DNA of 64,000 nucleotides from Betaproteobacteria bacterium (lineage in GTDB: Bacteria > Pseudomonadota > Gammaproteobacteria > Burkholderiales > SG8-39). The position numbers were made by a program, and so were the translations under genes. The stretch spans positions 6,806 through 70,805 of the forward strand of contig JACQTO010000176.1 of the NCBI GenBank assembly GCA_016210745.1, in the 5' to 3' direction. The notes under the pieces were generated by a model. That model did no database searches. It was given only the letters and a program-made list of their open reading frames with translations, and was not told where the DNA came from. Shown here piece after piece: positions 1-64,000 of this stretch (positions are counted from its first letter, which is position 1; the number at the start of each line of letters is the position of its first letter).

Positions 1-304
1 GGCAGTTGAAGCCGCCGTTGTAGGGGTCGTTGGCGAGAATGACGTCTCCGGGACGCAGGTTGTCCTTGAACTTGGCGGCGATCGACTTTACGGCGAACGA
101 ACCGGCGAGGAAGTGCACGGCGATTCCCACCGGCACGGCGACCGTGCGCCCGGTCGCGTCCCATATGCCCGTGGAAAGGTCGTGCAGAACGCCCATCAGA
201 TAGTTCTGCGCGGTCCGCTCCACCAAATAGCGCATGTCGTAGCAGGTCTGCTGCATGTCGTACCAGACCGTGCTGAGCGTGGTCTCGTCAATCGCGGTGG
301 TCAT
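1..304 (-). CDS. Hydantoinase B/oxoprolinase family protein, N-terminal part (runs off the window start)
   Basis: Manual translation from ATG at 304: MTTAIDETTLSTVWYDMQQTCYDMRYLVERTAQ...LRPGDVILANDPYNGG (HyuB-type NDPY motif); GGAGG RBS upstream; lies downstream of the hydantoinase A gene. Confidence 0.85.
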   Translation of the reverse strand, partial: MTTAIDETTLSTVWYDMQQTCYDMRYLVERTAQNYLMGVLHDLSTGIWDATGRTVAVPVGIAVHFLAGSFAVKSIAAKFKDNLRPGDVILANDPYNGGFNC

Positions 305-328
305 TTAATCGCTTCCTCCAAAAACCTA

Positions 329-436
329 CATAACCCGAACCAAAGAGGCTGCCTCTGCCTTTTATCGATCTCCCCTTTCATGCAGTTGCATGCAACTGCA
401 TGAAAGGGGAGACCTAACAAAAGCAAATCTTCGCCT
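329..436 (-). repeat. Repeat family A copy A1 (reverse orientation, left end truncated)
   Basis: Perfect palindrome TCTCCCCTTTCATGCAGTTGC-AT-GCAACTGCATGAAAGGGGAGA at 369-412, plus flanks matching the other A copies. Confidence 0.9.
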
Positions 437-480
437 CTAGCGCCGATATCGGCGTACCACGCAACGAACGTGAAACCCCC

Positions 481-2544
481 TCACAAAACCCTCAACTGGT
501 AAGTCCCCGTCGCATCCACCACGCATCGGTACCGCTCCGGCACCACCACCGTCGTGGTCGTTTCCTGGATCAGGGCAGGGCCGAGGATCGCGTCGCGGTT
601 GCGCAAACGCTCGCCGTCGTAGACCGGCGTATCTTTCGGCTTCCCCTCGAAGAAACACGTCCTGCGGGATTTCAGGGCGTGCGCGGGATCGGCATTGCCT
701 TCGGCGCGAAGGCTCATGGTGATCGGTTTCTTGGCGCGCACTCGGGCGCGCAAACGGAAGGTGAAGAACTCCACCTCTCGTCCGGGCATCGCGAACGCGT
801 ACAGCTGCTCGTGGCGCTTGTCGAAGGCGCTCAACGCGGCCTGAATCTCGGCGTTGCCGAGCGTGCCGCCGGGCATGTCGCTCTCCAGTTCGTGGAATTG
901 ACCGTGATAGCGCATGTCGGCGCTTCGAGTCATGATGATGTCGTCCTTCGATTCGGCGACGTGCATGAGCTTGGCCGTCGCCTCGGACTGCATCTCCTCG
1001 AAGACCTGGTTCAGCCTGGCGAGATCCATCTGGTGCGCGCTGCAAGGATAGGAGCGGTTGAACTCCATGCCGACTTCGGCGGTGAACATGCCGAAAGCGC
1101 TATAGAAAGAGGTGAAGCGCGGAACGATCGAAACCGGTATGTCGAGCCTGTCGGCAATCCAGGCCGCGTGAAGTCCGCCGCCACCGCCCGCCGACATCAG
1201 AACGTAGTCCCGCGGGTCGAATCCGCGCTTGGTGCAAGTCTTGGTGATATGTCCGGCGATAACCGTATTTGCCAGGCTGAAGATCGCGGTGGCCATTTGC
1301 ACCGGGTCGTTGATGCCAAGCTGGCGTCCGAGCTTGGCGATCGCCTGCTCGGCCAAATCCATGCGCAAGGGCATTTCGCCGCCCAGGTAAAACTCCGGAG
1401 CGATGTAGCCAAGCAGCAGCGATGCATCCAGCACGGTGGGTTCGATTCCGCCCCGGTCATAGCACACCGGCCCCGGGACCGAAGCCGATGACCTGGGGCC
1501 GATTCGCAGCACCCCAAGGGGATCGATCCAGGCGATGCTGCCGCCTCCGCCTTCGAAGCTGTTCGAGTCGACCTTCTTTACCGCGATGCGCTCGTCTCCG
1601 ACCCAGGCTTCGGAAGTGGTCGGAATATCGCCGTTGGCGATCAGCGCGATATCGCTGGTGGTGCCGCCGATATCGAGGGAAATGATGTCCTTGTGTCCGG
1701 TCCGGGAACCCCAGTACACCCCCGCCGCGGGGCCGGCCGCCGGCCCCGAGCCGATCATGTAGATGGAGCGCTTGCGTGCCTCGTCGACGGACTGCACTAG
1801 GCCGTTGCTCAATACGATCAGCAACGAGCCGCCGAATCCGGCGTGCTTGAGCCTGCTCTCGAGCGTATTCAAATACCTGTCTACCACCGGTCCGATATAG
1901 GCCGCTGCGACCGTGGTGCTGAATCGCTCGTATTCTCTCCAGACAGGCAGGATTTCGTGCGACGCGGTAACGAAGACGCCCGGATACAGTTTGCGGCAGA
2001 GATCGACCGCGCGGCGCTCGTTCTCGGGGTTGGCATAGGAGTGCAGGAAGCACACGGCGATCGACTGCACGCCTTGCTTTTGCAGCGATTTTGCCGCCTT
2101 CGTGACGTCCTCCTCCGACAGGGGCGTCATGATCTGGCCGGTGTGCAGCGTCCTTTCGGCGACACCGAGCCTGCGGTAACGCGGCACCAGCGGCTGATAC
2201 GGCGGAATGAACAGGTTGTACATCGAGCTCAGCCGCATGCCCCTGCGAATTTCGCAGATGTCGCGGAAACCTTTGGTGGTGATCATGCCTGTAGAGGCGC
2301 CGTCGCCGGTCAGGATCGCGTTGCTCGCGACGGTGGTCCCGTGCAGTATCAACTCGAGCTGGCCCATGAATTCGGAAGTGGACAGCGCGTAGAAGCTCGC
2401 CGCTTTTTCCAGCGAAGCGATCAAGCCGGACGCATAATCCGGCGGCGTCGATGGAACCTTGAACTGGCGGACTTCCCCCTCTTCGTCCATGATCAGGCAG
2501 TCGGTGAAGGTCCCACCGACGTCGATTGCTGCTTGCTTCATCAA
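481..2544 (-). CDS. Hydantoinase A/oxoprolinase family ATP-dependent subunit
   Basis: IDVGGTFTD, HGTTVASNA, SGPAAG and DIGGTTSD motifs; 687 aa. Confidence 0.93.
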   Translation of the reverse strand: MMKQAAIDVGGTFTDCLIMDEEGEVRQFKVPSTPPDYASGLIASLEKAASFYALSTSEFMGQLELILHGTTVASNAILTGDGASTGMITTKGFRDICEIRRGMRLSSMYNLFIPPYQPLVPRYRRLGVAERTLHTGQIMTPLSEEDVTKAAKSLQKQGVQSIAVCFLHSYANPENERRAVDLCRKLYPGVFVTASHEILPVWREYERFSTTVAAAYIGPVVDRYLNTLESRLKHAGFGGSLLIVLSNGLVQSVDEARKRSIYMIGSGPAAGPAAGVYWGSRTGHKDIISLDIGGTTSDIALIANGDIPTTSEAWVGDERIAVKKVDSNSFEGGGGSIAWIDPLGVLRIGPRSSASVPGPVCYDRGGIEPTVLDASLLLGYIAPEFYLGGEMPLRMDLAEQAIAKLGRQLGINDPVQMATAIFSLANTVIAGHITKTCTKRGFDPRDYVLMSAGGGGGLHAAWIADRLDIPVSIVPRFTSFYSAFGMFTAEVGMEFNRSYPCSAHQMDLARLNQVFEEMQSEATAKLMHVAESKDDIIMTRSADMRYHGQFHELESDMPGGTLGNAEIQAALSAFDKRHEQLYAFAMPGREVEFFTFRLRARVRAKKPITMSLRAEGNADPAHALKSRRTCFFEGKPKDTPVYDGERLRNRDAILGPALIQETTTTVVVPERYRCVVDATGTYQLRVL

Positions 2545-2778
2545 AAACTCCCCCTTTCACACCCATCGGGAAAAGCTTTCCCCTTCCGGTCTTTCATGGC
2601 AAGCTGTTCCCTCCAATAATCGTATTGTTCTTGTCGCCCGGTGCGCCCGGGCGCGGCCAGTATAGCGTGCGCAACGGCATCCTGGGGCCCACGGCTCTGT
2701 GGAGTGATCAACTGTAGAATAAGGAAACGGCAACATACCTGCGGGGATTTCATCCATCGTTTTACGGAGGAGGAAGCG

Positions 2779-3873
2779 ATGATCGAGACTAATGCAGCGC
2801 TGTCGGAACCCGCAATTCCGGGGGAGTCGCACGGACGACCGTGTACGCGGGCCGCGGGCGGAGAAGACCCGCAAGGAACACCCAGGACCATCGTGAAGGG
2901 CAGGAGCGGAATCCGGCTCGGTGTCGCCTTGCTGATTTCGCTTGCGGTGGCGCCGGCTGTGTCGTGGGCGCAGGCAGCTTACCCGAGTAGGGTGATCAAA
3001 ATCGTCGTGCCGTTCCCAGGCGGGACCACGGCGGACGAGATTCCGCGGCTGGTAGCCGAAAAGCTCTCGGCACGGTGGGGACAGCAGGTGATCATCGAAA
3101 ACCGTCCCGGCGCCACCGGCAACATCGGCGCCGGCATCGTGGCGAAGGCAGAACCCGACGGATACACGTTGCTTTCAACCGCGCCGCCTCCTCTGGTGGT
3201 CAATCACAACCTCTATTCCAATCTCGGCTTCGACCCAACGGCATTTGTCCCGATTTCACTCATGGCCGTGGTTCCGAACGTGCTCATAGGGCGCAAGGAA
3301 CTCCCCGCCAACAGCCTCGGGGAGTTGATCGCGCTCTCGAAAGACAAACCGGGGCAGTTCACCTCCGGCACTACCGGTCCGGGCGGAACCCCGCGGCTCA
3401 GCATGGAAATGCTGCAGCTTGTCAGCGGCATGAAGCTCCGGGACATTCCCTATCGCGGCGGGACCGCACCCGTATTGGTCGACGTTCTCGGAGGGCGGAT
3501 CGATACGATGTTCATCAACATTTCCGATGCCTTGGCGCACATCAGGAGCGGCTCGGTGAAAGCGCTTGGAGTCGCGACCGAAAAGCGCGTTCCACAGCTA
3601 CCCGATGTGCCGGCGATCGCCGAGAGTTTCCCGGGTTATTACGCCGCAACGTGGTATGCGATGATGGCGCCGCCGAAAACGCCGCCCCAGATCACCGCCA
3701 AGGTTTCGGCCGCGGTCATGGATATTCTCAAGACGACCGACGTCGGAACGAAGCTGCAGACGCAGTCCATGATCGTGGTCGCCGCTTCACAGGCGGAAAC
3801 CGCGAAATTCCTCAAGGATGAGATCGAGCGCTGGCGCGGCGTCATCAAGGCGGCCGGTCTCAAGGCGGAGTGA
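2779..3873 (+). CDS. Bug/TctC tripartite tricarboxylate transporter substrate-binding protein
   Basis: YPSRVIKIVVPFPGG, ENRPGATGNIG, PDGYTLL; ATG 2779 has a GGAGGAGG RBS (a later GTG start near 2893 is possible). Confidence 0.9.
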   Translation: MIETNAALSEPAIPGESHGRPCTRAAGGEDPQGTPRTIVKGRSGIRLGVALLISLAVAPAVSWAQAAYPSRVIKIVVPFPGGTTADEIPRLVAEKLSARWGQQVIIENRPGATGNIGAGIVAKAEPDGYTLLSTAPPPLVVNHNLYSNLGFDPTAFVPISLMAVVPNVLIGRKELPANSLGELIALSKDKPGQFTSGTTGPGGTPRLSMEMLQLVSGMKLRDIPYRGGTAPVLVDVLGGRIDTMFINISDALAHIRSGSVKALGVATEKRVPQLPDVPAIAESFPGYYAATWYAMMAPPKTPPQITAKVSAAVMDILKTTDVGTKLQTQSMIVVAASQAETAKFLKDEIERWRGVIKAAGLKAE

Positions 3874-3877
3874 CGAG

Positions 3878-4903
3878 ATGCGGGCTGTTGTCTGCGGGCA
3901 AATACCCGTCCGAGGTCCACGCGTGCTCAATCCGGTGATCGATCGACTAGCGCGCAATGCGTTTGGCGTGCTGCTCATGGCGGCAGCCGCCGCTGCCATG
4001 GGGCAAGCTTACCCAACCAAACCGGTGCGGCTCGTCGTTCCTGCGGCGCCCGGCGGGGGAACCGACATCACGGCACGCTTGATCGCCCCCAAGCTCTCCG
4101 AGCATCTGGGGCAGCAGGTGGTGGTAGAAAACGTGGGTGGCGGTGGCGGGATCATCGGCATGGAGCGCGTCGCGCGCGCGGTCCCAGACGGGTACACGCT
4201 GGTGATGGGCATCAGCTCGCTCGCCATCAACCCCCACATCGTGGCGAAGATCTCCTTCGACGTGCTGAAGGACTTCGCGCCGGTCTCGCAAGTGGCAATG
4301 GTGCCCAATATCCTCGTCGCGCATCCTTCGGTGCCGGCGCGAACGCTCAGGGAACTGATCGAGCATATTCGCGCGCGCCCCGGGCAGATCAACTTCGCCT
4401 CCAGCGGTATCGGCAGCACCCCGCACCTGGGGATGGAGCTGTTCGTCTCCATCACCGGGCTGAAAATGGTCCATGTGGCGTATAAAGGCGTCGGCCCTGC
4501 GATGGTCGACGTGATGGCGGGCCACGTGCCCGTGATGATGGCCAACGTCCTGAGCGTATTGCCGCACATCAATGCCGGCAAACTGCGCGCATACGGTGTG
4601 ACCAGCCTCAAGCGCGCGACCGTTGCCCCCGATGTCCCGACCATCGCAGAGGCCGGCGTGCCGGGCTACGAAGTGGTGCCTTGGTACGGGATCCTGGCGC
4701 CGGCGAACACGCCGCGCGATATCATCGCCAAGCTCCGTGCGGGCACGGTGTATGCGCTGCAGGATCCAGCGACCAAGGAGCGTTTCATCAGCGACGGCGC
4801 CGAGCCGGTGGGTGGCACGCCGGAGGAATTTGCAGCCGTGATCCGCGACGATTTCAAGAAATGGGGCAAGGTGATCAAGGACGCGGGGATCAGTCCGCAA
4901 TAA
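3878..4903 (+). CDS. Bug/TctC substrate-binding protein
   Basis: YPTKPVRLVVPAAPGGGTD, PDGYTL, HVAYKG; start position uncertain. Confidence 0.9.
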   Translation: MRAVVCGQIPVRGPRVLNPVIDRLARNAFGVLLMAAAAAAMGQAYPTKPVRLVVPAAPGGGTDITARLIAPKLSEHLGQQVVVENVGGGGGIIGMERVARAVPDGYTLVMGISSLAINPHIVAKISFDVLKDFAPVSQVAMVPNILVAHPSVPARTLRELIEHIRARPGQINFASSGIGSTPHLGMELFVSITGLKMVHVAYKGVGPAMVDVMAGHVPVMMANVLSVLPHINAGKLRAYGVTSLKRATVAPDVPTIAEAGVPGYEVVPWYGILAPANTPRDIIAKLRAGTVYALQDPATKERFISDGAEPVGGTPEEFAAVIRDDFKKWGKVIKDAGISPQ

Positions 4904-5090
4904 GCGGCCGTTCGCGCAAGGCAGGCGGCGCTGGGGCGCCTGCGCGAGGGAGATTGCCCGACGAGGACAACTACAGCAACTGGCCCAACAAACTGAAGCA
5001 CGGCTGGTTCCGATGCGTTTCAGTCGAGCTTCGCATTTCTTATCGACACGTTGTCGTTATTCGGAATTGTGAAGGTGCGTATCAAGTGTT

Positions 5091-5170
5091 CCCATCACTC
5101 TCGCCCTCTCTCCGCAAGCGGGGCGAGGGGATACTCCACTCCCGCCCGGGCGGGAGTGGGCTGAGGTGAG
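5091..5170. repeat. Degenerate CCCTCTCCC...GGGGAGAGGG-type REP-like palindrome
   Basis: GCCCTCTCTCCGCAAGCGGGGCGAGGG followed by CCACTCCCGCCCGGGCGGGAGTGG hairpins; a possibly related fragment lies near 13348-13380. Confidence 0.5.
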
Positions 5171-6134
5171 GCTGAGGTATCCGCCAGCGCTGATGTCGCG
5201 CTGCAATCTTCAGCGCGCGGTGATGGCGATCGGCCTGATCGCCTTGTGCGCCGGCGAGCCCGCGTTTGCAGCCGATGCCGCCGCCAGCGTCATGCCGTGG
5301 TGGGGCTGGCCGCTGGCACTTTTTCTTGTTTGCTTTGTCCTCGGCATCGTGGCTGTGCCCGCGGGGGTGGGCGGCGGCGTGCTGTTCGTGCCCATCGTCG
5401 CCGGCTTCTTTCCCTTTCATCTGGATTTTGTTCGCGGCGGCGGGCTGCTGGTCGCATTGGCGAGTGCGTTGGCCGCGAGTCCCGGACTGCTGCGCGTTGG
5501 CCTTGCCAATCTGCGGCTTGCGTTACCGCTTTCGCTTGCCGTCGCCGCATCGCAGATTGCCGGTGCCATGATAGGTCTGGCCCTGCCTTCTTCGATCGTG
5601 CAGACAACGCTGGGCGTGCTCATTCTGGGCATTGTCGCACTCATGTGGACATCGAAGAAATCGGACGTGCCTACTGTTCCAGTGGCCGATGCGCTCTCCG
5701 CGGCGCTCGGAATACACGGCATCTTTCACGATACGGACCGCGGTCGCGATTTCCAATGGAAGGTGCACCGGACGCCGATCGGGCTGGCGGTCTTCTTGCT
5801 CATCGGCGTGCTGGCAGGCCTGTTCGGTCTGGGCGCCGGCTGGGCCAATGTCCCGGCGTTGAATCTGCTGATGGGCGTTCCGCTCAAGGTCGCCTCAGGC
5901 AGCAGCAGTCTCGTCCTGTCGATGACATCGTCGGCGGCGTGGGTCTACATCAACGAGGGGGCGATTTTGCCGATCGTGGTCGCACCGTCGGTCGCCGGCA
6001 TGATGCTTGGCGCGATGATCGGTGCGCGGGTGCTGAAAGTGGTCAAGGCCTCGGCGATCCGTCGTCTCGTGATTGCGATGCTGTTGATCGCTGGCGTGCG
6101 CGCCCTGCTCAAGGGCCTCGGCATTTGGAACTGA
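5166..6134 (+). CDS. TauE/SafE family (TSUP) permease
   Basis: Hydrophobic; GVGGGVLFVP and GLGAGWANVP repeats typical of TauE; true start may be ATG 5193 or later. Confidence 0.88.
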   Translation: MRLRYPPALMSRCNLQRAVMAIGLIALCAGEPAFAADAAASVMPWWGWPLALFLVCFVLGIVAVPAGVGGGVLFVPIVAGFFPFHLDFVRGGGLLVALASALAASPGLLRVGLANLRLALPLSLAVAASQIAGAMIGLALPSSIVQTTLGVLILGIVALMWTSKKSDVPTVPVADALSAALGIHGIFHDTDRGRDFQWKVHRTPIGLAVFLLIGVLAGLFGLGAGWANVPALNLLMGVPLKVASGSSSLVLSMTSSAAWVYINEGAILPIVVAPSVAGMMLGAMIGARVLKVVKASAIRRLVIAMLLIAGVRALLKGLGIWN

Positions 6135-6139
6135 CAGGC

Positions 6140-6544
6140 ATGGACACTTCGAACAAGTACGCGTCTCCGGAAGAGATTAGGTATGCCAGGATCCTCGACA
6201 TTGGAGTGAGGGCCGGCCTGGTCGCGCTGATTCTGAGTTTCGCGATCTACGTCTCCGGAATCCTGCCGCCACTCGTTCCACTGGAGCTCTTGCCGACGTA
6301 TTGGGGCCTTTCGGCCAAGGAATTCGTCAAGGCTACGCATATGCCGACGGGTTGGGGATGGGTGAGCCTGGTCGGCAAAGGGGACATCCTGAATCTCGCA
6401 CCCATTGCTTTTCTGGCGGGAGTGTCCGTCATATGTTCCTTCGCCGTGCTGCCGATTTTCGCGCGGCGTCGGGAACTCGCGCTGTTGGCCATCGCCGTGC
6501 TGCAAATCGCGGTGCTGGTTCTTGCGGCATCGAATATCCTGTAA
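6140..6544 (+). CDS. DUF1634-like small membrane protein (TauE partner)
   Basis: ATG 6140 immediately after the TauE stop; 134 aa with about 3 TM segments; a typical TauE neighbour. Confidence 0.75.
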   Translation: MDTSNKYASPEEIRYARILDIGVRAGLVALILSFAIYVSGILPPLVPLELLPTYWGLSAKEFVKATHMPTGWGWVSLVGKGDILNLAPIAFLAGVSVICSFAVLPIFARRRELALLAIAVLQIAVLVLAASNIL

Positions 6545-6604
6545 GGTGGATGAGCCCTCTCACTAAGTGTCGGGAAAGGACGTTAGCGACCGGCCGGGCT
6601 ACTG

Positions 6605-7089
6605 GCGTTCGACGCCTTCCACGCCGCGCGCCAGGCGATGCAGAAGCAGATGGATCTTTCGATCGCCGCGCGGGCCGAATCGGAAATCCTCTACGACCAA
6701 CCGGAGAAATCGAAAACTAAACTGCGGATTACTGGTCCATTTACGGTGGAGACAGTGCCGTTTGCCACCGTGCTCTCGCTCGACGAAGCGGAGCAGCCGA
6801 AGGAAGCGGACGTTGCCATCGCGCGGTCCGGTGAATCGGCGCGCCAGCATTCCTGGCGCGATGAGCTTTTCAAATCCGGGATCCGCGGCAAGGGCGGCCA
6901 GTTGCTCAAGTTCGCGAGCCTCGAGACTCTGCCCAGTACTGTGTGTCTGCACCCTACCGGGAAGCTGCATTTCACGGCACGGTATCGCTGCCCTTCGAGG
7001 CCGGAGACAACAAGAAGGCCGTGGTGAAGATCGTCGATGACCGTGGGATAGAATCGCTGAAAGTTATTTCGTTGGAGGCCATGCCATGA
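6605..7089 (+). pseudogene. Fragmented C-terminal part of a type III R-M DNA methyltransferase (Mod)
   Basis: Segments MQKQMDLSIAARAESEILYDQP...LRITGPFTVE and, in another frame, SLPFEAGDNKKAVVKIVDDRGIESLKVISLE*; no N-terminal catalytic DPPY region. Confidence 0.7.
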
Positions 7090-7319
7090 CAAGTCGGACC
7101 GACGTGCTCCTGGAACAGGTCAAGGCCTTGAGCGCCGAGGAGCAGGCGCTGTTGCTCGCGCAACTGCACGATCTGGTGAGCCCGCCCGATCCGGATTGGG
7201 AAAAAGCTTGGGCGGATGAGTGTGAACGGCGTTCAGGCGCCTATGAGCGCGGCGAGACCACTGCGGAGGATGCAACTGTCGTGATGGCTCGCCTTCGCGC
7301 CAGGTACCTCGTGCGATGA
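7086..7319 (+). CDS. Addiction-module antitoxin (TIGR02574-like)
   Basis: 77 aa with ALSAEEQALLLAQL...AWADECERR; ATGA overlaps on both sides. Confidence 0.8.
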   Translation: MTSRTDVLLEQVKALSAEEQALLLAQLHDLVSPPDPDWEKAWADECERRSGAYERGETTAEDATVVMARLRARYLVR

Positions 7320-7492
7320 ACTTGCGCATCCTGCGCGAAGCAGAGCAGGAGATCGGTGAGGCCGCAAGCTTCTATGCGCGGGAGGCGCCGGGGATCGTCG
7401 GCCGGTTTTTCGACGAGGTGGACCTCGCCCTGGGGCGGCTTTCGAGGCAGCCTATGGCGTATGCCTCAGTTGACAGGCGCTTTCGCGGCTGA
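7316..7492 (+). pseudogene. Truncated RelE/ParE family toxin
   Basis: Manual translation MNLRILREAEQEIGEAASFYAREAPGIVGRFFDEVDLALGRLSRQPMAYASVDRRFRG* (58 aa); the C-terminal third of the family fold is missing. Confidence 0.72.
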
Positions 7493-7700
7493 TGGCGGCG
7501 CGTGGGGGCGCCTGTGCAGCAAGATGGCCACGGGCAGCGGTAAGACCACGGTGATGGCCATGATCATCACCTGGCAGGTGCTGAACGCGCTCGCCTATCC
7601 GATCGTCGCGCCCGGCCTTACGGTGAAGGAACGGCTGCGGGTGCTGTGTACAGGGGATCCCGGTCAACTACTACGATGCTTTCGGGCTATGCCCTTCGGA
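7491..7700 (+). pseudogene. Fragment of a type III restriction enzyme Res subunit (helicase motif I)
   Basis: RLCSKMATGSGKTTVMAMIITWQVLN and IVAPGLTVKERLRVL with an internal deletion; no start or end. Confidence 0.75.
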
Positions 7701-7792
7701 CACTTAGATCGACGGAAGATGCCCTATCGAAATGTTTTCCCATAACTGGCGCCTCTGAGTCCGAATGTGCTTTCAGACCGGCTCCGGCTAGT

Positions 7793-8668
7793 ATGTCGCC
7801 TGTGAACCGTCGCCTGTTTTCCGTAGTGGGAGTCCTGACGCTCGTCGCGATGTCCTTGCTGGCATGCGCGGCGGAGACCGTCATCCACGAGAGGGCTTCG
7901 GGCAGCGGCACCATCATCGTCACCGAAAGCACTGACGGCCTGCGTACCCTCTTATTCGAGCGGGGAGGTGCGCGCCAGAGCATCGTCAAGCCGGGCGATC
8001 CGGATCACCTGGAGCTGCAATACGCGCGCGTCGCGATGGTCGGCCTGGCGTTGTGCGAAGGACCGCGCCGGATCCTGGTCGTGGGGCTGGGCGGGGGCAC
8101 GCTGCCGAGCTTTCTGCGCAAGCACTACCCCGAGGCCTGGATCGACGCGGTGGAGATCGATGCCGAGGTCGTCGACGTGGCGAAGAAATTCTTCGGCTTC
8201 CGCGAGGATGCGCGCATGCGGGCGCATGTGGACGACGGCCGGCGCTTCATCGAGAACATCCGGCGGCCCACCTACGATGCGATCTTTCTCGACGCTTTCG
8301 GTGGGGACAGCGTGCCCTTGCACTTGACCACGCGGGAATTCCTGCGCGCCGTGCGCCGGGCGCTCATGCCCAGCGGCGTCGTCATCGGCAATATCTGGGA
8401 CCGTCCCTCCAACCGCTTATACGACTCGATGGTCCGCACCTATCAGGAAGAGTTCGACGAATTGTTCATCCTCGATGTCTTCAACGACATCAACAAGATT
8501 CTCCTTGCCCTGCCGCGCAAGCAGCCGCTCAGCCAGAGCGAGCTGGCGCTGCTGGCGAGGAGGGTGTCGTCCGACGGGAAGTTCCGCTTCGACCTGGGCG
8601 ATCTGGTCGATTACGGCTTCCTGCATGCGCGCGAGAAGAATCGAAACGGGCGCGTGCTTCGGGACTGA
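7793..8668 (+). CDS. Spermidine synthase-like SAM-dependent methyltransferase with N-terminal signal peptide
   Basis: ILVVGLGGG, VEIDAEVV, DGRRFI, YDAIFLDAF motifs. Confidence 0.85.
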   Translation: MSPVNRRLFSVVGVLTLVAMSLLACAAETVIHERASGSGTIIVTESTDGLRTLLFERGGARQSIVKPGDPDHLELQYARVAMVGLALCEGPRRILVVGLGGGTLPSFLRKHYPEAWIDAVEIDAEVVDVAKKFFGFREDARMRAHVDDGRRFIENIRRPTYDAIFLDAFGGDSVPLHLTTREFLRAVRRALMPSGVVIGNIWDRPSNRLYDSMVRTYQEEFDELFILDVFNDINKILLALPRKQPLSQSELALLARRVSSDGKFRFDLGDLVDYGFLHAREKNRNGRVLRD

Positions 8669-8836
8669 GCCTCGAACACGTAGTCACCGCGCGAAATTCG
8701 GCGCCGTGAATTGCGGGATGTTTTGTTACCTTGCAATTTCAAACCATGCGTTTAGAAATGTGAGGTATGAAATGTGCCTACGAACAGATATTGGCCCGCA
8801 TCGTCGCAAGCCTGCTTTTCTATGACCACTGGATAG

Positions 8837-9834
8837 TCAGCTCGTCGCGTCGTTCAAATGACAGGCAGATATCCGCCCAGGAGCGATTTCCCGGAGCGAG
8901 GGCTGTTCGCTCACGCAGCGAGCCATGGCGTGGGGGCAGCGCGGGTGGAAGTGGCAGCCCGAGGGCGGATCCAGGGGCGAGGGAACCTCGCCCCTGATCG
9001 GGACATAGGTCTTGCGGCCGGACTCGAGCCGAGGAATGCCCGCGAGCAGGGCCTGCGTATAGGGATGGTTCGGGGCGGCGTACAGCGCCTCGGTGGGTGC
9101 CGATTCGACGACGCGGCCCAAGTACATGACGAGCACGCGGTCGGATACATGGCGCACCACCCCCAAATCGTGGCTGATGAACAAATAGGTGAGACCCAGG
9201 TCGGCGCGCAAGCCGATGAACAAGTTCAGCACTTGGGCCTGGATGGAGACATCGAGCGCCGCGAGCGCCTCGTCGCAGACCAGGAACTCGGGCCTTACGG
9301 CGAGGGCGCGCGCAATGCCGATACGGGCGCGCTGGCCGCCGGAGAACTGGTGCGGAAAGCCCCTTATCAGAGCTGCATTCAGGCCGACGCGCCCCATCAA
9401 TTCGGCCACGTAGTCCTTCTGCTGCGATCTGGTGATCAGGCCGTGCACCACCGGCGCCTCGCCTATGATCTCCTGCACCCGCAGGCGCGGATTGAGCGAC
9501 GCGTACGGGTCCTGAAAAATCATCTGGATCGCAAGGCGCACCCGCTGCCGCTCGGCAGGGGTCATGGCAGAGAGGTCGCGGCCGCGCCAGCGGCGCGCCC
9601 CGGCGCTTGGTTCGAGCAGCCCGACGGCGATTCGACCCAGGGTCGACTTGCCGCATCCGGATTCGCCCACCAAGCCTACGACCTCGCCCTTGGCGACGGC
9701 GATATCGACGCCGTCGACCGCGTGCACGATCTCATGGCGTGGCGCCATCCCGAGCGCTCCGGCGATGCGCGTCGCGGTATCCAGCGGCTTGACGAAGCGC
9801 TTGGATACACCGCGCAACTCGATCAGCGGTTCGC

Positions 9835-9838
<4 letters not shown>
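8837..9838 (-). CDS. Peptide/nickel ABC transporter ATPase (DppF/OppF-like)
   Basis: GESGCGKS, FSGGQRAR, C-terminal GCHFHPRC. Confidence 0.95.
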
Positions 9839-10833
<995 letters not shown>

Positions 10834-11198
10834 GATCGCCGTTTTGCCGCTACCCGACGTTACGGGGAAGCGAAGGAATTTGGCTGCAGTGATGTTGCCT
10901 ATCATACGACGCCCCCGAAGGTCCGGTCTTGCCGGGGACCACGGCGATGACAGCGAGAGCCCGTTTAAACTGATGCTTCTAGTTGCCCTGGCGGCGATGC
11001 CGGTGGCAGCGGATGCCTGCCCGGCAAAGGTCTCCAGCGCCGCAATCACGCAAGCCTGGACGCACCAGCCGGTGCGCAGGGCGCAAAGCAGAACCACATT
11101 TCCCGGCGATGCTATCATGGCCAGGAGGTTGTGCCCGATATCTTGCGGGCAGCACTGGAACTGCCGAGGTTCCGATTGTTTCTTGGAGGAGATCGATC

Positions 11199-12230
11199 AT
11201 GAAGATCGCTTCGAAAGTGGCTTTCATTGCCGCATCGATGTTCGCGGCCGGCGCGGTCCTCGCCCAGGGCAAGTCGCCCGCAGTCCAGAACCTGCTCATT
11301 GGCAATGCGACCGCGAACGACACGCAGGCGGCAAACAACGACAAGTTCGCCGAATTGCTGACCAAATACTCGAACGGCCGCTTCAAGGCAAGCGCGCGGC
11401 ACGGCGAAGCCCTGGGCAACCACGCGCAGATGATAGGGGCGATGCAGGCGGGTGCCATACACGGGATGACTACCGCGGTCGGCTTTACGGCGTCGGTCGT
11501 TCCCGAGAATTCCATGTTCGACATGCCCTTCCTGCTCCCGGGCAGGCCGGCCATGATCACGGCATTCGCGGCCCAGAGCAAGGCTGCGGCACTCATGAAG
11601 GAAGCAGCGGAGAAGAAGGGCATCCACGTCCTTGCCTTCCACGGCATCGGGTCGCAGAGTTTCTTGACCAAGTTTCCCATCAGCAAGCTCTCGGACATCC
11701 AAGGCAAGAAGTTCCGCGTGATTCCTTCCCCGCCGCGGATGGGCTCGTACCAGGACTGGGGCGGCGTCGCCCGGCCGATGGAACTTGGCGAGGTGTACAC
11801 CGCACTGCAGCAGGGCAACCTGGATGGCATGGAGAATCCCCCCGACGTCATCTACAAGATGAAGATGCACGAGGTGGCAAAGTACTACACCATCACCGAG
11901 CACTTCGCCATAGCTGCGATCATGATGGTGAGCAAGAAGTGGTATGACGGGCTGCCCAAGGACCTGCAGGACGTCGTGGAGCGGGCCGGCAGGGACACCG
12001 TCGCGTTTTCCGACGTGGCTTATACCAAAGCACAGGATGACGGTATGAAGGCCCTGCGCAAGGTCATCACCGTCACTAACATGCCCCCTGCCGAAATTCA
12101 AAAGATGAAGGCCCTGGCACTGAAGGGCGTGTGGGAACGAATGAAGGCCGACCCGCAGAAGGGGCCAATCGCCAAGCTCCTGCTCCAAGATCTGGATAAT
12201 TTCAACAAGAAGAACAGCAACCGGCGTTGA
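11199..12230 (+). CDS. TRAP transporter substrate-binding protein (DctP-like)
   Basis: GGAGG RBS and signal peptide; GKKFRV, GEVYTALQQGNLDGMEN motifs. Confidence 0.9.
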   Translation: MKIASKVAFIAASMFAAGAVLAQGKSPAVQNLLIGNATANDTQAANNDKFAELLTKYSNGRFKASARHGEALGNHAQMIGAMQAGAIHGMTTAVGFTASVVPENSMFDMPFLLPGRPAMITAFAAQSKAAALMKEAAEKKGIHVLAFHGIGSQSFLTKFPISKLSDIQGKKFRVIPSPPRMGSYQDWGGVARPMELGEVYTALQQGNLDGMENPPDVIYKMKMHEVAKYYTITEHFAIAAIMMVSKKWYDGLPKDLQDVVERAGRDTVAFSDVAYTKAQDDGMKALRKVITVTNMPPAEIQKMKALALKGVWERMKADPQKGPIAKLLLQDLDNFNKKNSNRR

Positions 12231-12455
12231 TCTGCGCCTTCTTGGCCGCGAGCTGCGACGGAATTTCAGGCGCGCCGAGATTGGCCCGGTGGCTGCTGGT
12301 CCGCGATGCCAGGATGGCGGTACCAATACGCTCCGGGCAAACCGGAGTGACAACGGGCTGGGGTGAAGGTAAGACACGCGCGGCCTTCGATGGACTCGAT
12401 CGGAGCAGCTCGATTGCGAAACGAAATGCTGTCTCGCAATCGCGAATTCAAGCGT

Positions 12456-13337
12456 TCAAGTTTGCAGCCGCGGGTTGAGCACATCGCGCAACTGGTCGGC
12501 AACCAGGTTGATGCTGACGATGGTCGCGAGCAGCGCGATGCCCGGAAAAAAGCTTATCCAGTATTTGCCCGAAAGCATGTAGGTGAAGCCGTTCGAGATC
12601 AGCAGCCCGAGGGAAGGTTCGGTGATCGGCAGGCCCAGGCCGAGGAATGACAGCGTCGCCTCGAGCGCGATCGCCGAGGCGACCTGCACCGTGGCAACGA
12701 CCATGAGGGGCGGCAGGCAGTTGGGAAGCAGGTGGCGGAAAACGATGCGTGCGTGCGAAAGCGCGAGACCCGTCGCCGCTTCGATGTATTCCTTCCTTCT
12801 TTCGACCAGCGCCGAGGCGCGCACGGTGCGCGCGTAGTAGGCCCACTGCACCGCGACCAGGGCGAAGATGATCTTGTCCACGCCCTGGCCGAGCACAGCG
12901 AGCAGCACGAGCGCGATCAGAATCGCCGGAAACGAGAGCTGGATGTCGGCCAGGCGCATGATCAACGCGTCGAGCAGGCCGCCGAAGTACGCCGCCATAA
13001 GGCCCAGGCCCAGGCCGATCGCCAGCGCGGCGAGCGTGCTCGCAACGCCCACGAAAATGCTCGTGCGCAGGCCGTAGAAAATAGCCGAAAGCATGTCGCG
13101 GCCCTGATCGTCGGTGCCGAGCCAGTAGGTCATGCCCGCGGACGTGCCGCTCCCCGGAGGCAGGCGCGAATCCATCACGTCGAGCTGCGCCAAGTCATAG
13201 GGATTCTGCGGCGAGATCAAGGGCGCGAGTAGTGCGATGAGCAACACCAGCACGAGCAATGCCAGTCCGGCAAGCGCGATGCGGTTCTCGGAAAAATCAA
13301 CGACGATGCGTTGTAACGGCGTTTCTTCGACGGACAT
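12456..13337 (-). CDS. Peptide ABC transporter permease (DppC-like)
   Basis: LGTDDQGRD, EAA loop, EATLSFLGLG. Confidence 0.95.
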   Translation of the reverse strand: MSVEETPLQRIVVDFSENRIALAGLALLVLVLLIALLAPLISPQNPYDLAQLDVMDSRLPPGSGTSAGMTYWLGTDDQGRDMLSAIFYGLRTSIFVGVASTLAALAIGLGLGLMAAYFGGLLDALIMRLADIQLSFPAILIALVLLAVLGQGVDKIIFALVAVQWAYYARTVRASALVERRKEYIEAATGLALSHARIVFRHLLPNCLPPLMVVATVQVASAIALEATLSFLGLGLPITEPSLGLLISNGFTYMLSGKYWISFFPGIALLATIVSINLVADQLRDVLNPRLQT

Positions 13338-13382
13338 GTCTGTATTAACCCACCCCCATCCCTGCCTTCTCTCTTTCCCGCC

Positions 13383-14360
13383 TCATCGCCCCGTTTCTCC
13401 GACGCGCACCCGCGGGTCGAGCAGTGAATAAACGAGGTCGACGGCGAGATTGATGAAAATGAACAGCATCACGATGATGCACAGGTAGGCGACGATCACC
13501 GGGCGATCGAGCATATTGATCGAATCGATCAGCAGCTTGCCCATGCCGGGCCAGGCGAACACCGACTCGGTGACGACGGCAAATGCGATCACCGATCCGA
13601 ACTCCAGGCCGATCACCGTCACGATGGGAATGAGAATGTTCTTGAGGACGTGAACGAAAATCACGCGCGCGTCGGACAGGCCCTTGGCGCGGGCGAACTT
13701 GACGTAGTCCTGCTGCAGCGCCTCGCGCGTGCCGGCGCGTGTGAGCCGGATGATGAGCGAGAGCTTGAAGAGGGCAAGGTTCGCCGCCGGAAGCGCGAGG
13801 TGCGCCAGTCCCGTCCACGACAAGAAGCTGACCGCAACGCCGAAGACTTCCGTTGTCGGACCGCGGCCGCTGGATGGCAGCCAGCCCAGGTATACCGAGA
13901 ACACCATGATCAGCATCAGTCCGACCCAGAAGGTCGGCAATGAAAAGCCGAGGATCGAGCCGGTCATGATGGTTTTGCCCGCGACCGAGTCGGGTTTCAA
14001 TCCGGCCCACAGCCCCAACGGAATACCCAGCACGATGGCGATCAGCATCGCGCTGGCGGCGAGTTCCAGCGTCGCGGGCATGCGCTCGAGGATGAGTTGG
14101 ATCGCCGGCACGTTGAAGGCGAACGAGTTGCCCAGATCGCCATGCGCCGCCTGCTTGAGAAACACCCAGTACTGTTCCGCCAGCGGCAGATCGAGACCCA
14201 GAGAGCGGGTGGCGCGGGCAATTTCCTCCTGGTCGGCCTGCGGATTGATCAGGATGTCGATCGGATTGCCGATCGCGAACACGCCGACGAACACGACGAG
14301 CGACATGATGAACAGCACCAGTACGCTCTGCATCAATCGGCGGATGATGTAGACGAACAT
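13383..14360 (-). CDS. Peptide ABC transporter permease (DppB-like)
   Basis: Start MFVYIIRRL; GDLGNS, ARAKGL, FAWPGMG, LDPRV. Confidence 0.95.
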   Translation of the reverse strand: MFVYIIRRLMQSVLVLFIMSLVVFVGVFAIGNPIDILINPQADQEEIARATRSLGLDLPLAEQYWVFLKQAAHGDLGNSFAFNVPAIQLILERMPATLELAASAMLIAIVLGIPLGLWAGLKPDSVAGKTIMTGSILGFSLPTFWVGLMLIMVFSVYLGWLPSSGRGPTTEVFGVAVSFLSWTGLAHLALPAANLALFKLSLIIRLTRAGTREALQQDYVKFARAKGLSDARVIFVHVLKNILIPIVTVIGLEFGSVIAFAVVTESVFAWPGMGKLLIDSINMLDRPVIVAYLCIIVMLFIFINLAVDLVYSLLDPRVRVGETGR

Positions 14361-14369
14361 CGTTTGCTC

Positions 14370-14524
14370 TTGGTCACTTGCAAGTTTACTGTTGACAAAT
14401 TGGGCGAAGATTTGGCTTCTAAATTCGTCTCCCCTTTTTCGCGCAGTTGCTTGCAACTGCGCGAAAAGGGGGAGATTGATAAACGGCTAAATCAGCTTCC
14501 TTGGTTCCGGGTCGTCCGGCTGAG
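14370..14524 (+). repeat. Repeat family A copy A2 (full length)
   Basis: TTGG-TCACTTGCAAGTTTACTGTTGACAAAT...; 23-bp stem at 14428-14475; ends GGTTCCGGGTCGTCCGGC-TGAG. Confidence 0.92.
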
Positions 14525-14525
14525 G

Positions 14526-14607
14526 TCTCCACGTTTTGTGCATTGCTCGCAACTGCACAAAACGCGGAGATTTATCAAAGGCAAAAAATCAGCGCCACGC
14601 GTTCAGG
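14526..14607 (+). repeat. Repeat family A copy A3 (hairpin plus right flank, degenerate, tandem to A2)
   Basis: TCTCCACGTTTTGTGCATTGC-TC-GCAACTGCACAAAACGCGGAGA then TTTATCAAAGGCAAAA. Confidence 0.8.
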
Positions 14608-14631
14608 ATCATCGGTTTCGGGGCGGCATTT

Positions 14632-16200
14632 TCATCGCTCGCGCACATGGTGGGCAAAAGTGTATTCGTCGGTGCGCGCGGCATACGCGAGGGCCTTGCG
14701 CATGGCCCAGATGGCGACCTGGTGGTGCAGGGGGATGACGGCGAGGTCTTTCATCGCCGCTGTCATGGCCTCGCGCGCGAGTGCCTCGCGCTTTTTCTCG
14801 TCGAGGGTTGAAAAGGCGCGTTCGAGCAGGACGTCCACTCCGGCATTGGAATAGCGCGACCAGTTCCAGGCCCCGAATCCCTTTTGCGCATCGGGCGTTG
14901 CGACCAGCGCGCGCAAGGCGAGGTCGGCCGAATACGATCCCCAGCCGAGCATTGCAAAAGCGAACTCGCCGGCGCGCGCCTTCGACAAGTACACGTTGAC
15001 CGGCATGGTTTCGACGCGCGCGTTGATGCCGACCCGGGCGAACATCTGCGCCACGGCCTGCGCGATCTGCTCGTCGTTGACATAGCGGTTGTTGGGCGCG
15101 GCGAGGGTCATCGCAAAACCGCCGGGAAACCCCGCTTCGGCAAGGAGCTTCTTTGCCCCGTCCGGGTCGAAGCGCTCGGGCTTGAGATTGGACGCATGGC
15201 CGAAAACCGGCGGTGCGACCACATTAGTCGCGGGCAGCGCCGCGCCGTCCATGAGGCGCTCGACGATCGCCTGCCGATTGATCGCCTTGGACAGCGCCAG
15301 TTTGACCCGAGGGTCCTTGAACGGATTGGCCGCCAATGGTTTGCCCGATTTGTCGGCAAGCGAAGGCGGATGATCGCGGCCCTGGTCAAGGTGAAAAAAT
15401 ATCGTGCGCCACGAGACCTTCTGCTCGATCTTTACCCGGGCATTGGCGCGAAGCCGCGAGATGTCGGCGGTGGGAATCTGTTCGATGAGGTCGAGGTCGC
15501 CCGCGAGCAGCGCCGCCAGTCGCGCAGGGTCGCTGGGCATGATGCGGAAAGTCACGCGCTCCCAGGGTGTGCCCTTTCCCTTTTCATTGCCCCAATAAGC
15601 GTCGTTGCGCGCCAGCTCCACACGGTCGCCGCGCGCGAAGCGCACGAACTTGAATGGCCCGGTGCCGACCATGGCCCGGCCGTTGTTGAAGTCCTCGGTG
15701 GCGGCATTGGCGGCGGCGCGGCGCGAGACGATGAACACCGAATTGAGGTCGGGCGGGATCATTGCATAGGCCGTGGCGGTCTTCACCCGCAGCGTATGCG
15801 CATCGACCACTTGTTTGGCGACGATGCGCTGCACGAAGCTCGCGAACTGGCCATTGGGCACGCGCGCGGCGCGCTCGAGCGAAAACACCACATCGTCGGC
15901 GGTGAAGGCGGTTCCGTCGTGGAACTTGACGCCTTGGCGCAGCCGGAACTCCCAGGTGGTGGCGTCCAGGGCGCGCCACGATACGGCAAGCCCCGGAATC
16001 AAGCGCGTGTTTTCATCGACGTGGACCAGGGCGTCGAACACGTGCCAGCCGATGTTGTTGTTGGAGACGATGTTCTGGTGATGGGGATCGACCGAGGTGA
16101 CGTCGGCAGCCATGCCGATGCGCAGCGCGGCGGCGACTGCAAAGTGCGCCGGCAGGACGAGACACAACGCGCAGGCAAGAAAGAAGACTCGCTGAGGCAT
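14632..16200 (-). CDS. Peptide ABC transporter substrate-binding protein (SBP family 5)
   Basis: Signal peptide; PGLAVSW, FRLRQGVKFHDG, GTGPFKF. Confidence 0.95.
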   Translation of the reverse strand: MPQRVFFLACALCLVLPAHFAVAAALRIGMAADVTSVDPHHQNIVSNNNIGWHVFDALVHVDENTRLIPGLAVSWRALDATTWEFRLRQGVKFHDGTAFTADDVVFSLERAARVPNGQFASFVQRIVAKQVVDAHTLRVKTATAYAMIPPDLNSVFIVSRRAAANAATEDFNNGRAMVGTGPFKFVRFARGDRVELARNDAYWGNEKGKGTPWERVTFRIMPSDPARLAALLAGDLDLIEQIPTADISRLRANARVKIEQKVSWRTIFFHLDQGRDHPPSLADKSGKPLAANPFKDPRVKLALSKAINRQAIVERLMDGAALPATNVVAPPVFGHASNLKPERFDPDGAKKLLAEAGFPGGFAMTLAAPNNRYVNDEQIAQAVAQMFARVGINARVETMPVNVYLSKARAGEFAFAMLGWGSYSADLALRALVATPDAQKGFGAWNWSRYSNAGVDVLLERAFSTLDEKKREALAREAMTAAMKDLAVIPLHHQVAIWAMRKALAYAARTDEYTFAHHVRER

Positions 16201-16208
16201 CGTGCGGC

Positions 16209-16362
16209 TTAGTCACTTACGAAATTTACTGTTCACAAATTCGGCGAAGAGTTGGTTTCTAAATTCGTCTCCCCCTTTCATACGGTTGCTTGCAACCGTA
16301 TGAAAGGGGGAGATTGATAAAAGGCAAAACCAGCTTCCCTGGTTCCGGCTCGTGCGGCTCAG
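16209..16362 (+). repeat. Repeat family A copy A4 (full length)
   Basis: TTAG-TCACTTAC...; perfect 22-bp stem at 16268-16313; ends CGTGCGGC-TCAG. Confidence 0.92.
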
Positions 16363-16417
16363 GATGAAAAACATTGACGGCACGCGCATTCGTTGCCCCC
16401 TGCCGATGGAAGCGCGA

Positions 16418-18475
16418 TTATAGGTCGAGGGGCTCTTTCGGGCCACCGGCGAGCAGCGTGTGCCACATTCGGCGGTAAGCGGATTCCAACGCACGCGTGA
16501 ATTTTGCGTAATCGGCCAGCGGCGAAGCGGCAAAGCGCTCGCGCAAGGTTTGTCTCAAGTCTGCCAGGCGCGCGCGGTCGCGCGCCAGCGCGCCGGCAAT
16601 CGCTACGTACGCTTGCTCGTCTTGCGCGATGAGCTCGCCCAGGCCGAGGTTGGCCAACATGCTCGTGGTCTGGCGACCGGCGATCAATTTCTGCTCGAGC
16701 GTCACTATCGGAACGCCCATCCACAGAGCCTCGAAGCTGGTCATGCCGCCGCCAAACGGATAGGGGTCGAGCGCAATATCCACGTCGTGATAGGCGAACG
16801 CGGCATGCTCGATCGGAACGAAGGGCCACAGCTCGACGCGGTCTGCGGGAATGCCGCAGCGTTCGGCGAGCGCAAGGAAACGCTCGCGATTGGCAGAGTC
16901 GCTCAGTCCCACCGCCTGCAAATACAGAACCGAATCCGGCACCGCGGCAAGAATCTTCGCCCACAGGGAGAGCACGCGCGGTCCCAACTTGGCCAGATTA
17001 TTGAAGCAGCCGAAGGTCACCTGGCCGGCAGTCGAGGCCGGCAGCTCGTTGGGCTCGGGCATTGCGTGTGTCGGCTGGTAGCAGAATCGGGTATCGGGCA
17101 GGCGTACCAACTTTTCGACGAAGTAACGGTCCTGCCCCGGAGGCGAAGAGTAACTGTCGGTGATGAAGTAGTCGACGCTCTCCACGCCGGTGGTGGCGAA
17201 GTAACCGAGCCAACTCACCTGCAGCGGTGCGGGCCGGCGCGCCAGCGCGAGCAGCCGCTGGTGCGAGGTGTGCCCGGACAGGTCAACCAAAATATCGATG
17301 TCGTCCGCCTGTATGCGTGCCGCAAGCGCCGCATCGTCAAGCGAAGCGACTTCGCGCCACTGGTGGGCGGCTCGCCGCACGCGCTCGGTTACGGCATCGG
17401 CGCCTGGGAAGTTGTGGTAACAGAAGATCTCCACCGCGGCGGGATCGTGACGCTCGATCACCGGCAGGAACAAGGCGGTCACCGGGTGGCGGTGGAAATC
17501 CGGAGACAGGTAACCCACGCGAAGCCGCCGCTGGCGGTCCGGCGCGGGAATGGGAGCCGGTGCGCGCGGATAGTGTCGCGCGGCATAGCGTTCGCCCCAG
17601 CGGCGATGGGCCTCGAACACGGCCTGCGGCGTGCAGTTCTCGTCGTAGATGAGGCCCGCGACCAGGCTGGAAGCGATATTGGCGTCCTCGGGATCGAGTT
17701 CGAGCGCTGCGCGATAGCAGCTTACCGCCTCGTCCATTCGCCCGAGCCTGTTATAGCAATTGCCCAGGCCCCAGTGCGCGGGCGCCGTATCGCGCCGCGC
17801 CTCGATGATGGAGGTGTAATGCTCGGCTGCTTCGCTCCAGCGATCGCGGCTCTCCAGTGCGTGCGCGAGCGCGAGCCGGGAGGCGAGCGGATCCGGAGCG
17901 AACTGCCAGTGATCCGCGAGCAGCGCTATGCCCTCGTCGTAGCCAAGCATATCGCCGGGCGGCTGGTCGGCTTGTGCAATCAGCGCGCGGGCCAGTTCAT
18001 GCCGTGCCGCCTCACTCGATTTGTCGAGCTCGAAAGCGTGCCGAAACGCGACAATCGCCTCGCGGCCCCGGCTGCGCTGCGCCTCCGCCTTGCCGAGGTT
18101 GAACCAGGCATCGAAACGCTCCGGACCAAGCTGCAGCGCGCGCGAAAAAGCGGCTGCCGCCGGCTCGAACTCTTCCAGCGCCACCAGCACGTTGCCCAGA
18201 TTGAAATAGAACAGCGCGACACCCGAATCGATCGCAATGGCCCGATTGATGTATTTCAGCGCCGCGGTTTGATCTCCGCGCTGGTGTGCAATCAGGCCGA
18301 GCAGGTGCAGCGCCGAAGCGTTGCGCGGGTCGCGCCGCAGTATCGCCTCGTAGCAGCGTTGCGCTTCTTCAAGGCGCCCGGCTTCATGCGCAGTGATCGC
18401 CTGTTCCAGCGCAGCGGCGACGCCCGGCCCGTCCTGTCGGGCGAGGGCGCGGCGGATGCTATCCAGCAGAGACAT
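16418..18475 (-). CDS. TPR-repeat O-GlcNAc transferase/SPINDLY-like glycosyltransferase (GT41)
   Basis: N-terminal TPRs; [53 protein letters not shown]; start MSLLDSIRR. Confidence 0.9.
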
Positions 18476-19259
18476 TAGGCGCGATAATTCGCAGCAGTTG
18501 CGCGAAGACCTTGGGATTGCCGCAGACGATGCAGCCGGAATCGAGGTAGCCGGATTCGCCGTCGAAATCGGCAACCAGGCCGCCGGCCTCCTGGATCAAA
18601 AGCGACCCGGCGGCCATGTCCCAGGGCGAAAGACCGAATTCCCAGAAACCGTCGAGCCGGCCGGCTGCGACGTAAGCGAGGTCGAGCGCGGCCGCTCCGG
18701 CGCGGCGCACGCCGGCGCACTTGGAGGTCACTTCGCGCAGCATCGCCAGGTAGCGGTCCAGTCGGGTGAAATCGCGAAACGGGAATCCGGTGCCGATCAG
18801 TGCCTCGCGCATGGAAGTGCGTTTCGAGACGCGCAGGCGCCGGTCATTGAGAAAAGCGCCGCGTCCGCGGCTGGCGGTAAAGAGTTCGTTGCTCGCCGGA
18901 TCGTAGACGACCGCCTGCGTGATCATCCCCTTGTGCTGCAGGCCGATCGACACGGCATACTGCGGAAAGCCATGGATGAAGTTGGTCGTTCCGTCGAGCG
19001 GATCGATGATCCAGGTGTACTCGGACTTGTTTGCGCCGCCGCCGGATCGTCCCGACTCCTCTGCTAGAATCGCGTGGTCCGGGAAGGCGCGCAACAGTAC
19101 GTCGATGATCGCCAATTCCGCTTCCTTGTCGGCTTCGGTGACGAAATCGTTTTGGCGCTTGCGTGTGACCGACAGGGCGTCCAGGTCGCGCGCGGCGCGA
19201 TTGATCACCGAACCGGCCCGCCGCGCGGCTTTCACCGCAATGGTGAGCATCGGATGCAT
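18459..19259 (-). CDS. suhB: Inositol monophosphatase family protein SuhB
   Basis: [34 protein letters not shown]. Confidence 0.96.
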
Positions 19260-19315
19260 ATTCGTCGTTATTGTCCGGAAAGAAGAGCGGTTAAATTGCA
19301 GCGCGCCATTCTAAT

Positions 19316-20080
19316 ATGAACGAATTCGAACCGCTCTCCCGAATCCGTGTCGTTCTCGCGCAGCCTTCGCATCCGGGCAACATGGGAGCGGCCGCGCGCG
19401 CGATGAAGACGATGGGTCTCCAGCGCCTTTATCTGGTGCGCCCGCGCCGGGCCGTGGATGAGCAGGCGCTTGCCATGTCGGCGAACGCGGTCGACGTCCT
19501 CCAGCGGGCGGTGGTCTGCGCGAGCCTCGATGAGGCGCTTGAGGGCACAGCGCTGCAGATCGCGTTCAGCGCGCGGCCGCGCGATCTTTCGCACCCGGCT
19601 CTCGAAGCACGTGAGGCTGCGGGGGAGGCGCTCGTTTGCGCGAGCTCGCAGGAAGTGGCCCTGGTTTTCGGCAACGAACTCGCGGGTCTGGCCAACGACG
19701 AAGTGATGCGGTGCAACCGGCTCGCCTACATTCCCGCGGATCCCGCTTGCTCGTCGCTGAATCTGGCCGCCGCGGTGCAGGTGGTGGCCTACGAGGTGCG
19801 TCTGGCAGCCAGCGCAGCCGGCGGGGCGCAGCCGGTGCCCGAGGCGCAGTTTCCTCGCCATGAGGAGGTTGAGAAGTTCTACGCTCATCTGGAACGTAGC
19901 CTGTACGCCAGCGGGTTCTTGCATCCGCAGTACCCGCGCCGTCTCATGGAACGGCTGCGCCGGCTGTTCAGCCGAACCCGGCTTGAACAGGACGAAGTCA
20001 ATATCTTGCGCGGCATGCTCAGCCAGTGGGATCGCCAAGGCCCCCCGGGACCCAAGGGAGGGGGACATAATAATAGTTGA
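19316..20080 (+). CDS. trmJ: tRNA (C32/U32) 2'-O-methyltransferase TrmJ
   Basis: SHPGNMGAAARAMKTMG, FGNELAGL, SLNLAAAVQ; conserved suhB-trmJ-cysE-iscR synteny. Confidence 0.92.
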   Translation: MNEFEPLSRIRVVLAQPSHPGNMGAAARAMKTMGLQRLYLVRPRRAVDEQALAMSANAVDVLQRAVVCASLDEALEGTALQIAFSARPRDLSHPALEAREAAGEALVCASSQEVALVFGNELAGLANDEVMRCNRLAYIPADPACSSLNLAAAVQVVAYEVRLAASAAGGAQPVPEAQFPRHEEVEKFYAHLERSLYASGFLHPQYPRRLMERLRRLFSRTRLEQDEVNILRGMLSQWDRQGPPGPKGGGHNNS

Positions 20081-20097
20081 CTCAACCACTCGGATAT
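20073..20097 (+). promoter_or_regulatory. Putative IscR type-1 binding site upstream of cysE
   Basis: ATAGTTGACTCAACCACTCGGATAT resembles the type-1 consensus and the two boxes before iscR. Confidence 0.65.
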
Positions 20098-20131
20098 ATA
20101 ATAATGGCTTGACAGATATAGAAGAAACATC

Positions 20132-20881
20132 ATGTTCAAGCGGCTCCGAGACGATATCGACAGCATATTCGAGCGCGACCCAGCAGCGCGAAATACGTGG
20201 GAGATCATCACCTGTTACCCCGGGTTCCATGCGCTGCTGTTTCACCGCGTCGCGCACTGGCTCTGGAAAGCCGGATTGCGCTGGTTTGGCCGGCTGGTTT
20301 CCCATATGGGCCGCTTCTTCACCGGCATCGAAATTCACCCCGGGGCCGCTATCGGTCGACGCGTATTTATCGACCATGGCATGGGCGTCGTGATCGGCGA
20401 GACCGCTGAGATCGGCGACGAATGCACCCTCTACCATGGCGTGACGCTGGGCGGCACGAGTTGGAACAAGGGCAAACGCCACCCGACGCTGGGACGCGGT
20501 GTGGTCATCGGCGCCGGTGCCAAGGTGCTCGGTCCAATCCTGGTCGGCGACGGGGCAAGGATCGGCTCCAATGCCGTGGTGGTTAAGGATGTTCCTCCGG
20601 GGGCCACGGCGGTAGGCATTCCGGCGCGAATAATCGTTGACGCGCAGGACAAGGCACGCGAAGAAAAGGCGGCCAAGCTCGGGTTTTCGGCTTATGCGGT
20701 CACGCGGGACGATGATCCCGTGTCAAAGGCGCTGCAGGGCTTACTCGATCATTCCGTTGAAGCGGATAAGCGTATCGAACAGATTCTGCGGGAGGTTGAA
20801 GAACTTAGACGCCAGTCGAGGCAAGGGCAGCAGGCGCCAATGCCGCCGATGCGGGCCGAACCGCGGATCGTCAAGAAGTAG
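20132..20881 (+). CDS. cysE: Serine O-acetyltransferase
   Basis: [36 protein letters not shown]. Confidence 0.96.
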
Positions 20882-20906
20882 AGGGCAACAGGGGGTTCAT
20901 AAAAAA

Positions 20907-20959
20907 ATAGTTGACCAAATTGCTCGGGTTCAATATACTTGACACGATTGCTCGGGAAT
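20907..20959 (+). promoter_or_regulatory. Tandem IscR type-1 boxes (autoregulatory isc promoter)
   Basis: ATAGTTGACCAAATTGCTCGGGTTC (20907-20931) and ATACTTGACACGATTGCTCGGGAAT (20935-20959) directly before iscR. Confidence 0.8.
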
Positions 20960-20977
20960 TGAAACAGGAGGCAACTC

Positions 20978-21457
20978 ATGAGATTGACTACTAAAGGACG
21001 CTTTACCGTTACTGCAATGCTCGATATCGCGATGCGCCATGGCCATGGGCCGGTGACGCTGGCGGGTATCAGTCGCAGGCAGGAGATTTCGCTGTCGTAC
21101 CTGGAGCAACTGTTCGGCAAGTTGCGGCGGCACGCTCTGGTCGAGAGCGTACGCGGGCCCGGGGGCGGATATACGCTTGCGCGCGACCTGGACAAGATTT
21201 CAGTCGCCGAAATCATCTCCGCGGTCGACGAGCCGCTCGATGCGACCCAGTGCGGCGGCTTGGAAAACTGCCAGGACGAGCACCGCTGCATGACTCATGA
21301 GTTGTGGGCGAAGCTCAATGACAAGATTTTCGAGTACCTTGACTCGGTGACCCTCGCCGACCTGGTTGCCGCGCAACGCGCCAAGCTCGAGCAAAAACGC
21401 GCCGAGGTGCTGCGGGATAAACGTCCCGACGCGAAGGAAATGACAGTATCGGCTTGA
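20978..21457 (+). CDS. iscR: Fe-S cluster assembly transcription factor IscR
   Basis: [23 protein letters not shown], three Cys plus His ligands (TQC..ENC..RCMTH). Confidence 0.97.
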
Positions 21458-21527
21458 GCGGCGCTCAGGCCCTGGGGAGCAGTGCAATTCGCAGGCTTGT
21501 GGAAAACAAATAGGCGAACCGACGAAT

Positions 21528-22736
21528 ATGAAGCTACCGATCTATCTCGACTATTCGGCAACAACGCCGGTCGATCCGCGCGTCGCGGAGAAGATGATCC
21601 CGTACCTCACGGAAAAATTCGGCAATCCGGCCAGCCGCTCTCATAGTTACGGATGGGAGGCGGAAAAGGCCGTCGAGGAGGCGCGCGCACATGTGGCGGC
21701 GCTTTTCAATGCCGATCCGAAGGAAATCATCTGGACATCGGGCGCTACCGAAGGCGACAACCTCGCCATCAAGGGAGCGGCGCATTTCTACAAGGGCAAG
21801 GGCAAGCACATCATCACCGTCAAGACCGAGCACAAGGCGGTGCTGGACACGGTGCGGGAATTGGAGCGCCAGGGGTTCGAGGCGACCTATCTCGATCCGG
21901 AGCCCGATGGCCTGCTGGACCTGCAGAAGTTCAAGGCGGCTATACGTCCGGACACGATCCTGGTGTCGGTCATGTACGTGAACAACGAAATCGGCGTTAT
22001 CCAGCCGATCGCCGAAATCGGCGAAATCTGCCGAGCCAAGGGGATCATTTTCCACTGCGACGCGGTGCAGGCCGCCGGCAAGGTGCCGATCGATCTGTCC
22101 CGGCTCAAGATCGATTTGATGACGGTCACGGCGCACAAGGTCTACGGCCCGAAAGGTATCGGCGCGGTCTATGTGCGCAAGAAGCCGCGCGTGCGCATTG
22201 AACCGCAAATCCACGGCGGGGGTCACGAACGCGGTATGCGCTCGGGTACGCTTCCCACGCATCAGATCGTCGGCATGGGCGAGGCATTCCGCATCGCCCG
22301 CGAGGAATTCGCAAGCGAGACAGAACGCCTTCGGGGCCTGCGCGACCGGCTGCTGAAAGGGCTGCGCGAGATCGATGAGGTCTACGTAAACGGCGACCTC
22401 GACCAGCGTGTCGCGAACAATCTGAATATCAGCTTCAACTTCGTCGAGGGCGAGTCGCTCATCATGGCGATCAAGGACATTGCCGTGTCCTCGGGATCGG
22501 CGTGCACCTCGGCCTCGCTCGAACCATCGTACGTGCTGCGTGCGCTCGGGCGGTCCGACGAACTCGCGCACAGCTCGATCCGATTCACGGTCGGCCGCTT
22601 CAACACCGAGGAGGAAATCGACTTCGCCGTCGCCCTGCTCAAGCGTAAGGTGGAAAAGCTGCGTGAACTCTCGCCTCTATGGGAGATGCACAACGAAGGC
22701 GTCGATTTGAACTCGGTGGAATGGGCGACACATTAA
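21528..22736 (+). CDS. iscS: Cysteine desulfurase IscS
   Basis: [26 protein letters not shown]. Confidence 0.98.
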
Positions 22737-22740
22737 GGGC

Positions 22741-22826
22741 AGATTTGGGATTGAGGATTTAGGATTTGGGATTGAGGGATCTATGGGAATATCGCAGGGT
22801 GTTGCGTTTCCCTCAACCCTAGATCC
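22741..22826. repeat. GGATT(T/G)(A/G) heptamer array with a downstream inverted partner
   Basis: AGATTTG GGATTGA GGATTTA GGATTTG GGATTGA GGGATCT, then TCCCTCAACCCTAGATCC. Confidence 0.75.
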
Positions 22827-22850
22827 ATCCTGGGTTTAGAGGAGTCAGAC

Positions 22851-23270
22851 ATGTCATACAGCAGCAAGGTGATCGACCAGTATGAAAATCCGCGCAATGT
22901 CGGCTCTTTCGACAAAGGCGACGGGGCGGTGGGAACGGGAATGGTGGGCGCGCCTGCCTGCGGCGACGTGATGAAGCTGCAGATCAAGGTCAATGAGTCC
23001 GGTATCATCGAGGACGCCCGCTTCAAGACCTACGGCTGCGGCTCGGCGATCGCATCGAGCTCGCTCGTCACCGAGTGGGTCAAGGGCAAGTCGCTCGACC
23101 AGGCGATGGAAATCAGGAATACGCAAATTGCCGAAGAGTTGGCGCTGCCGCCGGTGAAGATCCACTGCTCGATCCTGGCGGAGGACGCCATCAAGGCGGC
23201 GATCTCCGACTACCGCAGCAAACACGGCCAGTCGCAGCCGGCAGATCAGCCGGTGTGCAAGGCGGCCTAA
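22851..23270 (+). CDS. iscU: Fe-S scaffold IscU
   Basis: GAPACGD, YGCGSAIAS, LPPVKIHC. Confidence 0.98.
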   Translation: MSYSSKVIDQYENPRNVGSFDKGDGAVGTGMVGAPACGDVMKLQIKVNESGIIEDARFKTYGCGSAIASSSLVTEWVKGKSLDQAMEIRNTQIAEELALPPVKIHCSILAEDAIKAAISDYRSKHGQSQPADQPVCKAA

Positions 23271-23297
23271 TACGCGAGACTCGGTAAGGAGGGAGAA

Positions 23298-23621
23298 ATG
23301 GCTGTTTCACTGACTGAGCGTGCGGCAAAGCGCGTGGCGGATTTCCTTGGCAAGAGAGGCAAGGGGGTGGGGCTGCGCGTGGGTGTACGTACTACGGGTT
23401 GCTCGGGGCTCGCGTACAAACTCGAATACGCCGACTCGATCAATCCCGAAGACCAGTTGTTCGAAAGCCACGGCGTCAAGGTGATCGTCGATCCCAAGAG
23501 TCTCGCCTATATGGACGGCACAGAGCTGGATTTCGAGCGTGAGGGCTTGAACGAAGGATTCAAGTTCAAGAATCCGAACGTCAAGGATCAGTGCGGTTGC
23601 GGGGAAAGCTTCAACGTCTGA
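23298..23621 (+). CDS. iscA: Fe-S assembly protein IscA
   Basis: GCSGLAY, CGCGESF. Confidence 0.98.
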
Positions 23622-23715
23622 TGGATATTGATACGTCATTCCCGCTGTTGCGAGATTGACGCCAAGGGGGTCGGCTGACAAAGGGGGTGAATGCCCCCTT
23701 TTCTACGCCAAGAGC

Positions 23716-24243
23716 ATGGCATTGCACCTGAACCAGAACTACTTCGAACTCTTCGGGCTGCCGGCGCGCTTCGCGCTCGACACGGCGGGGCTCGATCGCA
23801 GCTATCGCGAGATCCAATCGCAGATTCATCCGGACAAGTTCGCGCACGCGAGCGATGCCGATCGCCGTGCCTCGATGCAGTGGACCACTCGCGTCAATGA
23901 GGCGTACCAGACGCTCAAGTCCCCCATCGCTCGCGCGGCGTATCTGCTTGCGCTGCACGGGGTCGACACCGGACTCGAGAGCAATACCTCGATGTCGGCG
24001 GAGTTCTTGGTGACGCAAATGGGGTGGCGCGAAGCGGTCGAGGAAGCTCTGTTGGCGGCGGACACGAGCGAGCTCGAGCACTTGTCGTTGCGTCTACATG
24101 GCGAACTGGAGCGGCTCTACGGCGAGATTGCCCGGGAGATCGAGGGCAAGCCTTTGGAGGCTGCCGAGACGCTGCGCAAGCTGAAGTTTCTCGAGAAAGT
24201 CGGCGAAGACATCGGCGAGGCGCTCGAGCGCCTGGAGGCATAG
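23716..24243 (+). CDS. hscB: Co-chaperone HscB
   Basis: NYFELFGL, HPD J-domain motif. Confidence 0.96.
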   Translation: MALHLNQNYFELFGLPARFALDTAGLDRSYREIQSQIHPDKFAHASDADRRASMQWTTRVNEAYQTLKSPIARAAYLLALHGVDTGLESNTSMSAEFLVTQMGWREAVEEALLAADTSELEHLSLRLHGELERLYGEIAREIEGKPLEAAETLRKLKFLEKVGEDIGEALERLEA

Positions 24244-24372
24244 TGTTCTGTCCCGGAAAAATTGGGGTCAGAGTAACTTTTCCCCATGCATTCCCATACT
24301 GAGGAAATACGGTTGAGGAAAACTTACTCTGACCCCAATTTTATCGTCGGAATTTACAGGACAGGACACTAG
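24241..24372. mobile_element. MITE-like element (family E, IS630-like ends) enclosing family B copy B1
   Basis: Terminal inverted repeats TAGTGTTCTGTCCCGGAAA and ATTTACAGGACAGGACACTAG; a solo end occurs at 31898-31919. Confidence 0.6.
24258..24342. repeat. Repeat family B copy B1 (variant)
   Basis: AAAATTGGGGTCAGAGTAACTTTTCC...GGAAAACTTACTCTGACCCCAATTTT. Confidence 0.9.
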
Positions 24373-24374
24373 CG

Positions 24375-26255
24375 ATGTCGTTGCTTCAAATCGCCGAGCC
24401 CGGGGATTCGACTGAACCGCACCAGCACCGAATTGCCGTCGGCATCGATCTGGGAACTACGAATTCGCTCGTCGGAGCTGTCCGCAACGGCATTCCCGTC
24501 GTGCTCAACGACGACGATGGCCACCCTTTGCTGCCCTCCATGGTGCGCTACCTGCGCGACGGTGGTGTGCAAGTCGGATTCCCGGCCCAGACGCAACTGG
24601 CGCGCGATCCGAGAAACACCATTGTCTCGGTCAAGCGTTTCATGGGCCGCGGGCTGAAAGACGTCGCCCATATCGAGAACTGTCCCTACGATTTTGTCGA
24701 CGAGCCGGGCATGCTGAAGATCCGTACAGCCGCGGGGGTCCGCAGTCCGGTCGAGATATCCGCCGAGATTCTCAGGGTGCTGCGGGCGCGGGCGGAAGAG
24801 GCCCTGATCGGGCGTTCGGGCGGAGCACTCACTGGCGCTGTAGTGACGGTTCCGGCCTATTTCGACGAGGCGCAACGCCAAGCCACCCGGGATGCGGCGA
24901 CGCTGGCCGGTTTGAACGTGCTGCGCCTGCTGAACGAGCCGACGGCCGCGGCAATCGCCTATGGTCTGGACAATGCCTCCGAAGGCATCTACGCGGTCTA
25001 CGACCTCGGGGGCGGCACGTTCGACATCTCCATTCTCAGGCTTTCCAAGGGCGTGTTCGAGGTCATGGCCACCAACGGCGACGCTGCGCTTGGCGGCGAT
25101 GATTTCGATCAGCGCCTGTATTGCGCTCTGGTCGAGAAACGGGGGCTTTCCATGCTCTCGGCCGAGGATACACGAGCACTGCTTACCAAGTCGCGCGAAG
25201 CAAAGGAACTTCTCACCAGTCAAACCGAGGTGCACGTCACCGCCAAGCTCGCCGTCGGCGAAAGCGTCGACCTGCGGGTTACCCAGGAAGAATTCTGGGG
25301 CGTTACGCGCCATTTGGTCGAGAAGACGCTCGCGCCCACAAGAAAGGCGCTGCGCGACGCACATTTGCGCGTCGCCGATGTGAAAGGCGTGGTTATGGTG
25401 GGCGGCGCAACGCGCATGCCGCACGTGCAGCAGGCGGTAGGCGAGTTCTTCAAACAGGCTCCGCTCAACAACCTCGATCCCGACAAGGTGGTGGCGCTCG
25501 GCGCAGCGATCCAGGCCAACGTGCTTGCGGGCAACAAGCCGGCGGGCGATGACTGGCTCCTGCTTGACGTGATTCCGCTCTCGCTCGGCATCGAGACCAT
25601 GGGCGGGCTGGTCGAGCGCGTGATCGCCCGCAACTCGACCATTCCCACGGCGCGCGCGCAGGAGTTTACGACCTTTCGCGACGGACAGTCCGCGATGAGC
25701 ATTCATGTGGTGCAAGGCGAGCGCGAGCTGGTCTCCGATTGCCGTTCGCTCGCGAAGTTCGAGCTGCGCGGAATTCCGCCGATGGCGGCCGGCGCGGCGC
25801 GCATTCGCGTTACCTTCCAGGTCGATGCCGATGGCCTCCTATCGGTGGCGGCGCGCGAGGCGACCACCGGCGTTGAGTCCGCGGTCACGGTCAAACCTTC
25901 GTACGGACTCAGCGACGATCAGATCGCCCAGATGCTCAAGGACTCTATCGACCACGCGCGTGAAGACGTGCAGTTGCGCACCCTGCACGAGCAGCGGGTG
26001 GAGGGCGAGCGCATGATCGAAGCGACGGAATCCGCTCTGCGCGAGGATGCGGACCTGCTGTCGGGCGAGGAGCGGGAGGCGATCCGATCGGCGATCGAGA
26101 CCCTCAAGCGGCTGGTCGCGGGCGACGATCACCGATCGATCAAGGCGCAGGTGGAGCGGCTCAATCGCATCACCGAGCCTTTTGCGGGGCGGCGCATGGA
26201 TCGGATCATCAAGGGGGCGCTCACCGGCAAGAATGTCGCCACGCTGAGGCGATGA
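24375..26255 (+). CDS. hscA: Fe-S chaperone HscA
   Basis: [27 protein letters not shown]; position in the isc operon. Confidence 0.97.
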
Positions 26256-26596
26256 TGCCGAAAATCAAGGTACTTCCCCATCCGCAGTTGTGCCCGCAAG
26301 GGGCGAGCGTGCAAGCACAGACGGGAAAGAGCATCCTCGATAATCTGCTCCAGAGCGGTATCGATGTCGAACACGCGTGCGAGAAGTCGTGCGCCTGCAC
26401 CACCTGTCACGTTATCGTGCGAGAGGGCCTGGACTCGCTGCTGGACGCCGAGGAAAAGGAAGAGGACATGCTGGACAAGGCCTGGGGACTGGAACCCACC
26501 TCGCGCCTGTCCTGTCAGGCGGTGGTGCAGGATGGCGATCTGGTCATCGAGATCCCGAAATACACCATCAACATGGTCTCGGAGGGCAAACACTGA
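26252..26596 (+). CDS. fdx: ISC 2Fe-2S ferredoxin
   Basis: [19 protein letters not shown]. Confidence 0.97.
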
Positions 26597-26790
26597 TGAA
26601 ATGGACCGACACTCTCGACATCGCCATTGCATTGGCTGAAAAGCATCCCGACATCGACCCGAAGACCATCCGCTTCACCGACCTGTTCAATTGGGTTCGG
26701 GATCTCGATGGCTTCAACGACGATGCGAAGCATTGCGGCGAGAAGATCCTGGAAGCGATCCAGATGGCTTGGATCGACGAGGTCAGCTAG
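26596..26790 (+). CDS. iscX: Fe-S assembly protein IscX
   Basis: [13 protein letters not shown]...IRFTDL...EKILEAIQMAWIDE. Confidence 0.95.
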   Translation: MKWTDTLDIAIALAEKHPDIDPKTIRFTDLFNWVRDLDGFNDDAKHCGEKILEAIQMAWIDEVS

Positions 26791-26800
26791 GATTCAGGAT

Positions 26801-26944
26801 TTGGTCACTTACAAGTCTACTGTTGACAAATTTGGCGAAGATTTGGTTTCTAAATTCGTCTCCCCTTTTCGTGCAGTTGCACGCATCTGCACAAAAAGGG
26901 GAGATTGATAAACGGCAAGACCAGCTTCCTTGATTCGGGCTTAG
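26801..26944 (+). repeat. Repeat family A copy A5, inside a GGATTYA heptamer array
   Basis: TTGG-TCACTTAC...stem 26859-26904 (2 mismatches)...CGGGC-TTAG. Confidence 0.92.
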
Positions 26945-27065
26945 GATTTAGGATCTAGGAATGCGGGGCCGTGCTTCGCGCGGCTAATTTCGCTAAATCC
27001 TGAATCCTGATTTCCCGCAGGACTTGGAGGGCGACCGGGTTGCCGGTACTATCCGGTCCATGAGC

Positions 27066-27148
27066 AAAATGGGGTCAGAGTAACATTTCCCAAACGCATG
27101 GAACCAGCGCGGCATCGCTCTTATGAAATGTTACTCTGACCCCATTTT
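27066..27148 (+). repeat. Repeat family B copy B2
   Basis: 24-bp inverted arms AAAATGGGGTCAGAGTAACATTTC / GAAATGTTACTCTGACCCCATTTT; flanked by CCATGAGC direct repeats. Confidence 0.93.
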
Positions 27149-27151
27149 GCC

Positions 27152-29698
27152 ATGAGCCGCTTGCTCGACCAACTCAAGCGTGCCGAACGCGAACGCGACA
27201 AGGGCGACGGGGGCAAGAAATCGGGGACATCCTCGCCGGCGGGATCCGCCGCTCGCGACGGCGCGCGACCGACCAAACACGGCGAATTAGCCAAGGCAGG
27301 AAAGACCGAACTCGCGGCGCGCATCGATTCGGAGCGGAGCACGGAACGGGCTGCTCGCGATCAAAGACATGCCGCGGCGAAAGCCGAGGAGGAAGCGCGC
27401 GCGTTGGGCGAGATGGAAATCAAACTCGCCGCGGAGGCAAGGAAGCGGACCGACGCGGAGCGCGAAGCCTCGGAGCGAATCAAGTCGCAGATCGCGGCGG
27501 AGCAGGAAACGAAAGCGCTGGCGGAGTCCAGGGCCCGCGCCGAGGCCGCTGGAGCCGAGGCACAGACTGCGCGGCTCGAGGCCGAAAAGCGGCTCGCTGC
27601 CGAGATGCGTGCACGCGAAGCGTCCGAGCGCGACGCAAGGACCGCCGCCGAGGAGAGGGCGCGAATCGAGCAGGATGCGATTGCTCAATGCCGCATTCGC
27701 GAGGAGGCGGAGCGCCGGCTGCGTGAAGCGGTGGAGGGGCGCGCCCGGGCCGAATCAGCAGCGCTTGCTCTGGCTCGCGAACGCAGTGCGGCGGAGGCTG
27801 CTGCTGCCGGTGAAGCCGAGGGGCGGGCTCGCGCCGAACAGGAGGCGGAGTCTCTGGCGCGCGAACGCGAGCGGGCGGAAGCAGAGGCCGAGGCGCAGGG
27901 GCGCGAGCGCTTGGCGATCGAGCAGGCTGCGCTCAAGGCGGCGCTTGCGCGCCGAGAACAGGTTGCGCGTACGGATGAAGTTGCCGCAATGCATCGTGCC
28001 ACCAAGCAGGAAGTAGCCACGGCAGCGGCGGTGCGACTCGCGGCGGAAACCGAAGCCGAAACATTGGCGCTGCAGGCTGCCAGCGAAGAGCGCGAGTTGT
28101 TGGCCAAGGCCAAGACCAAATTCGAGGAAGAGGCGGCGATCGCTGCCCAGGTGGAATTGCGCCGCGAGGCCGAGCGCGAAAGACTCAAGGTGGCGCGCGA
28201 ACGCGAGCGTGGCGAGGCCAAGGCGTGGGCGAAGATGCAGCAACGGCTCGCGGCCGAACAGGAAGCCGAATCGCTGGCAAAAGAGCGCGCGGAGGCCGAA
28301 AGGAGCGCGCGCAATCTGGCTGAATCACGCTCACAGGCCGAGCACGCCGCGAAGGAGGCGATCAAGACGCGAGCACAGGCCGACACCGAGGCAACTGCGC
28401 AAGCCGAAGCGCGCGCAGCGGCGGAGCAAGCTTTGGCAGGGGCGGCCCTTGAACGACAGCGCGCCGCGGAGCAAGCGTGTGTCATGGCCGAGGCGCGCAG
28501 CGCTGCGGAGGCCGAAGCTGCTGCGGCGATTGCGGCGCGGGCGCAGGCAGAGGCCGATGCCGAGGGCAGAGCCCTCGCACGAGCGCACGCCGAGGCGGAG
28601 GAGGAGAAACTTGCCCGAATGCGCGCCGAGCAGGAGACTCAATTGCGCGCCCAGATGGAGGCGCGAGCCGCGGCAGAGCGCGAATTGATGGCAAAGGTCC
28701 AGGCGCGCAGCGCCGCGCAACTTGCGTTGCCGGACCAGACCGAAGCGAGAGTGCAGGCCGACAAGGCGGCAGCCGAGGCGCATGCCGCGAGGATCGAGGC
28801 GGAACAGCAGTTGTTGATCCAGGCAAGGGCGCGCGAGGCAGCCGAGATCGAAGCGGCGACGGTTGCGGCGCAATGCTCCCAGCGAGAACGCGAGGCGATC
28901 GCGGCTGCTGCCGAGCGCGAGGAGGCCGACCGTGCTCTGGCAGAGGCGGTGCGCCGGCGTGGTGAAGCTGAAACGGAGCAAACCGATTTCGCGCGGGAAC
29001 GGGCCCACGCGGAAGCACGCGCGGTCGAGCAGGCGCGGGCGCATGCCGAGGCGCAGGCCCTGGCGCGGGAGGCAGCGCTCGCTCGCGAGGCGGCGGAGCG
29101 TGAGGCCGAAGCGAGCGCTCATGCGAGGCTCGAGGCGGAGTCCGCGGCGCTCGATGCGGCGCAAGCTGCCGCAGCGGCGCTTGAGCGCGAGGGCGCCCTT
29201 GCCGAAGACCGGGCGTCGACGGAAGCGCGATCGATCGAAAAAGCGCGCGCGCGCCTGGCCGCGGAGCAAAGACGCGCCGCCGCCATGGAGACGAAAGAGA
29301 AGGCGGAGGAGACGGCGCTACGCTTGTTCCAAGAGCGCGCACAATTGGAGTCGGAGGCTGCCGCGGCGCGCGCAGCGGCGCGGACGGCAAGCTCGGGAAC
29401 CAGTCAGGCAAAGCGCGCGCGCAGGGCGCTTGTGATTGCACGCCTGGCCGGCAGACTGCGCGTCCCGGTGGCATCGGCGCTGCTCGCACTGGCGCTCGGA
29501 TACGCGGCGGGCAACTGGCAATCGGGTCTTGAAGGCGAACGAACTATCGCTTCTAACCCGCAAGCGGAACAAGCCCAGCGTGCGGCCGCGCCGATTGCCC
29601 AATCGGAAGCGTCAGGCAAGGCTGCGCTTGCCCTCAGGCTGGATGCCGACGCCGCAGCTTTCGCGCGTCGCGCGGGCGGCAAAATGGGGTCAGAGTAA
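27152..29698 (+). CDS. Ala/Glu/Arg-rich long coiled-coil protein with a C-terminal TM helix, function unknown
   Basis: 848 aa, 14-residue periodicity, hydrophobic segment VPVASALLALALGYAAG near the C-terminus; stop codon lies inside repeat B3. Confidence 0.8.
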   Translation: MSRLLDQLKRAERERDKGDGGKKSGTSSPAGSAARDGARPTKHGELAKAGKTELAARIDSERSTERAARDQRHAAAKAEEEARALGEMEIKLAAEARKRTDAEREASERIKSQIAAEQETKALAESRARAEAAGAEAQTARLEAEKRLAAEMRAREASERDARTAAEERARIEQDAIAQCRIREEAERRLREAVEGRARAESAALALARERSAAEAAAAGEAEGRARAEQEAESLARERERAEAEAEAQGRERLAIEQAALKAALARREQVARTDEVAAMHRATKQEVATAAAVRLAAETEAETLALQAASEERELLAKAKTKFEEEAAIAAQVELRREAERERLKVARERERGEAKAWAKMQQRLAAEQEAESLAKERAEAERSARNLAESRSQAEHAAKEAIKTRAQADTEATAQAEARAAAEQALAGAALERQRAAEQACVMAEARSAAEAEAAAAIAARAQAEADAEGRALARAHAEAEEEKLARMRAEQETQLRAQMEARAAAERELMAKVQARSAAQLALPDQTEARVQADKAAAEAHAARIEAEQQLLIQARAREAAEIEAATVAAQCSQREREAIAAAAEREEADRALAEAVRRRGEAETEQTDFARERAHAEARAVEQARAHAEAQALAREAALAREAAEREAEASAHARLEAESAALDAAQAAAAALEREGALAEDRASTEARSIEKARARLAAEQRRAAAMETKEKAEETALRLFQERAQLESEAAAARAAARTASSGTSQAKRARRALVIARLAGRLRVPVASALLALALGYAAGNWQSGLEGERTIASNPQAEQAQRAAAPIAQSEASGKAALALRLDADAAAFARRAGGKMGSE

Positions 29699-29763
29699 CA
29701 TTTCCAAAACGTACCGAACCAACGCGGCTTTGCGTTAGCGAAATGTTACTCTGACCCCATTTT
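29681..29763 (+). repeat. Repeat family B copy B3
   Basis: Same 24-bp arms; spacer related to that of B2 and in the same orientation. Confidence 0.93.
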
Positions 29764-29800
29764 GCAAAAAGGGGGAGATTGATAAAAGGCAAAACCGCCT
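29764..29800 (+). repeat. Right-half fragment of repeat family A
   Basis: GCAAAAAGGGGGAGATTGATAAAAGGCAAAACC abutting B3. Confidence 0.75.
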
Positions 29801-29801
29801 T

Positions 29802-31187
29802 TTACTGTGATTCCATCACCGAAGCTTCCATCACCGAAGGCAGTCCGGCAAGAGCCATCGCCAATTCGCTCTCGTCGTAGGCGAGATCCTTCAGGTTTCC
29901 CGCGAAGTAATCGATGTACGCCTGCATGTCGAAGTGGCCGTGGCCGCACAGGTTGAACAGGATCGTTTTCGCTTTGCCTTCCTCGCGGCAACGTATCGCT
30001 TCGTCGATGGCGCCGCGCACTGCGTGATTGGCTTCAGGCGCGGGCACGATCCCCTCGGTTCGCGCGAATTGAACGCCGGCCTCGAAGCATTTCATTTGCG
30101 TGTAGGCCACTGCTTCCATCAGGCCTAGCTCCTTGATATGCGAGACCATCGGCGCCATGCCGTGGTAACGAAGCCCGCCGGCGTGGAATCCGGGCGGGGT
30201 AAAGGTCGAGCCGAGGGTGTGCATCTTCACCAGAGGCGTGAGATGCGCGGTATCGCCGAAATCGAATGCATACTTGCCGCGGGTGAGGCTGGGGCAGGCC
30301 GAGGGCTCGACAGCGACGATGCGGACCTTCTTGCCGCCACGAAGCTGGGCGCCCAAAAACGGAAACACGATACCGGCAAAATTCGATCCGCCGCCGGTGC
30401 AGCCTACGATGATGTCGGGATAGTCGCCCGCCATGTCCATCTGCGCCATCGCTTCCTGACCGATGATGGTCTGGTGCGTCAGCACGTGGTTCAGCACCGA
30501 ACCCAGCGAGTACTTGGTGTCCTCGTTCTGTGCAGCCACCTCCACGGCTTCGGAGATGGCGATGCCGAGGCTCCCGGGATGGTCCGCCCGCTGGGCTAGA
30601 ATCGCCCGGCCCGACTGAGTCTCATTCGAAGGCGAGGGGATACAGGTCGCGCCGTAGGTTTCCATGAGCGCTCGGCGATAAGGCTTCTGGTTGTACGAAA
30701 TGCGCACCATGAATACCTTCACTTCGAGGCCGAAAATCTGTCCCGCGAAGGAAAGCGCCGATCCCCACTGGCCGGCGCCGGTCTCGGTGGTCAATTTCTT
30801 GACTCCCGCGTCCTTGTTGTAGAAGGCCTGCGCGACCGCGGTATTCGGCTTGTGGCTGCCTGCCGGACTCACACCCTCGTACTTGTAGTAGATCTTGGCC
30901 GGAGTCTGCAGCGCTTTTTCCAGGCGCCGGGCGCGGTAAAGCGGCGACGGACGCCACTGCCGGTAGACGTCGCGAACCGGTTGTGGAATCTCGATCTGGC
31001 GCTCCGTGGATACCTCCTGCATGATCAGCTCGGTAGGAAACAGGGGCGCGAGGTCGGCCGGTCCAATCGGCTGGTGCGTGCCCGGATGCAGTACTGGAGG
31101 CGGCGGCTTGGGCAGGTCGGCGGCGATGTTGTACCAGAATTTCGGGATGCGGCTCTCGTCGAGCACGTATTTGATTTGATCGGACAT
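29802..31187 (-). CDS. TrpB-like PLP-dependent enzyme (TrpB2)
   Basis: [40 protein letters not shown]; stand-alone, no trpA nearby. Confidence 0.93.
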
Positions 31188-31436
31188 TCTTAGTCTCCGT
31201 AAGCCGGTGAAAGCAAGACGCATCTTGCGAAACGCGAAGACTACGCGAGTCGTGGCGCGAAGGCAACGCAAGGCGGCTGAGCAAGGCGTTTACTCAAGCC
31301 GGGCCCTCGGGGAAGATTTACGCTAGCATCGCGGTACGCGACGCGCGAGCCCGCGCTCGATGGGCTGGTCCGGCAGCCGAAGCGCACATTGGGTGCGATT
31401 CAAGTCCAGTTGCAGCAGCGAAGAACAAGGAGAAAC

Positions 31437-31844
31437 ATGCTTTCGTATTCCCCTGGATCATTTCGCAGCAAGTTTATTTCGCAGCGGTTCGCAGGCATTG
31501 CCGCGGCAATTGTCGCCGCCGCGACATTGTTGGCCGGCTGCGCAGGCGGCGGCTGGTGGCCCTGGGGCGAGGGCTCGGGCGGCGAGGTGCCGCGAATCGC
31601 TCCCGGGGCGAAGTACTACGCCTGCGAGGCCGGAAAGAAGCTGATCGTCCGATACGGTGCTGACAACAGATACGCGATGATCATTTTCCCGGAGCGCGAG
31701 TTTCGCCTCGATGCCGAGGGCTCGACCGCCGGATCGAAATTCAGCAACGGGCGCACCGTGCTCTCGACCAGCGGGGATGAAGCCATGCTCGAAGAGGCGG
31801 GCACGGTGCTGTTCGCCAAGTGCAAACCGGAACCCGGGGCGTAA
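31437..31844 (+). CDS. Lipoprotein with MliC-like domain
   Basis: AAGGAG RBS; lipobox LAGC; two Cys and a TAGSKFS motif resembling the MliC SGxRY motif. Confidence 0.65.
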   Translation: MLSYSPGSFRSKFISQRFAGIAAAIVAAATLLAGCAGGGWWPWGEGSGGEVPRIAPGAKYYACEAGKKLIVRYGADNRYAMIIFPEREFRLDAEGSTAGSKFSNGRTVLSTSGDEAMLEEAGTVLFAKCKPEPGA

Positions 31845-31897
31845 TCGAAAAGTTGCCGCCGTTTGACCTGCGACAACTGCGGATCAGTCGTTGACCG

Positions 31898-31919
31898 CTA
31901 GTGTCCTGTCCCGGAAGTA
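31898..31919 (+). repeat. Solo end of family E MITE
   Basis: CTAGTGTCCTGTCCCGGAAG matches the ends at 24241 and 24372. Confidence 0.55.
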
Positions 31920-31929
31920 TCTGGCATAA

Positions 31930-34900
31930 ATGGGCTGTCCGATCCGTGAAACTCCCATGACGCGAGCTGCGCTGAACACGGTGATCAAGAACGGAAACGG
32001 GACCGGCGGTCCGGCCCCAGTAGGATCCGCGCAAAGGCTGATGCTGTTTGCGTTTGCGCTGGCCGTGGCGGTCATCCTCGGCGCTGCGCATATATCGTTC
32101 AACTATTTTTCCGGCAGAGTTCTCAGAGAGGCGCAGGAGAACCTCCTCGCCATCGCCAAGCTCAAGAGCGACCAGATCGCCGTCATGATCGACGGTAAAA
32201 CGAGAGATGCGCGCCTGTTCAGCGTGCGACCTGCAGTGCCGAGCATTCTGGGCGGAAGACGCACAAGAGTGGCGCGGGAGGAAAGCGAGCGCATTGTTGT
32301 CAAAGTGATTGCCGATACCGCGGAGGCGCACGGTTACAAGAACATTTTCATAACAGATTCGCTGCTTCGTATCGTCGCTTCTCCCCCCGATGCTAAGCCT
32401 CACCCCTTTGAACGCGCGGCCCTGGAAGCGGCGCTCGGGAAAGGACAACCTGCACTCGCTGACATTCACATCGGTCCCGATGGTCTGCCGGACTACGGCG
32501 TGGCTTATCCGGTGTTCCAGAACGGTGAGGGCAATGGCCGCGTGATAGGCGCTGTATTTCTCGAGATTGACGGCCGGAAGAATCTTTTCCCGCTCCTCAG
32601 CAGTTGGCCCACCCCAAGTCCCAGCGCCGAAACGAGCCTGATTCGGCGCGAAGGCAATGAAGTCGTGATACTCAGCCCGCTGAAACAGGACCCATCGGCG
32701 CCGCCTCTGTCGATCCGGTTCCCGATCGGGGAAGAGCAGCGTCTGGGGACGCGGGCGATCCTGAAGGGCGAAACCCTGATCGAGGCGCGCGACTCCCGCG
32801 GCATCGAGGTCATCGCGGCAGCATATCCAGTGCCGGGAACCCCATGGGTCATGCTGTCCAAGGTCGATCGCGACGAAGTTGCAGGACCTGTTCACATACT
32901 GGCGGCGACCATCACGGCGCTGGTGGCTTTATTCCTGGTGCTCTCCGGCGGCATCGCCAGGCTTCTGTGGCGCCGGCATTCGCAGGCGTTGACCCTGAAA
33001 CGCGTGCGACTGGCCGAGCGCTACGCTGCCGCGGCCAGAGCATCCCTGGACGGGTACATGGTTGTCGATGAGGGAAGTCGGCAGATCCTCGAAGTCAATG
33101 CGGCTCTGGCGGGGATCACCGGCTATGGCTCGAGCGAGATGCTCGGAATGAACATCAGGAATTTGGTGGCGGACGAATCGCCGGAGCAGATTGCGGAACG
33201 CGGCCGGCGGCTGAAGGAAACCGGCGGCGACCGATTCCAGGGCCGGTGGAAGCGAAAAGACGGTGCGATCGTCGATGTCGAAATAAGCATGAATTATCTG
33301 CGGGACAGCAAGGAGGGGCATGTCGTTGCTTTTGTCCGTGATATCACCGAACGCAAGCGTGCTGAAAACGCACTTGCACGGGAGAGTTACCGCAACGAGG
33401 CGTTTCTGCGCAATTCAAGCGACGGCGTCCACATTGTCGACGCCGATGGGAACGTGCTGGAGGTGAGCGACTCGTTTTGCCGGATGCTCGGGTATTCCAG
33501 GGACGAACTGGTGGGTGCGAACGTCTCGAAATGGGATGCGCAATGGTCGCCCGACGAGCTCAGGTGCCGCATCAAAGAGCAGATCGAGAACGAAGGCACC
33601 TCCGAATTCGAGACCCGGCATCGGCGTCGCGACGGCAGCATTGTGGACGTCGATATCACCGGCAATGCGCTCGAGCTGGACGGCAGGAAAGTACTGTTCA
33701 ATTCGGCACGAGACATCACCGAACGCAAGCGGGCTGAAAACGCGCTGACAAGGGAGAGCCGCCGGAACCAGGCGTTCCTGCGCAATTCGAGCGACGGCGT
33801 TCATATTCTAGACGCGGACGGCAACGTGCTGGAGGTGAGCGACTCGTTCTGTCGAATGCACGGATATTCCCGGGAAGAGGTGATCGGTGCGAATGTTTCA
33901 AAATGGGTGCATCACGTGTCGCCGGAGGATCTCAGGTATCGTCTCAGAGAGTACCTGGAGATTGGAGGCTCCTCTAAATTCGAGGGCCGGCATCGGCGTC
34001 GAGATGGGAGCTTCCTGGATGTAGAAATCACCCGCAACGCGCTTGAGTTGGACGGCAAGAAGGTGCTGTTCAGCTCGGCACGGGACATCACCGATCGCAA
34101 GCGCCGCGAGAACGAGATCGCTGCGCTCAATCGCTTGTACAAGACGTTGAGCGGGGTGAACGGGGCGATCGTTCGCTCGACCAATCGCCGCGAGCTTTGT
34201 CAGCGGGTGTGCGAGATTGCCGCGAAACACGGCGGGTGGGAGGCGGCATGGATCGGATTTGTCGACGAGGATACCCAATGGATCGTGCCCGAGGCGTGGA
34301 GCAACTCAATGGCGCCCTTCATCGAGGGCATGCATGTCAGCGTCGACCCCGAGCGGCCGGAAGGACGGGGGCCAACGGGGATCTCGACGCGGAGCGGTAC
34401 TCCGTATTTCTGCAATGACGTGTTCTCAGACCCGGTTACGGCGCCCTGGCGCATGTTCCTGAAGGACTTCGGCGTCGCTTCTGCCGCAGCCGTGCCCGTT
34501 CGTTCAGGCCAGTCGTTTTCCGGCGTCATCAATCTGTACTCCACTCAAAAGGAATTCTTCTCGCCGGACGTACAGGCGCTCCTGGTTGAAATATGCGGCG
34601 ATCTTTCCTACGCGATCGAAACATTCGAACTCAAAGCCCGGCACGAGCGCCTGCAAACCCGACTGGCGGAAATTGTGGAATCCTCGAACGATGCGATTTC
34701 CGCCGCAGACATGGCCGGAATCGTGACGAACTGGAACGCGGGGGCGGAAGCGCTCTACGGCTACCGCGCGGAGGAAATCGTAGGCAAGCAGGTGCGGATC
34801 CTCATTCCCGAGGATATGCGCCAAGATTTCGAGGCTTTCCTTGGATCCGTCGAGAAGGGCAAGGGGATTTCGAATCTGGAAACCGTGCGCTTGACCAAAG

Positions 34901-35754
34901 ACGGCAGGCGCATCAATGTGGCGCTGACGTTTTCCCCGATCAAGGGCCCCATTGGGGAGATCGTTGGGTACTCGGTGATCGCCCGGGATATCACCGAGCG
35001 CAAGCGTTTGGAAAAGGAAATTCTGACACTCAACGAATCGCTGGAGCGACGGGTGGCCGAGCGCACCAGGGAATTGGAGAGCGCCAACCGGGAACTGGAT
35101 TCGTTTTCGTATTCGGTGTCTCACGATTTGAGGGCGCCTCTGCGCGCACTGGTCGGCTTCACCGGAATAATCCAGCAGGATTATGCAAAGCTGCTCGACG
35201 CCGGCGGCCGGCAAATGCTCGATCGCATCGTTCATAATTCCCTGCGCATGGGGGAGATGATCGACGACCTGTTGCGGCTCTCGCGCCTTGGGCGCGCGGG
35301 GCTCAATATGCGCCCGGTCGATCTGAACGCCCTGGTTGCCGAGGCGGTTCGGACCGCGCTCGCCGAACATCCGAAGACGCACGTGGAGGTGGCGCAACTG
35401 CCCGCGGTAACCGGAGACCCGGGGCTGTTGCGTCAGGTATTCCAAAATCTGCTCGACAATGCCTTCAAGTTCAGCGCCAAGGTGGCTTCGCCGAACGTGT
35501 CGATCGGAGTCGAGCCTGGCCCGGAAGGGGCCGTCTTTTTTGTGCGCGACAATGGCGCCGGATTCGACATGAACTATGCGGACAAGCTTTTCGGAGTCTT
35601 CCAGCGCATGCATCAAGCGTCCGAATTTCCCGGCACCGGCGTGGGTCTGGTCATCGTCAAGCGCATCGTCGAGCGCCATGGCGGCCGGGTATGGGCCGAG
35701 AGCGCGCCGGGGCAAGGCGCGACGTTCCGATTCACATTGGGTGCGCGGGCCTGA
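31930..35754 (+). CDS. Membrane sensor histidine kinase (Cache-like, 4 PAS, GAF, HisKA, HATPase)
   Basis: Two TM segments, four RDITxRKR PAC ends, GAF, SVSHDLRAP, DNGAGF, GTGVGL; start may be ATG 31957. Confidence 0.93.
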   Translation: MGCPIRETPMTRAALNTVIKNGNGTGGPAPVGSAQRLMLFAFALAVAVILGAAHISFNYFSGRVLREAQENLLAIAKLKSDQIAVMIDGKTRDARLFSVRPAVPSILGGRRTRVAREESERIVVKVIADTAEAHGYKNIFITDSLLRIVASPPDAKPHPFERAALEAALGKGQPALADIHIGPDGLPDYGVAYPVFQNGEGNGRVIGAVFLEIDGRKNLFPLLSSWPTPSPSAETSLIRREGNEVVILSPLKQDPSAPPLSIRFPIGEEQRLGTRAILKGETLIEARDSRGIEVIAAAYPVPGTPWVMLSKVDRDEVAGPVHILAATITALVALFLVLSGGIARLLWRRHSQALTLKRVRLAERYAAAARASLDGYMVVDEGSRQILEVNAALAGITGYGSSEMLGMNIRNLVADESPEQIAERGRRLKETGGDRFQGRWKRKDGAIVDVEISMNYLRDSKEGHVVAFVRDITERKRAENALARESYRNEAFLRNSSDGVHIVDADGNVLEVSDSFCRMLGYSRDELVGANVSKWDAQWSPDELRCRIKEQIENEGTSEFETRHRRRDGSIVDVDITGNALELDGRKVLFNSARDITERKRAENALTRESRRNQAFLRNSSDGVHILDADGNVLEVSDSFCRMHGYSREEVIGANVSKWVHHVSPEDLRYRLREYLEIGGSSKFEGRHRRRDGSFLDVEITRNALELDGKKVLFSSARDITDRKRRENEIAALNRLYKTLSGVNGAIVRSTNRRELCQRVCEIAAKHGGWEAAWIGFVDEDTQWIVPEAWSNSMAPFIEGMHVSVDPERPEGRGPTGISTRSGTPYFCNDVFSDPVTAPWRMFLKDFGVASAAAVPVRSGQSFSGVINLYSTQKEFFSPDVQALLVEICGDLSYAIETFELKARHERLQTRLAEIVESSNDAISAADMAGIVTNWNAGAEALYGYRAEEIVGKQVRILIPEDMRQDFEAFLGSVEKGKGISNLETVRLTKDGRRINVALTFSPIKGPIGEIVGYSVIARDITERKRLEKEILTLNESLERRVAERTRELESANRELDSFSYSVSHDLRAPLRALVGFTGIIQQDYAKLLDAGGRQMLDRIVHNSLRMGEMIDDLLRLSRLGRAGLNMRPVDLNALVAEAVRTALAEHPKTHVEVAQLPAVTGDPGLLRQVFQNLLDNAFKFSAKVASPNVSIGVEPGPEGAVFFVRDNGAGFDMNYADKLFGVFQRMHQASEFPGTGVGLVIVKRIVERHGGRVWAESAPGQGATFRFTLGARA

Positions 35755-35764
35755 GGGCCGAGCC

Positions 35765-35898
35765 ACCGTTGACAAATTTGGCGAAGATTTGATTTCTAAA
35801 TTTGTCTCCCTCTTTCGTGCGGTTGCGTGCAACCGCACGAAAGAGGGAGATTGATAAACGGCAAAACCAGCTTCGTTGATTCGGCTGGTCCGGCTCAG
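35765..35898 (+). repeat. Repeat family A copy A6 (left end clipped)
   Basis: Perfect 22-bp stem at 35805-35850; ends GGTCCGGC-TCAG. Confidence 0.9.
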
Positions 35899-35909
35899 CC
35901 CCGGCGTTG

Positions 35910-35953
35910 AAGGGGTCGGGTTGCGAGCACCCCGGCTCATTGCGTCCCGGATG
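35910..35953 (+). repeat. Repeat family D copy D1 (degenerate hairpin)
   Basis: AAGGGGTCGGGTTGCGAGCACCCCGGCTCATTGCGTCCCGGATG, a direct repeat of D2. Confidence 0.7.
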
Positions 35954-36091
35954 AAAAGACCATTCGTGCACAATCGACGATCTCATATGAAGCGCCAAGC
36001 CGTCCGTGCCGTAGTAAATGCAGAATGGTTGTCAGCCGATCAAGGCAGCGGGCATCCTTTGGGTTCTCTACGTCCGAAGGAGGCTGCCAAG

Positions 36092-37372
36092 ATGGCTGAC
36101 ACTACACATGTTAAGTCCGACTGTCATTGGGTTGCAATCGATGTGGCCCGCTACTGGAATGCCGTGTTGATCGAGACGACCAGCGGAGAGCGGCATCGCT
36201 TCAAAATGGCCAACAGCGCCGAGGATTTCGATCGCCTGATTGAATTCCTGCACGGACTCGGCGGCCGATGTCATGCTGCGCTGGAACCAACCGGAGATTA
36301 TCACCGGCCAATCGCCCATCGCCTCTTGCAGGCCGACGTTGAAGTTTCGGGGGTCTCCTCGGTCGCGCAGGCCCGGTATCGCGAAGCCATGTTCAATTCC
36401 CGGGACAAGAACGATCCCAAGGACGCCGGCGTGATCCTGGAAATGCTCAAACAGGGCCGCGTGCAGACTTACGTGGATCCGATGCTGGCCGGCAATCACG
36501 ACCTGCAAGAACTTTCAAAGACCTACTACCAAGTGTCGCGCGCCCGGACCAGGGTTCAGCACTCAATCATCAATCACCACCTGCCGCTTTACTTTCCTGA
36601 GATGCATCGTTACTGGGTCGCCAGCCGCAACGAGTGGTGGGTGCGGTTCATGATCGAGTTTCCGACACCAGCACACGTCCGGCAGCTGGCGTGCGACCAG
36701 TTCGTGCAAGCCGCTTGGGACCTGGTGGGGCGCAAGGTCAACAAGCGCGCCAGGCTTACTGAGATATGGCAATTAGCCGGCCATTCTGCGGCGTTGCCGC
36801 ATGCCACGGATAGCCTGGCTGTTGAAACCTTTCGCATGACGCTGCGGCACTACCAGCACATAACGGAACTGCGAGAGGAGATCGACGCAAAAGCCGAATC
36901 GGTTCTATGCGGCAATCCAGATTATGAGAATCTCAAGTCACTACCCGGGATCGGCCCGGTCATTGCCTTGACTATCCTGGCCGAGGCAGGGGACGTTCGA
37001 CGCTTTCGGCATCATCGACAGTTTCTGAAATATTGTGGCTTCGATCTGGCCAAGAACCAGTCCGGCGTCTATCGCGGCCGAGAACAACTCTCCAAGCGGG
37101 GAAACGCCCGGTTGCGCCTGGCATTCTGGTTGGCTGGCCAAGTAGCAGTGCGGATCCGAGAGAACTCGTTTAGGGAGAAGTATGACCGCTATATCAGCGC
37201 CAATCCCAAGGATGCCGATCTCAAGCGCAAGGCACTGACGGCGATCGCGGCGAAGATGGCGCGCGTCGCCTATGGAATGATCAAGAAGAACCAGCCGTAT
37301 CGACGGTTCTTCGAACAGAGTTTGCCCAGTGGATCGATCCCTCTCAGTAGGGCCGTTGGGGCGCCGTCCTAG
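36092..37372 (+). CDS. IS110 family DEDD recombinase/transposase
   Basis: AIDVAR, LEPTG, KNDPKDA (DEDD); SLPGIGP, NQSG (catalytic Ser), LSKRGNARLR; AAGGAGG RBS before ATG 36092. Confidence 0.95.
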   Translation: MADTTHVKSDCHWVAIDVARYWNAVLIETTSGERHRFKMANSAEDFDRLIEFLHGLGGRCHAALEPTGDYHRPIAHRLLQADVEVSGVSSVAQARYREAMFNSRDKNDPKDAGVILEMLKQGRVQTYVDPMLAGNHDLQELSKTYYQVSRARTRVQHSIINHHLPLYFPEMHRYWVASRNEWWVRFMIEFPTPAHVRQLACDQFVQAAWDLVGRKVNKRARLTEIWQLAGHSAALPHATDSLAVETFRMTLRHYQHITELREEIDAKAESVLCGNPDYENLKSLPGIGPVIALTILAEAGDVRRFRHHRQFLKYCGFDLAKNQSGVYRGREQLSKRGNARLRLAFWLAGQVAVRIRENSFREKYDRYISANPKDADLKRKALTAIAAKMARVAYGMIKKNQPYRRFFEQSLPSGSIPLSRAVGAPS

Positions 37373-37600
37373 ACGGGGACCCTGTAGATAATGCTTGGAC
37401 CTTCCGCTGGGCTGCTTATATTGTTTTAGGTACGGTGAAGATCAGGCCGGTGGGCCGTGAATCTTGTTTCCACTATGGTAAATCGAGGCACCCGGATGTC
37501 GCGGAAGACCGCTGGTCACACTGTTGTTCGCTCTTTATCATTGCCTGATTCGCTGCCGCGGGTCAGCTCGGGACGCTCTTGCCTTTTTCTAACTGACCTA
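37345..37600 (+). ncRNA. Candidate bridge RNA/seekRNA of the IS1111-type element (boundaries approximate)
   Basis: Non-coding region downstream of the transposase with short segments matching the target and donor junctions (see findings). Confidence 0.55.
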
Positions 37601-37612
37601 TTGCATTTAGTA

Positions 37613-37697
37613 CGTTATCCGTAACCGGGTTTTCAGTACGGATGTTTCTTTATCCGTGCTGAAAACCCGGTTGGCGCGCGCAGCGCGCAAGGCCGCG
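37613..37697 (-). repeat. Repeat family C copy C1
   Basis: 21-bp stem AACCGGGTTTTCAGTACGGAT / ATCCGTGCTGAAAACCCGGTT; reverse-complement homologue of 63492-63574. Confidence 0.85.
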
Positions 37698-37722
37698 GTC
37701 GGCTGACTGACCGTCGATTTCT

Positions 37723-37764
37723 AAGGGGTCGGGTTGCGAGCAACCCGACCCTTGCGTCCTTGAT
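37723..37764 (+). repeat. Repeat family D copy D2 (hairpin; may also terminate mfd)
   Basis: GGGTCGGGTTGC-GA-GCAACCCGACCC, perfect 12-bp stem. Confidence 0.75.
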
Positions 37765-37809
37765 GGCAGGAAGATTCTTCACCGAAGACTTCAGTCAGCT
37801 CAAAGGCTG

Positions 37810-40800
37810 CTACTCCACCACCGCCCCCCGCAGCGTCTCGATCACCTGCCGGGTGGCGCGTACGCGTTCCTCGAGGTCCTCGGTCACCCGCTCGACGCGC
37901 AGTTTGCTCGGGCCGGCCAGCCGCCAGCCGGGGTTCTTGTGCACTAGGGCGATGACCCTGCCGGGATCGAGCGGCGGATGCGGTCCGAACTGGAGCTGTA
38001 TGGTCTCGGAGCTTGCATCGAGCCGCGCGAGGGCGAGCGGCTTGCCCAAAATGCGCAGCCGGTGCGCATCGAGCAGCGAGCGCACTGCGGGCGGCGAGGC
38101 GCCGAAGCGGTCGACCAGTTCTTCCTGCATGGCGTCGACGCTTTCGATCGAATCGCAGTTGGCGAGCCGTTTGTAGATGACCAGCCGCTCGTGCACGTCG
38201 GCGCAGTAGTCGGCGGGCAGCAGGGCGGGCAGGTGCAGATTGATCTCGGTTGCGACGCCGAACGGCTGCGCCAAGTCCGGCTCGCGCCCGGCCTTGAGCG
38301 AGCGCACGGCGTGGTCGAGCATGTCGGCATAGAGGTTGAAGCCGATCTCCTGCATCTCGCCGGACTGCGATTCGCCCAGCACTTCGCCCGCTCCGCGAAT
38401 CTCCAGGTCGTGCATGGCGAGGTAAAAGCCCGAGCCCAGTTCCTCCATCGCCTGGATCGCCTCGAGCCGTTTTTTCGCCGCCGCCGAAAGCGCTTCCCCC
38501 GGGGGCGTAAGCAGGTAGGCGTAGGCTTGGTGATGCGAGCGTCCCACGCGCCCGCGCAACTGATGCAATTGCGCCAGGCCGAACTTGTCGGCGCGATTGA
38601 TGACAATGGTATTGGCGGTCGGAATGTCGATGCCGGTCTCGATGATGGTCGAGCACAGCAGCAGGTTGTGGCGTTGCTGCAGAAACTCGCGCATCACGCG
38701 TTCCAGGTCGCGCTCGCGCATCTGCCCGTGCGCGATGGCGATGCGCGCCTCCGGGACAAGCTTCTCCAGCCGCTCGCGCTGCCCTTCTATGGTGTCGACC
38801 TCGTTGTGCAGAAAGTAGATCTGGCCGCCGCGCTTCAGTTCGCGAAGGCAAGCCTCGCGTATGACGCCGGGAGAATACGTGGCGACGAAAGTCTTGATCG
38901 CCAGGCGCCGCTCGGGGGCCGTCGCGATTACCGACAGGTCGCGCATGCCCTCCAGCGCCATCGCGAGCGTTCGCGGAATGGGCGTCGCGGTGAGAGTGAG
39001 CACGTCGACCTCGGCGCGCAGGCGCTTGAGCGCCTCTTTCTGGCGCACGCCGAAGCGGTGCTCCTCATCGACGATCACCAGGCCCAGGCGCGCGAATTTG
39101 ACGTCGCGCGAGAGCAGCTTGTGCGTGCCGATTGCGATGTCGATCTCTCCCGAGGCGATTCCCTTGAGCGCCGCGGAGGTTTCCTTGCCGGTGCGAAACC
39201 GCGACAGCTCGGCGAGCCTGGCAGGCCAATCGGCGAAACGGTCGGAGAAGGTCTGAAAGTGCTGTTCGGCGAGCAGCGTGGTCGGCGCGAGGACGGCCAC
39301 CTGCATGCTGTCGGCTACCGCCATGAATGCCGCGCGCAGGGCAACCTCGGTCTTGCCGAAACCGACATCGCCGCAGATCAACCGATCCATCGGTTTTCCC
39401 TGGCGCATGTCGGAGATCACCGCGTCGATGGCCCCGGACTGGTCCGCGGTCTCCTCGAAACCGAAGCCTTCGGCAAAGGCCTCCACGTCGTGCTGACTGG
39501 TCTTGAACGAGCGTCCTTGGCGCGCGGCACGCTGCGCGTACAGATGCAGCAATTCCGCGGCGGTGTCGCGCACCTGCGCGGCCGCGCGGCGCTTGGCCTT
39601 GTCCCAGGCGTCGCCGCCGAGCCGGTGCAGTGGCGCGGCCTCCGCCGGACCGCCCGAGTAGCGGCTGATCGCGTGCAATTGCGCCACCGGCACGTACAGC
39701 TTGTCGTTGTCCGCGTATTCGATCAGCAGGAATTCCTGCATCTGGCCTTTGGTGCCCTCGTTGAATTCGAGATTCACCAGTCCCCTGTACCTGCCGATGC
39801 CGTGCTGCAGGTGCACCACCGGGTCGCCCGCGCGCAGCTCCGATAGGTCGCGCAGCATGCCCTCGACCGAGGTCTGCAGCGCCTTGTTGCGCGCGGCGCC
39901 CGCACGCGCCGTGCCGGCATAGAGCTCGGACTCGGTGATGAGGGCCAAGGCGCCGGGATCGAGGAGAAATCCGTTCGAGAGCGGGGACACTGCGAGTGCG
40001 AATCTCGCCTGCGAATCGAGGAAATCCTGAAAGCCCGCGCAGGATTCCGGCTTCAGCCCATATTCGGCCAGGTACTGGGTGATGGTTTCGCGCCGGCCGG
40101 CCGATTCGGCGAGCAACAGCACACGGCGCCCCGAGCCGGACAGGAACTCCTTGAGCCTGCGCAGAGGGTCCGCTGCACGGCGCTCCACGCCAAGCTCCGG
40201 CAGGGCTCCGGTTGTGATGTCGGACCGCGTTTCGCCCTCCGAAGCGGCACGGATGTCCGTGCGCGCGAATTCTCCGGCCCCGACAAAAAACTCCTCGGCG
40301 GTGAGAAACAACTCACCTGGCGGCAGCAGCGGCCGCATGCGGTCGCCGCGCAGCAACTGGTAGCGCGATTGCGTGTCGCGCCAAAACTCGGTGAAAGCGG
40401 TGTGCACGTCGTGGTGCAAGCACAGTGAAGTCTGCGGCGGCAGGTAATCGAGCAGCGTCGCCGTGGCCTCGAAGAAAAGCGGCAAGTACGACTCGACGCC
40501 GGCGGGCATGACGCCATTGGAAACGTCCTTGTAAATGGAGCTCTTCGACGGATCTCCCTCGAAGGACTCGCGAAAACGGCTGCGGAACCGGTTGCGCCCC
40601 TCGTCGTCGATCGGGAACTCCCTCGCCGGCAGCAGGCGTACCTCGCTCACTTTGTAGATGGTGCGCTGGGTATCGACGTCGAAGGTGCGAATCGACTCGA
40701 TCGCCTCGTCTTCCAGGTCGATGCGATACGGCAGCGGGCTGCCCATGGGGAAAAGGTCGATCAGGCCGCCGCGCACGCAGTATTCACCCGGGGCGACCAC

Positions 40801-41253
40801 TTGGGTCACGTGTTGATAGCCGGCAAGAGTCATCTGCGCTCGCAGCGCATCGAGCTTGATCGTGCCGCCTTGTTTGAGGAAGAAAGTATAGGCAGCGAGA
40901 AATGCAGGCGGGGCGAGGCGGCACAGCGCGGTGGTTGCGGGCACGATGGCAAGATCGAAGTCGCGCTGCTGGATCCGGTAAAGCGTCGCCAGGCGCTCCG
41001 ATACCAGATCGTGATGGGGAGAAAAGCCGTCGTACGGAAGCGTTTCCCAGTCGGGCAGCAGGCACACCCTGAGCTGCGGCGCGAACCAGGCGACTTCCTC
41101 GCGCAAGCGCTGCGCGTCGCGCGCGTAGGCGCAGATCGCCACAACAGGTGAAGCGCGCGCGGCCGCACGTGCGAGGGCCAGCGCGTCGCTCGAACCGAAT
41201 AGGCGCGAGCGTGCCGGAGCCTTTTCGTCGACGAGTACGGCAAGATTCTGCAT
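37810..41253 (-). CDS. mfd: Transcription-repair coupling factor
   Basis: LPDWETLPYD, GDVGFGKT, DEEHRFG, TATPIPRT, QLRGRVGR; start MQNLAV is approximate. Confidence 0.97.
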   Translation of the reverse strand: MQNLAVLVDEKAPARSRLFGSSDALALARAAARASPVVAICAYARDAQRLREEVAWFAPQLRVCLLPDWETLPYDGFSPHHDLVSERLATLYRIQQRDFDLAIVPATTALCRLAPPAFLAAYTFFLKQGGTIKLDALRAQMTLAGYQHVTQVVAPGEYCVRGGLIDLFPMGSPLPYRIDLEDEAIESIRTFDVDTQRTIYKVSEVRLLPAREFPIDDEGRNRFRSRFRESFEGDPSKSSIYKDVSNGVMPAGVESYLPLFFEATATLLDYLPPQTSLCLHHDVHTAFTEFWRDTQSRYQLLRGDRMRPLLPPGELFLTAEEFFVGAGEFARTDIRAASEGETRSDITTGALPELGVERRAADPLRRLKEFLSGSGRRVLLLAESAGRRETITQYLAEYGLKPESCAGFQDFLDSQARFALAVSPLSNGFLLDPGALALITESELYAGTARAGAARNKALQTSVEGMLRDLSELRAGDPVVHLQHGIGRYRGLVNLEFNEGTKGQMQEFLLIEYADNDKLYVPVAQLHAISRYSGGPAEAAPLHRLGGDAWDKAKRRAAAQVRDTAAELLHLYAQRAARQGRSFKTSQHDVEAFAEGFGFEETADQSGAIDAVISDMRQGKPMDRLICGDVGFGKTEVALRAAFMAVADSMQVAVLAPTTLLAEQHFQTFSDRFADWPARLAELSRFRTGKETSAALKGIASGEIDIAIGTHKLLSRDVKFARLGLVIVDEEHRFGVRQKEALKRLRAEVDVLTLTATPIPRTLAMALEGMRDLSVIATAPERRLAIKTFVATYSPGVIREACLRELKRGGQIYFLHNEVDTIEGQRERLEKLVPEARIAIAHGQMRERDLERVMREFLQQRHNLLLCSTIIETGIDIPTANTIVINRADKFGLAQLHQLRGRVGRSHHQAYAYLLTPPGEALSAAAKKRLEAIQAMEELGSGFYLAMHDLEIRGAGEVLGESQSGEMQEIGFNLYADMLDHAVRSLKAGREPDLAQPFGVATEINLHLPALLPADYCADVHERLVIYKRLANCDSIESVDAMQEELVDRFGASPPAVRSLLDAHRLRILGKPLALARLDASSETIQLQFGPHPPLDPGRVIALVHKNPGWRLAGPSKLRVERVTEDLEERVRATRQVIETLRGAVVE

Positions 41254-41414
41254 GGTTCCGGCGTGAAAACTTGGCGGAGTAAGCAAGCGCAATAAGGGCG
41301 CAGAAACGGCAAAACCCGCGTTAAACGGTGCCTTGAATGCGGGCGCGCGTTTCGAACGCGGGAACAACTTATAATTATACCGTTTGGCCATTTCGGATTT
41401 TGCGCGAAATTTCA

Positions 41415-42125
41415 GTGACATCGCGATTCTTCGGCCTCATTCCCGCAGCCGGCAGCGGGTCGCGCTTCGGCGACGAGGCGCCTAAGCAATACCATCGGCT
41501 TGCCGGCAAGCCGATGCTGGGTCATGCCGTGCAAAGCCTGCTTGCCGCAAGGGAAATCGACACCGTATTCGTGGTGCTGGCAGCAGGCGACGAGGCGTTC
41601 AGAAAGCACGATTGGAGCGAATTCGGCGAACGTCTCGCTCCGCTCTATTGCGGCGGCCCGAACCGCAGGGACAGCGTGCTGAACGGAATCATCGCTAGCG
41701 CGAGCGCGGTGGACGCCGGCGATTGGGTCCTGGTGCACGATGCCGCACGGCCGTGCCTGGGCAAAGCCGAGCTGACGCGATTGATCGCCGAGGTGAGCGA
41801 CGACGAGGTCGGCGGCATTCTCGCCGTGCCCGTGGCCGACACGCTCAAGCGCGCCGACGACGAGCGGCGCATCCTCGCCACCGAGCCGCGCGATAGGATG
41901 TGGCAGGCACAGACGCCGCAGATGTTTCGCCATACCGTTCTGCTGCGAGCGCTGGGCGAGCACCCCGAGGCCACGGACGAGGCTGCGGCAGTTGAGGCCA
42001 TGGGACTCAGGCCCAAGCTGGTCCAGGGCCGCAGCACCAATCTGAAAGTGACCTATCCGGCCGATCTCGAGTTGGCGGAGTTGATACTTAGCAAAATGGG
42101 GTCAGGGAAAATGGGGTCAGAGTAA
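41415..42125 (+). CDS. ispD: 2-C-methyl-D-erythritol 4-phosphate cytidylyltransferase
   Basis: IPAAGSGSRFG, PKQY, LVHDAARP, QTPQ, NLKVTYPADL; the C-terminus and stop come from repeat B4. Confidence 0.96.
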   Translation: MTSRFFGLIPAAGSGSRFGDEAPKQYHRLAGKPMLGHAVQSLLAAREIDTVFVVLAAGDEAFRKHDWSEFGERLAPLYCGGPNRRDSVLNGIIASASAVDAGDWVLVHDAARPCLGKAELTRLIAEVSDDEVGGILAVPVADTLKRADDERRILATEPRDRMWQAQTPQMFRHTVLLRALGEHPEATDEAAAVEAMGLRPKLVQGRSTNLKVTYPADLELAELILSKMGSGKMGSE

Positions 42126-42189
42126 CATTTCATCAAACCGACGCCGCACGGTTGAAGGCGTTTGGGAAATGTTACTCTGACCCCATTTT
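42093..42189 (-). repeat. Repeat family B copy B4 (42108-42189) with a duplicated 13-bp arm start (42093-42105)
   Basis: AAAATGGGGTCAG-GG-AAAATGGGGTCAGAGTAACATTTC...GAAATGTTACTCTGACCCCATTTT. Confidence 0.92.
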
Positions 42190-42215
42190 CCTATTGGCGC
42201 CTATCGGGGACCAGC

Positions 42216-42692
42216 ATGAGAGTCGGAACCGGATTTGATGTGCACGTTCTTGCCGCCGGGCGCAGGCTCGTGATCGGCGGGGTCGATATCCCGTTCGAAA
42301 AGGGTCTCGCAGGCCATTCGGATGCCGATGTGCTGCTGCACGCGATCACCGACGCGCTGCTTGGGGCAGCGGCGCTCGGGGACATCGGGCGGCATTTCCC
42401 GGATACCGATCCGCGCTGGAAGGATGCCGACAGCCGTTTGCTGCTGCGCGCGGCGGTGGCCAGAGTGCGCGAGGCCGGTTACCGCATCGCCAATGTCGAT
42501 GCGACCTTGATCGCGCAGGCGCCGCGGATCGCAGGCTACGTCCCGGCTATGGTGAAGAATATCGCCGCCGATCTCGGACTGCCGGAATCCTGCGTCAACG
42601 TGAAAGGCAAAACCGCCGAGCGGTTGGGCGCAATCGGCCGCGGCGAGGGCATTGCCGCCGAGGCGATAGCGGCGATCGACGCCGCCGCCTGA
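42216..42692 (+). CDS. ispF: 2-C-methyl-D-erythritol 2,4-cyclodiphosphate synthase
   Basis: [29 protein letters not shown]. Confidence 0.97.
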
Positions 42693-42737
42693 ATCGATCG
42701 CAGCGCTGGGCGCGCCATAGAACCCAAGGCCTCCCGC

Positions 42738-43238
42738 TTGTTTTTCGCGCTGTGGCCCGATGAGCGGGCGCGGTACGCGCTTACCCGTTGGGTCGAGGCC
42801 TCTTACAGCCGCTGCGGCGGCAGGCGCATGCGCTCCGAGAACCTGCACATCACCATCGCCTTTCTCGGCATGATCGAGCGCGACCGCATCGACGCGCTGG
42901 CGAGGGTCGCTGCGAAAGTCGCCTCGCGCAAGTTCGACCTCGTCCTCGATCAACCAGGCTACTGGAAGCACAACAAAATCGCGTGGCTCGGCGCGAGCGA
43001 AGTTCCCGCAGATCTGGTCTCGATGGTGGACGAACTGCGCGGTGCGCTAACGGCCGGCGGTTTTCAATTCGACCTCAAACCCTTTGTGCCGCACATCACC
43101 CTGCTGCGCAATGCCCGGCCGCCCAAGGAGATGCCGGCGCTCGATTCGGTGCGATGGACAGTGAACGGATTCGTGCTGCTCTCGTCGGAGCGCGATCAGG
43201 CCGGGCCGCGCTATCGGGTCGCTGCAGGGCCGTTCTAG
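42738..43238 (+). CDS. thpR: RNA 2',3'-cyclic phosphodiesterase (2H family)
   Basis: FFALWP, two HITx motifs (LHITIAF, PHITL); start uncertain. Confidence 0.88.
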   Translation: MFFALWPDERARYALTRWVEASYSRCGGRRMRSENLHITIAFLGMIERDRIDALARVAAKVASRKFDLVLDQPGYWKHNKIAWLGASEVPADLVSMVDELRGALTAGGFQFDLKPFVPHITLLRNARPPKEMPALDSVRWTVNGFVLLSSERDQAGPRYRVAAGPF

Positions 43239-43699
43239 TCCTGGCGAGCGCCTGCCGAGCGTTTCTTCGGTTTGTTTCCGATAGCCGCGGACGGATCTAG
43301 GGCCGCCTTCACCACGACTACGCCGGGAAAAAAAGAAGCGTAATCCTTGTCCCCTGTCATGACGTGGTGTTGCAGCCAGTCTTGCAGGAAAGCAATCATG
43401 TGCGCCGAAATCTCGACACGGAGCGACTCTTCGTGCAGTGCTTCCAAGCGTGACGCGAATCGCTGGTGTTCGGCCGCATGCGGGGCAAGGTCGGGGTAGC
43501 CGTGAATCTGCATCAGGCTTTCCTCGACCGCGAAATGAACCTGCGTGTATTGGGTAAGCCGGCCAATGGTCGAGTGCACGGCGGACCAACGTTGCTGCGT
43601 GCCTACCGCCTGCTCCAAATCCGAAATGCAATCGATGAGAACCCTGTGTTGTTTATCGATCTCGGGAATGCCGACCGAGAACTCCTCCTTCCACTCCAT
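43235..43699 (-). CDS. Bacteriohemerythrin
   Basis: W..EFSVGIPEIDKQH, HFAVEE, HAAEH, WLQHHV..D. Confidence 0.92.
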   Translation of the reverse strand: MEWKEEFSVGIPEIDKQHRVLIDCISDLEQAVGTQQRWSAVHSTIGRLTQYTQVHFAVEESLMQIHGYPDLAPHAAEHQRFASRLEALHEESLRVEISAHMIAFLQDWLQHHVMTGDKDYASFFPGVVVVKAALDPSAAIGNKPKKRSAGARQD

Positions 43700-43743
43700 T
43701 TTTTTGCTCCTTATGTTGAAGCATGAATTGCCAGCCGGAGCCT

Positions 43744-43760
43744 AGCCAGTTTTGTGCCAA
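43744..43760 (-). promoter_or_regulatory. Putative sigma-54 promoter of the hemerythrin gene
   Basis: Minus strand TTGGCACAAAACTGGCT (GG-N10-GC), about 45 bp upstream of the start. Confidence 0.5.
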
Positions 43761-43979
43761 AGAGCCATCGTGGTTGCAACAAATATCTATTGACAAAAGG
43801 TAACGTAAGCCAAACGTCAACGGAATGGGTGGGGTTGACCCTCGGTTTGGCTTTCAGCAATGCGGATTTCGCACTGAACGATAGGCAGGCCGCACCGGCA
43901 GAAGGGCAACGGCTGGCACAGGTGGGTATGGCAGAGATGTTAGCTCGGAGAGGCGATCAGTGGGAAGACGGCGCGAACC

Positions 43980-45593
43980 TCAGATGGGCCCAGCGGAAGC
44001 GACAAGTAAGGGGAAAACCGCCCGAATCTCGGTACCGGCGCCCGTCGTGGACTTGATCTCGACCGACCCGCCGACGTGTTTGGCCCGAATCTGCATTCCG
44101 AACAGTCCGAGGTTTCCGGGCTCGCTCCCATTTCCCTCGTGGCCGGCATTGCAGTCGAACCCGTTTCCGTTGTCGCGTATCCCGAGTTCCAGTTCATCGG
44201 CGCTCTGGTGCAAATGAACCCAGACCTCGGTCGCCTTCGCATGGTGCAAGACGTTGCGCAGGCCCTCCTGCAACACGCGAAAGCAGGCCTTCTCCACTTG
44301 CCTGGGCGCCCGTACGTCGGGCTTCGTGGCGTCAATATGCAACTTCCAGCCGCCTGCCGCAGCCTGCCGCTCGCAGTATGCGTGCAGTGCCGCGTCGAGC
44401 CCGAAGTCTTCCAACTCTGGGGGAGCGAGATCCATCACCAATTTGCGGATTAGCGTGGTTGCGTGCGCCGTCACGGCGAGCGCTTGATCCTGGGGAGTAT
44501 CCGTCTGCGCGCCGCCGGCACCGGACCCCGCCATCTGGAGATAGAACTTCAAGGCCATCAGTTGTTGCCCCAACTCCTCGTGCAATTCGTAGGCGATTCT
44601 GCGGCTCTCTTCCTCTTGGGCTGTAGCGAGCCGCGCGCTCAGCGCCTCCAGTTGCCGCATGAGCTGCTCGCGCACTTGCTCGGCCTGTCTGCGCTCGGTG
44701 ATGTCGCGCAGGATGACCGTGAACAGTCTATTGGGCGATACGCCGGATTGCGACACCGTGGCCTCGATCGGGAATTCCTCGCCGCTTGCGCGCACTCCGC
44801 AGATCTGCCCGTACGTTCCGATCGAACGGTTGCTCTGCCCGGTCGCGCCAAAGGCGCGAACGTGCTGTTCGTGCGACGCGCGGAAGCGTTCCGGGAGCAG
44901 AACGCTCAGGGACCGGCCGATCATGGCGGCGGCGGGGTGTCCAAACAAGCGCTCGGCCGCTGAATTGAACAGGACCACGCGCTGCTCCTCATCGACGCTG
45001 ACGATGCCTTCACCGACCGAACGGTAAATCTCGTCCAGCCGGTCCCTGCTCTCGCGCAGAGCTTGGTTCAACTCCTGCGTGCGCGTCAGCGCCGCTTCGA
45101 GGGCTTCCTCCGCCCGCTTGCGCTCGGCCACCTCCCGAGTCAACTGCTCATTGGCCTGCTGCAATTGCAGGTTTTGAATCCTGAGCTGCTCTCTTGCCGC
45201 GGACAGGGCCAGGTGCGTTTTGATCCGCGCCAGAACCTCCTGGGCATGGTAGGGCTTGTCGATGTAGTCGACCGCGCCGAGCTCGAATCCCTTGGTCCTG
45301 TCGGCGGTGTCCGTGAGAGAGCTCAAGAAGATGACCGGGATGTCGCGCGTGCGCTCGTCTGCTTTCAGGCGGCGGCAGACTTCGAATCCGTCGACTCCGG
45401 GCATCCGGATGTCCAGCAGGATCAGCGCGGGCTGCTTGGCCTGCACGCTGCGCAGGGCCAATTCGCCGTCACTCGTCGGCCGTACCCGATAGCCGGCTTC
45501 GGTCAGGATATTGGCCAATAACTTGAGATTGGCCACCGTATCGTCGACGACCAGAATATCGCCGGCGGGAGCTGCATCAGTGTTCGCGTTCAT
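43980..45593 (-). CDS. REC-PAS-HisKA_3 (NarX/UhpB-type) histidine kinase
   Basis: Start MNANTDAA; ILVVDD, LLDIRMP, PAS, RIAYELHEELGQ, DNGNGF, GLFGM. Confidence 0.9.
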   Translation of the reverse strand: MNANTDAAPAGDILVVDDTVANLKLLANILTEAGYRVRPTSDGELALRSVQAKQPALILLDIRMPGVDGFEVCRRLKADERTRDIPVIFLSSLTDTADRTKGFELGAVDYIDKPYHAQEVLARIKTHLALSAAREQLRIQNLQLQQANEQLTREVAERKRAEEALEAALTRTQELNQALRESRDRLDEIYRSVGEGIVSVDEEQRVVLFNSAAERLFGHPAAAMIGRSLSVLLPERFRASHEQHVRAFGATGQSNRSIGTYGQICGVRASGEEFPIEATVSQSGVSPNRLFTVILRDITERRQAEQVREQLMRQLEALSARLATAQEEESRRIAYELHEELGQQLMALKFYLQMAGSGAGGAQTDTPQDQALAVTAHATTLIRKLVMDLAPPELEDFGLDAALHAYCERQAAAGGWKLHIDATKPDVRAPRQVEKACFRVLQEGLRNVLHHAKATEVWVHLHQSADELELGIRDNGNGFDCNAGHEGNGSEPGNLGLFGMQIRAKHVGGSVEIKSTTGAGTEIRAVFPLLVASAGPI

Positions 45594-48500
45594 GCGGTCG
45601 TCCCTGGCACAAATGAGTCTAGCAGTGTAAGCAGTTCCTTGAACTGCAGGTTCTTCACCATGCCGCGCAGCCGCGCGCCGAGTTTGTCGTCGATAGCGAC
45701 GATTCTTCCGGCCACCTCCAGGCAGCGATCGCCGTCGAGCAGCACTGCAGCCTCGCGCAACTCGCCGAGCAATGCCGCGGGCAGCCTTTCGAGCTGCGCC
45801 CCAGCCGATTCGCCTGCATCGATGATGTTCGCCGCCTGCGATTCCGTGTACACGAAGCGCACGCCCAGATGCTTCGTCAGAGCCTCGAATATCTCCGCAT
45901 CGCCGTAGGGCTTGCGGATGAAATCGTCGCAGCCCGCCGCCAGAATCTCCTGCCGTTCTTCTTCCAGGGCGTGGGCGGTCACGGCGACGATCTTGGTCTT
46001 GGACCCGATCGCGCTTGTCCTGATTCTCCGCGTGGCTTCGAGCCCGTCCATTTCGGGCATGCGGATGTCCATCCAGACGAGGTGCGGATGCCACTGCTCG
46101 CATAGCGCCACCGCCTCGCGGCCGTTGGCGGCGTCGCGCAGATCGAATCCCAGCGGCTCGATCAAAGCGTGCAGAAGCTCGCGGTTCTCCCGCTGGTCCT
46201 CGGCGATGAGCAGCCGATAGCGATGTTGTCCCGGTGCGAGGCCGGCGATTCGCCCGCGGTCCGATACTGCCGGGACTCGGTCTGATCGGTCGGTGGGGCG
46301 CAGTGGAATCTCGAAATAGAAGACCGAGCCACGGCCCGGTCTGGTCGTGAAACCGATCGTTCCGCCCATGAGTTCGACGTATTGCTTGCTGATGTACAAC
46401 CCCAGACCGGTTCCGGTTTGCGCGCCTGGCATGCTGCGCAACCGTCCGAAGGCGGAAAAGATGCCGGTGCTGTCCTTTTCGTCCATGCCCGGACCTGAAT
46501 CCTCCACCTCGAAGCGCACCCACGCGAATGGTTCCGGCTTCCGCGGCGTGATCGCGGCCCGCAGGGATATTCCGCCGGTCCCGGTGAACTTGATCGCGTT
46601 GCCGACCAGGTTGAGCAGTACCTGGCGCAGTTTCCGTTCGTCCGCGGTGACATACCGAGGCATCTCCGGGGAAAGGACCATTTCGAGTGTCAATCCTTTC
46701 CCGTCCGCCTCGACATGCATCAGCGATCGGATCTCGTGCAATAGGCGGTGCAGATCGAAACCGGTTTCCTCGATCGCCGCGTGACCCGATTCGACCTTGG
46801 AGATTTCCAGCACATTGTTGATCAGTCCCAGAAGGTGTTCGCCGCTGTTGTTGATGATGTCCAAATGGCGTGTCTGCTCCGGCGTAACATCCTTGGCGTT
46901 TCTCATCAGCCGGCCGAAGCCGAGAATCGCGTTGAGCGGCGTGCGCAGCTCATGGCTTACGTTGGCGAGAAAAGCCGCTTTCGCTTCGTTTGACTGCTCG
47001 GCCCTGATGCGCTCGGCTTCGGTCTCGCGCAGCAACTGCTCCGCTTTCTCGCGCTGGCTGATGTCCCGCAGAATCACGGTGTAGAGTTTTTGTCCGGGGG
47101 TACTCGCCTGCGATATGGTTGCCTCGAAGGGAAAGAGTTCACCGTCGGCCCGTTGCCCGACAAGCGGCTTCTGTGACGCCATCGAGCGCGCCGTCACGGC
47201 GGTTCTCCCGAAAGTCTCGATGTGGGTTCGGTGAATTTCGCGATAAGGTTCCGGTATGAATCGGTCGAGTGTTTGGCCGATGGCTTCGGCGGCGGAACAG
47301 CGGAAGATCTTTTCCGCCGCTGCGTTGAAAAGGATGATCCGCTGGTCCTGATCCAGCGCGATGATCGCATCCATCGCCGTGCGGATGATCGCGGAGAAAC
47401 GCTCTTCGCTCGCGCGCATCGCATCCTCCGCGCGCTTGCGCTCGGTGATGTCCTGGGTGATCCCCAATCCTCCGCGCAGCGCGCCCGTTTCGTCGAACTC
47501 CAGGTAAGCCTTCTCGCGCACCCATTTGACCTGTCCGTCCAACACGATCCGGTGCTCGATGTCATACGGCGCGCCGTGCATACCGGCTTGCCACTGCGTG
47601 TCCACGTATTGGCGGTCGTCGGGATGGATGGTGCTCAAGAACGTCTCATAACTCATCGGCGTTCCCTTGGGCAGACCGAAGATGCGGTGGTTCTCGTCGG
47701 ACCATGTCAGGATGTTGCGCCGGGTGTCGAGCCGCCAACTGCCGACTTGGCCGACCGTCTGCGCCCGTTCCAAATCCTCCCGGCTTTGGCGCAGCGCCTC
47801 CTCGGCTTGCTTGCGCTCGGTGATGTCCATGCCCGTGCCGATGACGCGGACCAAACGCCGGTGCTCGCCGTCGCCTGCGAAGATCGCGTGGCCCCGGGCG
47901 GTGAGCCATCGCTGCGCGCCGTCGGGCCTGACGATCCGGTACTCCGTGTCGTACAGCCCGTCGCCGGCCGGGTCGAGCGCGGCGCGGACATCGGCAGCGA
48001 CGCGCGGGCGATCCTCCTCGTGAACGAAGGCCAGGAACTCCTCGATGCTCATCGCGCGCCGGTCGCCCGTGCCGAATATCTCGTTGGCACGATGGTCGAA
48101 TTCGATGAGACCGTTGTCCTGGCGATACTCCCAGACGGTCAACTCCGCGATTTCCAGCGCCACCGCCAGCCGGTGCTGGCTCTCGCGCAGCGCTGCTTCC
48201 GCCTGGCGCCGTTTCGCATCGGCGCGGTCGAGCGCGCGCGCGGTCCAGAACACCAGTGCCGCGAGCGCGAGCATCAACACCAGCACCAGCAGGGCGAGGT
48301 CCATGCCGACCCCGTAGAAACCTTGATCCAGCCCCCACCAGACCAGCCAGCCGAGAACCGCCGGCAGCAGCAGCACCGCCGGCAGCAGCCAACGCGCCAA
48401 TTGGGCGGCCGGGCCGGGCGTCGTCAACACGCTGGCCAGCCCGTCCTCCCGGGCGAGGACCAGCCCGATGGCGAGCAGCACAAACGATAACGCCGTATGC

Positions 48501-49111
48501 AGCGCCATGCTGGAGTAACCGGCGAATCGGTAAAGCTGCTGAGCGTTGTAGGCGTAGCCGAGCAGGGCAACGACGCCGATCACGCCCACGCATACGGCGA
48601 GCGTTTGCTGCGCCCGGCGGCCCGCCCGTGCCTGCGCGCCGAGCAGCAGCAGTGCGGCGCCGCTCAGCACAAAACCAATCGCGGTTGCTTGCACCATGCG
48701 TCCCGGGAAACGCGTGTGCGGATCGACCGCGTCGCGAAATAGCAGCTGGTCCAGGCCGAAGTCCGCGCCGGCGAGATATTGGGCCAACGTCACGCCGGCC
48801 ACAGCGCAGACGATTGCCGCGCACGCAAACCGCAGCGCGCGCCGTTCGTGCAGCGCCAGCGCCAGACCTGCCAAGAAGAAGCAGAGCGCCGTGTTGGCCT
48901 TCATCGTCGCGAGGCCCGGGACGACGCTCTTCAATGCATCCAAACTGAGCCCCCAGCCAGCCAGCGCAAGCAAGCCCACGCCCGCCACCAATGCCCCTGC
49001 CCATGTCGGCGCGTGCCGCCAGCCGGATTCGGAAACCATGCTCGAGCCCGCGCGCTCATCGCGCCGCGTCGTGCGCGGGATGATCTCGGCGTGCACGCGA
49101 TCGCCGCTCAT
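45590..49111 (-). CDS. Membrane hybrid histidine kinase (multi-TM, 3 PAS, HisKA, HATPase, REC)
   Basis: MKANTA membrane domain, PAS/PAC, SHELRTPLN, GTGLGL, WMDIRMP. Confidence 0.93.
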   Translation of the reverse strand: MSGDRVHAEIIPRTTRRDERAGSSMVSESGWRHAPTWAGALVAGVGLLALAGWGLSLDALKSVVPGLATMKANTALCFFLAGLALALHERRALRFACAAIVCAVAGVTLAQYLAGADFGLDQLLFRDAVDPHTRFPGRMVQATAIGFVLSGAALLLLGAQARAGRRAQQTLAVCVGVIGVVALLGYAYNAQQLYRFAGYSSMALHTALSFVLLAIGLVLAREDGLASVLTTPGPAAQLARWLLPAVLLLPAVLGWLVWWGLDQGFYGVGMDLALLVLVLMLALAALVFWTARALDRADAKRRQAEAALRESQHRLAVALEIAELTVWEYRQDNGLIEFDHRANEIFGTGDRRAMSIEEFLAFVHEEDRPRVAADVRAALDPAGDGLYDTEYRIVRPDGAQRWLTARGHAIFAGDGEHRRLVRVIGTGMDITERKQAEEALRQSREDLERAQTVGQVGSWRLDTRRNILTWSDENHRIFGLPKGTPMSYETFLSTIHPDDRQYVDTQWQAGMHGAPYDIEHRIVLDGQVKWVREKAYLEFDETGALRGGLGITQDITERKRAEDAMRASEERFSAIIRTAMDAIIALDQDQRIILFNAAAEKIFRCSAAEAIGQTLDRFIPEPYREIHRTHIETFGRTAVTARSMASQKPLVGQRADGELFPFEATISQASTPGQKLYTVILRDISQREKAEQLLRETEAERIRAEQSNEAKAAFLANVSHELRTPLNAILGFGRLMRNAKDVTPEQTRHLDIINNSGEHLLGLINNVLEISKVESGHAAIEETGFDLHRLLHEIRSLMHVEADGKGLTLEMVLSPEMPRYVTADERKLRQVLLNLVGNAIKFTGTGGISLRAAITPRKPEPFAWVRFEVEDSGPGMDEKDSTGIFSAFGRLRSMPGAQTGTGLGLYISKQYVELMGGTIGFTTRPGRGSVFYFEIPLRPTDRSDRVPAVSDRGRIAGLAPGQHRYRLLIAEDQRENRELLHALIEPLGFDLRDAANGREAVALCEQWHPHLVWMDIRMPEMDGLEATRRIRTSAIGSKTKIVAVTAHALEEERQEILAAGCDDFIRKPYGDAEIFEALTKHLGVRFVYTESQAANIIDAGESAGAQLERLPAALLGELREAAVLLDGDRCLEVAGRIVAIDDKLGARLRGMVKNLQFKELLTLLDSFVPGTTA

Positions 49112-51639
49112 GCGCTCCCGCCTGCCGTCACCGCGTCCAGCACCGCAAGCAGCTCGTGGAAACGCAGCTCATCCGTCATGCGGCGCAGCCGGGCGCCGAG
49201 TTCCACGTCGATGCGCTCGACCTTTGCGGCAAGCTCAAGGCAGCGCCGCATGTCCAGCAGCACCGCGGCGTAACGCAACTCCTCGATCAATTCCGGCGGG
49301 AGTTCGCGCAATTGGGTCACACTGCATTGCCCCTCCCCGGCAGTCGAGGGCTGTTCTTCGTCGTACAGGAAGCGCACGCCAAGGTGTTTTTCCAGCGCTT
49401 CGAATATCTCGGTATCCCGGTAAGGTTTGCTTATGAAATCGTCGCAGCCGGCCGCCAGAATCTCATCCCGCTCAACCGCCATGGCACGCGCGGTAAGGGC
49501 GACGATCTTGGTTTGAGCCCCGGCCGCCTTGATGCGCCTGGTGGCCTCCAGCCCGTCAATATCCGGCATGCAGATATCCATCCAGATGAGATGCGGACGC
49601 CATTGCTGGGCGAGAGCGACCGCTTCGCCGCCATCGACGGCGTCGCGCAGATCGAATTGCAGAGGCTCGAGCAGCGAGTGCAAGAGCACACGGTTCTCCG
49701 GCTGGTCTTCGGCGATGAGCAGTCGATAGCTCTGTTGTCCCGGCGCCAGGCCTATGATGCGTGCGCCGGTCCATTTTGCGGCGAGTTCTGCTGAGGGGCT
49801 GGCGGTGTGCAGCGGAACCTCGAACCGGAATACCGTGCCCTTGCCCGGTATCGAGCTCAAGCCGAGTTCCCCGCCCATGAGTTCGACCAGTTGCTTGCTG
49901 ATGTGCAGCCCCAGACCGGTTCCGGTTTCTGAGCGGGCCGGGCCGGTCAATTGTTGGAACGGGGCGAAGATGCGGCTCCTGTCCTTCTCGTCGATGCCGG
50001 GACCGGTATCTTCCACCTCAAAGCGAACTCGCTGTGCCGCCTCCTGTGGCGTGGTCTCGGCGCGCAACGATACCCCGCCGGTCCTGGTGAATTTGATCGC
50101 ATTACCGAGCAGATTGATCAATACCTGGCGCAATTTGACCGCATCTGCGGTTGCATAGCGGGACACCCCCGGGGAAATGACCATGCGGAAGCTCAATCCT
50201 TTTCCCGCGGCCTGCACTTGCATCAACGATGCGATTTCATGCAATAACCGGTGCAGGTCGAAATCGATTTCCTCGAGCGCCATGCGGCCCGACTCGATCT
50301 TGGACAAGTCCAGGATATTGTTGATGAGATGCAAAAGGTGTTCGCCACTGCTGTTGATAATATCCAAATGGCGTGCCTGTTCCGCGGTGACATCCTTGCT
50401 GTTCATCAGCAAGCGGCAGAAGCCGAGGATCCCGTTCAGCGGCGTGCGCAGTTCATGGCTTACGGTGGAGAGAAAAGCCGCCTTTGCCGCGTTCGCCTGC
50501 TCGGCCACCTGTTTCGCGAGCAGCATTTCGTGCTCCGCCTTTTCGGCTACGTCTCGCTCCCGTTCCCGCTGATGCAGAAGCTGCTGCGTGTCCAGCAGGG
50601 CTTGTCGCACTCGATCGGCCTCTTTGAGCCCAAGCGGAGGAATCGACACCGCTTCGCCCTTGCCGATCGCCAAGGCTGGGGCTGTCAATTCCTGGATCGG
50701 CCGGGCGATGCCGCGGCCGATCCAGGTGGCCAATCCGAGGCCCATCAAAAGCAGCAGGCCTGCGCCAGCGGAGTAAAGCGCGAGGTCTCGCCTCAGATCG
50801 GCGGTCAGAACGGCCTCCGGGACCCCGATCGCTACCGCCCACCCGTAGAGCGAGGATCGGCTGAAGGCAGTCATTACCCGGATGCCTTCCAGCGTCGGAC
50901 TCACGTCCAGCACTTCCTCCTGCACCTGCAGCATTCGTTGCAGAAGGGCCGGCGAAGCCTTCCGGCCGACAAACTGCTCCGCGGCGCGGTCCCGAGCGAC
51001 GATCGTTCCCGTGCGGTCGAAGATTCCAATAACCCATTCCCGGGGCAGACCCTGCTGCGACAGGACTTCGCCAAGATGATTGGGATCCATGCCCAAAGCC
51101 AGACCATAGAGCGCCTTGCCGTCGCGAATCACCGGCACCTCGATGCCCACCAGCGGTTTCTTGGTGACGCCTCCGATATAGACGTCGGACACAGCTGGCT
51201 TGGCCGTCGCAAGTACCTGCTGCAGCAGCTCAGGATTGCCGTGGCGCGGAAGTGAGGCGCCGAATGGCCGGAGAAGGTTCACGACCTGCTGCCCGGAGGC
51301 GTCGGTCAGGACGATGGTGAATCCCGAGGTGTACCCCAACACCTCCTTCGCCTGGCGGTAGAAGGCGGCGAAATCGCGGCGATCGATCTGGCTCGATGTG
51401 GCAAGGGTTTGCAGCGCGGCCACGTTGGCGGCCAGATCACGTTCGACGACCCGCATGAGGCCGCGGGTGGTTTCGAGCGTGCGTTGCGTAAGGTTGGACC
51501 GTTCCTGTTTATAGGAAACGTAGGTGACAGCGGCGGCGAGCAGCCAGGCCGGCAGAATGCAGGCGACTACCAGTAAAGCAACGCGCGCCTGGATCGTCAG
51601 CCGGTCGTGCTGACGCAGTGCCGCAAAGAGCTTCCGCAA
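49108..51639 (-). CDS. Hybrid histidine kinase (Cache sensor, HisKA, HATPase, REC)
   Basis: TM-Cache-TM, SHELRTPLN, GTGLGL, WMDICMP; TTG start. Confidence 0.92.
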   Translation of the reverse strand: MRKLFAALRQHDRLTIQARVALLVVACILPAWLLAAAVTYVSYKQERSNLTQRTLETTRGLMRVVERDLAANVAALQTLATSSQIDRRDFAAFYRQAKEVLGYTSGFTIVLTDASGQQVVNLLRPFGASLPRHGNPELLQQVLATAKPAVSDVYIGGVTKKPLVGIEVPVIRDGKALYGLALGMDPNHLGEVLSQQGLPREWVIGIFDRTGTIVARDRAAEQFVGRKASPALLQRMLQVQEEVLDVSPTLEGIRVMTAFSRSSLYGWAVAIGVPEAVLTADLRRDLALYSAGAGLLLLMGLGLATWIGRGIARPIQELTAPALAIGKGEAVSIPPLGLKEADRVRQALLDTQQLLHQRERERDVAEKAEHEMLLAKQVAEQANAAKAAFLSTVSHELRTPLNGILGFCRLLMNSKDVTAEQARHLDIINSSGEHLLHLINNILDLSKIESGRMALEEIDFDLHRLLHEIASLMQVQAAGKGLSFRMVISPGVSRYATADAVKLRQVLINLLGNAIKFTRTGGVSLRAETTPQEAAQRVRFEVEDTGPGIDEKDRSRIFAPFQQLTGPARSETGTGLGLHISKQLVELMGGELGLSSIPGKGTVFRFEVPLHTASPSAELAAKWTGARIIGLAPGQQSYRLLIAEDQPENRVLLHSLLEPLQFDLRDAVDGGEAVALAQQWRPHLIWMDICMPDIDGLEATRRIKAAGAQTKIVALTARAMAVERDEILAAGCDDFISKPYRDTEIFEALEKHLGVRFLYDEEQPSTAGEGQCSVTQLRELPPELIEELRYAAVLLDMRRCLELAAKVERIDVELGARLRRMTDELRFHELLAVLDAVTAGGSA

Positions 51640-51908
51640 ACGTCCTCCTGAAGTGGCGCATCGCTTATTGTTATCGCCTGAAACGGCTTTGGTGTGACAG
51701 TTTCACGGCGAGGTTCCGATGTCAATACGTAGTCGGCCGTGCAGCGGGTAGCCCCGGTAAGAATAGAGCCGATCCGCCTATAATGGGCGGGCTAATCCAG
51801 AGTAACTAGGTAGGGTATGCAGCCGCAGTCAAGAACCGACCAAGCTGGTCCGGCAGCAAGCCGAAGCTGAAGCGAGTCTGACCCAACTAATCCAAGGAAC
51901 TGACGACC

Positions 51909-52316
51909 ATGGCAGAAATCAAGACTCTCAATCCCGAGGCGCTCGGGAAAGCCCCCGCCCAGTATTCGCACGTCACGCGGGTGAAGGCCTCGGAGTTCCT
52001 GTTCATCGCCGGCCAAATTGCGAGAGACAAGGCCGGCAACCTGGTCGGAGTGGACAACTTCGAGGCGCAGTGCAGCCAGGTATTCATCAACATCGAGGCC
52101 GCGCTCAAGGCAGCCGGAGCCGGATGGAAGAACGTCGTGCAGTTCACGACCTACATCGTGCATTCGCAGGACATACCGAAGCTGAGGAATTTCCGCGCGA
52201 ACGAATTTCCGAAAATGTTTCCTGACGGAGTTTTTCCGCCGAACACGCTGGTCGTCGCCGATCGGCTGGCGGAAGAGGCGTTGCTCATCGAGGTGCAGAC
52301 GATCGCTGCGCTGTAG
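51909..52316 (+). CDS. RidA/YjgF family protein
   Basis: YSHV, FIAGQ, NIEAALKAAG, PPNTLV, IEVQTIA. Confidence 0.9.
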   Translation: MAEIKTLNPEALGKAPAQYSHVTRVKASEFLFIAGQIARDKAGNLVGVDNFEAQCSQVFINIEAALKAAGAGWKNVVQFTTYIVHSQDIPKLRNFRANEFPKMFPDGVFPPNTLVVADRLAEEALLIEVQTIAAL

Positions 52317-52400
52317 GTCGCTTCGACCTCATGGCCGAACTCGGGGTCGGTTCGCGATCAATTCATGCAGTTACGTAATCCTCGCTAGGCGCGGAAACGC

Positions 52401-53609
52401 TTGCGCCGCCCGTCCGACATTTCCTTCATAGCCGCGCTGGGGTCGATCACCTTGATCGGTCCGCTTGCGGTGCATCTGTACTTGCCGGTAATGCCGGAGG
52501 TCAAAAAGGCCTTTGCCATTTCGGAAGCGCTGGTGGGGCTGACTTTCAGCGCCACGCTTCTGGTCATGGCGATCGTTACTCTGGTTTACGGCTCGCTATC
52601 GGATCGCTACGGCCGGCGGCCGGTGCTGCTCACGGGGCTGATCTTGTTCACCGTCGGCGGCGCCGTTTCAGCCCTCGCGGATTCAGTGGCCGGCTTGATC
52701 GCCGGAAGGATTATTCAGGCCCTGGGCGCCGGCTGCGGCATGACGCTTGCCCGTGTGATAGCGCGCGATGCCTATGGGGCCGATCGCCTTGTGAAAGCGA
52801 TCGCCTATCTGAGCATGGCCTACGCGCTCGGACCCATGCTCTCGCCGCTGTTCGCCGGGATCCTGATCGATACTTGGGGCTGGCGAAGCGCGCTATGGTT
52901 CACCGCATTGTCCGGCGCGGCCATAACGGCGTTGGCATTCGTCGTGCTCTACGAGACGCGTCCTGCCGATGAAGTCGTATCGACGCCCTCGGGGGTCTGG
53001 CGGAACTATGCGGTGCTCATCGCGCACCCGCGTTTCACCGCTTTCGTATTGCAGACAGGATTGTCCACCGCGACTTTTTACGCTATGGCAGCGGCTTCGG
53101 CGTTCCTGATGAAAGACTATCTAGGCCGGTCGGCGACGGAGTTCGGACTGTATTTCGTGTTCTTTCCCGTGGGATTGTTCGCCGGGAATTTGCTTTCGAG
53201 CGTATTGAGCCACCGATTCTCGATTGAAACGATGGTCCTTACGGGATCTGTCATCAACATGGCTGCGGTGATCTCGCAGTCGGCGTTGATTCTCGCGGGG
53301 TATCTAAACCCGCTGATAATTTTCATTCCCGGATTCCTGGTTACCTTCGGTCAGGGACTGGCGCTGCCCAATGCCCAGGCCGGCGCACTTCGGGTGATGC
53401 CCGCACTGGCCGGCACGGCAGCGGGCACCGGCGTGTTTTTCCAGTCGTTCCTGGGCGCGGTTTTTTCTCAGATCTACGGCCTGCTCGCCGATGGCACGCC
53501 CATACCCTTGGTTATCACGGCGTCAGCCGGAGCGGTTCTGACCTTGATTGCAGGATTGACGCCCGTCGTCTTGAAACTCCGGGAGCGCCCCGCGCCAATG
53601 CCTGGCTAG
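52401..53609 (+). CDS. Bcr/CflA family MFS efflux transporter (paralog 1)
   Basis: YGSLSDRYGRRPVLL; hydrophobic 12-TM-like pattern; 402 aa. Confidence 0.92.
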   Translation: MRRPSDISFIAALGSITLIGPLAVHLYLPVMPEVKKAFAISEALVGLTFSATLLVMAIVTLVYGSLSDRYGRRPVLLTGLILFTVGGAVSALADSVAGLIAGRIIQALGAGCGMTLARVIARDAYGADRLVKAIAYLSMAYALGPMLSPLFAGILIDTWGWRSALWFTALSGAAITALAFVVLYETRPADEVVSTPSGVWRNYAVLIAHPRFTAFVLQTGLSTATFYAMAAASAFLMKDYLGRSATEFGLYFVFFPVGLFAGNLLSSVLSHRFSIETMVLTGSVINMAAVISQSALILAGYLNPLIIFIPGFLVTFGQGLALPNAQAGALRVMPALAGTAAGTGVFFQSFLGAVFSQIYGLLADGTPIPLVITASAGAVLTLIAGLTPVVLKLRERPAPMPG

Positions 53610-53722
53610 AGCCGGAGCAGTCCGTCCGTGCCGTCTTGCCCAGGAGATAGTGCCCGAGGCGGGACGATGTCACGGACTTGCGCCGATGACACGCCGCGAA
53701 GCCACCATGACCTTCCCAACCA

Positions 53723-54931
53723 ATGCGCCGCACGCCTAACTTGACTTTCTTGACCGCTCTCGCGTCGATCACCTTGATCGGGCCGTTTGCGGTGCACCTT
53801 TTTCTGCCCGTCATGCCGGAGATCAAGAAAGCATTTGCCATTTCCGAAGCTCTGGTGGGGCTGACTTTCAGCGTCAGCCTCATGGTCATGGCTTTCGCTA
53901 CGCTGGTGTACGGGTCGCTTTCGGATCGCTACGGCCGGCGGCCAGTGCTGCTCGCAGGGCTGGCCTTGTTCACTGTCGGCGGAACCGTGGCTGCCTTTGC
54001 GGGCTCGGTTTCCGGTCTAGTTATCGGGCGGATGATTCAAGCCCTCGGTGCCGGCTGCGGCATCACGCTCGCCCGCGTCATAGCCCGCGATGCCTACGGG
54101 AGCGATAGTCTTGTCAAAGTGATCGCCTATCTGAGTATGGCCGCCACGCTCGGGCCCATGATCTCCCCGCTGATCGGTGGGGTCCTGATCGATACCTTCG
54201 GCTGGCGGAGCGTTCTGTTGTTTGCCGTGCTGGCCGGCGCAATCATTGCGTTGTCGGCTTACGTCGTGCTCTACGAGACCCATCCGGCGAATGAAATCGA
54301 ACCGGGACGCTCAGGGGTCTTGCGTGACTACGCCGTGCTCCTCGCGCATCCGCGCTTCACCGCTTTCGTATTGCAGACGGGATTTGCCACCGGGACTTTT
54401 TTCGCCATGGCAGCCGCATCGTCTTTCCTGATGAAGGACTATCTTGCCCGGTCCGCCACGGAGTTCGGCCTGTATTTCGTTTTGTTTCCATTGGGATTGC
54501 TCGTCGGAAATGTCATTTCGAGCAGGCTAAGCCAGCGTTTCCCGATCGAGAATATGGTTCTTGCGGGGTCCATCATCAACCTGGTGACGATAATTTCTCA
54601 GTCGGCATTGATTTTCGGAGGGTATCTGACCCCGCTGATCATATTCATTCCCGGATTCCTGATTACCTTCGGTCAGGGACTGGCGCTGCCCAATGCTCAG
54701 GCCGGCGCGCTTCGGGTGATGCCAAAGCTGGCCGGCACCGCCGCGGGCATCGGCGTGTTTTTCCAGTCGTTCCTCGGTGCTGTTTTTTCCCAAGTTTACG
54801 GGCTGCTTGCCGATGGCACGCCCATACCCATGGTCATCGCCGTTTCAGTCGGGTCGGTCCTTACTTTTTTTGCAGGACTGACGCCCTTTGTTTTGAAGCG
54901 ACGCGAGCGCGCTGCGGCAGCGCAGCGATGA
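53723..54931 (+). CDS. Bcr/CflA family MFS efflux transporter (paralog 2)
   Basis: Same motifs; 402 aa. Confidence 0.92.
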   Translation: MRRTPNLTFLTALASITLIGPFAVHLFLPVMPEIKKAFAISEALVGLTFSVSLMVMAFATLVYGSLSDRYGRRPVLLAGLALFTVGGTVAAFAGSVSGLVIGRMIQALGAGCGITLARVIARDAYGSDSLVKVIAYLSMAATLGPMISPLIGGVLIDTFGWRSVLLFAVLAGAIIALSAYVVLYETHPANEIEPGRSGVLRDYAVLLAHPRFTAFVLQTGFATGTFFAMAAASSFLMKDYLARSATEFGLYFVLFPLGLLVGNVISSRLSQRFPIENMVLAGSIINLVTIISQSALIFGGYLTPLIIFIPGFLITFGQGLALPNAQAGALRVMPKLAGTAAGIGVFFQSFLGAVFSQVYGLLADGTPIPMVIAVSVGSVLTFFAGLTPFVLKRRERAAAAQR

Positions 54932-54967
54932 GTTTGCAAATGTCCATCCCGTAGGACCAGAGAATCG

Positions 54968-56176
54968 ATGCGCCGCCAGCCTGCCTTCCTCTTTGCAGCC
55001 GCTCTGGTGTCGATCACCCTGATCGACCCGTTTGCGGTGCTCCTTTTTCTGCCCGCTATGCCGGAAGTGAAAAAGGCATTCGCCATTTCGGAGGCGGTGG
55101 TCGGGTTGACTTTGAGCGTCACCCTCTTGGTCATGGCTATCGTTACCCTTTTGTACGGCTCGCTTTCCGATCGCTACGGCCGCCGGCCGGTACTGCTCGC
55201 GGGCCTGGTCTTGTTTACCGCGGGCGGAGCTATTTCGGCCCTCGCGGTCTCGGTCTCCGATCTGATTGCGGGGAGGGTAATTCAGGCCCTGGGCGCAGGC
55301 TGCGGCGTCGCGCTTGCCCGCGTCATCGCCCGGGATGCCTATGGGAGCGATAGTCTTGTCAAAGTGATCGCCTATCTGAGCATGGCCGCCACGCTCGGGC
55401 CCATGATCTCCCCGCTGCTGGGCGGGGCGCTGATCGATACGTTCGGCTGGCGAAGCGTGTTGTGGTTCGCCACGCTGGCCGGCGCACTCATCACGTCGTT
55501 GGCATACGCCGCGCTCTACGAAACCCGCCCGGCGGATGAAATCGAACGGGGACGCACAGGGTTTCTCCGGAATTACGCCGCGCTCTTCGCGCATCCGCGC
55601 TTCACCGCCTTCGTATTGCAGACCGGATTATCCACCGGGACTTTTTACGCGATGGCATCCGCGTCGGCGTTCCTGATGAAAGATTATATGAGCCGGTCCG
55701 CGACTGAATTCGGGCTGTATTTCGTCTTGTTTCCGGTAGGATTATTCATCGGTCATCTGCTCTCGGGCAGGCTGAGCCGGCGATTCTCGATTGAAAACAT
55801 GGTCCTTACGGGATCGCTCATCAATCTGACGGCGGTCATCGCGCAGTCGGCGCTGATACTTGCAGGGTATCTGACGCCGCTGATAATTTTTGTTCCCGGA
55901 TTCTTGCTTACTTTCGGCCAGGGCTTGGCGCTGCCGAATGCGCAGGCCGGTGCGCTCCGGGTGATCCCGGGGCTCTCCGGTACGGCGGCGGGCATCGGCG
56001 TGTTTTTCCAGTTGTTGCTTGGGGCTGTATTTTCCCAAGTCTACGGCCTGCTTGCCGATGGCACGCCGATCCCTATGCTTATCGTCGTTTCAGTCGGGTC
56101 GGTTCTGACTTTGCTTGCCGGATCAACGCCTTTCCTATTAAAACGCCGGGAGCGCGCTGCGGTATCGCCTCGATAG
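54968..56176 (+). CDS. Bcr/CflA family MFS efflux transporter (paralog 3)
   Basis: Same motifs; 402 aa. Confidence 0.92.
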   Translation: MRRQPAFLFAAALVSITLIDPFAVLLFLPAMPEVKKAFAISEAVVGLTLSVTLLVMAIVTLLYGSLSDRYGRRPVLLAGLVLFTAGGAISALAVSVSDLIAGRVIQALGAGCGVALARVIARDAYGSDSLVKVIAYLSMAATLGPMISPLLGGALIDTFGWRSVLWFATLAGALITSLAYAALYETRPADEIERGRTGFLRNYAALFAHPRFTAFVLQTGLSTGTFYAMASASAFLMKDYMSRSATEFGLYFVLFPVGLFIGHLLSGRLSRRFSIENMVLTGSLINLTAVIAQSALILAGYLTPLIIFVPGFLLTFGQGLALPNAQAGALRVIPGLSGTAAGIGVFFQLLLGAVFSQVYGLLADGTPIPMLIVVSVGSVLTLLAGSTPFLLKRRERAAVSPR

Positions 56177-56374
56177 AACTGCAGGCGTCCATCGCACGGG
56201 GAGCCGAGACGATGCCAGTGGTGACTCGGGCACAGGCAGCGGCGCCGTGGCCGGCAGATCGGGGAGCGCCGCCACCCGATTTGCCGACGACACGGCGGGC
56301 GGCTTGAGTTTTCCCAATTTACTGCCGACAGCAAACTCCGCAAAGCTTGCGAGGTGCGTGACATGGGTCTAAAA

Positions 56375-56402
56375 TGTGTAAGATTAAGAGAAATGATACA
56401 CA
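56375..56402. promoter_or_regulatory. Putative vapBC autorepression operator
   Basis: Inverted repeat TGTGTA-N16-TACACA immediately before the vapB ATG. Confidence 0.5.
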
Positions 56403-56404
56403 CC

Positions 56405-56599
56405 ATGCGCACCAACATTGTGATTGACGACAAGCTTATGAAAGACGTGCTCCGGGCGACCGGGATAAAGACCAAGCGGGAAGCGGTCGAGCTTGGGCTC
56501 CGCACGTTGCTTCGGTTGCGGCAACAAGAGGAGATACGGCGCTTCCGCGGCAAGCTCAACTGGGAAGGCGACCTTGACGCGATGAGGACCGACAAGTGA
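56405..56599 (+). CDS. vapB: VapB family antitoxin
   Basis: MRTNIVIDDKLM...KTKREAVELGL; GTGA overlap with the PIN toxin gene. Confidence 0.9.
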   Translation: MRTNIVIDDKLMKDVLRATGIKTKREAVELGLRTLLRLRQQEEIRRFRGKLNWEGDLDAMRTDK

Positions 56600-56997
56600 T
56601 CTTGGTTGATTCCAGCGTCTGGATCGATTACTTCCGGGGAACCACGACGCCGCAGGTGGAAAAGCTGGACTCGTTGCTCGGTACGGAGCCGATTGTGACA
56701 GGTGACCTAATCTTGACGGAGGTGCTGCAAGGCTTTGTCAGCGACCGCGACTTCAATCAGGCCAAGAAGCTCATGACTTCGTTGGTAGTCGTAGACATGG
56801 TGGGGCAAGACATAGCCATTCAAGCCGCCAAGAACTTCCGTGCGCTGCGTGCTGTTGGGATTACGATGCGTAAGACGATTGATACAGTGATTGCTACACG
56901 TTGCATCGAGAGCGGTTTGCCTCTCCTGTACAGCGACAGAGACTTCGATCCGTTCATTGAGCACCTTGGCCTTCGCTCGGCGCTGCCCGCAGCGTAA
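56596..56997 (+). CDS. vapC: VapC PIN-domain toxin
   Basis: ILVDSSVWIDYF, EVLQG, IDTVIA, SDRDF. Confidence 0.92.
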   Translation: MILVDSSVWIDYFRGTTTPQVEKLDSLLGTEPIVTGDLILTEVLQGFVSDRDFNQAKKLMTSLVVVDMVGQDIAIQAAKNFRALRAVGITMRKTIDTVIATRCIESGLPLLYSDRDFDPFIEHLGLRSALPAA

Positions 56998-57075
56998 GGA
57001 AACTCTGCAAAACCCGGATTTCGCCACCCCCCGCGAAGGCGGGGTCCAGTCGAATCAAGCACTTTCCGAATTTGG

Positions 57076-58128
57076 TCAGGGCTTCTTGACGAGCAGCTTC
57101 CTGATCCAGCCGTCGCCTTTGGACCCCGTGACCTTGAGGTAGCCGTTTTGCTCTTGTCCGAGATAAAGCACCTCGTCGCCGCGGGCGAGCGACATCAACT
57201 CGGGAGCCCCGTCTTCCGGCGCTTTGAGCACTTTGACGCCCGCAATTTTCGGCACGAGAATGTCGCCCTCCGCGGCGGCGCCGGCTTGCACGCTTGCCGC
57301 AGCATTAGCCTGCGAGGCCGGTCCGGCCTTGGCCTGGATCAGTGACTGGTTATTGCGGATCGCGCGGACGATGTTGTTCCAGTTGTCGAGGAACGAGGCG
57401 GTGATGACCTTGCCCTCGTTGGTGTTGGTGTAGCCGCCCAGTGCCGCGCCGCCGCCGCCGCCAAACAGCGCGCCGCCCAGATTGAAGTCGGTCTGCTTCG
57501 CGCTGCCCTCTGCCGCGGCCACCTGAATTCCCGAGCGCGCATCCACGAGCAGCATGCTCGTCTGCGCTTCCTTGAACTTCAGGCCCCCGGCTACTGCGCC
57601 GATCACTGCGCCCGCGCCACCGAATCGGCCCAGAAGCCCGCCGATCCCGCCGCCAACGCCGCCGGCATTGTTTTCGCTGAAGACGACGTTCGGCGTAACC
57701 ACGAATTCTGCTGCAACCATCTGGCCCTTGCCAATGTTCTGGCCGGACTGCAGCTCCCCGCTTTGCGCGAGCGCGCGCTCCTGCATCAGATTATTCATCG
57801 CAACGCCGCGCTCGACGATCTGGAAGCAATTCGACTGCTGCACGATCATGCGGATCAGTCCGGTGGGCGACTGCAGGCCATAGCGACGCAGGCTGGCGAG
57901 GAGCTGGCTCTGCGGCTCGACCACCGCCAGAGTTCCCTTGGGCGAATCGCATTTCTCGAGCTGGACCGACGCATTCTGGGCGCCGCCGGGTCCTGCGCTG
58001 CCGGTGGCGATTGATCCACCTCTGCCAAGTTCCTGCGCCAGTGTGGCCGGCGGAACAAGACATGCGGCCAATGCCAAGGCACCGGCGGTTTGCCAGACGG
58101 TGGAACAACTACGAGTCTCCTGGGACAT
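57076..58128 (-). CDS. CsgG/HfaB-like protein with a C-terminal SH3-like domain
   Basis: Signal peptide; QSNCFQIVERG..ERAL..SGE; C-terminal GYLKV...GWI. Confidence 0.75.
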   Translation of the reverse strand: MSQETRSCSTVWQTAGALALAACLVPPATLAQELGRGGSIATGSAGPGGAQNASVQLEKCDSPKGTLAVVEPQSQLLASLRRYGLQSPTGLIRMIVQQSNCFQIVERGVAMNNLMQERALAQSGELQSGQNIGKGQMVAAEFVVTPNVVFSENNAGGVGGGIGGLLGRFGGAGAVIGAVAGGLKFKEAQTSMLLVDARSGIQVAAAEGSAKQTDFNLGGALFGGGGGAALGGYTNTNEGKVITASFLDNWNNIVRAIRNNQSLIQAKAGPASQANAAASVQAGAAAEGDILVPKIAGVKVLKAPEDGAPELMSLARGDEVLYLGQEQNGYLKVTGSKGDGWIRKLLVKKP

Positions 58129-58348
58129 GGCTCACTCCTCGGGGCGAACGGTGAATAGACACGGAATTGCGAAACGGTCAATCCCCTCGAGGTCCAAAGT
58201 CGGCGCGCCGCTATGTGGAAAGCGAGGGCGAGGCGGCATCTTTAAAGGACACACGACCCGTCTTGTATTCATATAAGACACCCCCTCCCACAGATACCCG
58301 GACCTCAAGTGCAATTCATTACCAAGTATATATGCTTCAAAACCTCCG

Positions 58349-59329
58349 TCATTTCGCCGCCGCAACCGCCGCGACCCGTCGGGCGACCGGCGCCCACTTG
58401 TTCACTTCGTTCTGCATGAATTCGGTGGCTTCGGCCGGCGTCATCGCCTTGGTCTGAACCATCTCGTTCTCCAGGTGTTTGCGCACCTCGGGCAGATCCA
58501 TGGCCTTGTTCACCGCCGCATTGAGCGCGTTGACGATGTCGCGCGGCAGGCCCGCCGGACCGGCGAGCGAATACCAGGTGGTGACGACGAGGTCGCGATA
58601 GCCCAACTCGGCCAGTGTCGGCAGATCGGGGAACGCCGGCACGCGGCGCGCCGATGACACCGCGAGCGGCTTGAGCTTTCCGGCGAGGATGTGCGGCCGC
58701 GTGGTCGAGAGCGTCATGCTGCCGACCTTGAGGTGTCCCGCAACCAGGTCCACGATTGCGGAGCCGCCGCCGCGGTAGGTCACGTGCACGAGCTTGAAGT
58801 TCTCTTTTTCGGCGATGTACTCGGCGACCATGTTGCCGACGGAGCCGATGCTGGGGGAACCATATTGCACGCCATCGGCCTGGCTCTTCATCATCCCCAG
58901 CAGCTCCTTGAAGCTGCTGACGCCTGAGGACGGATGCACGACGAAGACATTCGGTGGCCCGCCGAGATAGGCGATGTGGGTGAAATCGCGGATCGGGTCG
59001 ACGTTTGCGTTCTTGTTCATCACCGGCGCCAGCACGTGCGATGGCATGCCGGCAATCTGCAGGGTGTAGCCATCCGGGGCCGACCTTGCCACCGATTCGG
59101 TGCCGATCATGCCGCCGCCGCCGGTGCGGTTCTCGACGAGAAATGGCTGGCCGAGGGCCTTCCTCAACTGTTCGGCGAACACCCGGCCGAGCAGATCGGC
59201 GGCACCGCCGGCGGCATAGGGAACCACCACGCGTACCGGCTTGGTGGGCCAGTCAGCCGCAAGGGCGACACTGGACAGCAATGACAGGGCGCTTACGGCC
59301 CCGGCGAAAACGACATGTGCTCGCTTCAT
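58349..59329 (-). CDS. Bug/TctC substrate-binding protein
   Basis: WPTKPVRVVVPYAAGGAAD, ENRTGGGG, PDGYTL. Confidence 0.92.
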   Translation of the reverse strand: MKRAHVVFAGAVSALSLLSSVALAADWPTKPVRVVVPYAAGGAADLLGRVFAEQLRKALGQPFLVENRTGGGGMIGTESVARSAPDGYTLQIAGMPSHVLAPVMNKNANVDPIRDFTHIAYLGGPPNVFVVHPSSGVSSFKELLGMMKSQADGVQYGSPSIGSVGNMVAEYIAEKENFKLVHVTYRGGGSAIVDLVAGHLKVGSMTLSTTRPHILAGKLKPLAVSSARRVPAFPDLPTLAELGYRDLVVTTWYSLAGPAGLPRDIVNALNAAVNKAMDLPEVRKHLENEMVQTKAMTPAEATEFMQNEVNKWAPVARRVAAVAAAK

Positions 59330-59393
59330 CCTTTTTCTCCCGCGCTATCGGATCTGCTCTCATTCTATTGCATCACGAGTAGATGCGGACCCA

Positions 59394-59539
59394 TTAGTCG
59401 CCTACAAGTTTACTGTTGACCGATTTGGCGAAGATTTGCTTTCCAAATCCGTCTCCCCCTTTTCGTGCAGTTGCAAGCAACTGCACGAAAAGGGGGAGAT
59501 TGATAAACAGCCAATTCAACTTGCTTGGTTCCGGCTCAG
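59394..59539 (+). repeat. Repeat family A copy A7
   Basis: TTAG-TCGCCTAC...; perfect 23-bp stem at 59452-59499; ends TCCGGC-TCAG. Confidence 0.92.
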
Positions 59540-59706
59540 CCCATTTCTCTTCGGCGAGATTGACACCATCGCCGCAAAGAGTAGCATCAATGACTTTTTG
59601 CGTGCCTCGTTTCTCCCCATAGCCGAACCGATCGCCCGCCTGCGCGGATTACCCACATGAATCGGCAGTTCGATTTTGGTTCAGCATCCAAGAGTGCGCC
59701 CTCGCC

Positions 59707-60594
59707 ATGAACCTCACCTCCGGCCAGCGATTCCGCCTGGCGCTGCAAGAAGAGCAGCCGCTGCAGATTGTCGGCGCCATCAACGCCAACCACGCGTTGC
59801 TGGCGCAGCGCGCCGGCTACCGTGCCATCTACCTCTCCGGCGGCGGTGTGGCCGCGGGATCCTTGGGGATGCCCGATCTGGGCATCAACACGCTCGATGA
59901 CGTGCTCGTGGATGTGCGCCGCATCACCGACGTTTGCGACGTGCCTTTGCTGGTGGACATCGACACCGGCTTCGGCCCCAGCGCATTCAACATCGCGCGC
60001 ACGGTCAAGAGCCTGATCCGCTCAAGCGCGGCAGCCTGCCACATCGAAGACCAGGTTGGGGCCAAGCGCTGCGGCCACCGGCCCGGCAAGGAAATCGTGC
60101 CGGTCGACGAGATGGTGGACCGCGTCAAAGCCGCTGTCGATGCCCGCGGCGATGAAAGCTTCTTCATCATCGCCCGCACCGATTCGATCGCCCGGGAAGG
60201 CGTCGATGCCGCGCTGGAACGCGCCATGCGTTATGTGGAAGCAGGCGCCGACGGTGTTTTCCCGGAAGCCGCACGCGACTTGCCGACGTTCAAGCGCTTC
60301 ACGCAGCAAGTGGGCAGGCCGGTGCTGGCCAACATGACGGAATTCGGTCAAACACCGCTATTCACCGTGGACCAATTGCGCTCGGCGTCGGTGGCCATGA
60401 TTCTTTATCCCTTGAGCGCTTTTCGCGCCATGAACAAAGCTGCGGAAGCGGTCTACGAGACCATTCGCCGCGACGGTACGCAGCAGGCTGCGGTCGCGGC
60501 GATGCAGACTCGCGAAGAGCTCTATGAACGCATTGGCTATCACGCGTATGAACAAAGGCTCGATGCGCTGTTCGCCAAACGCGACGGGAGCTGA
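59707..60594 (+). CDS. prpB: 2-methylisocitrate lyase
   Basis: [36 protein letters not shown]. Confidence 0.95.
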
Positions 60595-60596
60595 TC

Positions 60597-60753
60597 CTAA
60601 GCCGGACGAGCCGGAACCAGTGAAGCTGGTTTTGCCCTTTATCAATCTCCCCTTTTCATGCAGTTGCGTGCAACTGCATGAAAAGGGGAGACGAATTTGG
60701 AAACCAAATCTTTCTTCGCCAAATCTGTCAACAGTACACTTGTAAGAGACTAA
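60597..60753 (-). repeat. Repeat family A copy A8 (reverse orientation, full length)
   Basis: CTAA at both ends; perfect 22-bp stem at 60646-60691. Confidence 0.92.
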
Positions 60754-60754
60754 T

Positions 60755-63457
60755 TTGTCCCGCGCCCCGCATCGGCTGTTCGATAGTCTGCGCCCCTTCG
60801 ATGCGAAGGGGAAAACGCCCGGGCATTTCTATTCGCTTCCCGCGCTCGAGGCCGCCGGGCTCGGTCGGGTCTCGCGCCTGCCGGTGTCTCTGCGCGTCGT
60901 GCTCGAGTCCGTGCTTCGCCATGCCGACGGCGAGCGCATCACCGAGCAGCACGTGCGCCAGCTCGCGAACTGGAACCCCCGTGCGCCGCGGACCGACGAA
61001 ATCCCGTTCGTGGTATCGCGGATCATCGCTCCGGAAGCTTCGGGCATCCCGCTGCTCGCCGATCTCGCCGCCATGCGCGGTGTGGCTCAAAAGTTCGGGC
61101 GCTCGCCCGAGCTGATCGAGCCGCTCGTCCCGGTCGACCTGATCATCGATCACTCGCTGCAGGTGGATCGCGCCGGCTCGCCGGACGCGATGCGCCACAA
61201 CGTGGAATTGGAGTTCCGGCGCAACGGCGAGCGCTACACCTTCCTCAAGTGGGCGGCGCAGGCCTTTCGCTCCATCAAGATCCTGCCGCCGGGTGTCGGC
61301 ATCATCCACCAAGTGAACCTCGAGCATTGGGCCCGCGGGGTCTGGAGGAAGGACGGTCTCGTTTATCCCGACACGCTCGTGGGCGTGGATTCCCATACGC
61401 CGATGGTCAACGGCATCGGCGTGCTCGGCTGGGGCGTCGGCGGCATCGAGGCCGAAGCGGCCATGCTCGGCCAGCCCGTTTACTTCCTCACCCCGGACGT
61501 CATCGGCGTCGAACTCGTCGGCCGGCTTCGGCCCGGGGTCACCTCGACCGATCTGGTGCTCACGATCGTCGAGGTCCTGCGCCGAGCCAAGGTCGTCGGA
61601 AAATTCGTTGAGTTTTTCGGCGAGGGCGTTGCATCGCTGGCGGCGATGGATCGCGCAACCGTGGCGAACATGGCGCCGGAGTACGGCGCGACGGTCGCGT
61701 ACTTTCCCGTGGACGAGGAAACGATCGCCTACCTCGCTCAAGCGGGGCGGACTCAGGACGAGCTCGAAATCCTCGAGGCTTATTTCACGGCGCAACGGAT
61801 GTTCGGAATCCCCGCGCGCGGCGCCATCGATTACACGCAGGAGATTCGATTCGACCTTGCATCGGTCGTGCCCAGCGTGGCGGGCCCGCGGCGGCCGCAA
61901 GACCGCTTGGCGCTCGACGCATTGAAACCGGCTTTCAGCGAACTGTTCGAACGACCGATCGCGCAAGGCGGGTTCGGAAGATCGGCATCGGTTTCGGCGG
62001 AAGCGCCCACCGGCGCGGCCGCCCGTCCCTTGCGCCACGGCGACATCGTGATCGCCGCGATCGCCTCTTGCACCAATACGTCCAGTCCCGGCGTGATGCT
62101 CGCCGCGGGATTGCTCGCCAAGAAGGCGGTCCAGAAAGGATTGCGCGTCGCGCCCTGGGTCAAGTCCTCGCTTACGCCGGGTTCGCGCGTCGTGGCCGAG
62201 TACCTCCGCGAGGCCGGCCTGCAGCCGTATCTGGACCGGCTGGGTTTCAATGTGGCCGGTTTCGGCTGCGCCACGTGCGTCGGAAACTCAGGGCCGCTTC
62301 CGGCGACGATAGAAGAGGCCATCGTGCGCGATGATCTGATCGTCGCAGCAGTGCTCTCGGGCAACCGTAATTTCGAGGCCCGTATCCACCAGCAGATCAA
62401 GGCCAACTTCCTGATGAGTCCGCCCCTGGTGGTGGCATTCGCGATTGCCGGGCGAATCGATATCGACATGGCCACCGAACCGCTGGGCCCGGACGAGTCC
62501 GGCAAGCCCGTGTACCTGCGCGACGTATGGCCGAGCCCCGAAGAAATCGGCGCCGTCATGAACTACGCCCGCAAGCCGGAGACCTACCGGCGCCTGTACG
62601 CAAATGCCGCCCGCGAGAACGATCTCTGGAACCAGATGCCTGCCGCGGGCGGCGCGGTGTTTCCATGGGATGGCGCCTCCACCTATCTGCGCGAGCCGCC
62701 GTTCTTCGACGACTTCGAGATGACTCCAAGGGTTCGCCCAGGCATTGCCGGGGCCCGGATACTGGGGATCTTTGGCGATTCGGTCACCACCGATCACATC
62801 AGCCCCGGAGGCGCGATCAAGCCAAGCTCGCCGGCCGGCGGTTTTCTGCGCTCGCTCGGCGTAGCGGTCGACGATTTCAATACCTATATGGCACGCCGCG
62901 CCAATCACGAAGTCATGGTGCGCGGCACCCTGGCGAACGTGCGCATCAGAAATCTGATGGTCCCGGACTCCGAAGGAGGCATCACCCGACACTATCCCGG
63001 CGGAGAGCGAATGCCGATCTACGATGCGGCGATGGCTTACGCCAAGGAGAGGGTGCCGCTCGCCGTTTTCGCCGGAGAAGAGTATGGCACCGGGTCCAGC
63101 CGCGACTGGGCGGCCAAGGGGGTGCAGCTACTCGGGGTGCGCGCCCTGATCGCGCGCAGTTTCGAGCGCATTCACCGCAGCAACCTGGTCGGCATGGGTG
63201 TGCTGCCTTGCCAGTTCATGAATGACGATAGCGCTCAGTCGCTCGGACTGGACGGCAGCGAGACGCTCGACCTGCTCGGCATCGAAAACGGCATCGAGCC
63301 GCAGCAGACCGTACGGCTCATCGTTCGCCGCGCCGACGGATCGACCCGAGAGGCCATGCTGCGCGCGAGGATCGATACCCCGGTCGAAGCAGACCACTAC
63401 CGGCACGGCGGGATTTTGCCCTACGTGCTGAGGCGATTGTTATATACGGCGTCTTAA
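60755..63457 (+). CDS. AcnA-family aconitase-like hydratase with divergent active-site motifs
   Basis: [43 protein letters not shown]; TTG start. Confidence 0.9.
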
Positions 63458-63491
63458 GTCGTGTCGCATGGCACCAGCGAGAATCCCACCA

Positions 63492-63574
63492 GCGGACTTG
63501 CGCGCTGCGCGTGCCAACCGGGTTTCCTGTATGGATAAAGATCATCCATACAGGAAACCCGGTTACGGTTAACG
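63492..63574 (+). repeat. Repeat family C copy C2
   Basis: Perfect 21-bp stem AACCGGGTTTCCTGTATGGAT / ATCCATACAGGAAACCCGGTT. Confidence 0.85.
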
Positions 63575-63625
63575 ACAAGATTGAGGTTGGTTTTTATACG
63601 AGATCGCCGATTGCGCACGGATGTG

Positions 63626-63708
63626 AAAATGGGGTCAGAGTAACATTTCGTCAAAGCGATACCGCGTTGGTTCGATGCGCTTGGGAAATGTTACTCTGAC
63701 CCCATTTT
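63626..63708 (-). repeat. Repeat family B copy B5
   Basis: Same 24-bp arms; spacer is the reverse complement of the B2-type spacer. Confidence 0.93.
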
Positions 63709-63777
63709 CATGCGATCCGCGCGGACGGCTTCTCGTCCGCGCAACATCGCAACCCCAAGAATAGCGAGAGACGCACG

Positions 63778-64000
63778 ATGACCAGCCAATTCGATAAGGC
63801 GACTGCAGAGCGCGACGCCGCAGGTGCGAACACGCGCGCGGCAGGAATGCCGCAACGAAGAATTCCCGCGGTGTATATGCGCGGCGGGACGAGCAAAGGC
63901 GTTTTTTTCCGCGCCGATTCGCTGCCGGTCGATGCGCGCGATCGCGATCGGCTGCTGCTGCGAGTGATCGGCAGCCCGGACCCCTACGGCAAGCAAATCG
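63778..64000 (+). CDS. prpF: PrpF family (methylaconitate cis-trans isomerase), N-terminal part
   Basis: Manual translation MPQRRIPAVYMRGGTSKGVFF...LLRVIGSPDPYGKQI; start at 63778 or 63847. Confidence 0.9.
   Translation, partial: MTSQFDKATAERDAAGANTRAAGMPQRRIPAVYMRGGTSKGVFFRADSLPVDARDRDRLLLRVIGSPDPYGKQI

What the first reader, a model, noticed from the sequence alone, without database searches (positions are those of the whole stretch)
329..60753. Repeat family A: 145-157 bp element, nine copies or fragments, with a covarying 21-23 bp palindrome
Seen: copies at 329, 14370, 14526, 16209, 26801, 29764 (half), 35765, 59394 and 60597. Consensus: TTRG-TCACTTACAAGTTTACTGTTGACAAATTTGGCGAAGATTTGGTTTCTAAATTCG-[TCTCC..GTTGC-NN-GCAAC..GGAGA]-TTGATAAANGGCAAAACCAGCTTCCTTGGTTCCGGC(TCGTCCGGC)-TYAG. 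The stem differs between copies (CATGCAG, CGCGCAG, CATACGG, CGTGCGG, CGTGCAG; CCCC, CCCTC), yet both arms change together and five copies are perfect palindromes. The 2-nt loop varies freely (AT, TT, TC, AC, GT, AA). There are no terminal inverted repeats and no ORF. Inference: a non-autonomous element spread as structured ssDNA or RNA (HUH-type, or site-specific recombination at a tetramer core), whose arms are selected for pairing or copied from each other. One copy per about 7 kb would imply hundreds per genome. I do not recognise it as a named family.
Basis: partly seen in the sequence, partly recalled or inferred. Interest (0 to 1): 0.8.

Follow-up and report, generated by a model that had tools for sequence, protein, structure and literature searches.

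The report
Abundant palindromic repeat inserting at TTAG
A 150-base non-coding DNA element built around a long perfect hairpin has multiplied to hundreds of copies between the genes of an uncultured groundwater bacterium and its relatives; it behaves like a small mobile parasite, but the enzyme that moves it has not been found.

Summary
All nine window loci are recovered. The whole genome (5.2 Mb) holds 463 non-overlapping loci, 1.08% of the DNA, and 253 of them are near full length. The unit is about 153 bp: TTAG, a 58-nt left wing, a 22+22-bp palindrome with a free 2-nt loop, a 45-nt right wing, then TTAGG. It has no terminal inverted repeats and no correlated target duplication. It is intergenic and differs in presence between relatives. 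It always has the same orientation as adjacent heptamer arrays (30 of 30) and as neighbouring copies (18 of 19). Its terminal tetramer is often the stop codon of the adjoining gene (51 of 505 ends). A covariance model finds it in 23 of 101 genomes of the same taxonomic family and in none of 147 genomes from other families of the order. Arm covariation is strong and strictly Watson-Crick. Orthologous copies show mirrored indels and flipped loops, which fits template-switch homogenisation. The best reading is a non-autonomous mobile element that inserts in one orientation at TYAG, possibly through single-stranded DNA. No transposase is linked to it: Y1 genes are never flanked by it. There is no Rfam, plasmid or phage match. 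It is a new variant of the REP/REPIN/PATE kind.

The parts
324..468 (-). Family A copy on the minus strand, with a perfect palindrome at 369-413; the left wing is diverged
   Evidence: cmsearch 103.5 bits over model positions 1-150; nhmmer 333-435, model 34-140; sequence read
14370..14520 (+). Full-length family A copy, inserted between two co-directional minus-strand genes
   Evidence: nhmmer model 1-149; cmsearch 148.8 bits; the orthologous intergenic sites in two congeners are about 20-45 bp long and lack it
14525..14615 (+). Partial family A copy of an older subtype (palindrome TCTCCACG...CGCGGAGA plus right wing), head-to-tail behind the previous copy
   Evidence: nhmmer model 58-144; cmsearch model 57-148
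16209..16362 (+). Full-length family A copy, TTAG...TCAG, with a perfect 22+22 palindrome at 16268-16313
   Evidence: folds at -62.5 kcal/mol, z = -6.9 against shuffles
26801..26949 (+). Full-length family A copy embedded in same-strand AGGATNN heptamer arrays just after a gene's TAG stop; two arm mismatches
29767..29813 (+). Remnant of family A (end of the right arm plus start of the right wing), directly behind a family B element at 29679-29765. A congener has a fuller family A copy at the orthologous place.
   Evidence: nhmmer model 93-136; G003:C143:10960-11110
35747..35894 (+). Family A copy lacking the first ~11 nt of the left wing, with a perfect palindrome; it lies directly upstream of an IS110-family element
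   Evidence: nhmmer model 12-149; cmsearch 120.9 bits
59394..59544 (+). Full-length family A copy with a perfect palindrome
60601..60753 (-). Full-length family A copy on the minus strand with a perfect palindrome

Best explanation
Family A is a non-autonomous mobile DNA element of about 153 bp. Its layout is TTAG, a 58-nt left wing (TCACTTAC...TGTTGAC...GGCGAAGATTTGG...), a 22-bp arm, a 2-nt loop, a 22-bp arm, a 45-nt right wing (...GGTTCCGGCTCGTCCGGC), then TTAG(G). SHOWN: it is multicopy, intergenic and sharply bounded, and its presence differs between relatives. It is confined to one taxonomic family among the genomes searched. It lies in a fixed orientation relative to an asymmetric TYAG-bearing target, and its terminal tetramer is often the neighbouring gene's stop codon. 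INFERRED: an enzyme acting in trans recognises the conserved wings and ends and inserts the unit, in one orientation, at or next to a TYAG tetranucleotide without duplicating a variable target. The most likely route is a single-stranded 'peel-and-paste' intermediate of the HUH/Y1 kind, in which the central palindrome folds as a hairpin. The arms stay complementary mainly through a DNA-level process: intra-strand template switching that copies one arm from the other and can invert the loop. Copies with intact hairpins also found new subfamilies more readily. Effects on the host, such as a very stable hairpin in 3' UTRs and within operons, are probably side effects that help the element persist. 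My odds: mobile non-autonomous element 0.8; insertion specific for orientation and tetranucleotide 0.7; arm homogenisation by template switching as a major cause of the covariation 0.55; HUH/Y1 enzyme 0.35. The single confidence figure (0.5) is for the statement as a whole.
For: Copy number and anatomy: 463 loci, 253 near full length. The unit is 150-155 bp. Information content drops abruptly outside TTAG (left) and TTAGG (right) in 119 anchored copies. Context: 458 of 463 loci lie outside my gene calls. Of 392 classifiable loci, 77 sit between convergent genes and 38 between divergent genes, against 543 and 564 such intervals genome-wide. Mobility: the site of the 14370 copy is empty in two congeners, with TCAG or TTAG at the empty junction. 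Four copies in G003 have no counterpart at the syntenic site in G000. Metagenome contigs with 90-92% identical flanks carry a copy where G000 has none (L055, L057). Not a classical cut-and-paste element: the left and right tetramers are identical in 39 of 119 copies, against about 31% expected if independent; among the 64 copies whose left tetramer is not TTAG, only 4 match. Orientation specificity: 30 of 30 AGGATNN heptamer arrays within 15 bp of a copy lie on the element's strand. Of 19 pairs of neighbouring copies no more than 30 bp apart, 18 are head-to-tail. Tandem units share a single TTAG. Stop codons: bases 2-4 of the left tetramer are the stop of an incoming gene in 31 of 231 ends, and the complement of the right tetramer is the stop in 20 of 274 ends. 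No other distance bin up to 60 nt exceeds 4. Replication bias: orientation agrees with the sign of local GC skew in 113 of 172 copies where |skew| > 0.02. Age and spread: 23 of 101 genomes and 11 of 34 genera of the family carry it, against 0 of 147 genomes of 60 other families. The ends, TGTTGAC, the stem base and the TTGC/GCAA apex are conserved across genera while the stem interior differs. Arms: 96 of 137 in-register copies are perfect, against 2.4% expected for independent arms; there are 155 compensated changes against 60 non-Watson-Crick pairs. In the covariance-model alignment, 231 cells have changes on both sides against 60 in shuffles (0 of 500 shuffles reach it), and the covariation score is 0.351 against at most 0.10 for slid partners. 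Pointers to a DNA-level process: loop dinucleotides are strand-symmetric (AA 78/TT 73, AG 27/CT 24, GT 23/AC 22). Orthologous copies are each perfect but differ at 3 or more mirrored positions and have AA against TT loops. One pair shows a mirrored 1-nt indel. One pair has identical flanks with an AA-to-TT loop. Abstracts report that template switching homogenises inverted-repeat arms and inverts spacers (PMC8604942, PMC8794818; seen in the listing). Y1 genes exist in the genome. Homologues occur in 22 of 23 element-positive genomes against 37 of 78 negative ones.
Against: No enzyme is tied to the element. The three Y1 genes of this genome have no family A copy within about 3 kb, and the one that is flanked by repeats is flanked by a different family, B. 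No family A copy lies within 3 kb of Y1 homologues at 12 loci in 11 other genomes. The Y1 co-occurrence is confounded by kinship, and Y1 genes are common anyway (59 of 101 genomes). No longer copy has the same ends. No TnpB was found. IS200/IS605 elements have an imperfect hairpin at each end; here the big palindrome is central, and the small right-wing hairpins have only weak support (70% of cells paired, covariation 0.20 against 0.156, reached by 8 of 500 shuffles). The GC-skew bias is modest (66%) and may simply follow gene orientation (161 of 277 copies in tandem context run the same way as the genes). I did not obtain a clean empty site at high identity, so 'insertion next to the target' and '4-bp duplication that later decayed' give the same sequences and are not separated. 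Among rare variants, only 10 are compensated against 19 that are not, so homogenisation is not fast, and selection on founder copies may explain much of the covariation. The assembly is a 270-contig metagenome bin (97% complete, 5.3% contamination), so a multicopy autonomous element could be unassembled.
Confidence: 0.5

Rival explanations
1. Family A is mainly a host cis-element: a very stable hairpin module placed behind genes to end or stabilise transcripts, or to bind a nucleoid protein. On this reading it is kept by selection at each locus, and its spread is secondary.
For: The copies are intergenic, and twice as many lie between convergent genes as between divergent genes (77 against 38), although the genome has about equal numbers of both interval types. 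Ends abut stop codons in 51 of 505 cases. The hairpin is kept perfect in old, diverged copies of other species and genera. The family has persisted across 11 of 34 genera. A weak terminator-like hairpin with a T-rich tail lies in the right wing on the minus strand. REPs are reported to act in termination and mRNA stability (PMC3733652 abstract).
Against: No U-tract follows the main hairpin on either strand (consensus). The terminator scan as a whole is not above shuffles (6 found against 2.8 +/- 1.9). Orientation relative to the flanking genes is nearly random (161 of 277). Occupancy differs between close relatives. Conserved asymmetric wings and sharp TTAG borders are not needed for a terminator. 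The loop is almost free (diversity 0.62). At least one copy sits inside an operon-like gene pair whose spacer is about 20-45 bp in relatives.
Confidence: 0.2
2. Family A is moved by a site-specific recombinase that exchanges strands at a short TTAG core shared by donor and target (for example a DEDD/IS110-type or tyrosine recombinase), not by an HUH enzyme.
For: The same tetramer sits at both junctions without behaving as a duplication of a variable target, and orientation is fixed relative to the target; a core-based exchange predicts both. Two IS110-family transposase genes are present. The right end of the C71 IS110 element is joined to a family A left wing exactly at the foot of the palindrome, and the same junction recurs on contig C24.
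Against: Outside TYAG the flanks of 119 copies carry almost no information, whereas, from my recall, IS110-type elements specify longer targets through a guide RNA. Neither IS110 gene is bounded by family A ends. The IS110-associated repeat (family C) is a separate family with other preferred flanks. Only 1 of about 40 family C ends examined lies in a family A palindrome.
Confidence: 0.12
3. The arm covariation reflects selection on an RNA (or single-stranded DNA) hairpin through ordinary compensatory substitutions, not arm-to-arm copying.
For: Compensatory change in hairpin-forming repeats is reported for REPINs (PMC3116915, passage read). Common variants are mostly compensated while rare ones are not (10 compensated against 19 uncompensated), as expected if only hairpin-competent copies multiply. 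The stem base and apex are conserved across genera.
Against: One-sided (wobble) intermediates are nearly absent (0-1 per pair against up to 16 double changes among 35 diverse copies). Mismatches show no wobble preference on the plus strand (G:T 56, A:C 84). Loops flip to their exact complement between orthologues whose flanks are identical. A 1-nt indel is mirrored in both arms.
Confidence: 0.3

Closest known systems
REPINs / REP sequences with their RAYT (Y1, HUH) transposases
   Same: High-copy, intergenic, hairpin-forming and non-autonomous. They persist vertically within a lineage, and compensatory changes across the hairpin are common (PMC3116915, passage read). This genome also has a typical system of that kind: family B flanking a Y1 gene.
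   Different: A REPIN is a symmetric doublet of two short inverted REPs next to its single-copy RAYT. Family A has one 22+22-bp perfect palindrome between two unrelated, conserved wings. Neighbouring copies lie head-to-tail (18 of 19), not inverted. No Y1 gene is flanked by it.
IS200/IS605 insertion sequences and their miniature derivatives (PATEs)
   Same: No terminal inverted repeats and no target duplication. Insertion is next to a specific tetra- or pentanucleotide in one orientation. They rely on DNA hairpins and are coupled to replication (abstracts of PMC3201880 and PMC5027513, listing). Family A shows the tetranucleotide, the orientation rule and a modest skew bias.
   Different: Those elements carry an imperfect palindrome near each end. 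Family A has one central perfect palindrome and only weakly supported small hairpins in the right wing. No parent element with TnpA or TnpB between the same ends was found.
CGTC-tagged palindromic repeats (Di Nocera et al. 2013, PMC3733652)
   Same: The foot of the family A palindrome is preceded by CG, so it reads CGTCTCC. CGTC repeats also lack a dedicated transposase and lie mostly downstream of genes (passages read).
   Different: CGTC repeats have stems of 8-9 bp, loops of 4-5 nt and a CCA tail, and they occur as head-to-head dimers. Family A has 22-bp arms, a 2-nt loop, about 50-nt wings and head-to-tail neighbours.
Classical bacterial MITEs (Correia/NEMIS, ERIC, RUP and the like; names recalled, not searched)
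   Same: Size near 150 bp, high copy number, intergenic position, predicted long RNA/DNA hairpins, and occasional overlap with gene ends.
   Different: Those have terminal inverted repeats matching a DDE transposase and a duplicated target such as TA. Family A has neither.

Membership tests
REPIN-RAYT system | The repeats flank a (usually single-copy) Y1/RAYT gene | tested here: not met
   None of the 3 Y1_Tnp genes in this genome has a family A locus within about 3 kb. No family A match lies within +/-3 kb of Y1 homologues at 12 loci in 11 other genomes, while the positive-control locus L079 was found. The repeat-flanked Y1 gene (L011) is flanked by family B instead.
REPIN-RAYT system | The unit is a symmetric doublet of two short inverted REPs (20-40 bp imperfect palindromes with a GTAG-type tag) | tested here: not met
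   Consensus of 131 copies: a single 46-bp palindrome and two unrelated wings of 58 and 50 nt. Neighbouring copies are head-to-tail in 18 of 19 pairs.
REPIN-RAYT system | High copy number, intergenic, hairpin with compensatory changes, lineage-restricted | tested here: met
Classical MITE (DDE-derived) | Terminal inverted repeats | tested here: not met
   The left end TTAGTCACTTAC and the reverse complement of the right end (CCTAAGCCGGAC) share only the tetramer. This is by inspection of the consensus; no formal aligner was run on the ends alone.
Classical MITE (DDE-derived) | Target-site duplication of a variable target | tested here: not met
   The left and right tetramers are identical in 39 of 119 copies, against about 31% expected by chance. 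Among the 64 copies with a non-TTAG left tetramer, 4 match.
IS200/IS605-derived miniature element (PATE) | Orientation-specific insertion beside a fixed tetra/pentanucleotide, without duplication | tested here: inconclusive
   The data are consistent with it: TYAG at both junctions, 30 of 30 arrays and 18 of 19 neighbours co-oriented, and TCAG/TTAG present at empty sites. No clean filled/empty pair at high identity was obtained to show the exact junction.
IS200/IS605-derived miniature element (PATE) | Subterminal imperfect hairpins at both ends | tested here: inconclusive
   Two small right-wing helices: 70% of cells paired, covariation 0.20 against 0.156 in shuffles (reached by 8 of 500). RNAalifold predicts no conserved left-wing helix.
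IS200/IS605-derived miniature element (PATE) | A full-length parent with tnpA/tnpB between the same ends | tested here: not met
   No left-end/right-end pair 165-8000 bp apart that is not explained by separate copies. No TnpB domain in the assembly. The assembly is fragmented, so absence is not proven.
CGTC-tagged REPs | Stem of 8-9 bp, loop of 4-5 nt, CCA tail, head-to-head dimers | tested here: not met
   Family A has 22-bp arms and a 2-nt loop in 274 of 362 copies. The family's features were taken from passages of PMC3733652.
Any Rfam RNA family | Score at or above the family's gathering threshold | tested here: not met
   No match in the whole window at gathering scores. At E <= 1, the 2.1 kb holding three copies gives only eukaryotic miRNA and snoRNA models at 20-32 bits, against thresholds of 49-102.

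The most novel reading that the evidence does not exclude
Family A is the cargo-less mobile unit of a transposition system that has not been described. An enzyme not encoded next to its substrate, and perhaps not a recognisable transposase, would move a hairpin element in one orientation into TYAG tetranucleotides, so that it often shares a gene's stop codon. The hairpin would be continually re-symmetrised by fold-back copying with flip-flop of the loop, much like rolling-hairpin replication. This would be a system of new anatomy that has lasted across a whole bacterial family.
Probability: 0.25. Interest if true: 0.75.

Novelty: new variant of a known kind. Interest (0 to 1): 0.55.

Why it matters
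If the reading holds, it adds a structurally distinct type to the short list of bacterial high-copy non-autonomous elements. This type has a central perfect palindrome, asymmetric conserved wings, a TTAG at each junction, head-to-tail neighbours and ends that share gene stop codons. It comes from an uncultured groundwater lineage where such repeats also break assemblies: 57 of 540 contig ends lie in or near a copy. It poses a concrete question, namely which enzyme moves an element that is never found beside a transposase gene. The same question is open for CGTC repeats. It also offers hundreds of natural replicates, with orthologues in sister species, for measuring how long palindromes stay perfect in bacterial DNA. 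Practically, the covariance model can be used to mask or annotate these repeats in metagenome bins.

Tried and rejected
1. Expression: no RNA holder was listed for the stretch I submitted, so nothing can be said about transcription.

2. Laying metagenome contigs on window 12400-32000. Depth spikes appeared in the bins that hold family A and B copies, and there were many repeat-driven joints. One joint skips 26805-26940 with three other letters in between, but at 88% likeness and with repeated heptamer flanks it cannot be assigned to this locus. I do not use it as evidence of excision.

3. Promoter idea (the conserved TTGACA). The scan found no sigma-70-like site in 2.1 kb holding three copies. 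By eye, the best -10-like hexamer lies 22-24 nt downstream, which is too far. I dropped the idea.

4. A longer autonomous copy: none found.

5. TnpB and Y2_Tnp: no match. The Y2 control genomes were also silent, so that search says nothing.

6. The idea that the IS110 element targets the apex of the family A palindrome. It is seen once (C166), but only 1 of about 40 family C ends examined lies there. Rejected as a rule.

7. RAYT linkage in other genomes: none.

8. Blastn alone suggested the repeat was confined to the genus (3 of 3 congeners, 0 of 27 other genera). The covariance model showed this was too narrow.

9. The best hit in G003 (C145) is 100% identical to G000:C183 over its flanks. 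It is a shared or mis-binned contig, so I did not count it as independent.

10. The pair L051/C83 was dropped as an orthologous pair because its left flanks do not align.

11. My first gene caller was too strict (66% coverage) and was replaced (81% coverage). All context counts rest on this rough caller.

12. The MAFFT alignment misplaces the lower stem, so the covariance-model structure is offset there. Only the 11 apex-proximal pairs are read pair by pair. Alignment A2 also holds both strands of the same palindromes.

13. ISfinder and R-scape are not available here. Supplementary files of the papers are closed; the additional files of PMC3733652 list repeat families that I could not see.

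14. The search of earlier findings was not open.

Full report
OBSERVATION. The repeat is real. The repeat finder returns the 46-nt palindrome family at eight window positions. The flanking similarity is visible when the nine stated places are printed side by side. An nhmmer profile built from six window copies recovers all nine window loci. It gives 783 hits in the window's own 5.2-Mb, 270-contig assembly, which collapse to 463 non-overlapping loci. Of these, 253 cover at least 130 of the 149 model positions. Together they make 56,398 bp, or 1.08% of the assembly, at 49% G+C against 62% for the genome. Of 540 contig ends, 57 lie in or within 160 bp of a copy, so the repeat also limits the assembly.

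ANATOMY. The consensus of 131 full copies is TTAG, then a 58-nt left wing, then TCTCCCCTTTTCGTGCAGTTGC, NN, GCAACTGCACGAAAAGGGGAGA, then a 45-nt right wing ending GGTTCCGGCTCGTCCGGC, then TTAGG. Information content falls to background immediately outside the left TTAG and the right TTAGG in 119 anchored copies. The distance from left end to right end is 150-155 bp in 67 of 102 paired ends. The two ends are not inverted repeats of each other. The left and right tetramers do not behave as a duplicated target: they are identical in 39 of 119 copies against about 31% expected from their separate frequencies, and in only 4 of the 64 copies whose left tetramer is not TTAG. Nucleotide diversity per column is 0.23 (left wing), 0.15 and 0.14 (arms), 0.62 (loop), 0.18 (right wing) and 0.72 (genomic flanks). 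A single copy folds at -62.5 kcal/mol (z = -6.9), about equally well on either strand and also as DNA.

THE PALINDROME. Of 362 copies that span it, 176 have 22 of 22 Watson-Crick pairs, with 107 different arm sequences. Among 137 copies in the commonest register, 96 (70%) are perfect, whereas 2.4% would be expected if the arms diverged independently at the observed per-site rates. These copies carry 155 compensated changes against 60 non-Watson-Crick pairs. In 35 diverse copies from three species, RNAalifold finds double-sided changes in 7 of the 11 apex-proximal pairs (up to 16 sequences per pair) and 0-1 one-sided changes. On a covariance-model alignment of 103 matches, 93.4% of cells pair against 81.8% in shuffles. 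There are 231 cells with changes on both sides against 60 in shuffles (0 of 500 shuffles reach this). The covariation score is 0.351 against at most 0.10 when partners are slid. That alignment is fitted to the structure, contains both strands of the same palindromes, and is offset in the lower stem, so I read only the upper pairs one by one.

Three features point to a DNA-level symmetrising process rather than classical RNA compensation.
- Mismatches show no wobble preference: G:T 56, A:C 84.
- Loop dinucleotides come in complementary pairs at equal frequency: AA 78/TT 73, AG 27/CT 24, GT 23/AC 22.
- Orthologous copies differ by mirrored events. G003 L037 and G000 C238 are each perfect, yet differ at two substitutions plus an indel in both arms and have AA against TT loops. 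A metagenome contig and G000 C183 differ by a 1-nt indel mirrored in both arms. Another contig and G000 C65 have identical flanks but AA against TT loops.

Arm homogenisation with spacer inversion is what replication template switching is reported to produce (abstracts of PMC8604942 and PMC8794818, seen in the listing). Against a purely mutational reading, rare variants are compensated in only 10 cases and uncompensated in 19. Preferential multiplication of hairpin-competent founders therefore probably also contributes.

WHERE IT SITS. I wrote a rough codon-usage gene caller (3,976 calls, 81% coverage). By its calls, 458 of 463 loci are intergenic. Of 392 classifiable loci, 277 lie between co-directional genes, 77 between convergent genes and 38 between divergent genes. 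Genome-wide there are 2,599, 543 and 564 such intervals. Orientation relative to co-directional genes is weakly biased (161 of 277). Orientation follows the sign of local GC skew in 113 of 172 copies where |skew| > 0.02 and in 203 of 351 overall.

A sharper signal lies at the ends. In 31 of 231 left ends, bases 2-4 of the tetramer are the stop codon of a gene reading into the element (TTAG 20, GTAG 4, ATAG 3, CTAG 3, TTGA 1). In 20 of 274 right ends, the complement of the tetramer is the stop of a gene arriving from the other side (TTAG 10, TCAG 6, CTAG 3, TTAT 1). No other distance bin up to 60 nt holds more than 4.

Many copies are embedded in tandem AGGATNN heptamers, which carry TYAG on one strand only. 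All 30 arrays within 15 bp of a copy lie on the element's strand, while 52 of the 104 arrays are more than 200 bp from any copy. Neighbouring copies no more than 30 bp apart are head-to-tail in 18 of 19 pairs, and tandem units share one TTAG. Insertion is therefore orientation-specific with respect to an asymmetric tetranucleotide.

MOBILITY AND AGE. The copy at 14370 sits between two co-directional genes whose spacer is about 20-45 bp in two congeners and lacks the element. TCAG or TTAG stands at those empty sites. Four G003 copies have no counterpart at the syntenic G000 site. Two metagenome contigs with 90-92% identical flanks carry a copy where G000 has none, and a third (94% flanks) carries a different subtype at the same heptamer array. 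I did not obtain an unambiguous filled/empty pair at high identity.

Blastn finds the repeat only in the three congeners. The covariance model finds it in 23 of 101 genomes and 11 of 34 genera of the same taxonomic family, and in 0 of 147 genomes of 60 other families of the order. The scoring caps mean these matches are not copy numbers. Across genera the ends (TTAGTCACTTAC......TTCCGGCTCGTCCGGCTTAGG), TGTTGAC, the stem foot and the TTGC/GCAA apex are kept, while the stem interior is replaced by other, still complementary, sequence.

Some orthologous pairs look vertically inherited (L037/C238). In others the G000 copy resembles the G000 consensus while the congener's copy resembles its own type, although the junction is the same (L029/C125 and L050/C40). 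That suggests either conversion or re-insertion at hot spots. A record in the genome collection titled 'MAG: Betaproteobacteria bacterium RIFCSPLOWO2_02_FULL_65_20' carries the element. Groundwater metagenome runs hold the stretch.

WHAT MOVES IT. Not found. The genome has three Y1 (IS200-like) genes. None has a family A copy within about 3 kb. The one flanked by repeats is flanked by another family, B. Y1 homologues occur in 22 of 23 element-positive and 37 of 78 element-negative genomes (Fisher p = 1.9e-5). However, kin are not independent, and no family A copy lies within 3 kb of such genes at 12 loci in 11 other genomes. No TnpB was found. The Y2 search was uninformative. No longer copy has the same ends. 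Two IS110-family transposases exist. One of these elements abuts a family A left wing at the palindrome foot, and the same junction recurs on contig C24, but neither gene is bounded by family A ends.

Composite copies in which family B replaces the apex of the family A palindrome occur at four loci outside the window, with the B interior in both orientations, and a fifth remnant stands at window 29679-29813. Either B repeatedly hits this spot, or an A::B composite spread as a unit. The second reading would mean that the wings, not the exact palindrome, are what the machinery needs. Copies that lack the palindrome altogether also exist (C216, C167).

COMPARISON. There is no Rfam match at gathering scores. 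At E <= 1 only eukaryotic miRNA-hairpin models appear, far below threshold. There is no similar DNA in the plasmid or phage collections. The literature searches I ran returned no description of such an element.
- REPINs share the high copy number, the hairpin, the compensatory changes and the lineage restriction (PMC3116915). They differ in being symmetric doublets next to a RAYT.
- CGTC-tagged REPs share the CGTC at the stem foot and the lack of a dedicated transposase. They have 8-9-bp stems and form head-to-head dimers (PMC3733652).
- IS200/IS605 elements and their miniatures share the absence of inverted repeats and duplications, the tetranucleotide rule and the strand specificity (abstracts). 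They have a hairpin at each end.

Family A works most like the last group, but it fails or leaves open their membership tests. I file it as a new variant of the REP/REPIN/PATE kind.

VERDICT. The mechanism I commit to is insertion of a non-autonomous hairpin element at TYAG, in one orientation, by an unlinked trans-acting enzyme. I judge a single-stranded HUH-type route most likely (0.35), and I expect the arms to be homogenised by template switching. Interest is moderate. The anatomy and the missing enzyme are unusual, but the general kind is known.

Noticed in passing
window 24257-24343, 27064-27150, 29679-29765, 42107-42190, 63624-63710; locus L011: Second repeat family (B): about 87 bp with 25-nt inverted ends (AAAATGGGGTCAGAGTAACATTTC...) and a variable centre found in either orientation. 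Copies flank a Y1/RAYT-like gene on contig C204 on both sides, so B looks like a classical REPIN-RAYT system. B also sits inside the family A palindrome at the same position at four other loci.
   Followed up: partly
window about 35900-37725 (transposase ORF 35876-37372, + strand): An IS110-family element (Pfam DEDD_Tnp_IS110 plus Transposase_20), single copy in the assembly. About 65 nt of its left end and about 110 nt of its right end recur joined together as a miniature repeat (family C; 98 right-end and 62 left-end blast hits). Family C contains its own palindrome and is usually followed by a further conserved 45-nt stretch. The element in the window lies between two copies of a GGGGTCGGGTTGCGAGCAACCCGACCC palindrome. 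A second IS110 gene lies at G000:C71:32340-33430.
   Followed up: partly
window 26781-26800 and 26936-27010; genome-wide: Tandem AGGATNN heptamer arrays: 104 arrays of 3-11 units. They are often paired in inverted orientation around a G+C-rich hairpin (GGCCGCGCTTCGCGCGGC). They put stop codons in all three frames on both strands. They resemble the GGGAATC/GGGGATT heptamer repeats near stop codons described in Xanthomonas and Nostoc (PMC4692102, passages read).
   Followed up: partly
G003:C145 (loci L002, L023) versus G000:C183: A contig of a sister-species bin is 100% identical to a contig of this genome across about 900 bp of flanks at each of three places. This points to a shared or mis-binned contig, so cross-genome counts involving it are not independent.
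   Followed up: partly
window 52401-56176: Three tandem ORFs of 402 aa each, 78-80% identical at the DNA level (spacing 1322 and 1245 bp). A further pair of long paralogous stretches lies at 45829-46830 and 49344-50333 (75% identical).
   Followed up: no
G000 contigs C216:4967-5071 and C167:17885-17945: Family A copies in which the whole palindrome is missing and the two wings are joined directly. This fits palindrome deletion, or a palindrome-free ancestral form.
   Followed up: no
whole genome (my gene calls): TAG is the stop codon in 1,124 of 3,976 rough gene calls (TGA 2,087; TAA 623). That seems high for a genome of 62% G+C and may reflect genes ending in TTAG-bearing repeats and heptamer arrays.
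   Followed up: no
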